Source: Leucoraja ocellata (taxonomy: Eukaryota). From it: a DNA stretch of 64,000 nucleotides. The translations under genes were made by a program, and so were the position numbers. Positions within the stretch are counted from its first letter, which is position 1; the number at the start of each line of letters is the position of its first letter. Where the stretch lies: the NCBI GenBank assembly GCA_036785375.1, contig JAWMAR010000406.1, positions 1,116,001-1,180,000 of the forward strand. The letters run 5' to 3'. Below, piece after piece: positions 1 through 64,000 of the stretch. The notes under the pieces were generated by a model. It made no database searches and was not told the origin of the DNA. It was given only the letters and a program-made list of their open reading frames with translations.

Positions 1-1181
1 GATTATGCCTCGAGTGCCAGAAACCAGTTTTGGTTTCCTACTTGCCCAAGAGGGCATGCAACAAAAGTGCACTTGAATAGGTTAATAGGAGAGTCCATGA
101 TTAGAGAAGGAATATAACAGGCCTATATCTTCCAGAATTTTGAAAACTGAGGTGCATACATATAGAAATTATTAGATCCTGAGAGGGCAAAAGCACAGAT
201 GCTATTTCCCTGGCTCGATTGACTGGAATGAGGGATTATGGCTTCAGGATGAGGTCAGCAATTTAGAAGGGAATGGAAGAAATGACTTCACTCAAAGTGT
301 GCAAGATCTTGATTGAAAACATGTATGCTTGAATGATATTTCGTCATTTCTTTGACTGGATACCATGCAACAAAAAAGCTTATTACTCTACCTTGGTACA
401 TATGACAATAATAACATTAAGCTAAACTAAATCTTAAAGATAGAATAGAAACATAGAAAATAGATGCAGGAGTAGGCCATTCGGCATTTCAAGCCAGCGC
501 CGCCATTCAATATGATCATGGTATATCATCCAAAATCAGTACCCCGTTCTCCCCATATCCCTTGATTCCATTAGCCCAAAGAGCTATCCCACCTCCAAGG
601 AATGTGAGCATTCAATGTGCATTTTCACCAAAGGAATCAAGGCATTTGGAGATGGGCAAGGAAAACAGTGCTGTAAAAGTTCTGCCATAATCATACTGTC
701 AATAATAAAACAATGATAAAAATAACTAAACTAAACCTTAAAGATATCCCACTTCTGAGCGATGTGAGCATTCAATGAGCATTTTCACAAAAGGAATCAA
801 GGCATTTGGATAAAGGCAAGGAAAACAGTGTTGTAAAAGATCTGCCATAATCTTACTGAGTAGTGGACAGGCCTTAAGATTCTCCATGCTCTACTAGCTG
901 CGCCACTGCACTGCCTGTATTTTGATAAGCGTGAACATTTATAGAATTTGATAAGAGACAACCTTTCCTTGGAAAGCGAAATAAAACTGACAGATTCTGG
1001 AAATTTGACATAAAACAGAAATAGCTGCAAACACTGCAGGTCATGCAGCATCTGTGAAAAAAAGAAACAGAAATGACATTTCAGGTCCGAGAATGTTATC
1101 TTTACTTCTCTTTCTGTAGATGCTGTTGGACCTGCAGAGTGTTTCCAGCATTTTCGGTTTGTGATTTGGCTTCTCCTTTAC

Positions 1182-1344
1182 CTTGTCACTGTGCTCCATG
1201 AACTCAGCCAGGTTAAGCAGTGTTTGCGTGACCTCAGCAATGTCCTGGGAAATTAAAGCTTGCTCAATACTTCTGATCAGCTCATCTTGCTGAGATTCAT
1301 GCAGTTCCGACCAACAGGAGAGGAAGGCTGCATTAAACAGGTCC
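1182..1344 (-). CDS. mtor: mTOR exon 27 (163 nt), last exon in window
   Basis: [54 protein letters not shown]; tacag / gtaaag. Confidence 0.96.
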
Positions 1345-4300
1345 CTGTATTACAAGAAAGTCCAAAACGTTAACATGTAGTGAGAAAAACAAATATCAAA
1401 ATATTTGTTCACTATAATTAAAAAATGAAAAATTAGAAATGTAGTTTTAATCAAGCATTTTTTACTTATGCTTACAATACAGGAGACGGCCATTTAACAC
1501 ATGGGGTCCATTCCAGTTCCAAGAGTAGTAATCCCTTTGGTCCCATTAACGTTATCCCTATTTCCTTGTATCCTTCCAAATTTATTTATGACTAATTTAT
1601 TTCCCTTTTACTGTGGGCACTGTGTGGACTGATTACTCTCCAAAGTGGCTAATTTCCCAGTGCAAGCCTAGACAGAGACTGTTAACTGTTCATTCAACGA
1701 TGGACAGCAGTGTCAAAACCAGATCGGACCCAGATTTTTCACTGTGGCTTGGAAACTTTGGCATTTTTTCACCGAAAATATATAATTGCCTTCCCAGACT
1801 GAACCCCCAACCCTATGCTAGCTCATTTTGGCTTAAAAGAAAACATCAGTGCATAAACATTAGCCAAATTACCTCAGGTTCAAAAGCAATAGGGTTCCAC
1901 ATTGGTGCTTAATATTATTGCTTTCTTGTACGAGGTAAAAAAAAACTTACAGCTTCTGAAAAAATTATATTCTCTCATTGACAGCAGAATAATTTGCAAC
2001 GGTTACTACATAGAATATTCCAGAGCAAAGCACTTTAATAGAATAATCACCAATCTAATTCATATGCATGACCCATTTTGCAATTACAACCTCATGAGTT
2101 ATTTGTTGTCATGCAATTGCAAAGAAAGGATTATTTGGAATAATATGAAATTTGGAAAATTAATAATCAGTAAATCTATATAAATGCACAGTATTGGTGA
2201 AAACAAGTTGCTGTATAGTCATTATTATATGTCTTTGTATAAGTTGTCATAACCACATATTTATTCCAAAAACCTCTTAAAATATATATTACCCACAATG
2301 AGAATCTACAAAATCACAATTTTTTTCCCTTTTATTCTTATTTTAGCCAACGTATTTAATTTGTTCTTTAAGCACCAGGATATTTGAATGGTATTACTTT
2401 CATGATTTTCACGGTATTACTTTCATGATTTTCACAAGGCTGTCGACACTGGGGACTCTAATAATACCACTGGGTGTTATGTGGCAGCAACCCAAGTCAG
2501 CCCAGGGCAAAGGATTTGAAGGAAATAAAATTAATTCATAACGAAATCCGAAAATTATGGTCAGCAGATCACGCAGCTTCAGTAGAAAGAGAAATAAAGG
2601 GATTTTGACCTAAAATGGTAACTCTGTTTCCCTTTCCACAAATATTGTCTGACCTGTTAATATTTTGGACATTTTGTTTCTATTTCAGATTTCCAATATC
2701 CGCAGTTTTTACATTTTCAAATTAACTCCACAGTTGATTTTTTTTCAAATATAGGAAACTCTCGAATTAAGAAATGAAAATACGTGAAGCGAGGAAATTT
2801 ATGAAATTATTTCTGCATCATTTTGAACAAAAGAATATAAGTGCAAGAGGAACCCACTCAACCCATCAAACCTACCCTGCCATTTTATATAAGAAAGAAC
2901 TGCAGATGCTGGAACAATTGAAGGTAGACAAAAAATGCTGGAGAAACCTAGCAGGTGAGGCAGCATCTATGGAGAGAAGGTATAGGCGACGTTTCGGGCG
3001 TGTCCAAAGTCATGAGGAGCACACATGAGGTAAAAAGCCACAATCTTTACGCCAAGGTAGAGGAGTATAAAACTCAAGGGCATAAGATTTAAGATGAGAG
3101 GAGAAGGATTTAAGTGACGGAAGGGGTAACTTTCTCATGCAGAGAATAGTGCATACTTGGAATGAGCTGCCAGAGGAAGTGGCAAAATACAATTACAACT
3201 ACTACATTTAATAGACATTTAGATAGGTACATGGACAAAATGTTTGGAGGGTTATGGGCTAGCCAATGACAAGTGGGGCTAGATCAGTTAGGCAATTGTT
3301 TTATAATCTGACATAAATGTCTCAGATTTACTCTTTTCTCTTGCTAACAAATGTTTAAGTGCATGTTATTTGTAAGGAAGTGGGGAGATCACTGATAATG
3401 GAAAATCAGTTAGTGTCATCTCTGGTGATTGGTTCAGTCTGATCACAATCTTCATTGGGGATCACTTGGGCCCCGAGGAATATCTCTAGTTCTGAGGTGG
3501 GCAAGAATCATTTGAGGGATCCACTGATTCTGCCACAAGTGGACTTGTTTATGCATGATACCTGGCATTGAGAGTCAAGGACTTCAGTGCCTTCCCATAT
3601 ATCGTTACTTCACATTGAGCTGTTGTGTGCCAGGGCCACACACGTCAGTGAGGATGTAACACTCCTCCCAGGAGATACTGAGAACATCCTTGAAACATTT
3701 TCTCTGCCCTCTGATGTGCATCAATGTGAAAATGTTGATTTAAGGAATGCCAATTAAATATTTGATCTGCATTTATGATCTACTATTTGGCAATAAGTTT
3801 TTAAAAAAAAGAGGATTTTTACCTGGCCAAGGGGTTGTAGGCCTGAGCAAGCGGCCAACATGAGCGGAGTGCAGGTGATGGGGATTCTTTCAGTAATTCC
3901 ACGCTGAGTCGCCTCAGCCATTCCATCCAGTCATCTTTAGAGACTCTCCTGGCTGCTCCCCATGCCTGAAACAGAAGCATAACTGCTTACAATTGCTCCT
4001 TTGTGACACATTTTCAAGCAGTTGAGTGTAGCAGTTTGGGCAGGTACTGGCTAACTCATTACTGTGGACTATGAATTTTATTAATGAAAGAGCCAATTGA
4101 AACGTTAGCTACTATCAAAGATACAATTAAATGAAACTGTTAATGCCTGCTTCATAATAGTGAACAAAGGAATGCCATGAATGTATTGGCATTCATCTGT
4201 TAATAAACACCCTCTAAACCATTCATCTTAAAAACATGATTGTTGTTTCTAATTAGTGGCAGGTATTTCTATGGAAATTAATAAAATTACAGGCGCCATT

Positions 4301-7300
4301 GTAATATAGTACTAATCCCCCTACATCACAAGAAATGCTCACCTCTTGCTGAAGGATGTATATAGTGGCATTAAATACAAGCAAGTCAGTACAGCCAATC
4401 TCTTGCAAATGGATAAAAATAGCCTAAAAACACCATACAAACAACTGACAAATAACAGATTTTTATATAACGTCATTAATCAGGAGAAATATGGTCGATC
4501 ACCTGCATCCACTTTATAAGTTGTAGGAGCAGAATTAGGCCATTAGGCCCACCAGGTCTACACCGCCATTCAATCACGGCTGATCTATCTTTCCCTCTCA
4601 ATCCATTCTCCTGCCTTCTCCCCATAACCCCCGACACCCATACTAATCAAGAATCTATCAATCTCCACCTTAAAAATATCCATTGACTTGGCCTACACAA
4701 CCTTCTGTGGCAATGAATTCCAGATTCACCACCCGCTGACTAAAGACATTCCTCCTCATCTCCTCACTTCAGAGCTTAGACGGGCTTAATGTAATACCCC
4801 ACGGGAAAGCACGCCCTCAGAGCTGTACTAGAGTGTGAGCTTTGATTTTATTGTATAAGATATTTGGAGTATGGTTTGAAACCACCATCCGAATCAATCA
4901 TTGACAAATCTGCCAAGAAATAAGCCATGACCGAATTAATCTATGAGGGAGCGGGGTAGGAGCAGGCTTGTGCAATGCCTGGACCATTTGCATTCAAAGG
5001 CTTGCTTCTATGATTTATGTGTGTGATTCATGTGTGGTAACATTATGATACGTTCCGGCTCTGAAAGTAGTATATATTTCTTTGGTTTCATTGTCATTTC
5101 ATTGTAGCAATAAATAATGTGAACAATACCTTGCATGGTAATCAGCAGAAATTAATGTTATTTGCCCAACATTGCTCTTAGCAAGTATCTGTAGCGGCAC
5201 ATTGTCATAACTAAGGCCTATTTCAACAGTCTTTTATAGGGTCATAAATTATCATAATTTCACATTACATAGACATATGCATAGACTACCAAGAGAGTTA
5301 GAAAAAGTTAACATTTGATTTACAAGTTGCTAATTACTTGTTTTAATACGGTTTTGACATTTACATGTTGCCATGAGTACTTAAATGACACTATAGATGT
5401 GACACTAAAGATCTGAACAAGATTTCATGAAATGTTTCTGCAATTTGCATTGACAATTACGGCTTGTTCTGATGCCCAAAGTACATGTTGATTAAACTGT
5501 CATAACCTTGAAGGGAACAAACTATTTCTGCTTCAACTTTACATGAAAGATGACTGAACCAAAGATGTACATCTTACGAGAATAAAAGCAGTGTTATGCT
5601 GTCATTCATTAAGATGCACGTAACATGCTCTATGAGGTGCTGGCAAGGCCACATTTGGAATATTGTGAACAGTTTTGGGCACCATATCTGAGGAAGGATG
5701 TGCTGGCTCTGGAGAGGGTCCAGAGGAGATTTACAAGAATGATCCCAGGAATGAGTAGGTTGACCTATGATGAGCGTTTGTCGGCATTAGGCCTGTACTC
5801 GCTGGTGTTTAGAAGAATGAAGGGAGACCTCATTGAAACATACAAAATAGTGAAAGGCTTGGATAGAGTGGATGTGGAGGAGATGTTTTAGGAAGGAGAT
5901 GAGGAGAAATTTATTTCATCAGAGGCTGGTGGAATTCTTTGCTTCAGAATTATTTGCCACAGAAGGCTGTGGAGGCAAAGTCAGTGGATATTTTTAAGGT
6001 AGAGATGGGTAGATTTTTAATTAGTAGAGGTGTCAGAGGTTATGAGGAGAAGGCAGAATGGGGTTAGGAGAGAGAGATAGATCAGCCATGATTGAATGGC
6101 AAAGTAGACTTGATGGGCCGAATGGCCCATTCCTTATGACCTTAATGCACAGAGTTAAAATGATGTACTGATTTTATTTTTAACCATGGACAAACCTTCT
6201 GCAGATTGGTGGTGCTGACGTGTAATTTCTTCATCGGTCCAGTCTCCACAGGTCCACTTGATAGCTTGTCACCTTGATTGCCCCGTGAATTCCGATGTTG
6301 AAAAATTATAGGATCCTCCTCTTCTTCAGCCAACGTGTAACCCTATTGTGCACAAATTAGTTTTAATAATTTCCTTCACAGTGGAAACAGAATTCAGATT
6401 TTTTGTTTGACTATTCCCAGTACAATTGAAGATTAGGCAACATACCTAGGTCCAGTTTTTGGCCAGTATAATTGAAGATACTGCAATATACATAGGATTA
6501 GGATATTAACTCACCCATTGCTTTGTAAGTGTATAAGGAGTATAAAATCATGAGAGGAATAGATCAGGTAGACGCACAGAGTCTCTTGCCCAGAGTAGGG
6601 GATTCGGGAACCAAAGGATATAGGTTTACGGTGAAGTGCTGAAGAATTCAAGGGTATAGAAATCTCTTTTGATGACCACACCAACTAAATTTTAAAACTA
6701 AGCTTAAGTGAAAGAGGTTCAGTGCTGTGCAAATAAAATGGTGATATATCTCCGAGTCAAAATAGTAAGTAGCCTGGAGGGAAACCTACATCTTGCACCT
6801 GCTACCCTTACCCTGTTGGATGGGAGATGTTGCAGATTTTGGGCTGGAAGCAAAAGCCCAAGCAGTGGAGGACTACAAACTTAAAAGAGGAGCTAAATCT
6901 AAGTTTACCTTTACAATGCGACATATTAACACATCGTAGCGTTGATGGTTTATCCTGTGGCGGATCATCACCTTATTCACCATGGGAATAAATATCTGAT
7001 ACTGAAAAATATACAAGAATGCATCATTAGAATCAAGCAATGGCTTTGTTTACCATTGATTACTCACATTTCCTTTAATGGATAAATGTTCAATTATGAT
7101 TATCTGTTACTGTTTGCTACAAAATGCAATGAAACAGTAGTTAGAATTTGCTACTTTAATAAGTTACATATATGATGAATAAAACGACCTTGCAGTGTCA
7201 GGCTTGGATGAGGTAGCAACATTCTTCCCTTTGAGTCATTAGGTTGTTAGTCCATTCCAAAAATGAGCACACGAATCAAAATGTGCATGGTATCACACCG

Positions 7301-10300
7301 CACGAAAACAGACCCTTTCGCTCAAACTACACCAATCCCCATTATTCCTCTTCCATTCGTATCAACTCCTCTCTTACCACCTAATTCTACTGTCACCCAC
7401 CTAACTACACCAGAGGCAATTTACAAACCCCGTGGCGTGCCTCTGAGGTTTTACAAGGACCTAGCATTCCTCATTTTGACCGAGCCATACAAATGCAAAC
7501 CATGTCATTTCAATAAAGGGCACCTCAAGTGCTTTCAAAAAGGGCAAGGATACGGTTTGTCAGAAGTGAGGTTGGAAGGAGCAGAAAATATGTAGCAAAG
7601 GGCCAGGTAGAGTGTTATTTGCATTACAAGTATTACATTTTAATTATACAAGTTAGAATATTTTAAATTTAGCAAACTTAATAGTGAACTCTAACTTTTA
7701 AAAACGATGGCATTTGTGTTTTGATTATGTCCCACCACCCCAGTCACCCCGACCCATTCCCCTCCTCCATCTGTTCATCTTATGCCCTTCTGATATCAGA
7801 CTATGATCATTTTCCGTTCATCCCCCCTCTTTCTCTGGCCCCTTTCACCGATATCTCGCCCTCCGACTTTACATCTCACCCCTATTCCTATCTACGACCC
7901 TTTGTCTTCTTTTCACCTCTAGCCTTTGCTATCATCTCCATCCATCTGCCAACCACTCGTCACGTATGTATCCACCTGGCACTTGCCAGGCTTTGCCCAA
8001 TCCCACATAGCTTTTCCAGCCTTCTTTCCCCCACTCCATTAATCAGAAGAAGGACCCCCCCCCCCCCCCACCTGAAACGCATCTTTCCATTCCCACCACA
8101 GATGCTGCTTGACCCGCTGAGTTTCTCTAGCACTTGTTTTTGCTCAAGATTCCCACATCTGTCGACTCCTATGTCTCTTTTTTTCCTCTCAAAATGGTTT
8201 CACAAATGAGTACAGGAGATTGAATGGCACCTGGAGAACAGCAAGGGAGGGTGCTCCAGTGTTCTGCCCAATATTTTACGCTCAAATAACATTACAAACA
8301 TTTTGCACTAAGAACCTTTCTTTTCCCTCTCCCCTGACCCTCAGTCTGAAACGTCACCTATTCCTTTTCTCCAGAGATTCTGCCTGACCCGCTGATTTTC
8401 TCCAGCTTTTTGCATCTATCTGAGGAATATCATACTGTTTATTATCACTTTGCTCTTGCAAGTCATTGATGTGCACATGTTGGCTGGTGTATTTCCTGCA
8501 TTACCACTGGAATTGATCTTCAAAGGGCTGATATTAGCTGAAAAAATCATTGGGGATCTCTGATGACAATAAGCAGCCAAATAAATATCCTTGACACATT
8601 TTCCAAGGTTAGGGAGCTCTCCTCCCAGTATCATATTAAAAATTGCCTATTGTTCACCACTCGTAAACCTATTAACTGATCAAAACACTTTATTATGTGC
8701 AAATTGACAGCTGCATTTTCATAATTTACAGTACTGTGCACTTCAAAAGCCCTTCGTCAGCAGTTTATTTTAGGGTAACCCAGGGTCTCGAAAGATATTA
8801 CAAAAATACAGGACGTTCTTATTTTTCTTCCCTATATTACAAGCGAATGAGTAAGCAACTGATAATTTTGTTTAAATATGATGAAATTAGAATCACAGAA
8901 ACTTTAGGAAAGTGAAGGCCATCCCGCCCATTGTGTTTCTCCTTGAAGAAAATGTGGAACTCAATCTAATGCCAACTTCCAGCAAGAGGCCTGTATGAAT
9001 TTTTTCCTTAATAGTTATACTTTTCTCGTCTCCATTTCACTCTCTCCAGCACAATCATCTCGTTCACATTATATGCTGATAAGGCCTGTATGTCAAACTT
9101 GAGCAATGATTCAATGAAAACGGTATTTTTGAAAGATTGAGCACACATTCATGTCATTAAAAATAAATCAGAAGTCCCGACCGCAGTTTTCTTTCGTAGT
9201 AATGTTTTAAGGGCATATTCTATGTAAATGAATGCCACCTAAAAGTCACCTGAGGCTTTAAATTTATAAAATTTATAACCCACGTCAAATAAAATAACAG
9301 TTAACGAGTACATTCATAGTGGAGGAAATTCCTACTAAATGAAAGGTTACACTTTTAAGCATCATTTAAATTCATTATATGTATAAAAAACTGTCCAGGA
9401 AAATGGATTGAGCTTGCAGTTTTATTCTGCCTCGGCACATTTTATTGAAAATGTTCTGGAGTTCCTCCAGTAAACTGCTTTAGGTGCAGGCATAATCATT
9501 CTAGTTGTAGATAAATACGGCAGCCAGTTTATACAAAGGTCCTTCTGACAATAAGAAAATTAAGATGGTTTTTTAAAAAGTCTTGACTTGAGGAGAAAAG
9601 TTAGTCAAAACACTGGCGCCACAGTGGAGTTGCCTTACAGCGCCAGAGACATAGATTCGAACCTGACTATGGGTGCTGTCTGTAATGAGTTTGTACATTC
9701 CCCTTGTGATCACGTGGGTTTTCTCTGGGTGCTCCGGTTTCCTCCAACATTCCAGACGTGCAGGTTTGTAGGTTAATTGACCAGTGAATTGTCCCCGGTG
9801 TGTAGGATAGAACTAGTGTACGTGTGATCGCTGGTCGATGCAAACTCAGTGGGTGAAAGGGCCTGTTTCCACGATGTATCTCTATACTTAAACTAAACAC
9901 GGAAAAGGCTCTTCAAAAAGTGTAATGACATATTTAAGACTCAGCCACTGGGACAGGAAACGTAACCTCAGTGAGACTTCTGAATCCAAAGACAATGTCA
10001 ACGACAATAGTGCATGAAACATCACCCTGGAACACTTCTGAAATCCAGGAGTGGGGCTCGAGACCATCACCGGCAAATAACCTTAGGAAATGCAATTGTA
10101 CTCTGTTCACATGAAGCCAAATAAAGCAATCCTGATTCCAAAATAAACATCTGCAACAGATTCTCCTAAAAATCGTAATTTAAAACTCATTAGATCATAT
10201 CTAGTGGTGAAAGTTTCAGCATGGAATGTGCTTGTCTTGAGTTTAGTAACCAGCTGAGGTTATGAATCAGTGAATCCCTTTATATACTTAGCCAAGTTTA

Positions 10301-13300
10301 TATCCAGATGCACATCATAATGCTCAGTTTTCAACTGAACTTGTCAGGGATTATCTTTCTTCCTTATTATAATAGAGAATGCAATCAGTCCACCAAACAG
10401 GTCCAATGCCAATTCCAAGTCCCAATCCAAGTCCAAATATATATTATCACATGCACAAGCACAGTGAGGTACAGGGAACATCTTCAGCATCACAGGCACA
10501 ACACACAAAACATAAACCCAAAGGAATGTTACGTATATTAAGGGGAAAAGGGGAACTTGAGAGGAAAAAGACCCCCCCCCCCATAAACCAAGGTGATTTC
10601 ATCTATGTGTGAAGGTGCAGGAGATAGGCAAAGTCTTCGATGAATACTTCTCCTCTGCTTTGACCACAGTGAAAGACATGACGACTAAATGAAGTTGGGA
10701 ACGTTAATGGGGATGTCTTGAGGATAGTCCGTATTACAGTTGTGGAGGTGCTGGATATTCTAAAACTTATGATGGCAGATAAACCTCCCAGTTTTGATTA
10801 GGGATAACCAAGGACACACCATGAGAAACTAGAGAAGAAATTACAAGAACTCTAGCTGAGATGTATGAATCATCGCAAGAAATGGGTGAGGAGCTGGAAG
10901 AGTGCAGAATGGCTAATGTTGTGCCTCTATTTAAGAAGGGCTGTGATGAAAAACCTGGAGAACTATAGACCAGTAACTTGAACATCCATGATAGGAGAGT
11001 TACTGAAGAAGATTCTGAGGGATAAGATATACATGTAATTCCAAAGAATGAGGTTGATTATGGATAATCAGCATGGGTGGGAGATGTCTAATGAATTTGC
11101 TTGTTGTTTGAAGAAGTAACAAAGGAGGTTGATGAGAGCAGAGCTGGAAACATAGTTTACATTTCATTTCCCAGCAAGGCTTTTAATAAGATTCTCTTTT
11201 TTTTTTAATAAGGCAGGTGGCCTGCGACTAGTGGTGTGCCTCAGAGATCGATACCTCTTTGGGATGTCAAACCAGGGCAGGACCAAAGATGGCTTTGGGA
11301 ATGCTGACCTTTATCAATCAGGGTATTGACCATAGAAGTTGGGACTCTATGTTACAGCTGTACATCGCGTTGATGCAGCTGCATTTGGAATATTGTGATC
11401 AGTTTTTGTCACCTTCCGATAGGAAAGATGTCATGAAGTTTGATTGAGTATAGAGAAGATTTACGGGGATGTTACCAGGACTTGACGGCCAGAGCAAATG
11501 GGACGGGTGAAGTAATCCCAAGACAGGAATACAATCTGTTCCATTTCATCTCTTCTAATTTTTCCTGCAACTTATTTTCTTTCACATACTTATCAACCCT
11601 TAAACTTTCACTTGTCATATGTCTACACTAAAACATAATTTACTGTGGACCATTCATCTTCCAGCATGCTTTTGGGATGTGGGATGAACCCAATGCACCC
11701 AGCCAAAACCTGTGTGGTATTGAAGGAAACTTCACACACAAAATAACCAAAGTCAGGAACAAACCCAGCCCCCCCCAGCTGTGAGGCAACAGCATACCCC
11801 GTCTGCCATTCATGGAACAGGTCCAGGCAGCCAACTAAAGCCATAAGCTGCTTCACATTGTGATTTTTCAATCACTTGCACATTGACGTACCAACACTCA
11901 GAGAATGAGAGATCAATCACCAATTTACAGATGTAAGAAAGAACCTCAGATGCTGGTAAAAATCGAAGGTAGACACAAAATGCTGGAGTAACTCAGCGGG
12001 TGAGGCAGCATCTATGTATGGAGAGAAAGAATCGGTGATGTTTTGAGTCGAGACCCTTCTTCAGAATGATTTACAGATAATTTACAGGAGCTATAAATTT
12101 AAGAGACCCTTCTTCAGACAATTTATAGGAACTGGATCAGTCCCGTGGCTCATTCCTTAAAAGCTAGTATAAATATATTGCCATATATTAACTGCAATAT
12201 TTTCAATTTATCACAAGCATCACCACGTACATTGATAGCCCATGAACAGATAAATTGAAAAGATAATGCAAGCCAAATGGATGATTGCTTCATTGTTTCC
12301 ATTCACGCTCAGTTCTCGACACGGATACAAAAGTTACCAATGGATCTCACACAGCTTTTGGCATCCAGAATTGAGGTATTCCCAAATGCAATAAAATAGA
12401 TTCTAGAAATTGAGAAATAAAGCACCACAGATGCTGGAAGTCTAAACAAAAGTGAAATAAAACTGTGCATAATTAACAGATGAGGTAATACCTAGGGGGA
12501 AAAAATGATTTTAACTTTTCAGGTGATGACTATTCATCATCTGGAAAAGTGTGGAAACAGTACGTTTTAAGTTGCAGAGCATGGGAGTGGGAGGAGTATG
12601 ATTGTGATGGGGTGTAAACCATCCTGCACAGGAGACATGTGTAGGAAGGAACTGTAGATGCAGAAACTGTAGTTTACACCGAAGATAGACTAAAATGCTG
12701 GAGTAACTCAGCGGGTCATGCAGCATCTCTGGGGAGAAGGAATGGGTGACGTTTCAGGTCGACCCCTCCTCAGACCTTCTGAAAAAGGGTCTCAACCCGA
12801 AATGTCACCCATCCCTTCTCGCCAGAGATGCTGCTTGCCCTGCTGAGTTACTCCAGCAATTTGTGTCTTATCTTCTGCACAGGAGACAATTGCTTTGAGC
12901 GGGGGAATTGAATATTTGTTGTCTACGACTAACCTGTCTGGAGGAGTGTGAACAAAGGAAAATGAAGGATAGTGGTGAAAAATACTTGTTGGAGATGTGA
13001 TGCACAACACTACATTTGGTGAAATTAGAATGGACTGGATATAATCTCCCAGTCAGAAACAGAGCAAAAGTCTTCTACAAATCTCTTCATTGTCTGTGTT
13101 TTCAACATCATGTACCCTCTCTCACCAGCCTAACCATAAAACCAATATTGACAATGAACAAACTCAATCAAACAAACTTAGATCATACACCATCCCCTAT
13201 AACAAAGATGCCTAATTTTAGTTTTCATTCAACATTTAAGTTCTATAAACAATTAAAAGATATCTCACCGCACATTTCTATTGAGTCTTATGCACCACAG

Positions 13301-16300
13301 AAATGGTCACTTCAGACCACCTCATCCATGTTGCCCATTTTTGTCCATCTACACAAATCCCCATCCCCCTGTGCCAGCATTAGTAGTTACATTCTGTGTT
13401 GCCATTGTAATTATTCATTGTAATGCCTCTTAAACATGGATATACTTTTTGATCCCACCAACCACCCTAGCAGCACATTCCAGATATCAGCCACTCACCA
13501 TGTAAACAAAAAGCTTACTGCTCAGATCACTTTAAAAGTTCCCTCACCTTTAAACTGTGCCCCCCCCCCCCCACCCCCGCCAGGATTATAAAAGTCTATT
13601 TTTATTTATTTTTATTTCCAGACTATTTCCACTTTCTTGTCGGAAGATCAAGTCAACAGAGAAGTATTTTTCTGACTATCAGAGTATCTCAAACAGTAAT
13701 TTGATGTAAAGATTCAAAAACCACAGTAAGTTTTGATCATGCAAGCAGAAACAAAAAAACCTACAGGGTGCTGAGGTAGCTAACCACAAAGAAAACCAAC
13801 ATTTAAAATAATATATAATTTAAGCACCAGCAAAAAAATTAGATGTTTTTTGTTGTTGTTTTTGTGGTGAGTTGGGGCACAGAACATGTAATTGTTATTT
13901 TACATGAATTTAGTAGTTGAAAAGAAAAATGCAGAAGATTACAGGATCAAATGGGTGTCTCCATGAAGTGCAATAAGTCGACTAGTCAGTCTGTGGGCTT
14001 TAAGCATGTTATTTTACTGTTATGTGTTTAGCATTATTAATTAACTACTTTTAGCTGACCATGAGACATCTTCTAATTGCTTTTTGTACTTAGATGTTGA
14101 ATGAAAACTAAATGAGGTCATAACCTCAGAATTAAAGGGCACTCTTGTAAGGAGGAACTTCTTTAGTTAGAGGATAGTTAATCTGTGGAACTCATTGCCA
14201 CAGAGGGCTGTGGAGTCCAAATCAGTGCACATCTTAATTAGAACGGGGGTCAAGGATTATGGGGAGAAGGCAGGAACATGGGATTATGTGGCAGAGATCA
14301 GCCGTGATTGAATGGCAGAGTAGACTCGGTGGGCCGAATTACCTAATTCTACTCCTATAACTAGTGAAATACTTAATTGCATTCGACAACATTAACAATG
14401 TAGATAAACACAGTATCGTTAACTAGTTGAGAAGGTAGTTAGATTGTCTTTACAAGGAATGCACAAAGTACAAGGAAAAACACCATTCACGATTGACATT
14501 TCAATCCCATCTTGAGCCTGTCCAGGCTTTCCTCAATATGTCAATTGGTGAAATTGTAGGTGAATATCTCTAATTGTATCATTCCTTTGCATATTCTGTA
14601 CCGACACATCTTCTAAGTCCCCTTCAGCTTTGAATTGGTTTTCTGTTGTTGAAGAATAGATACTGCATCTTTTCAATCATTTAAAAGATGTCACTACTCA
14701 CCTGCCCAAAAGATTAACCCACTTACAGTAATTAACCAAACACAACCTTTTCCTCCATACCATTTTACTGCTGTAGAAATTTGTAAGATCAGGAAAATAA
14801 ATAATCTTCCACAAATAAATTCTTAGGTTCATAAAATAAGTGCTGATATGATTAAAATTAAAATTGCACTAAAAATACAAGAATTTAGATTAAGTTTTGT
14901 TTTGCACTTTGAAACAAATGATTTCACTGTTTCAGTTGTACTTGATGGAACTATGACGCTACATTTCTACATGTTAAAAGCCAAAGCATGCTGTGCAAGG
15001 TTTCTGTATTAAAAATATCTCCTGCGTACCGCTCTGTACTGCATCACTGCATTTAATGTCCTTCTATGAATGCTTCAAAAGGCACCACTTTTCAGTCCGG
15101 AGCTTTTCACAGTGGACTACAGTACACCAAAGACACTGTTTATATTGCTAACCAAGAGAAAAGTATTAAACATTCGTTTCACTCACACGCAAAAATCTGC
15201 CATTCATTGAAAGGAAATACAACTCACACTTCACTAGATACAGAACTTAGCCAAGAATAGCAACTTTACATCTTGATTCCTTTCAGTAAACATTCATTAA
15301 ATGTCCAGTTATTTTTAAAAAAGTGATTTTACAGCTACATTTTAAAAATACAAGTTCCAAGACATCTATTCATGAAGCACTTGTGTTTAGCATACCATCT
15401 CAACCAATTACCAGACGCTCCCTGACTTATGTACGGGTTAGGTCCCACAGACCCTTGCGTAAGTCGGATGTAATGCAAGTTGGAAACGGAAGTGCGCACC
15501 TGAAACCTTACTATCCAACACGGAGACTATGGGTGTGTCTGGGTCTCTGTGCATGTGATGCTGCTACAAGCAAGATTTTCGTTGTACTTGTACCTCACAG
15601 TACTTGTGCATACAACAAAGTCAATTTTGATTTTCATTCTTGTGTACTGTTTGTTTTTGGTGTGTTATCGTGCTAATATACCTGCAAACCTGCAGCGAGT
15701 AAAAATTGTATTGTTCCGGTCCTGGTACATATTCAGTTGCAGATTAAATTATGAAAATACGAAAAGAACCAAAGAAAAAAAATTTGAGTGCTTTCGCTGG
15801 TAGTTACGCAGTCTCGACAGAATTATGCAACATTTGGCATAGCCATAATTTCAAAGGGAAAATTGAGAACTCAATACTTGGATTGTTTGATTTTTCACAG
15901 AACCTTGCCTGTTTTATGTCAGCCTCATTACAGAAGGCTGTCTTACTTTAGACAAAGAACTGTAAACATTCAAACAAGCAAAGTATATTTGGGTGCAGAA
16001 TGTATTTTGCGCATGAACATACTTTGTGGTTGGGTCTTTCGATTTGGTTAGTAGAATAAAGGCAATGGGTTTCAGTTCTATAACACCAACAAATTGGTAC
16101 ACAACTTTCTCATAACCTGATTTTGAGAAGGGCTAAACTTTCTGGGCAACAAAGCATAAGCACTTACCTCAAAAAGCAGTTACTATTTCACCCCCAACCA
16201 GATTCTTATTGAAGGAAGTCCAAAGAAGGTTCTCAACCCAAAACATTACCTGCACATTTCCCTCTGCAGATAGTGCCTCTCCCATCGAGTTCCTCCAGCA

Positions 16301-19300
16301 CTTTGTTTTTTGCTCAATATTCTAGCATCTACAGTTTCTGAGCTTTACAGTTTTCTTTTTCTCTAAAATAAATTGCCATTTCAAGTGGCTTTATGTTGTT
16401 TGCTCACACCCATAACAACTGGGTTGAAATTGGGTAAAATCATTCCGTAGTGTTCTCTGATACCAGTGATAATGCATTGTTCCAAATTAAATTTAAATCT
16501 TGTCTAAGAGATGAATGTTCTAGCTATACATAGACACCAACTAATATTGTTGAAATAGGAGATGCAGATACACATAGTACAGTATATACTGTATGTTTAT
16601 ATCTATACTAGAAAGATAGGTAAATAAGTTATTTTCACCTTTTTTCCAAGTTGGAATACCAATGATGAAAGTGTGTCCATTGCCGTTTGACGCAACTCTG
16701 GAGTAAAATCCAGTGTACGAACTATTGGATGAATAATCCTCGACGCATAGTCAGTGAAGTCCAGGGATTCTGTCAGACGATCCAGAGTCTCCAAAGCCAC
16801 CCTAACGCATTTTGGAAAGAGATCAATGTATGATCATCAAGAAACAAGGCCCATTTTTGTCATTCCTCGTTCTAACTCTTATTTACATTTGGCCAAAAGG
16901 CTTGAATTCCACATATTTGGGATCTATTATTGTACAATATTACAAGCTTTCCATAACCCTCACTAACCGAGAATACTATATTTTGTATAGTAAATATTCA
17001 CATCCCATGTAGATGAGAAGGACCATTAACTACACCAACCTTAGCCTCACAAATAGCAAACAACCTAGTGATTTTCTTACATGAGACCCCAATCGGGAAT
17101 TTCATCCAACCATTTCAATGCTTCTCGCTACTTTTTATTTAGCTGAAAGTTTGTACAAACGTGACAGATGTTTGTTAAAGGTTTTAAAGCATAGATTGTA
17201 TATGAACAACTGCAGACTTACTTTCTAGGCCCCAGTGGTACTTCTTGTCCATCAAATAATTTAACAATTGGAGGAAGAAGAAGATGCAAATAATCATCCA
17301 GATTGGCACCAAACAGTTGTATTGCATTCAGTAACTACAGAAAGAAATCAACATCAATGGGTCAGTGGCCACTTTATTGTCACATGTACCATGGTACAGT
17401 GAAATTCCTTTCTTGCTTACAGTTCAGTAGAAATCTTTTTATACATAAGCACAATCATACTGAAGTACAAGGATATAGGAATGGTAAATTGCACTGACAC
17501 AGAACTCGTCACCACATTTTTACCACTATATTGTGCGTTTTGAAGTTCAAAGTTGTTAAAAATGTAGAGTTTTAACTCGGTGATAATGGCTCGTTATCCT
17601 GGCAGTGGCACGGGATTTGAAGAGAAAGTTAAAATAATACATCTGAAATTCATTTCTGTCATGAATTGTGAAACTGCTGAATAAAGATACTAAAATTGAA
17701 ACATGAATTGCCTGAAGTGGCATAACTTTGTCGACGCTCTTTATGTGGCGACTATTGCATACCTTGGGTATGGAAGCAAAGAATTTCACTGTGACTTGTC
17801 ACATGTGACAATAAAGTATTCATTCGTTCAAGTGCAAAGAATCTGACTTGAATTAAACTACATTATTTTGATCACTGAATACAAATGGAAGTTTCCAGTG
17901 CAGCTACCGTTTTATAATTCATCAAAGCCCTGAACTTCAATAGTATGTGGCACACCAAAGGACAAAACAGATTGTCCAGGGTGCATAGTAATCTACAGAG
18001 AGTCAGAAAGGAGATCCAATTTCTTGGCATCAATATTTTATTAAGAGAATCCAGCAATCAAAATGAATACTGAGTGGCAACGAGCAAAAGTTTTCCAATT
18101 ATAAGAAATTGGATAGTAACATTCTAATTTGGGAACACGGCAATCCACTCCAACATTTTGGTTTCTGGAATCAATAATTTGATTAAAGTGCAACAGGGTT
18201 AAAAAATTCAATAAGGTTACAATTCACAGAAGTATTATGATGTTCGCGTTTAAACTTCAAAAATAGTTTACCCGTCTCCTTTATCATCAATGACAAATTA
18301 TGTCAAAGAGAGTTTTAATAATAAATACAAATTTAGTTATTGCTATGCTGTTATTAAGCTGGGCTGTGAACCCTGTGAGGCATTTTTGATCTTGTTCATT
18401 ACTATCTACTAATTTTATCTCACAACTCATGAAAACTTAACCCATTAATCATTAAATAATGCACTGCAATGCATTGATGCCAATTTAAGACAGTTTCCTA
18501 TGGTCCATTCAGCTTTCAAAAAAAGTTTTGTAATATAGAATTATAGTCCAATAAAGATTAAATAAAACATTTTACGGCACAAACAGAAAACTGTCAAGGG
18601 CTGAAAACTGGATATTTTAGTCTGGAGGATTTTAACTAACAAAATAATTCTGTCCATTAATAAATGTCATCAAAACTTTACTAGACTCACCTTGATTGTG
18701 ACACTACGACCTGCACTGGTGTCATGCATGAAGACACGTAGCATGTGTGGAATTAGCTGCGGTAGATAAAGCTTAAACTCCCCTCCCAAAGCGACAACAA
18801 TCTGCTCAATGACCAGAATTATCGTATTTTGCATTTGGTTGTTAAGTGTCCAATATTCCTGTAAACAGCAGAAGATAATGACTTTTACAATTAAATCCAC
18901 ATTTAAAGTTCTTCTTAAAGGAATGTACTTTTGTGCTGGGTTAAGAAATCAAACAAAGAGTCTCTGTAGATTTTCACCTTGTGTTCCGATTTCCTCTTAC
19001 ATCCCAAAGGTANNNNNNNNNNNNNNNNNNNNNNNNNNNNNNNNNNNNNNNNNNNNNNNNNNNNNNNNNNNNNNNNNNNNNNNNNNNNNNNNNNNNNNNN
19101 NNNNNNNNNNNNNNNNNNNNNNNNNNNNNNNNNNNNNNNNNNNNNNNNNNNNNNNNNNNNNNNNNNNNNNNNGGAAGCAAGAGAATCAATGGATTTTATG
19201 GGCGTTGGAAAGATGGCAGGTTCAGGAGGATAAGGGAATGAGACAATTGCATTGGACTGCTCGGACAGCCAGCACAGGCTTGATGGGGGTGATTGGCCTT

Positions 19301-22300
19301 ATTCAACATCATAAGGGAATATAAGGACATAACATCAGAGATAAATATGAAAAATCTGCAATAATGAATCAATTAACGCCAAAATCCAGACCGTTGAACC
19401 CAACAACGGGAATCCCTTCTCACCACGGACTGTCCTAATTAAAGGCCATTGTTAGGAATGGGAGTTAAATCCTGGATTTGTCAACAATACCCGTGTCAGA
19501 TAAGTACATAAAAGCGCCAAGTTTAAGTCAGTTTTTACATAATGTAAACAGGCTACAGCGTGACTGTGCAACTGAAATTTCTAAGTGCAGTTATCCAATT
19601 TTTATTTTTTAAATATTCAGCATTATCTTCAACATTTTGAGATCTGGAACACATTGGAAAATTACAATTCTCCAGTCTCCAGCACTTAAATATATAGTGT
19701 GAACATTATATCCTGAATGCTTTTCTGAGGTCAGTTTCAAACACTGCACAAGGGCATCTCCTCATGTGGTTCTGTGTTAAATTGCATTTGGGTATGCCCA
19801 TGTAAAGCACCTTGTTAGATATAAACTATCATAGAAATTCATGTTGTCCTTACAGAATTAGAAATATGCTACGCAGAAGGCTATGGACAGCGACTTCTAT
19901 AACTATTTATAGAAAGCAGTTTAAATCATAAACCCTCAGGCAGTTTTAAGACTGATGACAAGAACGACAGGAAGACTATGAACTGATAAATGGTGCTCAC
20001 TTTAATCAAGGCAAATATGTCATCCATATAGGGTCGAATGTGAATCTTCACAAAGGAAACAAGCATTCCCAGCTGCTGGAACAAAAACTGCAACAAAACA
20101 AAAAAGTATATAAATAGTTTAGACATAAATGTTCTCAACTGAAAAATATAATTACATACATGATTAAGAAATTACATTCTGTCCCATGACTTTTTAATAA
20201 ATAAATTGTACTATTTTTACATGGCAACCACAAATTTCAACAAATCCCCAGATTATTGGTTTTAAATGTGCTAAACTGTAGAGACAAGCAGGAATAAGTC
20301 TAACAGTAGGTAATCCAACAAAGTACAAATGGAAAATGTCAATAAATTCATAAATCGCATTCTCCTCCCTTGCTTCTTGTAAGACCATGATGTAGATTTC
20401 ATCAAGCTCAGGGGATTTGTACACCTTAATGTGCATCAACAACTTACATTTCCACTCTCCCAATACACATGTGTTCCAAACTATCAGCATACACCTTTCC
20501 TATCCTTCACCCTCCTCAACTCCCCTCTTCCCCTCCTCCCTTCCGTGAATACTTGTGTGAAATACTCATTCCGGACAGCACACATTTCCCCTGGCTCCAG
20601 AGCCCTCTGGGCTCCTGAGGAGACCCTCTCTTTTCCTACCTACACTCTTGCTTCGAATATGCATGATAGGTTTTGTAATTCTATTTTATTCTGTTAGGAA
20701 AGGTAATTTCACATACCATTTTTGCCCTCTTGCCTACTTTCTTAAGATCTCCTCTATATCCTTTACAAACCTCAAAGGACTCACTTTATACATTCTTTCC
20801 TATATCCGACATCTGGTTCTTTCTTTTTTCAGAATCCAACCCCCTGATTTCCTTTCTTAAGCAAGTTTCCTAATCTTGTCATCTTTGCTTCTTGCCCTTA
20901 CAGAGATAAGCCGATTCCGAAGAAGCTCGTTCAAGAAACCTACCTCTCGAATATTGGCATCGCACACTCGAATAATGTTCAGGAACGTAGGCATGACTTG
21001 AGGCAGGAACTGGACACACTTCAAGCCCAAAGACTTGAAGATAAACGTGACAGCCTGAACGACCATTGTATGGTGGTTTGAGAGGGAGGTGTCTCGCAAG
21101 ATGCGCATCAGGGTTACCACTGCAACAGCCGGGTAAAACTCATCCAATGGTAAATTCCCCATGTTCACCAGCATTTCACTAGTGCTGTAATCGGCTGCAA
21201 TCAAAATAAACAGTAAAAATGTAAATAGAGAAACTTTTGAATATTAATAATTGCAATGCAACAAGTCAACTGGATCAAAACCTTCTGATTTTATCGTGAA
21301 GTGCCTTCTTGGGGTTTGTCTATGGTTTACAGTAGTACAACACAGAAACGGGCTAAACTCCCTCAACATCATTTCACTTGGTTGGAGAGGTCTACATTTT
21401 ACACTCCCTTCCCCTAAATTGCAGAGCATCCTAACAGAGAATTAAATAAATACTTTGAAACAGTCATGATCAATCATATTTAGAGTTCCTTCGTGAAACA
21501 GCAGGAAATACCAATTACTTAGAAAATACCTCATTGAAAATGCTGGCTTTGCACTCAGTCCATAAATCTTCACACAGCGAGACTTTGAATTCATTCAACA
21601 AAATGCATGCATTGTCTTGACACAATGCGTTAGATGGAGATGTCTTAGTGTTAATAATCCATTCAGCTGTAACCAGTGCCAAATCTCATTACATTTTATT
21701 GCTGAAGGTCACACTTATTTCCTGAAGTACATTTAAATGAAGAAACTAAAAGGTACAATCAATCTCTGCAAAGTAGGATAAGGTCAGTCTGCATTATACC
21801 CAGTTGTGCTGAGCTGCTTATTCCATAAATTATATTCATCATCATGCAATAAAGCTGCAATGTTAGTTTCCTTCTTTTGAACTCTTCCCCAATTAAATGC
21901 TGTCACAATAATTTGTTATTCTACCATTTTGATTAGTCTTCATTCCCCATTAATTATTTGCAACAAGGTGACTGCCCACTTTAAAAGGCATCATGATGTA
22001 TCAATCAATTCTCACAATGTTTATATATTTTAGGCATAAAATGAAAGACATCCTAATGTAGTAGTTCACACTAGTTTGCAGACATATTTGGAAAGGAGGG
22101 AAAAGCATTGACTTGAAAATGTTTAACTCACCACTTACTATAACTGAGACTTGGAGTTTAGAAAGTGTACCAGATTATATTTGTGTTTCACTTAAAAATA
22201 ATGAGCAGAACCTTCAAAGAGAGTATCGCTGAAACTGAGAATGATCTGATCATGACTCCTGCCTATCAAACAAGTCACTCCACTACCATGTAGTAACAAA

Positions 22301-25300
22301 TAAACTCAATCAGATCAGGCATAATGATATCTAAATGCAATTGATATTTGATTAAAATATGGGTTACATTTCTGGAATATGTTGCAATTGTGTTATATGT
22401 ATGAACAGCTAGCTCAGGTCCCTGTGCATGATACTACTTAGTGTTTTAGTGTCCCGCTACACATTTGTGAATTTTTGTGCTGAACAGTGCCCTCTCAGTG
22501 TCAAATAATCTGCAGTTGTTGAAGCTTACACAACGTGGCTGTTTTAGTGAGACACAAGAGATCCATAACGCCTGTAAAACTGCATTTTACAATACGATGC
22601 AAAGGTAGATGAACTCAGGGCACGGATTGATAGATGGGACTGAGATATTATAACCATGACAGGAATATAGATGAGAGAGGGGCACAACTGGCAGCTCAAA
22701 TGTCACTTGCAACATGCTTTAGTTTAATTTATTGTCACGTATGCCGAGGTACAGTGAAAAGCTTTTGTTGCGTGCAGGATGCACATGCAGGATAGAGATA
22801 GAGCGAACAAGGAGTGGAATTGTGTTTGTGATTAGAGGAGAACGGCACAGCAGTACCTCAGGAGATATCCTTAGGTAATCATCCAGTAAGGCTGGATGAT
22901 TCATTAATGGGTGCAACTTGGAAATAAGAAGGGGATGATCAATTGGATGTGATTGTATTATAGGTCCCCCAATAGTCAGCAGGAATGAGAGGAACAAATA
23001 TATAGGGAGTTTGCAGTAGCTGTATAAATAATTAGGTTGTAGTAGTGCGCGATTTCAACTTCACTCATATTGACTGTCTTACAAACATGATCGCATTTTT
23101 TTGAGGAAGAGACAAAGGTGATTGATGAGGGCAGGGCAGTGGATGTTATGTACACAGACTTCAGTAAAGCATCTGGTAAGGTTCGTCATGGTAGGATGAT
23201 CCAGAAGATTAAAATACATGAAATCTAGTGACTGGGTAGTTTGGATTCAGATCTGGTTTGCCCCTAAAAGAGAGAGGGTGGTGTGGAAGGAGGTTATTTT
23301 GGCTAGAGATATGTGACCAGTAGTGTTCCCCAGGGATCAGTGTAATGACCTCTGTTGTTTGTGAACATGTAAATGGATCATTTAATAACTTTGCTGATGG
23401 CACAAACATGGGTGGACTTGCAGACAATAAAGCCGGCTGTCAAAGAGTACAGAACAATCACAGATGTGGGTGGAGAAATGGAAGATAGAGTTTAATCGGG
23501 ACAAGTGTGAGGTGTTGTACTTTGGGAAGTCAAATGCATAGGGAAAATATAAAGTTAATGGCAGGACCCATATACAGAGGGATCTTGGGGTCCAAATGCA
23601 TACTCACAAAAATAGCAATGGATCATGTGCAGGCAGAAGGGATCAGTTTAATTTGGCATGATGTTTAGCACAGATATTGCGGGCCATAGGGCCTGGCCCT
23701 GTCCTGTGCCATGATGTGTTTCGTGTTCTTATTGCCCAGGTGATCATATTATTTTATGTAGCATTTCATACACGAGTGTCATCAGGGTCCAATGGGCCAG
23801 CAGAGGGTGTCGAAGGTCGGACAGGCCCACAGTGAACGAAGAGGGACCTGGCGGACTAAATGGAATACTTAGGGAGGGACCATAGAGGACTAAATGGAAC
23901 ACTTTGTATCTATCGGTGCCCTATACGTGGCGACTCTTTGCACACTTGTGTACCAAAACAAAGAATCGCACTGTGACATGCCACGTGTGATAATAAAGTC
24001 TCATTCATTCATTCATTCCTTGCACATCAAAGATAAGCATGTAAGATAAGATCAGTGTTTCGGTCGGTTCAAAATATTACTTTCGATTTCTTGCCAAAAA
24101 GAAATACAATATCAAAAATAAAGGCTAGAAGCAATTACATTAGTGCTCAAACATTTGTCAAGTTACTGCCAATGCAACTGATCCTTATTGCGAACCACAT
24201 TCATACCTGGGGGTGGAAGATTGCAACTGTCACGTGGTTTCGACGAATGCAATCAACCTGGTGTGCACAATCAAATATGATCAAATAGAACAAGTTGTCC
24301 TACAACTTTAGGCTGTGCACGCCATATGCAAGAAGAAGATTCATACCTGAATCCTGATTTGATTTAGACTCTGATAGACTGACAGCAGAAGCATCTCGGG
24401 ACTGGTCAATCATCCCAATATTAACCTTGTGCTTGTATGGATCCAAGGCACCCAACAGCCCCAAGACACGGATTGCCTACAAAAAATAGCAAGATATTGG
24501 TAAATATTTTGCACCTTTCTTAAAGAAAAAACATTTAATTAGCAGCTTTTGAAATAAACTCATCATACTTCATAGATTTCTTGTATAATTATTTTCTTTA
24601 CATCTACATTAGTGCAACCATTTGCAATAGGTTTTAAATTTCCCTTTGCATAAAGATAGAGTAATATTTGCAAATTAATTTCAAGGTGTGCTTACCACTC
24701 TACAATCTGTCTGCAGGGTGTTTACGCAAAGATACCTCCATTTTGCTTGTGTTGTCAGCACAAAATAACACAAGAAATAGGAGCATGCGTTGGCCCACCA
24801 GGCTCGTCACGTCTGCCCCATCATTCACTATGATCAAGGTTGATCTATGCCAGCCTCATCTCCTGTGTCAGCTCTCCATAACCCTGAATTCCACAGTCAA
24901 GGGTAAAGACTTCCTGAGATCCACTACATGCCTCAGTTTTAAATGTCCAGCTCCTTATCTTGTAGCTATGTCCTCTTGCTACTGACTCTCCCACTGGTGG
25001 AAACATCTAAACATCTACCCCATCAAGCCCCTTAGAATCTTACATGTGTGAATATGGAAGTATTTTTTCCCAGAATAGGATGATTTCCATTGCTTTACCT
25101 GCAGTAACACATGCACCGACTAATATGCCCTTTTCATGTCTTGGTAAGTGTCACCCTTACCCTTTCTGACAGACAAAATGGGAGACCTTGCTGTGGGCCT
25201 TGAAACATTTTTGGTTCAGAATTTACTCCCAATGTCCTATATATGTTGCAAGGGTAGAGCTACCACAAAAAGTTCCTCTAAATCATAAAGTAAACTGGAA

Positions 25301-25687
25301 CTTCAACAAGATCTCAATGAACGGGTAGGTACAGATTGTATTTCGGATCAACTGGGGGTCATCTCATCATCAAAAGATCTGCGACTGCTCGCTGTTTAGG
25401 TTTCAGGATGAAAAATAATTACTCTGCACTGTCATTTTTCAGCAGCAGATGTGTTGTGCACAGATAGCCTGGAGCTCAGTTGTGCTGCTTTGTCTGCGAA
25501 GAGGCAGAAATGTTTGATCTTGCCCGTGCCTTTAAGGCCACATTTTCAATACTCTATACAGGATTTTACAGTCACTTGTTAATGAATGAGGTGAGAGAGA
25601 AATTGTAGCAGCATGAAAAATCTATGATCTCATTTCAATCTTTCCCTTCAAAAAATAAAATTAGTTTGCATCTCCAAATACAGTGTT

Positions 25688-25723
<36 letters not shown>

Positions 25724-28700
25724 GATTTAGAAGGTAAAGCCTAGGAATGAATTTGTATTTGGTTAAAAAAATTTGATTAACATTTTGTGGATACAGTGGG
25801 GAGGCACTGGAGGGGGATGTGGAGGAAGGAAGAATCAAAACACCAACTATGCTGCTGACCACATATACATTTGGCATGTAGGTGAAAAGTAAAATCCTGC
25901 TTCAGCTCATGCTACTTTTCTTAACCAACTCAAAATACCATCTCAATCCAAAATAAAAATTGGTTCCAATGAACTTGGTAATAGACAATGCAAGGTTTGG
26001 GAAAAGATACACTGGTGCATGCAAACAATGGGATACTATACTATTCAGGGCTGGTTAGATGGATCCAATGATTGGTCCAACCCTGTCCATTCTTCAGTTC
26101 AAAAAGTGGATAAACTAGACTGGAACATTAATTTAAACTTGGGTTGCAGCAGAAAAATACATTTATTCAACTCCTTAAAAAAAAGATTTAATTTGTCTTT
26201 TACAGAAGCTATCCAGAAGTAACTTGATGAGAGCTTCCAAAATTGATATGTTCAACAGTTGATTTAACTATTGTAGAACAGTTGGAATAAATTACATCTC
26301 CTTCAGGGTCCATGAAAATAGCTATTCTTGGTGACAAGATGATATAAAATATGAAACATTATTTTACTGTAAGATTGATTACTTGATGATTTAGATAAAT
26401 GGAAACATTGGCTCCAAGCTGGAGTAAATGCTCCAAATACCAATTTTAACTACATCCAACTGGCCTGATTGGCAATATGAGCTATCCAAATATCATAACT
26501 AAGAACAGCAGTGTATAAAAGTACTTTTTCATTAAGCTGGAGTGATGAATTTCTGTAAAAATTAACATTTTGCTTAATTTTCACTGTTTTTAAATAAGTG
26601 CATGCACAGCAATTCTCCATCCTGAGCAGGAATAACTCCTGCTTCAATCTACTTGTTCTTATTTTTAAAAAAACGTCAATATTCTACATTGCATTAGTTT
26701 TGCAAGATTAATGCAGCGCTATTGATGTTTTGCCTGACAAACAACTCTCCATACAGTGGATGGATTAATATGAACACATTTTTGAAGGGACCACTTGTCA
26801 CCTCTCACACCAAAACTGTTACTTGGTAGATAGATGGAATGACCTAGTTTCCAGCACATTATACTATTACTTTCATTGAAATGTAACCTATTTTAGCCAA
26901 ACCAACTCAGAAACACATTGCAGTATTCAGAGCATAAGTTGCCTTTCTCAAATTAGATTTCTGGAACCTATTATGCTCGTTATGCTCATAAGGTCATAAG
27001 TGATAGGAGCAAAATTAGGCTATTCGACCCATCTAGCCTGTTCTGCCATTCAATCATGGTTGATCTACCTCCCTCCAAATGCCATTCCTCTGCCTTCTCC
27101 CCATAACCCCCGACACCCATATTAATCAAAGTAAAAAGAAAAAGCTGGCTCGACATTGGCCCTGCCCGCAGGTCATAATACAGGTCGTATTAATTAAAAT
27201 TATGAGTTTCTGCACAATGGATCCACTGGCTTCTTGAAATGAAACTGATGTGGAATGATTCGAAAGATTTTAAACATATTTCAATTTACTAACAAAAAGA
27301 CCGCCACACTTCATTGTATCTAACACATTATTTTTTACAGTTAAAGTAATTTGAACAGAGTTTCTGCTAAATAAGGATTGCTGGCAGTTTACAAGAGAAA
27401 GCCAATCTCATTTGAAATGCACACATGTACATTTTTCAACATAAGGTGGTGAATCTGTAACTCTTTGCCACAAAAGGCTGTGAAGATCAAGTCAGTGGAT
27501 ATTTTTAACGCAGAGATAGATAGATCCTTAATTAGTACTGTGTCAGGGGTTATGAGGAGAAGGCAGGAGAATGGGGTTTGGAGGGAGAGATAGATGAGCC
27601 ATGATAGAAAGGCGGAGTAGACTCGAAGGGCCGATTAGCCTAATTCTGCTCCTATCACTTATGACCTTATGGTATCAGTCAGATCCTTCTACTGTTGTTC
27701 TCCTCTTTACTGTTGGTAGCTGACACACTGGAACTGAGCTTGGAACTTTGTGGTTCAGTGTCATATCAAGCATAGAGTCAGGGCTCCCAAAGACCCAAGT
27801 TCATTCCAGAGCTTGGATGCCATCTGTGTGGCATCTGGTTGGGTTTCAATTGAGAAACCCACATGACTGCTTGGGTTACAATTGAGCTAGCCAGCGTCCT
27901 ACCATAACAAAAGACAGACGATTGGTTAACTGGCTACTATAGACATAGAAACGTAGAAAATAGGTGCAGGAGTAGGCCATTCAGCCCTTCGAGCCTGCAC
28001 CGCCATTCATTATGATCATGGCTGATTACTATTTCTTGAAGGCAAATGGGACAAAATGTTCAAAAGGAACTTGAGAGGAAACAACTTGCAGAGGTTCAGG
28101 GAAATAAGGCGGGGGACAGGGTAAGTGGAATTTTCTGTTCAAACTCGGCTTGTGATTGATGGGCCTAATAGATTAATACCAAGTAAGCTTGGTATTAATC
28201 ATGCATTGGTCTAAAGCATCTCCATTAAAAAAGGAAAAAAAATGTACAACTTTGTAAAACACATAATGTCTGGAATTTATCATTAGAAATCCTAAGGTGA
28301 AAGTCTTTTCACCCATAAATTCCAGAGGCGCAGCAGTAGAGTTGCTGCCTTACAGCGCCAGAGATCTGGGTGCTGTCTGTGCGGAGTTTGGATGTTCTCC
28401 TTGTGACCGCATGGGTGGTCCAGTTCTCCTACCACATTCCAAAGATGTGCAAGTTTGTAGGTTAATTGACTTCTGTAAATTGTCCCTAGTGTGTATGATG
28501 GAACTAGTGTACGGATGATTGTTGGTTAGCGCGGACTCAGTGGGCCGAATAGCCTGTCTCCATGCCATGGAACTAAAAACTCTCTAAAAACAAAAACAAA
28601 ATTAATATGATAAGCCTACAGTTTAACTTCAAAATTCCGGCAGTTAATTTATAGACGAAATACAACACAATCTTCCAAAGACTTTTCTTCACAATCTTCC

Positions 28701-31700
28701 AATCTTTTAATTAGCCTTTACATGAGGGAATTACCTGGCCTTGCCCTGCGGGGGTGGTGTAAAACATTCAAAAAGATGGGTTATAAATGGGTTATAAATA
28801 CATGTTTGAGGTACCAGGGAACATGCCTTTGAATGATATACAGTGTTGAGATTAGATCTTACAAGCACTTCATTACACAACACAACAATGAAAGTGTTTT
28901 ACAAGGACCCAAACATTTATTGCATGATATTTAATGCCCAGAGATAGAAATTCACCGTGTTTGCTGCTTAGCAGCTAATGTATTTGCACTTGTTTAGTAG
29001 CCCATAAAAGCATTGTTTATCAAATATTATGTTACTCAAGTAACCAAGTTTACTTCCTGATCATATGCATCAAGGTCTTAACTGCTGCTTCCACACTCTT
29101 GCAGTGAATCAATTTCATGGTGTGAACTTAAGCTAATATTTTCTCCACCATCACGAGGCACTGATGGGCGAAGAGAGTTTCACCGTATGATTTCCAATGA
29201 GATGATAGTGCAAAGACAGGAACATTAGCAGACCAGGTTCATGTCCCTCTTATGTTAACTCCCAAATCTGGACAATCACACAGATTTCAGAGAGGAATGA
29301 TCACAAAACACTTGGGGGAATAAATCTAATTAAGGACGCATTTCTCTCCCGAATGTACACTAGAATGTGGAATTACCCATACACTGAAACGAGTGAAACT
29401 CCATTTTTATTATCTTCACAGTCTCTACTGCTATCTTCACATTGAAATAATTTAAACCAATACCACTTTTACATGTACAGTATAGGAAGGAACTGCAGAT
29501 GTTGGTTTACGTCGAAGAAAGACACAAAATACTGCAGTAACTCAGCGGGACAGGCAGCACCTCTGGCGAGAAGGAATCTGAGAAAAGACAGAGTCTGAAG
29601 AAGGGTCTTAACCCGAAACGTCCCCCATTCCTTCTCTCCAGAGATGATGCTTTCTCCTGCTCAGTTACTCCAGCATTTTGTGTCTATCCACCTTTATATG
29701 CTCATGCTTTACCTCTCTTCGAATACCCTGGTTCTGCTCGGTCTTCAGGAAATTTAGCAGGACTTCAAGAAGGGAAGGGTATTTTCTGTAAGGCTCCACC
29801 ACATAGCCAGTGCAGGCAACTTGCTGTCCTAAGGTCCACAGTGCCACCTGTCCAATTCACATAGAAATAGCAGCGATCAATCTTTGATACACAATATATG
29901 CTTTCTGCTTGCTGCAGAACCAACTGTATTGAAGTTTATTGAAAAAGAAAAGGTAGTCGGAGCAGGATGGCGAGGAGAGAGGAGGAGAAAGGGCAGAGGT
30001 GCATGGAGAGGACAGGGATGGGAGGGAAGGGATAAGCGAGTAGAATCATGGTAGAGAAAGAGGAAAGGAGGAAGAAGCACCAGTAGTAGGAGAATGGCAA
30101 AGAAAGGTAGCGGAAGGCAAAAAAATCCGATACAATAAAATATAAAAATAGTCAATATAAAAATAATATATTTACTGATTAACCTAGAAATATCGAACAT
30201 AAATTTTTATTCAGAGCTGCAGGAAAGGTAGATAAATGCTCTGAGCTACAACAATTTAAGAACAGGAGGTGAAGTAGTGTATTTAAAGCAAGCAGAAAAG
30301 ATTCCCAAACAAGCCAGTTGGGCAGATCGTGACTCTGCGCCACAGATCCAGTTTTCGGGTGTGCAATTGTTGTTATCATAACAAGAAGTAATGAAACAGA
30401 TCAGTAAGTGTTACATTCCACTATTGGCCTCTGCTGTATAAACTTGCAAATCAAATTTGCAAGAAGAACTAGGGTTTCTTTTTCTCCTGAATCTCAAGAC
30501 AAAATGATTCTGGTTTCCTATCCACATGGTTGGAAACATTCAATACCACGAGATCTGGTGTTCTGACAAATTGTGCTTCTCCCTGACAGCTTTGCTCAGT
30601 GACTAACATTGATTTGGCATTATTATGGTTAGTTAGTTCAGAGTAGGACGTGCAAAAAAAAATGTTGTGTGATGCAAGAATGTTTGTGAAAAAGAGAATG
30701 AATGAAAGCATCAACTTGCTACACAGAACATTGTTTACTACTTGTGAGTACTTAGTCTTGTTTGCAAATTGTTTTCTAATTGTGCTTTTGCCAGCTCAAG
30801 CAATTCAAATTGCTTTTCAGTGGTCAAAACGGCTGTACGGTATAATCCTCTTAGATACAGTTCTGCTGTGTAAATTATTTTCAATTGAAATCTTCCTTAT
30901 TGTATTCCTACCATTTCTAACTGCAATTAATGCACAATTACTGTACTTTATAAGTACTCCATATATAATGCACTAGTAATTGACTGTAACAGTAGTTCTA
31001 TTGTTGCTCTTTCCCTGTAGTTAATATACTCCTACTGGATTTTTACTGCCATGTTCGAGAGGCTGTTTGGAAATGGGCCTTATAATGGTCATGGTTAATC
31101 CACGCACTGCTGAGGAAACTATATCAATTATTTTGTAATCAAATGAATATTAAATGAACTATTGCCTATCAAGTATTGAGGCTTCACCAGCAACTGATTG
31201 TACTGATTTGCAAAGATGTGAAATAAACATGACTTCACCATAAGGTTTACAGCATTTGTTGTAATTGTAAAATAACGGTGTTACTACTTCATGTTGAATT
31301 AGCACGATGAGAAATTATTTCAGCACTTGATGTACTGGATACTAGATTCAAATAATAGAATTAACATGATTATTGTCAGCATAATGATGATTTTTCTCAC
31401 AACGACACACACTCATGTATTATTGAAAATGAAAATGCTTAGTTTGCAATTTTCCAAATTCTCCAGATAGTCCTTTACATTGTTACTGCAAATGTCAACT
31501 ATAACACACATTAACAAGCATGTAAATGGTTTACCTGTCTCTTTGCAAGTGATGATGAATCTTGAAGCATGTCCATTATGATAGGAAATAATTCATCCAT
31601 CCATTTTCTCATCTCCAGCCCACTCACCTGCAGGAATGAATATTATTATTAACTTAAACCTCTGAAATAAAGGCTATCAACTGGACACAGATTTGTATTA

Positions 31701-34700
31701 CTCAATATTAAAATGTTTCATTTTACAACTGGCAAGTCATCGTTCTACATTCAAGATACTTGTCTTAAAAACATAGCAAAACAGTTTTAGTTTAGTTTAA
31801 GATAGACACAGAATGCTGGAGTAACTCAATGGGTCAGGTAGCACCTCTGGAGCAAAGGAATAGTTGACATTTTGGGTTGAGACCATTCTTCAGACTGAGA
31901 CGGAGACAGAGTTTAGTTTAGTTTATTATTGTCACATGTACTGAGGTACAGTAAAAAGCTTTTTGTACTTTCACTAATTAGCAAGACATTTTACAATTAC
32001 AAGAGCATTACTTGAAAAGGTATTGGTGACTTATTTAACATTGAAGATCAAATGTAACTAAAAACCTGAAAAATCATTTCTGTTTACCAATAATAAATAG
32101 AAGTTAAATATGCAAAGCAGGATGTTAAGAATCCTGGGCCATTGTGAGAAAGTTAAAAACTACAAGATGATACTGGACCTCTGCCCCTATTGGGAATTTC
32201 TTCCCAAATCTCCTCACAGCTGAATGTTTGAGGACCAAATGCAAAGCTTCCCAAACTCCAGCAATGCTCAGAAGCTGCAAATTGAGGAAGCTCTTCCCGC
32301 AAAACATTCCTGACACCTTTGCCAGCTGGCAAAACTACAAACGCCAGCTTTGCCAGCTGCAAAGGTTCATACACTTTGGGCAGGTTCATACATTTAGAAT
32401 GACACAGAAAGAGGCCATTTATGCACCAAATCCATGTTAGCTTCCAAGCCGCTAAATACAGAGGGACTAAATAACAGGGATCAATTAACCGAACAGCAAG
32501 CTTTTATGGTACGTGGAAGGAAATCCGAGCACACGAAGGAAACCCACGTGCTCATGGAGAAGGTGAAAACTTTGCACAGACCCCAGAGGTTAGGACTTCA
32601 CCCACAACTCTGAGCTGAGAGGCAGCAGCACTCTCTACACTGCCACGACATTGGCCTTGTACACTAGTGCTGCTCAATAATAAAAAAAATTTTTGAAACA
32701 GCTGTCATCTCCCCTCTAATTTGAAGGACAACACGGTGGCACAGCAGTAGAGTTGCCGCCTTACAGCACCAAAGATGTGGGTTCGATCCAGCCTACAGGT
32801 GCTGTCTGTACGTAGTTACACGCTCCCCCCGTGCGTTTTCTCTGAGATCTTCGGTTTCCTCCAACACTCCAAAGACATCCACATTTGTAGGTTAATTGGC
32901 TTGGTATAAATGTAAATTGTCCATTGTTTGTGTAGGATAGTGTTAATGTGCAGGGATCACTGGTCGGTGCGGACTTGGTGTTCCTTCTATCAATTATGCT
33001 AAATCTACGCACTTTGGTTTTTACCCGTCTGGTTCGAGAAATAGGTCAGTCTACACCTCTGATAATTTTTTTTTGCCTTCCATCACAGCGAGGAGGAGAT
33101 GCGCTGTGATGGATGTCTGTGTAAATTGTGTTGTGTCTTGGGTCTTTATTTTCATGTGTGTATGACTGCAGAAATAACATTTCATTTGAGCCTCTATGAG
33201 GTTCAAGTGACAAATAAATTGTATTGTGTATTATTGTATTTAAAACATCTCAATTAAGTCTCCCCCCACGCTCCTCTGTCCCAAAGAGGGCAACTCAAAG
33301 TTTATCATATCTCTTTCCAAATCCCTCGGAGGGGAGATGAGGAAAAGATATTCTGGCCAAAGGGTGGCAGAGATCTGGAATTCATCCTAAAAGTATGGCT
33401 GCAGCAGAAAACTGGATCACTTTTAGAAAATACTTAAGATGTTTACTTGAAGAACCATGATCTACTGTGAACCTGATGCTGGAAAATGGCAATTACAGTA
33501 GGTTGGGTATCTCACTGTCGCTAGATAGAGACACACTGATGAAACACTGTGTGTGTCTGTGTCATGTTTTCTTTGAGTCTATCCTCCTGCAGTCTAATGC
33601 TTTGCTACTCGACTGTGTATCCAGTATTTCTAGCTGCAATTTTAATTTTATCTACCTACTACATTTGTCTAAATCAATATACAAAAAGCAAGGTATTGCC
33701 TTTCATTCATAAAAACATCCATCACCCTTTTACTTTCTGTCACTGAGCCAACTTTGAATACAAGCTGCTATTTAACATTAAACTGAAATTAAATAATTAA
33801 AACAGAAACTTCCCCTTTGCCTCGGAACTTGCTGCCAAATAACCCCCACTAAAATCAATGTGGTTTCAGATCTCATGCCAAGTTAGAATGAGCAGAGGAT
33901 CCCACATAAAATGAAGCATAAATGCTAGGAATTTACCCAAGATTCAGGTCCACTGCTGAACTCTTAGTCTGGATGAGAAGGCCTGGATGGCTAACTGGTC
34001 AGAAAAATAAAACTCCATGAAACCCATGGCCACCGCAGACATCATGAAACAACTTCTCATAGTCATAGACTCATGAGCACAGAAAAGGGCAATCGGTCCA
34101 TCACATCCATGCCAAACCTTTTGCCAATCTACACTAATCCTATTTGCCTATTTTAGGACCATATTCTTCTATAGCGTGCCTATTTAAGTCACGGTCTAAA
34201 TGCCTCGGGCAGTGCATTCCAGATATCAGGCACTCCATGTAGGGGGAAAAAAACTAACCCCTCAGGTTCCTTAAAATCTTACTTCCTCGTGTTAAACCTA
34301 TGCCCCTTGTTTTTGATCCTAGAGAAAATAATTTGGCAAAGGCCTTATTAACAATAATCCGTACAGCCAATATTTATCATCTCACCTTCCTTACTACCTT
34401 TATATTTGCTCAAAAAACTCAAATCTAATTAATGAGACAGGATATCCCCCACACAAAGCCATGCTGACCATCCCCACTCAGCCCGTCTTTCCAGGCCTAG
34501 ATAAATCTTGTCCCTTCTAACTTTCTCCAACAATTTCCATACTGTTGACTGAAGGCTAATGGGCCTGTGGTTACATGGATTATCATTGTTCTCCTTAAAT
34601 TAAGGTATGTCATAAACGTGTATGGTTCACTTTAGTATAGTGAACTTCATTCCAATACTATTTTGTTGCACATTTTATAATTTATTGGTGGTCCATAAAT

Positions 34701-37700
34701 GCAATAAACCATATTACAGAGAAGTTATCACAATGGCTTTACCTGGGCTAGTTCACCAATTGTAGCCAGGACACTAATGATAACTCCAGGGTTGGGGTCA
34801 TGATCCTTCAGTTTTAAAATCAAAGCCTGAATGGAAACATAAACATGTCTTGAGAGTAAATATGCAGCATTTTAACGCACAAACTAATACTGTAGTGTTA
34901 GCATGAATGACAATTTCATAATTATACACAAACAACCACTGTAAGACATTACATATGTTCCTGCGCACCTTGAGAATAGGCTCCATATAAGGCCGGATAA
35001 GGCGAGGGGCATTGGAAACCAGGTGGCCTAACATTCGGGCACTTTGTTCTTTGTTTCGACCCACTCCACTATGTTCCAGTTCAGTTAAAATCTGTGAATA
35101 AAAAAAAAAATCAAAAACAAAGTTAGCTTACCTTTAATTTTGATGACATTTTATATAGGGCATCATCACATTTTCATTTTGGAAAGCTTCTGAGAACTTT
35201 AGATTTAAAAAAACTGAAAAGAAATCTACAGTTGCTATATAACAAGAGTTGCTATAAATGAGCAGCTCCAACAATCCCGGGAAGGGTCTCCCACTGTTCC
35301 ACAACACAAGATAAATTATAGTTGGGTGAATAAAAACTTTTCATTCTCAATTAAGAAAGACCTAAACTCTAAGACCAATACTTCTGTTAACCTTTGAGTC
35401 TCAAGGATAATAGGACAAGTAAAATCATTTTTTCCACACAAGGTATGGACAGTTTGTAACTGTCCATAAATGACATTGATCATAAATGGACAAGAAACTG
35501 TCCATGAATTATTCCTTGTGAGATAGGATACAGGGAATAACAGTTTTGATTATAATGGATACCAGGCCACTGTATTTTCTCAGTGTTACTTTATATTAAA
35601 ATACTACATATTAATGATGTCTTGATATTGCAAATCTGCAAAAGGGGCCTTCCTCTTAAATCTGAATCTGCACAATTCATTTGTAAAACAGTAACTATAT
35701 GTCATGGTTACTAAATATATAGCTGAAAGTATTAAATATCTTGTTACAGGCATATAAAAGATGAACGCACATTATGACATCCTTAAGTAAATTACCAAAT
35801 ATTGTTAGCCTTTCAGACTTGATTCTACAAACAGCTTTAACTTCATGTAGAATGTCAAAGGCAATATGAACATTTTCTGGATATCTCTTCAATCTGTACA
35901 TTATCAAGAGCATCAATTGGGTAAAATTAAAATATTATTGAACGGTAAAAATAGGCACTGCGTGAGAAGGTCATAATATTGTTCCATGGAAAAAGTGGTG
36001 GGTCCTCATCCTTTCTCTTTGGATGACAGATTAAACAGCTGCCATACAGCTGTCAATGTTTCCCCCTGCATGCTAACAACTTTTCATAAATGCAGAAGCA
36101 CAAAAGATGCTGCATTCAATACAGTTGTGAGGGCCTGATACAGATGTGCTCCAATTCCTCTTGGACTGCAGCAGGGAAAGGTGAAGCCCCAGTACCTTCC
36201 CATGTTGATGCAGGGCCCATGTACCCTTCCTGGCATGGACAGTGAGAAAACAACCCAGTCAATCGCCATCAGTTTAGAATGCACAAGAGAGGCTACAAGG
36301 GAAAAACATGGGTTTCTCTTCATATCTTTTTAGATTGGTCTGATATGTTTAAACAGTACTCTGTTTTGTTTTAAATAAAGTAAAACTCTGATATTCCATT
36401 CTCTCACTGTTCTGAAATTTAGCATCTAGCTCATTCAGGAAAACAATCCAAAACATAGAGATCTGCAGATGCTAGACAGCAGCAAAAAGTGATGGTAGCA
36501 GTGAGTAGGTCAGGCACCATATCTGAAAAGTGAAACAGAGCTAACATTTCATGTTGAAAACCCATTCACCTTCCCAGTTCCGGTGTAGATTATTGACCAG
36601 AAAATATTTTTCTCCCCATTGATGCTGCCCGCCCTGTTGAGTGTTTCCAGTATTTTCTGTTGTTATTCTCTTAAAGTTATTTTCTTAAAAATATGTTCCT
36701 GCGTGCAAGGTTATTGCAGTAGATTGTTGATGTTATCATAGCATGCACAACTATTTCTGCTTCATATTATTGTGTCATGGTGCATTTCCAAATTGGTCGA
36801 TTATACTTTTTAGTTACTAACCCCAGGCCTCTCTTTCTGGTTGCCCCATCTGTTGTTTAACTATTTAAATAGTGCTTCATCGATGTAATTTAATTTAACT
36901 CAGAACAGCAAATCTATATTCCATAAGGATTGTTAAGTGCTATTCTTTAAAAAAAAAAAAATTCATTTCCAATACATCCAGTTGCTCTTAGGCATCTAGA
37001 TTTTACTACTCAAAACGTGTGATGAAAAGTCTGTAGGGCAAGATTTCAAGCATTTAACTGCAGAATGATATTGGTGGAAAATGAGAAAACAAAGCAGCAC
37101 GGTGGCGCAGTGACCCCGGATCGATCCTGACTACATGTGCTGTACGGAGTTTGTATGTTCTCCACGTGACCATGTGGTTTTCTCCGGGTTTCTCCCACAT
37201 TCCAGAGATGTACAGGTTTGTAGGGTTAACTGGCTTCAGTAAAACATATTGTAAAATTGTCCCTGGTGTGTAGGATAGTGAAGTGCTGCTAGTATATGGG
37301 GTGATCGATAGTCGGCATGAAATCGGTAGACCGAATTCCATGCTGTATCTCTAAACTAAACTAAAACCAATACCAGTATAAAACAAGCACAAAACTGTCA
37401 AAAGTTTTTGACATCTGTTCTGAATTTCCACTGAAAGGGTCACCAGACAATTTAGCAAATGATTTCATTTCCTCCTGGGGCAAGACTAAGAGAGACCTTG
37501 ACTGTGTAACTATTCAGCTTGCAACAGTGTCTTACAGTTGTATTTCAATTTATTATAAGATTTCCAGTCTCCAAGCTGGAGACTTTAAAGGAAATGGCAT
37601 GTTCCAACTTATTTCCTTTCACAGACTAAATACCTCCACTTTGCTTTTTGCTCTCTGCTGTATCACCTCCTGCATTTGACAAGGAGGCCCCAATATTTAG

Positions 37701-40700
37701 AGGGTGCACAAGAGGGAGAAGCCATCCATTGCTGAGACGGAATTCTACAGTAGGAAGTAATTGCAATTTTTTTTCTTTCCGTTTCCCACCGAATTACCAG
37801 CTAAACTGACTGGCTGGAGATTGTACCCAGGGATCCTTAGGGTCCATGCACAGCAGAGATTAAAGGGCTGACGAGTCTGCTTGTGATGGGGAAGATGGGT
37901 GTATCCATTTCCATTGTGGGAGAAGAGAGGCCACGAATAATACATTGCTTCCTTTTGAGAGACCGAGGGGACAGATCAAGCTGGGTTCGGCATTCCAGAG
38001 ATGAGGAAAAACTCGCAGCCAAAGGTCTAGGCACAGATAAAAATGCATGAAGAGTTTAGCATCATATTGGCTTGAATTTCATTAAGAGGGGGTTTATGGG
38101 AATGAAGCAAGGCTTCTGCTGAGAGTTAGTCATACAGTGTGGAAACAACCCCTTCGACCCAACTTGCCCATGCCGACCAACATACCAATCTGTATTAGTC
38201 CCACATCCCTCTAAATCTATTCTATACATGCACCGGTCTAAATGCTGCTACAATAGTACCTGCCTCAACAACCTTCACCAGCAGCTCGTTCCTCAGTCAT
38301 TCAGGATTATAGAGGGAAATGAGAAGGGATTATGACAAAGTGGCGAGGGATCAAACCAAGGGTGGAAAGTAGCCAGAGGATAGTAAAATGATAGTAAATA
38401 AAGGTATAATAAATTAAGAGCTGTTGATGTTTGCAATCTTTTATTCCATTTCCATTTCTTCCCCTTTAATGCTGACAATGAACATCCACCACAGAACGCA
38501 AATTGGGCAGCTGCTTTACAGCACACATTTACTCAGTCAAGGCAAGGGTGCCTCGAGTTCTCACTGTGATTTCACCATTCCAGTGCCAGACTGCTAGTCG
38601 TTCCTTTCAGTTTCAGATTGGTACTTGCCCTTTTCTATTACTACAAAATATATTGATGCCATGATCACCATTATGTTTTTTCACCTACACTTTGTTAACT
38701 TTAAGATATTTGGATAGGTACATGGATACGTTTCGAGAGTAATGAGCCAAACGCAAGCAGGTGAGACTGGTGTAGATCGGGCATCTTGGTTCGCGTGGGC
38801 AAGTTGAGCCGAAGGGTCCGTTTCCACGCTGTGTGACTACCTCACTCCCCAGAATCAGTTCCAGAATCAGTTTGTCTCTTTTCTCATTGGGACAGAAACA
38901 CTGAGGTACAACATCTTACTTTTTTCCAACTAGACTAATCAACCACAACTGCAATGCTTAGTATTATCGCAATATCTACAAAGGGACAACTTTCGCATTC
39001 AGAGTTGCCTTGGTGTGAATGATTAAAATCACAAGTATAATTCAAATACTTCCCAAGGTTCCTACCTGATGAATTAACAAACTGTCTACCCATTTAGAGC
39101 CTGACTCCCCAACCTTGTGTCATGTCATCTGGATGGAAAATAATACTGTTATTAATCCCTCACAAGGATGAATAAATAATTCCTACAATATTGAAAATTC
39201 ATCTTGAAATTGCCTACTAATAATGTACAAACTGTTCCTTCGTACTAATGCTAATAATTAGTTTTGACATGTTCTTTGTACTTGGCAGACTTCTAGTAAG
39301 ACTGATCATTTCTGCTTTTCTCCCAGCACACCAAATTCCACGTCCCAAAATTCCCACGAGGATATCACTGAGCAGAATCAGGACTGGGTTGCTTTCACTG
39401 GATTTTTCTCAAAACAAACACAAAAGCCACTCACACACTCCACCTACTGGCAGAACAGATAAGTTCATGAGAAGACAATAAAATAAGCAGTAAATAATGC
39501 GTATCTTTGCTAAATGTAGTTCCCTCATCCCACAAACATGGCAAATGCATACACAAAGGAAGGTTAATACGAGACGTCGTAGGCAAGATAAAATACAAAC
39601 AAAATGTGCTTTTATGTCATCGGAGGTAGACAAAAAATGCTGGAGAAACTCAGCGGGTGAGGCAGCATCAATGGAGAGAAGGAATTGGCGACTCTTCGAA
39701 AGGTCTCGACCCGAAACGTAGCCAATTCCTTCTCTCCATAGATGCTGCCTCACCCGCTGAATTTCTCCAGCTTTTTTTGTCTACCTTTGATTTTTCCAGC
39801 ATCTGCAGTTCTTTCTTAAACATTTTATGTCATCTATTTTTTTTTTGCAGGACAGAGCAAGGATATCAATGTTGACTGTAAATGCGCTATTTTTTGGGTT
39901 TGCTTGTTTAGGATAATCCATACATACTAGTAAATAATAATATTTTTTAAACTCTACCTGTATCAACATTTTGCGAAGAAAAGGCATCACAAATGCAGGA
40001 TTCATACTGCTCAATCTGCCAATGGTGCAGATGGCAAGCTCACGGATTTCAAACACTTCATCATTCAGTGCCACAAAAAGAGCTTGCAGATTCTCAGCCT
40101 GGGCTAAATGGGCATCAAAACGTTCATCCAAAGACGCCAGCACACAATAGCGAATATCAGGATCTGAATAAACAGGACAAGCAAAATTCTTCATAAATTA
40201 AAAAACATCAGAATTTAGAACCACCAGTTTGCATTCTACTATTTGCTATTTATGTATTACAAAACAGAATCAATTTACTTTTTAATAACAGAATATCCCA
40301 ATAGGCAGAATAATGGAAGATAGGTTTCTACAGTTAAATTATTATTACTTAATGACATTATTACTTAACGACTTGTTGAACTTTGAGAAAACATCCTCAT
40401 GCAGTTTTACTTTATTTTACAATAGATAAAGAAGTTATAAAAGTAGGTAAACACCGATAAATCTGCAACCCTATTTTAGTTTGAACTGTGACAAAAAACT
40501 TTGCAGTGGGTTCAAAGGTGTCTACAGATAAGCTTAGGTAGTAGGTTTTATCAAACAGAGTGAACTGGGATTCCAAGAAGATTAGTGCAGACATTTTAAA
40601 GATACAATTCTAAAATGAGCATAGATGTAGTTTTTAGTTAACGCCTATTTAATACAAATGCTTATTTTACCAATTATGCTTTATTAGTTTACCCAAAGCA

Positions 40701-43700
40701 CATGATCCATTTTATCAATTACCCATAGCAATTGCAATCATGTTGCCAACCCGAATAGTCCTAAGCTTTTGACAATTTATGCCTTAAAAAAAACCCACAA
40801 GGACTGTGATTAAATTTCACAAGCTGAAGTGCTTTCATCATTTTTTCACTCAGTAAACCACATAGTCTTACCCCATCTAAGTCAAATTCTGAACAATTAC
40901 CTGGATCTGTAATTCCTACAATGAGGAGTTTACTAAGCACATCTGCCACAACCTGAACGGCTGTCTGGCTGACAACATGGCCATGTCCACTGATAAGATG
41001 GACTGATGGAGTTAGGAGTCGTGAACAAGTTCTGGCTGCCTCCATTCGAATCTCTTTGTGCTCACTGTTGAGGAAGTGGTCTGCACAGTGTCTGACGAAC
41101 TGGGTAAGAGAATGGCCTGCATTAACATGAAACACAAATGTCCACATTTAGGAACACAAGGTATGTTAAAAATGTAATAACATTTGGAATTTTTAGCCTG
41201 TGTGTGTATACTATATATATATATATACACACACACACATATGTATATTTTAAAATTATGTAGTCCATGTTATTTTCTAGCTTAACTTTCTAGAATTTTC
41301 TCATGCAGTTTAGACTTGTTAATCATATTATATTTTAGAACTGATATAAAAAAAAAGTTCTGGAAAACAATAAATGTCGACAAGTCCACAAAACTGTTTA
41401 AATTGAACTATGACTCCTGCTTTAATCTGGATCCATGACATAATTACAGGATTAGTGGCCACACCCATTTTAATGAGGTTTCTCCATTGGATAATGAAGT
41501 TTTTTTTAAATAAAAATGCTATTGATTTGCAAGCATTTGAATGTATTTTGAATAACTTTATTCTTTTAGCCGTTATACTTTTAACTATGTAGATTAGTCT
41601 TAATAGCTTTCAGATGCCTCAAAGTATTAAACTCATTAAAAAAAAAGCCGTCTAGCTTTCACAGAAACTGAAGATTGACCCCAGCTTTCCTTCCCTTCAA
41701 AAGCTGTCATGGCAGTCCCAGGGATGGGCCTCATCAGAACGCCATCTGAAGCATAACTGAACTTCACCTAGATACGCATGCACGTTCACTAGATTGGTTC
41801 TCTGCACAGAGTTCATCCAAAGCCATTCAGTTTGGCAGATTTAGCACAATCCAGCCGTTAAATATTTACAGCAATAAAGGAGGCAATTTGATCATCCATG
41901 CAAACTAAAAAAGGAACTACCTGGGTCAATCTCCCTGCTCTTGAAACATAGCTAGGCCTCATCCAGAAATCTTTCAAATGTGGCATGTGTTAAGCGTCCT
42001 TTCCAGAAGGGTCTCGACACTAAATGTTTTTGTTGTAAACCAGTATCTGAAGTTCCTTCCTACACATATGTTTGAAATTAGTTTTGTCTAACCTTTTCTT
42101 GATGTTGTGCAAGGTCATCGACCTGAAATATTACTAATTTTCTCTCTCCACCTGCTGAATATTTTCAGTTTTATTCATTGAAAATGACCAGCTAAACCAA
42201 GGGCCACATAAGCCATGCCTTACCCTCAAATTCAAAGTTGCCTAAGGTACGAAGTGCAAGGGTTATGCATCCAACATCGCTTGCCTCAGGGATATTCATC
42301 AAGCTGGGGGAAGCAAGCTGTTGGGCTAAACTTTTGGGCATGCCTGGATGTCGAAGGGGTTTATGCATCAGCACCAGTGACAACATCTTCAGTAAGCCAT
42401 CTTGAATATCCTTCTTCAGTTGTGGTATTTGTCGACTCAGATCATGCAGTACAGCTGTCAAAGCAGGGCTGCAAAGCAGAAACAATTAAATTACTGGAAT
42501 GGGCTTGAACACTGCAAGTGAATAAACAGATGCTGCCAAAGGGCAAATAAAGACAGGAAATGCTGAATGATTTGATGGAGAGTCATCAATCTTAAATGGC
42601 TAATTCCATAGATACCGTCTGGTCTGCTGAGTATTTCCAGCATTTGCTGTTTTTATTTCAGACATCTCAACACATGCAGGTTTTTGATTTTCAATTCCAA
42701 TGGTCAACAGAGTTGCCGGAAGCTATTTTATAAATTACTACCTATCAAGTAATAGGCACAAAATGCTGGACTAACTCAGCGAGACAGGCAGCATCTCTGG
42801 AACTCCACAGCCCAAAGTCCACAAATATATAATTTGTATTTGTGATGAAAGTAACTTCACATAATGTAAATATGTCCTTACTGGATGATAATATATATAT
42901 ATTGTTGCTGCAATTATTTGTAATAACACAACTTGATAATTAAAAATAACTTGAAAATGCCAAACTTGGATCAATTCAAATTCAAATTATCCAAGTAAAT
43001 AAACAGTTACTGTATAAATGATTCAGTACCTGAGTCCAACAGCAAGCATCTGCTCCAGTAGTTCCTTAATATCTTGCTGGATAACTGGTCCTATGGCTCT
43101 AGCTATCATACAGATACAAGTAAAAACAGTCGCGTCCACTTGAATAGCTTTTTGCCTCCTACGAAAAATGAGCACAAATTAAACTAGAAATGTGTTATTT
43201 AAAATTGTTTTTTTAACCATATTCTTTTAAGCTAACACAGATGGAAATAACTAAATACATGACCATAGATATAAAGTAGGCTATACATGGCCAAATCCTC
43301 AGCTCCAGGTTTCCACAATCTCTAAACGTCTATTTAGGTGTCAAAGGATCTTGACATTTTTCATTTACTCTTTGAGTTTCCAATATATTAAATATCAAAA
43401 AGGAAGTTCTCTAGAAAAGTGTTGCTATTGATTAATGCATTGTTAGAGACAAGAGAAAAAGACTCAAGGATGTGCTCAAAGCCTCATGAAGAAGTGCAAC
43501 ATCTCCATTGATCCTTCTAGCCCATATCTGCTCATAGTCACGAAAGAAACACAAGCCAGTTCACAAACCACCCAACACCTTCCCCAAACTGTTTGCCCTA
43601 TTTGCGGGAGCGTCTGCAGTTTTCACAGTGAACTCATTGGCCAACCTCGGTGTAAACCAGAGTGGAGGCAAGTCATTCTCAATCTCAAGGGGCTGCCTAA

Positions 43701-46700
43701 AATGAAAGTTAAAAAACCATTTACAGATGCATTGCTTAACCTTGGAATTGAGACCATGTGTGAGCCTATTCGTGAGTCTTTATTTCCTTCTCAACCAAAC
43801 AGATAGCAAAAATATAATGCTGTAGAATTTAAGTGAAATATTTGACACAAGCCAACTAATTTGGCCCGCTATTACTTGTGTGCAAAGTCCTTTGGTGGGA
43901 GGGCTCCTTTTAAAATTTCCAGGATTTTCTGCAAGAATGGATTAATTTCCACTCTTACAGCCACCACGAGTAGACCCAAGGCTTGGAATGCAGCAGCACG
44001 CTCTTTTTCTTTCTTAAGACAGCCCATTAGATGGTTTACAGAGTCATTAAGATGTTGTTCTGCAGAAGTAAGAATGTACACGAGTCAATAGTAAATATCC
44101 AAACAGCACTGTATGAAATAAAACTCATCTTACATTAAAATAAAACAATTGTTTTAATGAATATGTTATTTATATTCACTAAGTGAATATTATGTTTTAA
44201 AAGATAATACTCCCCTCGCTTTTCGAGTTTCATTAACCATTAGCAAGTCATGGATACAGAATTAACTCTTCCAAATTAACCACCAAGAAATATAGAATAA
44301 CTGTTCAAATCAAACTGTTCTCGGATTTGTATCTCTTCCCCAGTATACACTTCCCTATCTTGACAGAAAGGAGTTACTCGCATTGGACACATTACATTCT
44401 AGCTTCAACATCAGTGAAGCATATTCCTACAATTGTGTAGCACAGGGTTAAACCAGACTACTTGTCGAGACTAACTGAAAGAGTTTCTGGTTAGTATCAT
44501 TCGCCTGCTCTTCCTCTCTTGCCTTTCAATTGATTTCATTTTAAACAGTGAATCAATTCCCTTTTGAAAGTAACCACTGGTTCTGCTTCCACTACCCCTT
44601 CAGACAAGACATTCCAAAATAGAAAACTTTCATCCATGCCGACCTAGTCACTAACCTAGCAAGACCCATTGGCCTATACTTGGCCCATATCTTTCCAAAT
44701 CCTTCCTATCCTGTCCCTGTACCTTTCCATGACATTTAAATATCGTAATTCTACCTTCCTCTACCACTTCCTCTGGCAGCTTGTTCCACATATGCAACAC
44801 GCTCTGAGCGATAATTGCCCCTCAGATCTTTTTTAAATCTTTCCCGTCTCACCTTGAACCCATGTCCTCTATTTTTAGACTCTCCTATCCTGGGAAAAAG
44901 ACTGCAGCTAATCATCTTATTTACACCCCTGATGAATTTATAAATCTCTATAAGATCACCGCTCAGTCTCCTAAGCTCCAAGGAAATGAGACCCGGCCTA
45001 TCCAGTCTCTTTACAACTCAAATCCTCCAAACCCACTATAACATCCTTTTAACTTTTTCAGTTTGATGATATCCTTCATGTAGCTGGGCAACCAGGACGT
45101 ACACGGCATTCCAAACGTGGCTGAACCAACGTCTTGCTTGTAAATGCAACTGTGTTACCAACTCCTGTGCTCAATGTCTTTGCCGATGAAGGCAAGCACG
45201 CCAAACACCTTCTTCACAACCTATGTCACTACTTTCATGGAACTATGCAGCGGCACCCCAAGATCTCTCTGTTGTACAACACTGCCCGGCATCCTCCCAT
45301 TTATTATGCAAACCCTGCAAAAATACAACAGCTCAGTTATCTGAATTAAACTCCATCTGCCATTCCTTGGCCCATTGAGCCAGTTGATCAAGATCTCGTT
45401 GTAATCTTAGTTAACCATCTTCACTGTTCACTACATAAATGCAAGTTGTTGTTGGTGTTATTATTGATTATAGGTTTACAATGAAAGTCTAAAGATTACC
45501 TCATTGAGGTAATGATTAAGGAATGAATGGCATCAACTCCAAGTGCTCTGCCAACACTATAAAGAAAGATTCAAGCTGGAGATCAAGTATGGGCAGTTGT
45601 AGCAACAGATGGTGTTACATTCTGATATGACCAACAAGTGACCCTATCTTTTTCTTTCAAGTTCCAACATTTCCAGCACTTTCACTAATACCATATACAG
45701 AAGATCTATGCCCAAAGTAACATGCAAAATATTGGAACAACTATCAATTTCACCTGGCTCACCTGTAAACAAGTGGGGCTGGAAAGCGGCAAGGCGAGGA
45801 ATCAAGTTTAAGATTGCCATTTGAATGAGTGGATTTTTACTACTGCGATATTTCAGCACCCATCGAGTCACCTGCACAAAGATCATAGAACATGTAAAAT
45901 TCATCCACTAGATCTGAAGTTCAATTTATGCATAACCACATCTTCTGCTGATATTGGCTAAGTTGAAATCAAGACAAGGTACAGAATACAATGAATGTTA
46001 TGAAAACTCATGACCAGATTCAATTCTCAAACTTTAGCACCAAACAAGACAGATTGTGTGTGGATGAGGTCTGAAAGCATCTCAATGGAATAGTCAAGCA
46101 TTGGCTCTGGTAGTCAAATGTTTGTAAAGTGGTAAGAAATCAGAGAATAAAAAAAGCAAATTGGAATAACGTTGCTCGCCTACACATGCAATGCAAAGCT
46201 TATTGCATCTTAACATATAATCAACCTCAATTAGCAAATGCAGAATAATGAGATTAATAATGAAATTAATAAACATTAAACTCGGAATTTGTCCTATTTT
46301 TGATCTCACGTTGGTTTAAAATGGTCCACTAAAGCACAGCAAAACAATTTAAAAAATGTTGAAAACCTTTCCTATAATTACACATGTCCTACATGCCCTG
46401 ACTAGCATCTCAAGACCTCAACTTTTGAACCTGAGACACGAGTAGAATTGAAAGGCGGCACCCAGGGAATTAAAATTAAGGTTATGTATTACTAATAACA
46501 AATATGGGGTTGTTGCAATATCCAACCCCAAGAACATTTGTCAATTCTATCAAGGTTTCAAGGTCAAAGTTAGTTTATTGTCACATTACCAATTAAGGTA
46601 CAGTGAGATTTGATTTACCAAACAGCCATAGTTTAAAAAAAAAAGCCACAAGACACATAACTACATAAAAGTTAACATAAACATCCACCATAGCGGATTC

Positions 46701-49700
46701 CCACATTCCTCACTGTGATGGAAGGTAATAAAGTCTAATCTTCTTCCTGTTTTTCAAAATTTACTGATTTTTAGTTTCTAAAACTATTTATTTTAAAACC
46801 AAAATTCAAGTGTGTCGACTTTAAAAGTAACAAATACAAAATTCAGATACTACTGACAGAGATAAATTACATTTTAGGACCCGAATGATGAAGGAAGCCG
46901 ACTGAACAGTAACTTTTCAAACAAAATTGAGTAAATATTTGAAAGAAAATAAACTACAGGAATTTGGGGAAACCACAAAGGAGTACGGCTAATTGGATAC
47001 ATTTCTCAAATAAATGCTACAAGGAAAATGAGTTATGAGCCTGTCCCACTTAGGCGACATTTAGGTGACTGCAGGAGACTATGCAGTCGCCACATGTTCG
47101 TGGGTGGTTGACAGGGAGTCGCCTTCATGGTCCTGAGGAGTTCCCACATTCTGGGAACTTGTCGCAGCCTCATTAGGGTCGCCGCGAATATTTCAACATG
47201 TTGAAAAATTAGCGGCGACTAGAATGAATCCGCCATGGAGAGTAGCGAGAAGTCTCGTGCCGTAGGTGGGTTGCCAGGAGGTTCTAGTGGGTTGTAGCCG
47301 GTGCTGACCGGTGAATTTCATTGGCATATTGGGGGAAAAAAACATAAGTGGCAGTTTTCAGAACCAAGGATAACCGACTGGTAATGTTAAATGTCCGCCA
47401 AACTTCACAGCCGTATATCACTGGCTTCTTAAAAGTTGTCTGGCTTCTTTAAAGTTGGCTCCACTCCTTCTCCCCCCTTCTCCTCCCCTCTTTTAAAGGA
47501 CTTACCCTGTTCATCGCAGTGTGTCTGTATCACCTTGGCTTTGCACCATGTGAATTTCAGACAGCGCTCCCCCAGGTATTGGTGGTGGGGGGGGGGGGGG
47601 GATAGGGGGGGGGGGGGGGGGGGGGGGGGTGCGCGTGTGAGTGTGCGTCCTAAGTGGGACAGGCCCATTAACTGTCCTTCAGTCTTCTTAGTCGGTACCT
47701 ATGAACACTACTAGCAACCTAGCAGGTACACTGGACAAAACCAAAAGTGCCATCAAGACTGCAAAATAACTGACTAAGTTAGTATGGGTCTATACGAAAT
47801 TTGTTGCACTGAGATTACAGTCACATAACAGACAATGTCAATAATACACAATAGAAGCTAATATTTACCTGTTCAAATCGCACTTCCATATGCTCACGGC
47901 AGTATCGACTTTCCACCAAGGTTGGCTTGGTGGGAGCAGGAGTAGTTCCAAACACCGAGATGCTTTGGGGTGTGTTATACCCCAGAAGCCCGAGAAGTGC
48001 ATTTGATTGTTGGGGTTGCACAGACTGAAAACTTGTGAAGGATGTAATATGCCGGGGCTTAGCTCCAAATCCCATCAGATCCTTGCAGTATTTATCATGT
48101 ACTAACTGCTGCTGAGTGATTTCCTCCATCTCCTCTCGCAAGCGCTTTGAACAAAGAAATAAAATCAATAAATTAAGAGAGAAAGAGGCAAAGTTTCTTT
48201 CAACGTGGAAACAACCTGTTTTTACTCTGAAGTTCAAACGAAGCAAATGAGAAACATCTTAAATGGGTTACGACCGATCCAGCTATTTATCCCCGCTAAG
48301 GCCACAATCTTTATTAATGACAGAGATGCAAGAAGCAAAATTGCCCTTGCTCCCATTTCTTATATTAGGTGATCCTTCGGAACCAGAAAATGTTTTTTTT
48401 AAAGATACAAAATTAAAATAATTGTTATTGGAATCATTAAATAAAAATCATTGCTAATACTGCCAATAATATTGGAGGGTCTTCCCTCCACAGATGCTGC
48501 TTGCACTATGTTTTTTGCTCTTGGTTCCAGCATCTGCATTGTCTTGCATCTCCATTAATATTGATCCTAATATCATCTTAAATGCCCAGCAGGATAGCAA
48601 GCATTATCAATGTTCGGGTGTCTGGGGTTATGGGGAGAAGACAGGAGAATGGGGTTAGGAGGGAGAGATAGATCAGCCATGACTGAATGGCGGAGTAGAC
48701 TTGATGGGCCAAATGGCTAATTCTGCTCCTCTCATTTATGAACCTACGTAACATATGAGCAATGCTATGACTGTATATTTTTGATTTTGCAAATATGTCA
48801 TTAGGAATTGTTGATCTGATGGCAAACACTCACTTTCTACAATGTGGCAGAGGTAACAGTAGTTCAACCTACAAGAAGCTCTTACAAAGCACAAAAAAAC
48901 ATTTCAGAGTAAATATCCTCTCTTTCTAGCAGTACATCTGCATTAAATCACTAATCTAACCAGTAGGTCAGGACCACATAATGGATATGTATTTTTGGTT
49001 AATTACAATAAATCCTGCACATACCTCTCCCTCCATGCTGCTTATACGAATCAGTTCATTTAGAATAAGCAAAGCCCCATGTATTCGATCATCACGATTC
49101 AAGCCTTTTTCTTTAGCCATGGCCTCATCAAATCCCTTCTCAGCCTCCTCAAAGGTTTGCTAGATATAAAACATCAAAACTTGTTTAAAAACCTACGCAT
49201 CTCCAGGTTTTAAACAGTGAGCAACATCAATAGAATAAAAGTGAATTCTCACTTTACGATCAAATCTATTTTATTTTAGATCTATGCAAAATCACTAGAT
49301 CATTACTATCAAAAAATAAAGTTTCCAATTGATGCTGGAATGGTGACACCAGACATTCCCGAAGCCTGCACCATATGCATTGGAAAACTTCAGCAGCTGA
49401 GTAAAGATTTCCAGATCTGACTTTCAATTGCTTAAAGACGATTTCACATGGAGTTGAAAAAATACTTTAAAAGAGGCAGGCATCCCTGTCTCCAACACAA
49501 TTAGGGCTCAATTTTACCATCCTTTTCAATCAACAATTGATAGCTTACCGCAATCATCAAAGTTACTGGTTTGTAAGTTTTTACGACTCACTAAGAAAAC
49601 ATACCGAGCCTTCAACAATTGGTTGTGATGAAGAAAGATTCTTTCATCTTCGTACTTGCCTTGTACCACTGGGGCTTTTGCATTTCTTTGGTCTCCCTTT

Positions 49701-52700
49701 GAGTGGTGAGAATCAGACAAGCCCGTAAGGCAGCAACGGCACCTTCTCTTATGGCCTGTTTGGAATCCCAGACGGCAAAGAATATATTGTCAAAGAAAGC
49801 CTGCACTTGCTGGAAGAAGAAAGTAGGTGCGCTGACTGCCAACTCCCGCAAGATCAGAACCTAGAATTTAAAGAAAACAGAGTTTCTCGGTTACTCTTAA
49901 AAAGCTTGATGTGCAGTCTGTGCAAAAGATAATAGGTATGCTTCTGTTTTTCCCAAGAAATATAGAGGTGAGAATATTACCTTGGAATAAGATATTTTAT
50001 TCTTAGACAAATAGTTTCACATTATTTCATTGGACACTTCATAAAAGTAAATCTTGTTTCTTTGTAAATTAACAAAAAAAAAATCACAAAAAAAATATCA
50101 TGGTACAGTTTAGAAACAGCTTGGGAATATTTGCAACAGTTAGGGCGCAATTTTGTAAAATGGAACACGTTATTTGAAGAAACAAATAATTCCGTAATGA
50201 CAATCTACCCAACCTCAGACTTGCGTCTCTTTGAATTTTACTGTAGGATATATAGACTATATATACGCTGTTCTGCTATAAGCCCATACTGTATAATTCT
50301 ACTATTCATGGAAAATATGTGCAGTAGGCCATTCGGCCCTTCAAGCCAGCACCGCCATTCAATATGATCATGGCTGATCATCCAAAATCAGTACCCCGTT
50401 CCTGCTTTCCCCCTATATCCCTTGATTCAATTAGCCCCAAGAGATATATCTAACTCCTAAGAAATATAACTAACTCTTGTTCCCTTGGATCATTCAAAAT
50501 TCCTATGATCGATATAAAGAAATTGCATCAACAATCTTTTTTGTATTTATCCATGAGGTGAATTAATCATCTAATCAAACATAAGTTAATTCAGGGATCT
50601 ATGCAAAACTAGGCCATCTTAGTTGGTGAGTTTGCTAATCTTAACACCGTCATAGTTGATTCTACAGGGGGAGGACAGGTGTGGAATGCTGACAAATAAA
50701 TCAATTAAGCTTTTTGGAGCCAGAATGTCACCAATCCCATGGCATGATTCAGGTCATTAGATAAATTCAGGATTGAACGCTTTCATGGCTAATATATACT
50801 ATCTAAACTCAACCGTCAAAAATAATGTACAGAAACATGGAATCCAGAAACTGTCAGAGCCGATAAAACAATATCTCAATGTACATCACTATCTTCAGGA
50901 GAAAAGTAGGAAGTCTGGAGCTAAAAGAAAAAAACCCTTCAAAATGAATAATTCATGCTTTAAAAGTGAGGCCAAAGGGCATTACACAACATTAGCATAG
51001 ATAAGTTCATGACAAACTCAGCTCTGAAAGAGTATATTCTAAATACTTGACTCATGTGTATAAGGGGCCATCTTATGAGCAAGACATTACATTGAAATGA
51101 GCCTGTTCTAATGGGTTAAATGTTACATGATTTGCTTTGGCGCTTTAAGAAATAGAATTTTCCTTGTGTTCAACTTTTCTTGGTCAGTAAAAGTACTGAA
51201 AAATGTTTTAATTGTTTGCTTAAAAAATGGAAATCTGTAATATAAATAGAGTGCCAAAAACACTCAGCAAGTTGGTCAATATCTGTGTCGGCAAGTAACT
51301 GAGATCTATCCGAGATCTGAAATTAACTAAGGACTGTACTAATCCTAGCTAATTAACCTACCAATGCAACCTTTGCAATCTCAGCCCACAGGGATCTCAG
51401 TTGACAGCATCTCCAACTTACAGAAACTTTGGGTCACGGGCAGTTCTCGAAACTCTCATGTAATCTGCAGAGTGTCTATACATTAAAAAGAATAGATGTC
51501 CTGTTCAGAATTTCAGTGATTCAGATTTTCTGTGGTTTGGCATCTGTCAAATCCATAGAGTAGACACAAAATGCTGGAGTAACTCAGCGGGACAGGCAGC
51601 TTCTCTGGAGAAGAAATGGGTAAGGTTTCGAGTCCCTAGAGTGTCAGTCTAGAGAATTTCAAGTTATAATTAATTGTATGTGACGCACTCGGATATTTCT
51701 GTCTGTTTCTATATTAATGCATGCCACGTTTTGGAAACTGGGCGTATATGACGTAAAAAATAAAGAAAACATCTCTTAACCAAACTAGCATATTAAAACC
51801 ATGTAAGTTAATTAAAAAGGACAGCTTTGTGCAATAATCCTGAATGGAAATAACTTGTTCTGAAATACCCTGGGGTGACGCATTTTACAAACAAGTATCT
51901 TTTGGAAAATGTTGTTGACAATCGATAAAATGGTATGCTGATTTTGTGCTAACCAAGAGGACTATTGTACAAGAAAACTCTAATTTGCTGTGATAATTAG
52001 TAAAATCTTCCTTATTGTTAACCCTATTGAATCACATGCTCGTTGCAATTAGAATGCACCAAATGGGAGACAACCGGCTTCCTTGAACGTAAGGAAATGT
52101 TTAAAAAACATGAAAGGGTCAGCTTCCATCAACACCTTCTTGTAGTCAGCTAAATAAATAGAAATAGACCAACTACCTCTAAACCAAAGTAGTATTAGAA
52201 TGGACAAGAGGTATTGCAAGTTGCCAAACTAGCTTTTACACAAGAAGCAGATTTACCAATAGGTTCCTGTTTTGTTTCTGCAATCCCCCACCCACCCGGA
52301 GAAGTTGAATCACACAATTTTAATGCTTCCACCCTTTTGTAACTTTCACGTTGGTAAAACCAGTTGAAGGCAGCAATTACCGCAGCGTGACGCTTTCCTT
52401 CATTGCGGTCTGCTCCCAGCCATTCCAGAGCACGTTTGACTTCAAACTCCACGTACTCAGCTGTGAAGGTATCACCAGCCATAGAAAGGCAGCCCATGGC
52501 TTTTGAAGCCATTTCCATTACAACTGGGTCACTGGATGGAAATAGGTTCCGTAGGTAATTGGCAAACCGTGTAATTCGGGTCGCACTTCCTCCTTCAACC
52601 CCAATGAGACTTACTGCATTTGGATTAAAAAACAATTTCACACTTCAGATAACAGGGAAAAATGACTGATTATCACAGTAAGCAAACTAAAAAAGTTGAG

Positions 52701-55700
52701 AATAATATTTGTAGCTACAATCATAAATAGATATCCTATCAGCATATTTAGAAATATTCAGACATATTAGCTTCAAAATACATTTTCTGTGATTATCCAT
52801 TCAAAAGAAAATAACCGTGCATTCATACATAATATAAAATTCCTCGTTTTTCAATCCATTCTAAGCTTTTTGACAGTACCTCAAGATTAAAATAGGTACA
52901 CAAACTAAAATAAAGCAGATAATCTGCTATCCAACAATTAAGAAAGGCTGGTACACAAAAAAGCTGGAGAAACTCAGCGGGTGCAGCAGCATCTATGGAG
53001 CGAAGGAAATAGGCAACGTTTCGGGCCGAAACCCTTCTTCAGACTTAATTAAGAAAGGCTGATGGCTCAGCAACTGGTTCACCATGCAATCATTGTTCCC
53101 TTTCAACTCACTGGGGCCTCTGTTCCCCAGCGCCCCTTCAATTTACCAGGGCCTATGTTTCCCTGCTCCCTTTAAACTCACAAGGGCCCCATTTCTAATG
53201 TTTCCTTTAAACTGTCAAGGGCCCCATGTCAGCTAATCGGGTTTAAGATAATAGAGTTCACTGCAAAATGTATTATATTACCGCATAAGATCTAAAAAAA
53301 ATGTGCATTAAATGTGTGTTCAGGTATTAGAAGGATTAACGTCCACTGGTCCCCAAAATCTGTCGGGTTGGTGCCACCAAAGTGTGCCAGATTATCAGAA
53401 TTCTATGGTGCTTTCCAAGGAAACAAAAAGACAATGCTACAAATTGCTCATTTCCCTGTAGTTATTAACTTTAAAAATTATTCTTCACAACGCACTAATT
53501 AGAGCGAATACCATCCCACCACAGGATACCCTGGAGTGTGTTAAAATGTGACACGACAAACTCTCGCATAGATTTTAAACACAGACAGAAATTTTACAAC
53601 ATAGTTTTTATTTTCACTTGTACCAAACCAACATACCAATTGCCAGGATACCTCCCTTCCTCTCATTCACATCGGAACTGGAAACCAGTTCAAAAATGTG
53701 ATGGTTCAATTCATCATAGAATGAGGTGACTTCCTCTTGGTTAACCTAAATAGGCACATATTAGAAGTTAAAACATTGTAAACCTGTGCATGTCATTTTG
53801 ATTAGCATTAAAACGTTTCTTAAATCCTCGCATATAATTCATCACAAGATACCAGTTGATGCAAAGAATTTAAGGCCGACCAGCTGGCACTATACGTTTA
53901 GTTATTATCTCACTGTTTAATTGTTTACCCAGGAATGAGATAGGATCGTGGGAGATTAAAAAATACAAGATAGCAGATTGGTCACTGGCAAACACTGGGA
54001 GGACTGAGGAGCCCCGAAATATTTTATAGCCATCGTTTCTCAAAAAGGGATCCAATACAAGTCCATGTGAAAGAATTTTCATTCACTCTAAACATGTGTT
54101 TTCTAAGAAAAAGAAACTTGGACTGGACACTGCCTGACTTTGCTGGCAGCTCTGCATGGAAATGATGGCAATTCTCAGCATAAATACAGGGAAGCTTCAG
54201 GACAACTGCATGCATGGCAAATATACAGGTGTCCCCAGTGATTTCAAAGCTGCAAGCAGTTCTTGTATTCCCAAGAGAATCCAACGGCAGATAAGATTTG
54301 TGTAGGAAGGAACTGCGGATTCTGGTTTACACTGAAGATAGACACAAGAAGTCGGGGTAACTCAGCAGGTCAGGCAGCAACTCTGGAGAAAAGGAATAGG
54401 TTTATGTTTCGGGTCGAGAAAGGTCTGTCGAAGGGCCTTGACCGAAATAACACATGTTCCTTTTCTCCGGAGATGCTGCCTGACCTCCGAGTTAGTCCAG
54501 CTTTTTGTGTCTATCTTCGGCAGATAAGAGAAGCTGAGATACTCAACAATAAGGTGGGGAATGGGCTCTTGTGACCTTAAGCAGGATCCATACGCCCATT
54601 CACTACAACTAACATTAGGCTCCAAATAAAGTAGGCGATAGACACATAACCTCAATTATTTATGATTTTAATTATTTAAAAGGCTTATATTTTGTCAATT
54701 TTTACTTTTTCAGCAAAAAAGACTAGAACAAAGCGAAAAAAATTGAATAATTTAATACACTTCCGTCAGGTCACCCCGAGGTGCATAACATTTTGAGAGG
54801 CACAGTCCTTTCCTCAGGGCGGAAATGTCAAGTACTGGAGGGCATGGGTGGAAATGACAATTACTGAAGGACATAGGTTTAAGGCGAGAGGGGGCAGTTT
54901 AAAGGATATTTATAAGGCAAGTGTTTCTTTTCCGCAGAGAGTGGTAGGCACCTGGAATGTGCTGCCAGGGAAGGTGGTAGAAACCGATATGATAGAAATA
55001 TTTAAAAGGCATTTCGACAGACACGTGGAAATAGAGGCATGTGGACTACGTGCAGACAGATGGGGTGGATTAGATTGGTGCCACGGTCGGAACAGACATA
55101 AAGTGCCCGCCTGTATTGTTCTATGTTCTAAGTTGACAATCATTTATTTTATTCATATTAATTTTACAGTGCTTCTGGACGTCACAAACATTGCCCCAGG
55201 GAGAATTGAGAAACAGAGGAAACTTTGCATACAAGTCCAAGGATCCTCGAAGGAGGCTTCACAAGTATATTGGATGATGAAAAAAAGTATGTGGGATAAC
55301 TCACCTACATTAGCCAGGATAGAGAATGAGAGCAGAGAAGTTATGGTCAAACTTTATAAAACATTAGCAAAGCCACATTTGGAATACTAAGTGCCGTTCT
55401 GGACCCATAAGAATGATTACACTCGAGAGGATGCAAAGTGGATTCACCAGGATGTTGTCTGGGATAGAGTGACTCAGTTAAGAGGAGAGACTATGCAATT
55501 TAATGACCTTGACAGCTTTAAAAGTTGGCAAAGCTGGGGTAGAGCTTTACCGGTTGTCAAATATACAGTGAGGTGTCAAGGGCATCAGAGAACCTTGGTC
55601 AAGGTCAGGCCACTGATTTGGGCCTTGACACCTTATTACAGGACTTTTGTGGCCATTTTGATCTTCCAGAACTGGAGTAATTGACCCCGGGAAATGGGGA

Positions 55701-56386
55701 CTTATTTGGTGAGAGCAGGCCAGCAAACTCTAATAAATTAACATGCACCAAATATTTGGGGTAGACTGAAAATTCAGACCAAATTGCAGCCAATTACTGC
55801 GTCGCAGCTCCAACGACTTGAGCTTAACCTGATCTTGGGTTCTGCCCATGTGGAACTTGCATGTTTCCCTGTTACTGTGTACGTTTCCACCATGGTCTCC
55901 AGTATGCTGGCACATGTCAAGATTTGCAGGTTGGTAGATTAATTGGGTACCATATAGTGCCACTAGTGAGTTGGTGAGTAGAAGTATCTGGGGTTGGGGT
56001 GGAGGGGAAGGGGGTGATATTGATTGAGCTATATACAGGTAAAATAAAATGGGAGTGATGTGAAATTAGTGTCGGTGGTTGACGTAAACTCAGTGGACTG
56101 CAGGGATGGTGTCCGTGCTTGATGACACTAAATTTCAAGTGTTGTGTTCCTAATCAGCATGCTCAGTGAACAAATTTAGTAAAACAAACCGAGTTCAAAA
56201 AAATATTGCACATCTTCATAAACCTGCAGATAACTTTGAACAATCCTGATGACTAATTGTGTGTACCTCACGAAGTTCAGCCGTAACATAGTGCTGCAGG
56301 TCCTTGGCAGATTTAGCCCTGGTCTCCTCACTGCGGCTCTTCAACCCACTGATAAATTGCTGAAGGACGGACCCGCTTCCAGACAT
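1182..56386 (-). CDS. mtor: Serine/threonine-protein kinase mTOR, spliced CDS, N-terminal part only (26 coding exons, about 1352 aa; gene continues beyond window start)
   Basis: Exons read manually with splice sites; phases join without frameshift (sum 4056 nt). Translation matches vertebrate mTOR HEAT region from [12 protein letters not shown] to [13 protein letters not shown]. Confidence 0.98.
2390..2435 (+). repeat. Perfect 23-bp tandem duplication
   Basis: GGTATTACTTTCATGATTTTCAC x2. Confidence 0.9.
3823..3965 (-). CDS. mtor: mTOR exon 26 (143 nt)
   Basis: [48 protein letters not shown]; ttcag / gtaaaa. Confidence 0.96.
4518..4765 (-). mobile_element. CR1-type LINE 3' end
   Basis: Reverse complement of the tail at 5890-6143; related tails at 441-584, 14150-14365, 26987-27129, 27440-27671, 27940-28028, 48605-48745, 50310-50470. 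Confidence 0.8.
5625..6143 (+). mobile_element. CR1-type LINE 3' fragment (RT C-terminus and 3'UTR)
   Basis: [40 protein letters not shown]...GDLIETYKI is typical of the CR1 ORF2 end; followed by the CR1 tail. Confidence 0.9.
6196..6342 (-). CDS. mtor: mTOR exon 25 (147 nt)
   Basis: [17 protein letters not shown]...[20 protein letters not shown] (keeps the serine equivalent to human S1261); aatag / gtttgt. Confidence 0.96.
6909..7001 (-). CDS. mtor: mTOR exon 24 (93 nt)
   Basis: [31 protein letters not shown]; ttcag / gtaaac. Confidence 0.96.
7730..8175 (+). mobile_element. Degenerate longer Penelope-like terminal region
   Basis: Pyrimidine-rich segment leading into the family motif (cctgaaacgcatc...cagatgctgcttgacccgctgagtttctctagcac); boundaries approximate. 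Confidence 0.5.
8225..8825 (+). mobile_element. Old Deu-SINE-like relics (SacSINE1/AmnSINE1-type domain), interrupted by a Penelope-like piece
   Basis: Recalled similarity of ccagtgttctgcccaatatttt...tgtgcacatgttggctg...cttcaaag motifs; not aligned. Confidence 0.4.
9614..9898 (+). mobile_element. tRNA-derived V-SINE (HE1-like)
   Basis: tRNA-like head with A/B-box-like motifs, central ggttttctctgggtgctccggtttcctcc domain, CR1-like tail ending ctaaac. Confidence 0.8.
10610..11505 (+). mobile_element. Degenerate CR1-type LINE ORF2 fragment
   Basis: Remnants such as [10 protein letters not shown]...PGNYRP and HLEYCDQF with stops and frameshifts; boundaries approximate. Confidence 0.8.
11933..12068 (-). 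mobile_element. Penelope-like fragment (single arm)
   Basis: Same family; flanked by ATTTACAGAT at 11923-11932 and 12069-12078. Confidence 0.65.
12638..12874. mobile_element. Fold-back Penelope-like element, 14-bp TSD
   Basis: TSD CTGCACAGGAGACA at 12624-12637 and 12875-12888; inverted arms; core mutated (CTGAAAAAGGG). Confidence 0.8.
16639..16801 (-). CDS. mtor: mTOR exon 23 (163 nt)
   Basis: [31 protein letters not shown]...[10 protein letters not shown]; gttag / gtgaaa. Confidence 0.96.
17222..17334 (-). CDS. mtor: mTOR exon 22 (113 nt)
   Basis: [37 protein letters not shown]; tgtag / gtaagt. Confidence 0.96.
18691..18858 (-). CDS. mtor: mTOR exon 21 (168 nt)
   Basis: [46 protein letters not shown]...VTIK; tacag / gtgagt. 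Confidence 0.96.
19013..19172. other. Assembly gap (160 N) in mtor intron 20
   Basis: N run; flanking exons 20 and 21 join in frame, so no coding exon appears to be missing. Confidence 0.95.
20001..20087 (-). CDS. mtor: mTOR exon 20 (87 nt)
   Basis: [29 protein letters not shown]; tgcag / gtgagc. Confidence 0.96.
20944..21194 (-). CDS. mtor: mTOR exon 19 (251 nt)
   Basis: [23 protein letters not shown]...[11 protein letters not shown]; tgcag / gtaggt. Confidence 0.96.
22780..23725 (+). mobile_element. Degenerate CR1-type LINE fragments
   Basis: RT-like remnants ([30 protein letters not shown]) and CR1 tail; boundaries approximate. Confidence 0.75.
24210..24338 (+). mobile_element. 5'-truncated non-LTR retroposon with (AAG)n tail, 11-bp TSD
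   Basis: TSD ATTCATACCTG at 24199-24209 and 24339-24349; ends gcaagaagaag. Confidence 0.8.
24347..24476 (-). CDS. mtor: mTOR exon 18 (130 nt)
   Basis: [43 protein letters not shown]; tgtag / gtatga. Confidence 0.96.
25692..25722. repeat. (TA)n microsatellite
   Basis: Direct reading. Confidence 0.9.
28325..28580 (+). mobile_element. V-SINE (HE1-like)
   Basis: Homologous to 9614-9898. Confidence 0.8.
29480..29687. mobile_element. Fold-back Penelope-like element with hammerhead-like core at 29595-29622 (+)
   Basis: Inverted arms; CTGAAGAAGGGTCTTAACCCGAAACGTC; degenerate TSD ccacttttacatg / ccacctttatatg. Confidence 0.75.
29713..29847 (-). CDS. mtor: mTOR exon 17 (135 nt)
   Basis: [45 protein letters not shown]; gacag / gtaaag. 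Confidence 0.96.
31535..31627 (-). CDS. mtor: mTOR exon 16 (93 nt)
   Basis: [31 protein letters not shown]; ctgcag / gtaaac. Confidence 0.96.
32730..32982 (+). mobile_element. V-SINE (HE1-like)
   Basis: acggtggcacagcagtagag...gggttcgatcc head; homologous body. Confidence 0.8.
34743..34826 (-). CDS. mtor: mTOR exon 15 (84 nt)
   Basis: [28 protein letters not shown]; ttcag / gtaaag. Confidence 0.95.
34969..35091 (-). CDS. mtor: mTOR exon 14 (123 nt)
   Basis: [41 protein letters not shown]; cacag / gtgcgc. Confidence 0.96.
37095..37365 (+). mobile_element. V-SINE (HE1-like)
   Basis: gcacggtggcgcag head; ctaaactaaactaaa tail. Confidence 0.8.
39622..39822. mobile_element. Fold-back Penelope-like element, 12-bp TSD
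   Basis: TSD TTTTATGTCATC at 39610-39621 and 39823-39834; arms of about 70 bp nearly complementary. Confidence 0.8.
39958..40163 (-). CDS. mtor: mTOR exon 13 (206 nt)
   Basis: [36 protein letters not shown]...PFLRKMLIQ; ttcag / gtagag. Confidence 0.96.
40901..41116 (-). CDS. mtor: mTOR exon 12 (216 nt)
   Basis: [34 protein letters not shown]...LLIVGITDP; tgcag / gtaatt. Confidence 0.96.
41212..41240. repeat. (TA)n(CA)n compound microsatellite
   Basis: Direct reading. Confidence 0.85.
42224..42468 (-). CDS. mtor: mTOR exon 11 (245 nt)
   Basis: [45 protein letters not shown]...[13 protein letters not shown]; tgcag / gtaagg. Confidence 0.96.
43030..43158 (-). CDS. mtor: mTOR exon 10 (129 nt)
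   Basis: [43 protein letters not shown]; cgtag / gtactg. Confidence 0.95.
43876..44059 (-). CDS. mtor: mTOR exon 9 (184 nt)
   Basis: [35 protein letters not shown]...PPKDFAHK; cttctgcag / gtaata. Confidence 0.93.
44620..45432 (-). mobile_element. CR1-type LINE fragments
   Basis: Minus [21 protein letters not shown]...[18 protein letters not shown]. Confidence 0.8.
45763..45871 (-). CDS. mtor: mTOR exon 8 (109 nt)
   Basis: [36 protein letters not shown]; tgcag / gtgagc. Confidence 0.95.
47036..47667. mobile_element. PIF/Harbinger-type MITE
   Basis: 19-bp TIRs TGAGCCTGTCCCACTTAGG / CCTAAGTGGGACAGGCCCA (1 mismatch); TTA on both flanks (47033-47035, 47668-47670); no transposase ORF. Confidence 0.8.
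47869..48144 (-). CDS. mtor: mTOR exon 7 (276 nt)
   Basis: [27 protein letters not shown]...MEVRFEQ; caaag / gtaaat. Confidence 0.95.
49025..49159 (-). CDS. mtor: mTOR exon 6 (135 nt)
   Basis: [45 protein letters not shown]; tctag / gtatgt. Confidence 0.96.
49660..49860 (-). CDS. mtor: mTOR exon 5 (201 nt), GC donor
   Basis: [20 protein letters not shown]...[10 protein letters not shown]; tctag / gcaagt. Confidence 0.94.
52381..52613 (-). CDS. mtor: mTOR exon 4 (233 nt)
   Basis: [23 protein letters not shown]...[15 protein letters not shown]; tgcag / gtaatt. Confidence 0.96.
52951..53046 (-). mobile_element. Short Penelope-like retroelement fragment with 15-bp TSD
   Basis: Flanked by AATTAAGAAAGGCTG at 52936-52950 and 53047-53061; same family as other copies in the window. 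Confidence 0.8.
53015..53042 (-). ncRNA. Minimal type I hammerhead ribozyme core (candidate)
   Basis: Minus strand reads CTGAAGA-A-GGGT-TTCG-GCCC-GAAAC-GTT: CUGANGA, stem II with UUCG loop, GAAA, palindromic AACGTT stem III, NUH triplet. Helix I is short. Confidence 0.6.
53098..53230 (+). repeat. Degenerate minisatellite, about 4 x 35 bp
   Basis: Units like ccctttaaactcacaagggccccatt repeated at 35-bp spacing. Confidence 0.7.
53637..53745 (-). CDS. mtor: mTOR exon 3 (109 nt)
   Basis: [36 protein letters not shown]; tttag / gtatgt. Confidence 0.96.
54297..54517. mobile_element. Fold-back Penelope-like element, 12-bp TSD
   Basis: TSD CGGCAGATAAGA at 54285-54296 and 54518-54529. Confidence 0.78.
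54780..55490 (+). mobile_element. CR1-type LINE fragments (two pieces)
   Basis: GHRFKARG...[11 protein letters not shown] and [13 protein letters not shown] remnants. Confidence 0.75.
56267..56386 (-). CDS. mtor: mTOR first coding exon (exon 2 in human numbering); 5'UTR part extends to about 56411
   Basis: acaccATG; [40 protein letters not shown]; donor gtacac; acceptor cttctgcag at 56412-56420. Missed by the ORF track. Confidence 0.95.
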
Positions 56387-56724
56387 GGTGTAATCTAAAG
56401 AGCTGCAGATTCTGCAGAAGGAAACAAATCAAGATTAGAGTGCGCGTCAACATCTTCTCAATAACAACAAGATTATTCTATTTATATTGAAATCGGTATT
56501 GTTGAAAAGAACATTTCTGAATGGACATTACATTTTATTTTGGTTTATACTCTTGAAGGTACTGTATGTGCATGGTCACCAAATGCACAAAATGTTCTAT
56601 CTAAAATCAACAGAAAAAAAATTCTGAAAATATACGAAACTTGAACATATTTTATGTTCTGCATGTTGTTGCACCATAATGTAATACTACGAAAAAAATT
56701 GTGCAAAAATTAATTTGAGATAAA

Positions 56725-56995
56725 CAGTGCTTCGGCTCACGAAATCCGCGCTGACCAGTGGTCCCCGCCCACAAGCACTATCCTACACACTCGGGACAAT
56801 TGCCAATCTTTACCGAAGCCAATTAACCCACAAACCTGCACATCCTTGGAATGTGGGAGGAAACCGGAGTTCGCAGGGAAAAACCACAGGGTCACAAGAA
56901 CGTTCAAAACTCTGTACAAACAGCACCCATAGCCAGGATCAAATCTGGGTCTGTGGCAAAGCAAGGTACCAAATCTACCATTGCGTCACGATGCA
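56725..56995 (-). mobile_element. V-SINE (HE1-like), reverse orientation
   Basis: Reverse complement of the family. Confidence 0.78.
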
Positions 56996-58942
56996 GGCCA
57001 TTCTTCCTCAATCTTTGGCTACACAGACAACTTGCATTGCCCAGTAAGAACGGAGCAACAAGAATAGGACAGAACTTCCAAGCAGCTTTGAGCTATGTGC
57101 ACCTTGTTGCTCACCTACTCGAAACAAATCAGTTATTTTATGTGGCTATTCAATCCCTAGCCTTCTTGCAGAAACCATCCTGGCATAAATCTAATCATGT
57201 TACAGGACCACAAGCTCCACCCAAATTGATGGTCAAAGAAACTTGACATAGTTAATCACTTGCTTAGCCAGCTGTCAAAATACGATTCCAACTGTCTCTC
57301 ATATACAGTCACGGACAACTGTGAATTAAAAAAATAATTAAAAGTAAAAGTTAAATACAAATATTTCAGCGAACAGTGATTTTAAAATTATGCAAAATAT
57401 CTTTCTAATCCATGTTCTTTGCAATTGATTCTTCTGTTGAAAAGAACAGAGATGCTGTTCCTTCACCGAGGTTTACCCAACCCAGGTTACAGGTTCAGTA
57501 GATACTTCCCGAGTGATGCAATATTGTTGAATACCCATCAGGAAGTCCTGAACTTCTTGATACTTACCAGGCAAATGCTGATGGTTCCATGTGGAATTGC
57601 TGTCATTTCGCAGGAAAATTCAGGCCATTAACCAGAGAAATGTGCCATTTGTCATGACCAAGGTTACATTACGCACACAATCACTTAGGATGTAAAAGAT
57701 CTTTCTGCTTCTCAATTATACATTTTCCATTCCCTCTGATATAAATGTGTTCTTACTTTTCACCGGGCTCTGCGTAGTCAATAAAACTATTTTCCAGAAA
57801 CTAATACTGCAATTTTGTTGGATACAAGAGCCTACAGATGCTGAAATATTGAGCAAAAATCTAAGTGTTGGATGAACTCAGCCAGTCAAGCAGCGTCTGT
57901 GGGGAAATGGACAGATGATGTTTCTGGTTCGGTCCTTTCTTCAGACTGAGAAATCTAAGGGTCTTGACATAAATTATCATCACTCCATTCCCTGTACAGA
58001 AGCTGCCTGACCGCTGAACTCATCCACAATTTTGTTTGTTGCCCCAATCTTGTTGTGAGCAGGACTTGTTCTCCTCTTTCCTGACTGACCATTCAACAGT
58101 GCCATTGGCCAATGGAAAAGGGAAATCCATGACTGTGGTGCAATGCATTAATCTGTTAGCATATTCCTGTTACTTCATACTTTAAATTATTTCAAATATC
58201 TTCCATTCCAATAGCACATGGTTACTTCTGCATTCTTTTATAAGCTTCTAAAGTCAGGAATAATCTCATAGTTATTTGTTACATCTATTCCCCCCCTCTT
58301 ATGTAATTCGGGTATTCAACATTTGCAAAATATAAACAAATCAAAATGCTGCCAGATATTTCAAACAAATTAACAGGATTGCACATATTTTTTTCTTTCT
58401 CTTTCTAAAAACTTGTGAACATACAATTAGAGGCTGAACCCTTTATGATAATCATATAATACCAACACTTTCAACAGCTAACATGTTTCTCATAGGATAT
58501 TTTTCCAATTGGAAGAATACCTGTTGAGGCAGTCTTCACTTCAGCTGGACCGGGAACAGTTTTAATGAATTGAATAATTAGAGTTATTGATAAAGCTTTA
58601 ACCTAAAGAGGAGTGTTCTGGTAAGGGGTAATTTAGAAAGTTAATGAGATAGAACAAGGCAATAATGTAGGGTATCAAAATGGATAATGATAACCAAAGT
58701 GTGGGACGAATGAGCAGAGCAAATCAACATAAGTCTTATTGGAGTCACAACAATTTGTTAGATGGCAAAATTAATGGTCTTTTAATACATGCAGCAATAT
58801 TTGATCGCTATTATAAATATGTGATTCCAAAGTAATCAAGATTGGGAATTCTAGGATGGTTAACTTTCTGCTTTATGCCAATTTACAAATAGTTCATGTA
58901 GTAATGAAGGAATTATTACCTATCGGCAAATAATCGTTCATC

Positions 58943-59160
58943 AGAAGATACACACAAAATGCCGGAGTAACTCAGCGGGACAAGCAGCATCTCTTTATAG
59001 AAGAAATGGGTGATGTTTCTGAGAGTCTCAGTCTGAAGAAGGATCTCGACCTGAAACGTCACCCATTCCATCTATCCAGAGATGGTGCTTGCCCCGCTGA
59101 GTTCTTCCAGCATTTCATTTTCAATCTTCAATGCAAACCAGCAACTGAAGAACCTCCTGC
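58943..59160. mobile_element. Fold-back Penelope-like element with hammerhead-like core at 59033-59060 (+)
   Basis: CTGAAGAAGGATCTCGACCTGAAACGTC inside inverted arms. Confidence 0.7.
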
Positions 59161-59352
59161 TTCGTCCTATCTATGTAACTGGTTCCCACATACGCCACAA
59201 CAATTGGGTATTTATTTGACCACTTCAATTTCCTCGCCAGCACCAACATGTTCTTTATCATGTCACAGGACAGGTAGCTTTCAGTTCATTGCTGTACATC
59301 ACAGCATCTACCCCCCCCCCCTAACAGTGTCTATCTGATCATTACTTCATCC

Positions 59353-59447
59353 GTCTGAAGGGTCTCGACCTGAAATTTCAACTATTCCTTCGCTCCATCA
59401 ATGCTGCCTCACCCGCTGAGTTTCTCCAGCATTTTTGTCTACGTTCT
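59353..59447 (+). mobile_element. Short Penelope-like fragment, 12-bp TSD
   Basis: TSD ATTACTTCATCC at 59341-59352 and 59448-59459; starts GTCTGAAGGGTCTCGACC. Confidence 0.78.
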
Positions 59448-59774
59448 ATTACTTCATCCCTTTTCACTTTCCTAACATGAATGGTGCTCATTTCCACAGT
59501 GCAAACTGCTGCCACAGGCTGCAAGAATTTCATGTACCTTAGATAAGTGCAAAATCTAAGGCTCTACCAATGCCATCTTCAAACCCCATGCCTATCTCAT
59601 CTGTAGTCACTCTCTCCTCTGCTCTTGACTGGACATGACTGCAGTACTTTAAGCTGTCAGTATGACTATCAACTGGTGCGTCAAGGTACATTTCATGAGC
59701 TGTAATGCATCCTAGTGTCTGAGTATGTGTCCAGCTTATGGCAAATATTACACATACCGCAGCTTTACTTCAGT

Positions 59775-60021
59775 AGACGTTAGAGGTACAGCGCGGAAAT
59801 AGGTCCTTCGGCCCATGGAGTCCACGCCGACAAGCGATCACCCCCTACACACGAGGGACAATTTACACTTTTACCACAGCCAATTAACCTATAAACCTGT
59901 ACGTCTTTGGAGTGTGGTAGAAAAGCGGAGCACCTGGAGAAAACCCACACATGGAGAACATACAAACTGCATAGTGACAGCACCCGTAGTTAGGATCGAA
60001 TCCGGGACTCTGGCGCTGTAA
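59775..60021 (-). mobile_element. V-SINE (HE1-like), reverse orientation
   Basis: Reverse complement of the family. Confidence 0.8.
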
Positions 60022-62644
60022 CTCACAAATCAACTCACAAATCAGAAAAGGTAAACAAACTATTTTTTTTAATCCCATAGTGTTTAGGTTTAAAGATGCA
60101 TTTTGCCATTGTCTCATTGAAGTCTCTTTGTCACCAAAGTCAATTTTCCATAGATAACAGGCACTAAATGCTGTGCAAAAAATATAGCAGAATTCACAAA
60201 TTTATATTACCAGACAGGCCAAGCTGCAAATTGGTACACAATTTGGTTAACTACCTGGTTACGTAGTTAACTGTAGGATTAACTGTATTTTTGTAATACT
60301 TTTTATTACTTACCATTGCAAATGAAAACCGCAAGACTGAGAAAATCTAACTTTCAAATTGATAAAAGTGATAAAAACAGACTTACTACACTTGCGGGCA
60401 ACGTCATTAACTTCAATTAATCTTGTATAACCCTTAACCTCTTTAGTTGGCCACAGATTGATCACTTTACCCGTTAAGTTATATCTCAATGAAGCATATA
60501 TTCATTTTTCCTCCTGGAGCAAGTTCAGAACATTGTGTATCACAAAAAGCAATCATTTTCTCATCAGAATGCCAGCTCATTCAGTGCAGAACATGGTAAA
60601 TGAGGTGAGGATTTATCAGTGAACTCTAAAAATGGGACTTAATTGTCCAGTGATTCACTGCATGGTATTCCACAGAATTTTGACTTTTAAACAAATTCCA
60701 AATTTACATTATCATTCAGAAAGGCCATCTCACATTTACATGCATCAGTAATCTGCTTACATATCTTTTGTTGCAGAGATACCATGGCAGCGAGGTTTTG
60801 GAGAAACGCTGACTTTCAGTCACTGATGATGATGTCTCAATGACCATAAGGAATCCCCGCACACTTATTTTGAGGAATCGGTTCAGTTGTACAAGTTATG
60901 ATCTTCCAATACCAACTGTTTACATTTAGACAGGCCGCGCTTTCCAGGCTTTCTGACAACAACAAATCCACCAATTTCAGATTGTTCATTTATTTCAAAT
61001 GAAAACTGGCAATTTGACTTCCGCCAGAATCATTTTTTTCTTCTTTTGCCCCACGACCAATGCTAATTACCTTATCCTATCATTCTCCTGGCATTTACAC
61101 ATTGCTGCTTTTTAAAATGACCACATATATTCCATTTGTTCTCTCCTGTCTTTCCCCTTTTCTTGACTCTGTACTAGCTCAAAGCTTATTTCTCTAACTG
61201 CTTCAATCATCGAACTGGATGAAAGGTAACTGCCCATTAATGATTTAACCATTTACCTTTCCACAGATGCTGCCTGCTCTCAACTTTACAAGCATTATCT
61301 GCTTCTATGTCATGTTAATATATCCTTGAACTACAGAGAGTTGGCACCTCGCATTGAAACTCGTATAATTCAAAAACTGACATTCATCCCATATCTTTAC
61401 AGCACAAGTTATTACATAAATACATACATCAACATATATTCTTACCCAAAACATAAATGTAGATTATTCATCACTCTGGGCTCCCTATTTGCTTGCCTAA
61501 TCTCACACTTTCCTATTAAAGATTACAAGACGGCAATGAAATAAGTGTAGAATGTACTGTCAGAGGCCTGATGTCTGTCAGCTAGTTAGATGCCCACTTC
61601 AACCTCCAACCACTATAACATTCCAGCTATTTAAGCACAAACTTATTTTGCAGCACCTCATCTATTAAAGATTAAACACAAACAAAGTCTTAGCAAACTA
61701 CATACGGACTTTACTGATACAAAGCTTAGGTGGTTAAACTTTTACTCCAAAAGAAGATAATGAGTCAATGAATATAGAGATATTTTTGGAGCATTGAGTC
61801 TCCGAGTACTGTCAAATCACATGACATAGTCAACAGATTAGTAACACATGTTCTGTGTATGGTGATCTGCCAATGCAGTCAGCATTCAGCAAACAAGGTA
61901 CAGTCAAAAATCACAATCAAAGCCTATATGTTATATGTGGCTTCTTATATGTTATATATAGCTCGATGGCTCTGTGTCTCCCAACTAATTCAAAGTTTAA
62001 ACCCAACGACTGTCATGCATGGCAAAGCAGACAGCAGTTGGCAAACAGACCCTAAAATGCTGAATTCCCTCAACCCAACCAAATAGTGGTAAATGAGTCT
62101 GATAATCAGATGTTTAAAAAACAATTGAAATCAATTTCAATCATTTTACAAATAAAAAAATATTCATATCTCTTTGCAATTGGTTCTACAGCTCAGGTTT
62201 TGTCACACTATTGAGGAGAGGAAGGAGGAGACCACAAGTGGGTGCATTTGATCTCTGGCTCATTGTGGCCATCAGCACCATAATCCTCAGGTTAAAACAC
62301 AAAGATATACAGGTTTGTAGCCTAAAGGGCTTGGCATAATTGTAAATTGTCCCTAGTGTGTGTAGGATAGCATTAGTGTGCGGTGATCACAGGTCGACGC
62401 AGACCTGAAGGGCCAAATGGCCTGTTTCCGTGCTGTGTCTATAAACTAAACCAAAACCCATTTAGTGGAGACAGCGGAGAGGGGGGAGGCAGAAGGCCCT
62501 GGAGGGGGTGGCAGGGGACCCAGCAAGAGAATAGAACAAGTTGGACTGCCTGGAAGAGGGGGTGGCAGAACGGGTGGAACAAAAAGGGAAGCAGGGGGAA
62601 TTCCTTGGGGAAGGGGGAGTAAAAAGGGTAATTTCCAATTTTTT

Positions 62645-63150
62645 ATTGGAATATTGGTTTTGCATACAATACAGGTCACACCACTACAGGAAGAATGTGA
62701 AAGCTTTGGAGACTGTGCCAAAGAGGTTTACCAGAATGCTGTCTAGATTAAAGGAGATTAATGTCAGAGCCTCATAGAAGTAGATTCAATTATGAGGGGA
62801 ATAGATGGGGCAAACTGTCATATCCATTTCCCTCGGGTGGAAATGTCAAAGATTAGAAGTCATAACTTTAAGGTCAAAGGGGCAAAGTTTAAAGAATACA
62901 TGCGGGGCAATTTGTTTTTTTACAGAGGCTGGTGGGTGCCTGGAATTTGCTACCAGGGATGGCAGTGGAGGCAGATGCAGTAGTAGCGTTTAAGAGGCTT
63001 TTAGATGGGTACATGGATGTGCAGGGAATGGAGGGGTATTGATCATGTGCAGGCAGTTGAGATTGGTTTAGCTTGGCATCATGTTTGGTGTAGATATTCT
63101 GGGCCAAAGGGCTTGTTCCTGTGCAGTACTTTTCTACGTTCTATATGTTT
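62645..63150 (+). mobile_element. CR1-type LINE 3' fragment
   Basis: ALETVPKRFTRML, FPRVEMSKIRSHNFKVKGAKFK, tail gggccaaagggcttgttcctgtgc. Confidence 0.8.
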
Positions 63151-63209
63151 AAGACTTTGTTCAATCAGTGTTCTTGTCATGATTTTATACATTTCTATCA
63201 GATCAAATA

Positions 63210-63631
63210 CAGAAAACTCTCGTTATAACCCGACCATGGGGGAGTGGGACAATGACATAGTGTCCTCTATTGCCGATCGTCCGCTATAACCGAGTAAGGG
63301 ATTCACTCCCAACAGTCACTCCATGAAACAATGAGTTGTTTTCAAAAATAAAGTTATTTTTAACAATGAAAAATGTATTTTCTTACTGAAAACTAAAAAT
63401 ACTAACGGCTGTTTGTTACATTGTTTGGTGGAGTTAAGTGTCAATTGGAGAGATTTCTTGTTAATTTCAATGCCCAGTCAATTTCAATGCCCTGTGAATT
63501 TCAATGACCTCCACAATGTAACTAGCAGCCTGAAGGGTCTCGACCCGAAATGTCACCCAAACGTTATAGCCAAACAGTCGGTTACAACCAAATTCCTTTA
63601 TAAAGAGGCCCGTAATAAAAAGGGTTTACTG
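63210..63631. mobile_element. Tigger/pogo-like non-autonomous DNA transposon
   Basis: TA|CAGAAAACTCTCGTTATAAC ... GTAATAAAAAGGGTTTACTG|TA: imperfect TIRs with TA flanks. Confidence 0.65.
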
Positions 63632-64000
63632 TACTATGCATTTCCAGCATTTTCTATGTTGATACTGTATAAGCACCTCGTCTTTGACAGAAGAACCACA
63701 TCTCGATAAAGTAGCATACTTTCAGTACTGCACATCTGTCTGGATAACTTATTTGAACCCACATCTTTCTAGTTCAGCTGCCTCCTGATTGTAGACTGTA
63801 ATACACTTTATATGCTAGAATGCATTTCTTAGCCAATAATTAGTTCAAATTACCGCACCAGGCCGAAATATGAATCCCCATTTAGATTGAACTGTGCAAG
63901 ATAATCAGGATTAAAATATTTAATTAACCTAATCATCATATCATTAACAGATAGGTAATCTGCATTTTGCATGGTCAAGAATCAAAAGTGGTTTATTGTC

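Follow-up and report, generated by a model that had tools for sequence, protein, structure and literature searches.

The short repeats in a 64,000-nt stretch of the genome of the skate Leucoraja ocellata (hereafter the window; assembly GCA_036785375.1, contig JAWMAR010000406.1, positions 1,116,001–1,180,000, forward strand) are very probably the terminal pseudo-LTR (pLTR) of Penelope-like elements (PLEs) of the Neptune/Nematis type and likely represent the shortest products of target-primed insertion. The pLTR consists of a minimal hammerhead motif and an optional tail of ~35 nt and also occurs in inverted arrangement, all of which are known features of PLEs. Since this class of elements has been described before, as has every one of the structural features, these repeats are not a new kind of retroelement.

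Repeat copies and their linkage to a Penelope-like element

A profile HMM of the ~140-nt arm (cut-off E ≤ 1e-3) detected 29 arms in the window; the reversed sequence of a wider sample of 614 kb gave no match. These arms correspond to 21 insertions, eight of which are head-to-head fold-backs. The about 20 related copies listed in the initial annotation are thus real, the profile matching 19 of the 21 positions given. The other two look like old, decayed relatives: the copy at 2500–2710 is not matched by the profile but has a BLAST match of 69% over 158 nt to the copy at 970 (2561–2709, probably an old relative), and the one at 48480 shows a 22-nt match and nothing more (48482–48503, +, possibly an old fragment). 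Sampling of the genome suggests a load of ~1.8 million arms, or 5% of the assembly.

Among the fold-backs of the window, a tailed arm on the minus strand is joined to a tail-less arm on the plus strand at 12637–12875 and at 29479–29688, the plus core of the latter fitting the hammerhead descriptor at 29595, and to a shorter plus arm at 54298–54520 (target-site duplication, TSD, of 9 bp by scan and 12 bp by reading). A tail-less minus arm and a tailed plus arm make up the fold-backs at 39618–39823 and 58941–59156. Old fold-backs are found at 57827–58039 (one tailed and one tail-less arm), at 36459–36660 (detected by the profile) and, in decayed form, at 986–1155, where the arms 1088–986 (−) and 1092–1155 (+) reach low scores of 28.5 and 21.6 bits. 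A full single arm with tail is present at 11931–12069 (−). The youngest copy is a tail-less solo pLTR of 96 bp at 52951–53046 (−) with a minimal hammerhead that fits the descriptor (core start 53042), and a 95-bp solo arm without tail lies at 59353–59447 (+), its core being broken by a 3-nt deletion; both start at most 4 nt from the core, as had been claimed. Further tail-less arms are located at 31796–31912 (−), at 8315–8427 (+), with a core deletion and ~25 nt of the PLE 3′UTR upstream, and at 51560–51634 (−), where the hammerhead end is truncated. The same end is truncated in the single tailed arm at 2885–2999 (−; profile positions 26–141), which matches an ORF-attached arm to 90%. An older single arm was detected by the profile at 16215–16339 (+), and the insertion at 7840–8136 (+) comprises an older arm (8040–8136) preceded by a pyrimidine-rich, 3′UTR-like stretch that is present at other loci too. 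Finally, three arm fragments lie within 42029–42801 (42029–42067, +; 42605–42681, +; 42801–42752, −) and a fragment from the hammerhead region at 63530–63561 (+).

PLE coding fragments were not detected in the window by tblastn; there are many elsewhere in the genome. The arm is found there ~115 nt 3′ of the stop codon of an ORF that encodes a reverse transcriptase (RT), a zinc finger and a GIY-YIG domain. In two directed samples of 30, most loci have the collinear order of GIY-YIG end, pyrimidine-rich 3′UTR and arm. An arm on the same strand follows the GIY-YIG end in 20 of 24 unselected matches, with one arm on the opposite strand, and in 6 of 11 matches of a replicate, the other five being without arm within 450 nt. 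Over 96 nt, the window copy at 52951 shows 100% identity to the arm that follows the GIY-YIG ORF at one such locus (L078). A direct pLTR also occurs upstream of the ORF (L150, L154 and L208), with arm and tail continuing straight into the 5′ region. In L150 and L154, which are probably one duplicated insertion, it runs into the 5′ region and an ATG, and in L208 the 3′ part of the element is interrupted; tail-to-5′UTR continuity was also seen in L229 and L091.

RT motifs, a C-x4-C-xx-C motif and a GIY-YIG domain with its CCHH residues can be read in the ORF translations, all copies seen being frameshifted. The Pfam matches (RVT_1, E = 8.7e-5; GIY-YIG, E ~1e-3) are both under the gathering cut-off. 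A homologue search found 1775 proteins. RT proteins predominate among the best 120 and many of these entries include GIY-YIG; the highest-ranking named homologues come from sharks and a ray. A search of solved structures with a 590-aa RT stretch gave nothing meaningful. The element combines an RT with GIY-YIG at the C terminus in a single coding region to which the repeat is linked, a repeat on both sides of the ORF, though never both intact in one copy, an inverted pLTR or inverted truncated 5′ copy (L131, L135, L086), an optional tail of 30–40 bp at one end and a minimal hammerhead motif in the pLTR. This corresponds to the anatomy of EN+ PLEs in the accessible text of PMC8557442, PMC3846280, PMC11167929 and PMC4209133. 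The CX2-5CxxC motif upstream of GIY-YIG points to Neptune/Nematis and cannot tell the two apart.

A Penelope RT/GIY-YIG partner had been proposed as mobiliser, and the linkage of arm and ORF bears this out. The full-length elements ending in the arm that were to be looked for are represented by the collinear linkage but not by an intact copy, since four genome walking searches found neither an intact ORF nor one copy with two matching direct pLTRs. The proposal of a separate non-autonomous, retrozyme-like family is not supported, as the arm is the terminal pLTR of an autonomous PLE and direct tandems are rare. With the coding copies of this PLE located elsewhere in the genome, the short repeats are likely the most truncated of its insertions and not a new family of retrozymes.

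Probable target-primed insertion and the ends of the copies

A scan detected exact TSDs at the copies at 11933, 12638, 39622, 52951 and 59353 (10, 14, 12, 15 and 12 bp), as well as one of 10 bp at the weak, old copy at 57825; the 14-bp flanking repeat at 31800 is ambiguous because it lies within a TTTAG microsatellite. In the wider sample TSDs of at least 10 bp flank 46 of 276 insertions compared with 3 of 600 mismatched-flank controls, with lengths of 10–18 bp and a somewhat AT-rich composition (0.65 versus 0.57). Retrotransposition with TSDs of variable length is thereby supported, although only these 46 insertions retain an exact TSD of this length.

The 3′ ends of the arms peak near profile positions 104 and 139, that is at two preferred sites ~35 nt apart. 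The distribution is bimodal both in 207 strong arms (84 short, 16 between, 101 long) and in a replicate of 125 arms (54, 6 and 63). Single arms account for 330 of 437 insertions and inverted repeats for 107, and among 130 close pairs 107 are head to head, 3 tail to tail and 20 in direct orientation. A tailed arm is paired with a tail-less arm in 74 of 88 classifiable fold-backs (49 of 55, p = 1.8e-9, and 25 of 33 in the replicate); the exceptions are 10 short/short and 4 long/long pairs. ORF-bearing insertions of kilobase length are likewise long+short (L086, 1476 bp, TSD 14 bp; L046, 1210 bp, TSD 10 bp). We found no quantification of this pairing in the accessible text of the PLE literature compared here.

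Judging from in vitro work on the Poseidon element of the anole, the protein of the element would nick both target strands and would start reverse transcription internally at two sites, which would explain why the tail is polymorphic. If each strand were primed once, the two strands at different sites, and the products were joined head to head, a long+short fold-back between TSDs would result.

The 5′ ends are similarly regular. Most short copies start a few nucleotides upstream of the ribozyme core, at about 0 to −5 and ~30 nt before the predicted cleavage site. An extension into the 3′UTR is present in only 43 of the 294 strong arms, the short copies numbering 251; this skew goes beyond what gradual 5′ truncation alone would produce, thus an extra cause is needed. 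By a slight preference, we suggest that the RNA has its 5′ end at this sharp boundary, a little upstream of the core, in a putative initiator-like TCAGT. If primed within the transcript's 5′ pLTR, synthesis would then reach the end of the template after 100–140 nt and yield a strong-stop-like product, so that short copies would greatly outnumber long ones.

With the same PLE identity, the boundary could instead result from fall-off of the RT at the upstream C-rich tract or from a 3′ splice acceptor, which we regard as a serious though less probable explanation. The upstream 3′UTR is C/T-rich and ends with CAG|T in most extended copies, and according to the accessible text of PMC4209133 an intron of the Drosophila virilis Penelope ends at the 5′ end of helix I. 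A candidate acceptor, a polypyrimidine tract and CAG, is found directly before helix I in the skate element. However, seven TSD-anchored solo copies have just 0–6 nt between TSD and core, therefore an upstream exon was not copied, and young solo copies mostly start at −3 to 0, short of the C-run at which the RT should fall off.

Oligo-dT reads of a related species (two runs of one study) cover the arm ~4,000–5,000x in both directions, the GIY-YIG part ~200–300x and the 3′UTR ~25–45x. Of the reads covering the arm 93% pass on into dissimilar sequence, and for the two runs no accumulation of read starts or ends on the arm was listed. This fits passive transcription of embedded copies, and the reads do not locate the proposed RNA start.

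The hammerhead motif and alternative origins of the short copies

It is unlikely that most short copies stem from a non-autonomous pLTR-derived family, similar to SINEs or retrozymes, in which solo pLTRs are transcribed and copied again in trans. The excess of short over 3′UTR-extended copies (251 versus 43) and their common sharp 5′ boundary would suit such a family; moreover, pLTR-derived non-autonomous elements have been described in Xenopus and Chlamydomonas, and in Adineta the pLTR suffices for mobilisation in trans. Nevertheless, UTR-extended copies are present in all four sequence clusters, where no diagnostic change sets them cleanly apart from the short ones, and, at K = 6, in five of six, the exception having eight members. 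There is no major cluster of solo copies only among the 294 arms, a small sample compared with millions of copies. Majority differences are absent from the largest cluster and elsewhere are mostly of CpG type or involve few copies, and one solo copy is, as shown above, identical to an ORF-attached arm. Searched against Rfam with a cut-off of E ≤ 1, the window gave four weak, unrelated matches and no hammerhead, tRNA, 5S or 7SL, so that there is neither support from a curated RNA family nor a sign of a Pol III SINE head. In place of the tandem head-to-tail units with a complete hammerhead expected of retrozymes, direct pairs make up only the above 20 of 130 close pairs, and tandem arrays of the arm are absent from the window. 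In the genome there are a few tandem clusters of local extent, for example L076.

A hammerhead-type motif is indeed present, its cleavage being predicted. The consensus fits a minimal type I hammerhead with a helix I of 2 bp, and the descriptor has 44 matches in 614 kb compared with 1–2 in shuffled sequences. Of the 29 arms in the window, just 3 continue to fit it. The three variants of stem II reported in the window exist and the stem pairs hold in 110–119 of ~130 copies; yet the variation consists of loop changes, CpG decay and one-sided G-U swaps. Two-sided changes are nearly absent, hence the proposed covariation check yields no independent evidence of selection on structure. A preferential conservation of the core was not found either (mean 0.92 versus a downstream median of 0.90), and all 11 core bases are retained in 48 of 131 copies. 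The hammerhead fold was not the minimum-energy structure in any of three natural copies, as monomers or dimers; this is uninformative because the motif is reported to be protein-assisted.

It is very improbable that self-cleavage in a circular or linear retrozyme cycle frees the copied RNA and that the copy ends are cleavage ends, even though the consensus and the descriptor matches speak for a ribozyme motif. When the ends are tabulated against the predicted cleavage site, they ignore it: profile positions 35–40, around this site, are the start of just 13 arms in 330 and 9 in 214, whereas 196 and 123, respectively, start at or before position 14. The core conservation and the folding results count in the same direction, and the anole element inserts without need for cleavage (accessible text of PMC11167929). 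As short copies start ~30 nt before the predicted site, self-cleavage does not set their end, and ribozyme cleavage as the definer of copy ends is largely refuted. A DNA-transposon MITE with the fold-back as terminal inverted repeats, rightly rejected before, has a negligible probability, since the 107 inverted insertions stand against 330 single arms, arms of unequal length, TSDs of 10–18 bp instead of a fixed length, and an arm collinear with an RT/GIY-YIG ORF.

Comparison with known elements and implications

The element is most similar to the Neptune/Nematis PLEs, for which the accessible text of Craig et al. (2021, PMC8557442) describes RT, CX2-5CxxC and C-terminal GIY-YIG in this order, heavy 5′ truncation, direct and inverted pLTRs with a hammerhead motif and a 30–40 bp tail at one end only. 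It differs in its estimated ~1.8 million pLTR-only arms, compared with tens of thousands of Naiad copies, and in a long Pro-rich N-terminal region, its clade being placed by motifs and not by a tree. With Poseidon of Anolis carolinensis (PAc) it shares, judging from the accessible text of Frangieh et al. (2024, PMC11167929), two preferred 3′ sites bounding the tail downstream of the hammerhead, no sign of cleavage defining the ends, and somewhat AT-rich TSDs. However, the ORF of PAc begins within the ribozyme, while in the skate the first ATG seen in frame is ~35 nt past the tail, and PAc belongs to the Penelope/Poseidon clade, which is described in PMC8557442 without the additional Zn-finger-like motif of the skate element. 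The minimal hammerheads of metazoan PLEs (Cervera and De la Peña 2014, PMC4209133) number about 4,000–9,000 per genome, far fewer than would be the case here, and differ from the skate motif with its helix I of only 2 bp; the accessible part of that survey has no mention of cartilaginous fish. The non-LTR retrozymes of Li, Clavereau and Pollet (bioRxiv 10.64898/2026.07.22.740005) are likewise non-coding, related to PLE pLTRs and equipped with a type I hammerhead, but in the accessible text they are defined by tandem repetition, with two or more successive units carrying a hammerhead, unlike the skate copies, which are single or head to head and collinear with an autonomous element. In mostly open-access literature, taken without supplements, Repbase or Dfam, we found no description of the family in cartilaginous fish except that, in the accessible texts, Penelope is mentioned for the whale shark genome and the retrozyme preprint surveys one chondrichthyan.

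By this estimate PLE pLTRs would make up 5% of the assembly and could be wrongly annotated as SINEs, MITEs or retrozymes, and counts of hammerhead motifs would exceed the thousands reported for other vertebrates by orders of magnitude. Rather speculatively, the solo pLTR of ~100–140 nt may be a complete minimal mobile unit: its hammerhead would be overlapped by an initiator-like start and a downstream promoter motif, the PLE protein would prime at two fixed sites within it, and a dimer of this protein would be obliged to use one of them on each target strand. A strong-stop-like product would then have spread over ~5% of a vertebrate genome, and it may be able to mobilise itself again. If this is true, asymmetric two-strand priming would have left its signature in the genome as the long+short fold-backs (74 of 88). 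How PLEs make tails and inverted pLTRs is an open question in the field. With more than a million short insertions, young ones included, this genome lends itself to precise tests of internal priming at two sites, of priming on both strands and of the part played by the ribozyme, and the regular copy ends probably form a useful record of insertion in the poorly understood PLE class.

Repeat copies in the window and in the genome

By self-BLAST and direct reading we could show that a single family of ~140-nt arms is present at most of the positions where the initial annotation had placed about 20 related copies. For a profile HMM we used 120 of the 123 distinct near-full arms from the window and from loci elsewhere in the genome; it matches 29 window arms, which group into 21 insertions including 8 fold-backs, that is two arms head to head. 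The copies at 2500–2710 and 48480 have no profile match and gave weak BLAST matches only. In a 614-kb sample, to which the flanks of the window contribute 200 kb and arbitrarily picked stretches 350 kb besides the window itself, 330 arms were matched versus none in the reversed control.

The exact target site duplications (TSDs) noticed initially are confirmed at several copies and vary in length: 10 bp at 11933, 14 bp at 12638, 14 bp at 31800 (inside a microsatellite), 12 bp at 39622, 15 bp at 52951, 12 bp at 59353 and 10 bp at the weak copy 57825; at 54297 the duplication is 9 bp by scan and 12 bp by reading. Exact TSDs of 10–18 bp flank 46 of 276 strong insertions versus 3 of 600 controls with mismatched flanks. 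An older, more divergent layer with the same type of pseudo-LTR (pLTR) and the same fold-back geometry lies at 970–1160, 2500–2710, 36460–36660, 42600–42680 and 57825–58040, which suggests a long-lived activity with successive subfamilies.

The minus strand of the window carries an mTOR exon (20857–21240; Pfam mTOR_dom, E 2e-29), and the minus-strand ORFs at 39781–40194, 40761–41144, 47821–48255 and 52195–52641 are presumably further mTOR exons. Therefore, all repeat copies in the window appear to be intronic within mTOR. Inverted pairs of different repeat families are found at 17371–17817 and 27607–28008 (arms of 50 and 49 nt, ~300–350 nt apart), and the sequences at 54797–55390 (minus strand) and about 3020–3190 (plus strand) resemble 3′ ends of CR1-type LINEs.

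Seventy-five dispersed 10-kb stretches, chosen arbitrarily and not strictly at random, contain 394 arms (5.25 per stretch, SD 4.1). Extrapolated to the assembly size of 3.44 Gb, this gives ~1.8 million arms or 5.0% of bases, which is only an estimate because the stretches are arbitrary and the assembly contains near-identical duplicated regions. Multi-kb segments, each with one long copy of a Penelope-like element (PLE), recur on several contigs at 94–100% identity (loci L126/L127/L132/L133 and L138–L148) and are either segmental duplications or uncollapsed haplotypes. Loci L076 and L035 show arm fragments densely clustered in both orientations, and short tandem repeats of the stem II–cleavage region, possibly minisatellite seeds derived from pLTRs.

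Linkage to a Penelope-like ORF

A search with the short upstream extension of copy 8340 turned up loci that encode the C-terminal end of a GIY-YIG protein, and upstream walking led to a young family whose matches are 97–99% identical. In these loci RT motifs, a C-x4-C-xx-C motif, GIY-YIG with CCHH residues and the stop codon are followed by a pyrimidine-rich 3′UTR of mostly 95–135 nt and by the arm. The element body measures ~4 kb, and none of the walked PLE loci yielded an intact ORF. Both Pfam matches (RVT_1, E 8.7e-5; GIY-YIG, E ~1e-3) fall short of the curated cut-offs. For a 590-aa stretch 1775 homologues were found; among the best listed most carry RT and many also GIY-YIG, and the best named ones are from a ray and from sharks, which points to a cartilaginous fish. 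The presence of the zinc-finger motif suggests the Neptune/Nematis type described in PMC8557442.

Among 24 unselected matches to the GIY-YIG C-terminus (two loci give two matches each), 20 have a same-strand arm ≤450 nt downstream and 1 an opposite-strand arm; in a replicate sample 6 of 11 GIY-YIG ends are followed by an arm. This collinearity bears out the proposed Penelope RT/GIY-YIG partner. The ORF-attached arm of locus L078 is 100% identical to window copy 52951 over 96 nt, and for 27 of the 29 arms in the window there is a matching ORF-attached arm (identity 74–100%). At L150 and L154, probably one duplicated insertion, an arm also stands upstream of the ORF as a direct repeat, and its tail (the optional ~35-nt 3′ part) continues into the 5′ region and an ATG; parts of the same continuity are seen at L229 and L091. 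pLTRs are thus found in both positions, and the repeat arm is a pLTR with the anatomy of EN+ Penelope-like elements (PMC8557442).

Followed backwards from the first ATG of the ORF, its frame stays open in both upstream pLTRs across the tail and the arm as far as the TGA in the ribozyme core (L154 ~717–900, L150 ~705–890), and a short overlapping upstream ORF in another frame has its ATG within the arm. In a duplicated copy group (L103/L104/L105/L114) the PLE RT is preceded by an in-frame tandem-repeat expansion rich in Pro, His and Thr.

The short copies had been regarded as a separate non-autonomous, retrozyme-like family. This reading is not upheld, since the subfamilies hold UTR-extended members and tandem units are rare. 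When 294 arms were clustered, such members occurred in all 4 clusters at K=4; at K=6 they were present in 5 of 6 clusters, and the cluster that lacks them has 8 members. No majority difference separates short from extended copies in the largest cluster, and differences in the others are few-copy or CpG-type. Tandem units are the defining feature of retrozymes (bioRxiv 10.64898/2026.07.22.740005); of 130 close arm pairs 107 are head-to-head, 3 tail-to-tail and only 20 direct. Secondary amplification from solo copies (single arms) is possible at this sample of 294 arms.

Ends of the arms and their pairing

The 3′ ends are bimodal, near positions 104 and 139 of the profile: 84 of 207 strong arms are short (tail-less), 101 long (tailed) and 16 between, and an independent 400-kb sample of 125 arms gave 54, 63 and 6. 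The ~35-nt spacing is the 30–40 bp tail of PLEs; in the anole element the tail is bounded by two internal sites at which the RT starts (PMC11167929). Where both ends of a fold-back could be classed, a long arm is paired with a short one in 49 of 55 cases (p 1.8e-9 against 0.5) and in 25 of 33 in the replicate, a further 19 with one end unclassified being excluded. Among solo arms, long and short ones are about equally common (83/79 and 67/46). The pairing rule also holds for ORF-bearing insertions of kilobase length with TSDs (L086, L046), and therefore the tiny fold-backs form the lower end of a single size range.

The 5′ ends lie off the predicted cleavage site after profile position 37: only 13 of 330 and 9 of 214 arms start at positions 35–40, versus 196 and 123 reaching position ≤14. 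The 294 strong arms comprise 43 running into the 3′UTR, 130 solo and 121 within fold-backs. Solo copies stop about 0–5 nt upstream of the hammerhead core, and the gap from TSD to core is 0–6 nt in 7 TSD-anchored cases. In reads of a related species the listed loose ends parallel those of the genomic copies, lying at −6, −3 and −2 and at both 3′ sites, the short and the long one.

The hammerhead motif and a possible mode of formation

The arm consensus contains the conserved core. Its stem II (4–5 bp, beginning with G-C) is preceded by an additional A, a palindromic ACGT takes the place of stem III, and stem I measures 2 bp; metazoan PLE min-HHRs show the same traits (PMC4209133). A descriptor found 44 matches in 614 kb (3 in the window) versus 1–2 in shuffles, and the youngest subfamily has GUU as its predicted cleavage triplet. 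The motif claimed initially fits. In the copies its core is no better conserved than the rest of the arm (mean 0.92 versus median 0.90; intact in 48 of 131), and stem variation consists of one-sided changes or CpG decay.

The protein of the anole element, a predicted dimer, nicks both strands and extends them (PMC11167929). By analogy, priming at two internal sites would determine whether the tail is present, and a fold-back would result if each strand were primed once and the two products were joined head to head. Alternatively, head-to-head junctions may arise by antisense-template self-priming, as proposed in PMC3846280. If long perfect hairpins were lost after insertion, long/long pairs could become rarer, but the shortage of short/short pairs would stay unexplained.

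More tentatively, the 5′ boundary may be the RNA start. TCAGT stands at this boundary and resembles an initiator. An Inr-like TCACT was noted in an Adineta pLTR (PMC3846280). The ribozyme ACGT, at +27 to +30 from the proposed start, is partly like the Penelope downstream element RGACGTGY. Fall-off of the RT at the C-rich tract or a splice acceptor would be alternative sources of the boundary. If the RNA does start there and is primed within the 5′ pLTR, run-off products of 100–140 nt would form in great excess.

Published work already describes min-HHRs, tails and inverted repeats for PLE pLTRs (PMC4209133, PMC8557442), and dispersed single hammerhead motifs were earlier ascribed to truncated PLEs (PMC4209133). 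No description of the window arm family was found in the main texts of the literature searched. The weight of the finding lies in its scale, the long-with-short pairing and the regularities of the 5′ boundary.

Follow-up and report, generated by a model that had tools for sequence, protein, structure and literature searches.

An antisense LINE-derived retroposon duplicated the exon 18 splice donor of mtor, with the exon-side copy as the probable main donor

A short non-autonomous derivative of a LINE has inserted antisense at the splice donor of mtor exon 18 and duplicated that donor, and we consider it likely that the copy adjoining the exon (D1) carries nearly all of the splicing, the copy downstream of the insert (D2) being a silent or slightly leaky decoy. 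The insertion is old, of a known kind and probably tolerated. What makes the case notable is that the textbook rule of donor choice predicts the opposite outcome to the reading that we favour. If D1 dominates, the locus would be a natural test of donor choice, with identical 11-nt donors lying 140 nt apart in an essential gene, for which the rule drawn from reporters predicts use of the lethal site; context would have to overrule position, and one of the related organisms (organism C) would represent a natural D2 mutant, which would make the system useful but ordinary. Regulated use of D2 would mean that, in one lineage, mTOR owes an NMD-based dosage dial to a retroposon. If the insert were removed recursively, we would be observing the birth of a recursive splice site whose origin, one retrotransposition event, is known and can be dated, and the head of the element would turn the family into a latent intron generator wherever it lies antisense in an AG/GT motif (the slash marking the splice boundary).

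The window, by which we mean the whole stretch of 64 kb that was analysed, contains exactly two copies of the 11-mer ATTCATACCTG (Table 1). Read on the minus strand, which is that of mtor, the 11-mer is CAG/GTATGAAT and covers donor positions -3 to +8. The sequence-only reading had taken it for a target site duplication (TSD) holding the full donor and had proposed that exon 18 could end at either of two identical donors 140 nt apart, that the one farther from the exon is the copy joined to the original intron, and that its use leads to a premature stop. All of these claims, including the coordinates of the two exon ends, were confirmed. The site that it called distal is our D2, and corresponds to the intron-proximal site in the terminology of the splicing literature. 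Reading on past D1 gives 15 codons and then TAG, and the 140-nt addition that results from D2 use also breaks the reading frame. From its sequence, the D2 product would be expected to undergo NMD, and any protein made from it to be truncated near residue 941 of ~2,549.

Examination of the flanking exons identified D1 as the collinear donor, since these exons match residues 884-926 and 928-1010 of solved mTOR and leave one split codon between them. A sturgeon protein has the same junction residues as the join of D1 to position 21194, while a protein search restricted to lengths of 147-2000 aa (77 hits among 166 candidates) named no mTOR from a cartilaginous fish. The mtor gene model, which is homologue-based, has 25 introns and counts the exon ending at D1 as the 17th of the coding exons located in the window; it is presumably exon 18, on our assumption that exon 1 is non-coding as in human mtor.

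Table 1. Features of the mtor exon 18 to exon 19 region, in window coordinates
Feature	Position	Strand	Basis
mtor exon 18, 17th coding exon, 130 nt, phase 1 end	24347..24476	-	solved mTOR 884-926; Pfam mTOR_dom; gene model
TSD copy 1, exon-side donor D1, exon end 24347	24339..24349	-	sequence; collinear join to exon 19
CUU-repeat pyrimidine tract, D1 +9 to +17, antisense element tail; candidate TIA/PTB-type enhancer of D1	24330..24338	-	sequence
Premature TAG if D2 were used	24300..24302	-	93 nt upstream of D2 junction
129-bp non-autonomous bipartite LINE derivative, antisense to mtor; HDV-like ribozyme-shaped head without 9 nt of P1 3' strand; (AAG)n tail	24210..24338	+	family copies; both ends match LINE L092; Rfam and pairing
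Candidate recursive splice site: acceptor-like sequence up to and including the D2 CAG, with a C-rich tract and a branch-like A at -24	24207..24230	-	PWM 7.4 bits
TSD copy 2, downstream donor D2, would-be exon end 24207; GT to GC in organism C	24199..24209	-	sequence; relatives' contigs
mtor exon 19, 251 nt	20944..21194	-	solved mTOR 928-1010; gene model

The insert belongs to a 129/138-bp family whose dispersed, ORF-less copies all begin at one fixed position, carry an (AAG)n tail and are flanked by TSDs of mostly 8-13 bp. Because family copies carry their duplications in the same geometry, the repeated 11-mer at mtor is a true TSD, and the retroposon insertion proposed from the sequence alone is upheld. 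The head of the family has at least 10,099 exact matches in the genome (G000), a copy count that is inflated because many loci are present there twice (L002/L003, L007/L008, L019/L020 and others, their flanks being 95-99.97% identical, either haplotigs or segmental duplicates), the mtor locus being single. Nucleotides 1-77 of the family correspond at 88% identity to positions 4691-4615 of L092, the start of a TSD-flanked LINE copy, and nucleotides 103-139 (37 nt) correspond at 97% to positions 506-470, the 3' end and tail of the same LINE. Since the first 77 and the last 37 nucleotides match the LINE ends, the short element is an internally deleted, ORF-less derivative of that LINE. The family head is present at 26 of 30 unselected 3' ends, and two of the 30 (L073 and L076, a duplicated pair) represent the end of the LINE. 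An origin as a tRNA-derived SINE was considered and rejected: there was no tRNA call and no Rfam match of that kind, and the head is the LINE's own 5' end.

The partner LINE is about 4.2 kb long in copy L092, where reverse transcriptase (RVT_1) was found in two of the seven frames of this broken copy, and has a C-terminal Cys/His knuckle, C-x-C-x10-H-x4-C, a motif that we take to be linked to the Ingi/Vingi clade. The seven fragments scanned of the decayed L092 gave no match to an endonuclease or RNase H family. In the part available of the paper describing them, Vingi LINEs have a single ORF with APE and RT and without RNase H (PMC13708176). We treat the Ingi/Vingi-like nature of the partner as a lead. 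The copy itself (L092:470-4691, on the minus strand of G000:C1) is decayed and flanked by a short duplication, L093 is near-identical to it, and some 1.1-1.2 kb near the 3' end of L092 resembles unrelated inserted DNA. Family copies also occur at ~2 kb spacing on one strand in G000:C1:19.26-19.43 Mb and in L023, probably within a larger tandem repeat.

Analysis of the head of the long variant yielded only two Rfam matches, both to HDV families and both below the gathering threshold (21.7 vs 50 bits and 14.4 vs 44 bits; E = 0.3 and 1.8). The criterion for the HDV arrangement was a nested double pseudoknot formed by P1-P3 that has a G.U at +1 and, ahead of P2, a C. The corresponding pairing holds in 96.8% of 315 cells of the long-variant head, compared with 21-44% when it is slid, without excess over shuffles, and a search for covariation in it found no two-sided change. 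The head of the long variant may thus be modelled as an HDV-like fold, and a fold of this kind, heading at least 10,099 copies (for example, L068:1386-1439) at their 5' ends, would explain the fixed start. In the mtor copy, for which Rfam gave no HDV match, a 9-nt deletion (window 24236-24237) takes out the P3 and P1 3' strand, leaving the P1 helix not intact. This deleted variant is rare, with 21 exact matches (the window and 20 other places). Because 9 nt of the fold are gone and the orientation is antisense to mtor, the mtor copy cannot cut the pre-mRNA. The deleted variant keeps the same start base, and may be a small subfamily or the product of a recurrent deletion between short repeats.

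The insertion extends beyond the sequenced animal. In four other organisms (B, C, D and E, at 0.7-4.3% from the window; 4 of 4 runs) contigs anchored in unique flanking sequence reach into the element at its left and at its right end, and among the joints listed for these organisms no empty site, that is no joint skipping the 140 nt, was found. Bridging by 31 letters was reached at the left junction in B and C only; the contigs at the other six junctions extend 24-29 letters into the element, which is about the reach of a contig before it breaks in a repeat. The sequence-only reading had left presence in related species to be checked, and it now stands to the extent that four other organisms have contigs leading into the element from each flank. 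Six of 126 sites distinguish the mtor copy from the family majority, about the median of 30 unselected copies, and we therefore regard the insertion as old. In G000 the locus was matched once, with no second haplotype or empty allele. At window 24229 the mtor copy departs from the family majority, and this base gives rise both to the branch-like TGAC that precedes D2 by 24 nt and to an AG, at 24227, that is new. Judging from where the contigs end, at 24259 for B and C and at 24235-24238 for D and E, the base may be common to B and C and perhaps absent from D and E.

Comparison of the donors among these organisms revealed an A to G change at 24205 in organism C, which turns the GT of D2 (position +2) into GC and is present at the full depth of the locus contig, so that D2 is dispensable in that organism. 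Organism B is identical across D2, and D and E retain the +2 base. The neutral chance of one GT change is 8-17%, and a single change of this kind therefore does not tell drift from selection. Changes at D1 in the relatives may be hidden, as repeat depth swamps the D1 positions, and the differences given here are among those listed. The sequence-only reading had offered two alternatives, an NMD-coupled isoform that could lower mTOR dosage or strong selection for the exon-side site. With the GT of D2 lost in organism C and the insertion common to four relatives, the comparative data favour the latter, that is exon-side use.

According to the mechanism that we propose, the element would have inserted through target-primed reverse transcription. 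D1 would then be favoured through the native exon retained behind it and through the CUU tract of the element gained directly downstream, while the use of D2 would demand that a pyrimidine-rich antisense element of 140 nt be recognised as exon, and any D2 transcript would be degraded by NMD. Precedents for such an effect of context are found in the available parts of three papers: TIA binding 10-28 nt behind an upstream donor promotes that donor (PMC2964331), PTBP1 sitting on the pyrimidine tracts that separate two donors switches on the upstream donor (PMC4222953), and where silencers lie between sites in competition it is the downstream site that they repress (PMC2095810). At positions +10 to +28 pyrimidines make up 13 of 19 nucleotides behind D1 and 8 of 19 behind D2, the other 24 mtor donors having 5-15, so that the content at D1 is high, yet inside the range of the other mtor donors. 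Because mTOR is essential and the insertion is common to related organisms, an allele that sends most of its mRNA to a kinase-less product is unlikely to persist. Since the allele does persist in five organisms though position favours D2, something must overrule the position of the donors, and context offers the simplest account.

Several results count against the dominance of D1. The donor shared by D1 and D2 matches the consensus at 9 of 11 positions and, with 8.3 bits and rank 11 among the 25 mtor donors, is fairly strong. The predicted folding leaves D2 the more accessible site, with a mean unpaired value of 0.46-0.60 compared with 0.36-0.38 at D1. Reporters carrying two identical strong donors at least 45 nt apart used the downstream one in ~100% of cases, in the portion available of PMC3413131. 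The intact +2 position of D2 in B, D and E speaks against its being a decoy. A stable structure hiding D2 was also considered as an explanation and was rejected (z = -1.05, D2 being the more open site).

These same results nourish the view that D2 acts as a poison donor, being used substantially and possibly in a tissue-dependent way (for example, in tissues poor in PTBP1 or TIA), so that 140 nt and a stop are added and NMD lowers the dosage of mTOR. The identity of the 11-nt donors, the predicted openness of D2 and the unchanged +2 base in three of the four relatives are all in its favour, and the premature stop, 93 nt before the D2 junction and with many exons downstream, exceeds the distance rule of NMD, under which a stop lies more than 50-55 nt before a junction. 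It is also in line with the downstream-site rule (PMC3413131) and with Hps1, a working precedent of the same layout (PMC4222953), as far as the available parts of these papers go. Organism C (one of four relatives, and hence of low power) has lost the GT that a conserved dosage switch would be expected to retain, constraint on D2 was not detected, and persistence in five organisms caps the flux that can be lost. Taking these points together, we consider substantial use of D2 unlikely. Far less credible is that the insertion is an assembly artefact or a private allele of the sequenced animal, to which we give almost no weight: the locus is single in G000, without a second haplotype for comparison, but contigs of four other organisms reach the element from both sides and contradict it, and the TSD and the ends are typical of the family.

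A further possibility, which we hold to be rather improbable, is that the stretch between D1 and the AG of D2 (140 nt) leaves as a mini-intron, the ancestral donor being rebuilt exactly before the rest of intron 18 is removed, with a normal mRNA as the outcome. The sequence-only reading overlooked that D2 doubles as an acceptor-like AG/GT, and it put no name to the element. The AG/GT geometry is exact through the construction of the TSD. The AG of D2 scores 7.4 bits compared with 8.0 for the true exon 19 acceptor, inside the range of mtor acceptors for a PWM built from only 24 sites, and it is one of just 2 among 147 intron 18 AG sites to score as high. A branch-like TGAC with its A at -24 (24230) precedes it, and YAG/GT, a pyrimidine tract and a branch-like A, as the sequence criteria for recursive sites have it, are present at D2, the tract being C-rich and U-poor. 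Transposons entering AGGT can splice out cleanly (PMC3443670) and recursive sites are known over a range of intron sizes (PMC10156609), in the sections available of these papers. Nevertheless, organism C would rebuild a GC donor, so that recursion is not obligatory there, and the C-rich tract holds 5 U, the lowest number among mtor acceptors (5-13). Moreover, in the available portions of two papers rebuilt donors are subject to repression by the EJC (PMC6224609), and short introns show recursion that is for the most part stochastic and of minor extent (PMC10156609). It is doubtful that the insertion supplied its own escape, with the antisense head providing the branch point and the pyrimidine tract, TSD copy 2 the AG/GT, and the mini-intron restoring the mtor donor. 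Within the antisense element, at window 24258, there is a second CAG/GT (6.0 bits as acceptor, 5.4 as donor) that together with D2 bounds a 51-nt mini-exon opening with a stop.

Whether the element seeks splice sites was addressed through the family as a whole. The motif AG/GT lies within 3 nt of the head, in antisense, in 68 family copies against a rough expectation of ~76, and splice-site targeting by the family was therefore rejected, there being no AG/GT preference. Assuming 150,000-250,000 introns, roughly 1-2 of 10,099 copies are expected to hit a donor by chance. The 11-bp match is beyond chance locally, and an insertion into a donor is unsurprising genome-wide. In the 67 other AG/GT copies, many of which are duplicate pairs, the TSD covers the motif in 42 and GT is present in both TSD copies in 30. 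As for intron gain by the family, none of 71 flanking open frames (at least 25 aa) matched Pfam, compared with one of one for mtor, a comparison that short and non-Pfam exons would escape.

The closest described case is the canine merle SINE, which is the acceptor mirror of the mtor insertion. According to the available part of PMC7349775, it is likewise a short retroposon in reverse orientation at an exon boundary (PMEL intron 10/exon 11), its 15-bp TSD also holds a splice site, and the splicing outcome hangs on the sequence of the element. The merle insertion, however, concerns an acceptor, is recent and polymorphic, and has an effect that was measured and tied to tail length, whereas that in mtor concerns a donor and is common to related species. 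The gain of introns from AGGT transposons shares with our case an AG/GT on both sides of the insert, such that the GT of copy 1 and the AG of copy 2 could excise it exactly; in the accessible text of PMC3443670 the target is coding sequence, while in mtor a donor already existed and the result would be a recursive site rather than a new intron. Exon 18 of Hps1, as presented in the part available of PMC4222953, resembles mtor in having a productive upstream donor, an NMD-bound downstream donor and pyrimidine tracts in between, the use of the mtor sites being a prediction. In Hps1 regulation by PTBP1 was demonstrated and the upstream site is the weaker one, whereas in mtor the sites are identical and the spacer is a retroposon.

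With regard to the element, bipartite ORF-less LINEs (RIME of Ingi, NARTc of L1Tc, the Vingi-1_EE derivatives and Bov-A) likewise consist of LINE 5' and 3' ends only, the microsatellite tail and a head shaped like an HDV ribozyme, a candidate fold in our family, being further points in common; the mtor copy differs from them in missing 9 nt of the P1 helix. Internally deleted derivatives of this kind are reported only for RTE, Ingi, Vingi and R2, both statements following the passages available of PMC5786205. The available part of a paper on NF1 insertions (PMC3219598) yielded no case of donor duplication, and that of the elephant shark SINE paper (PMC5499810) holds nothing on this family. Within the main texts of the open-access literature, supplements aside, we found neither papers naming this family in cartilaginous fishes nor papers on a duplication of the mtor donor.

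Other features of mtor in the window deserve mention. The best-scoring gene model assigns a GC donor (window 49660, minus strand) to the intron that follows the 4th coding exon, and MITE-like palindromic repeats of 160-200 bp, which are interrelated, lie in the introns of mtor and upstream of the gene (window 39624-39786, 12681-12875, 54334-54518 and 58957-59115).
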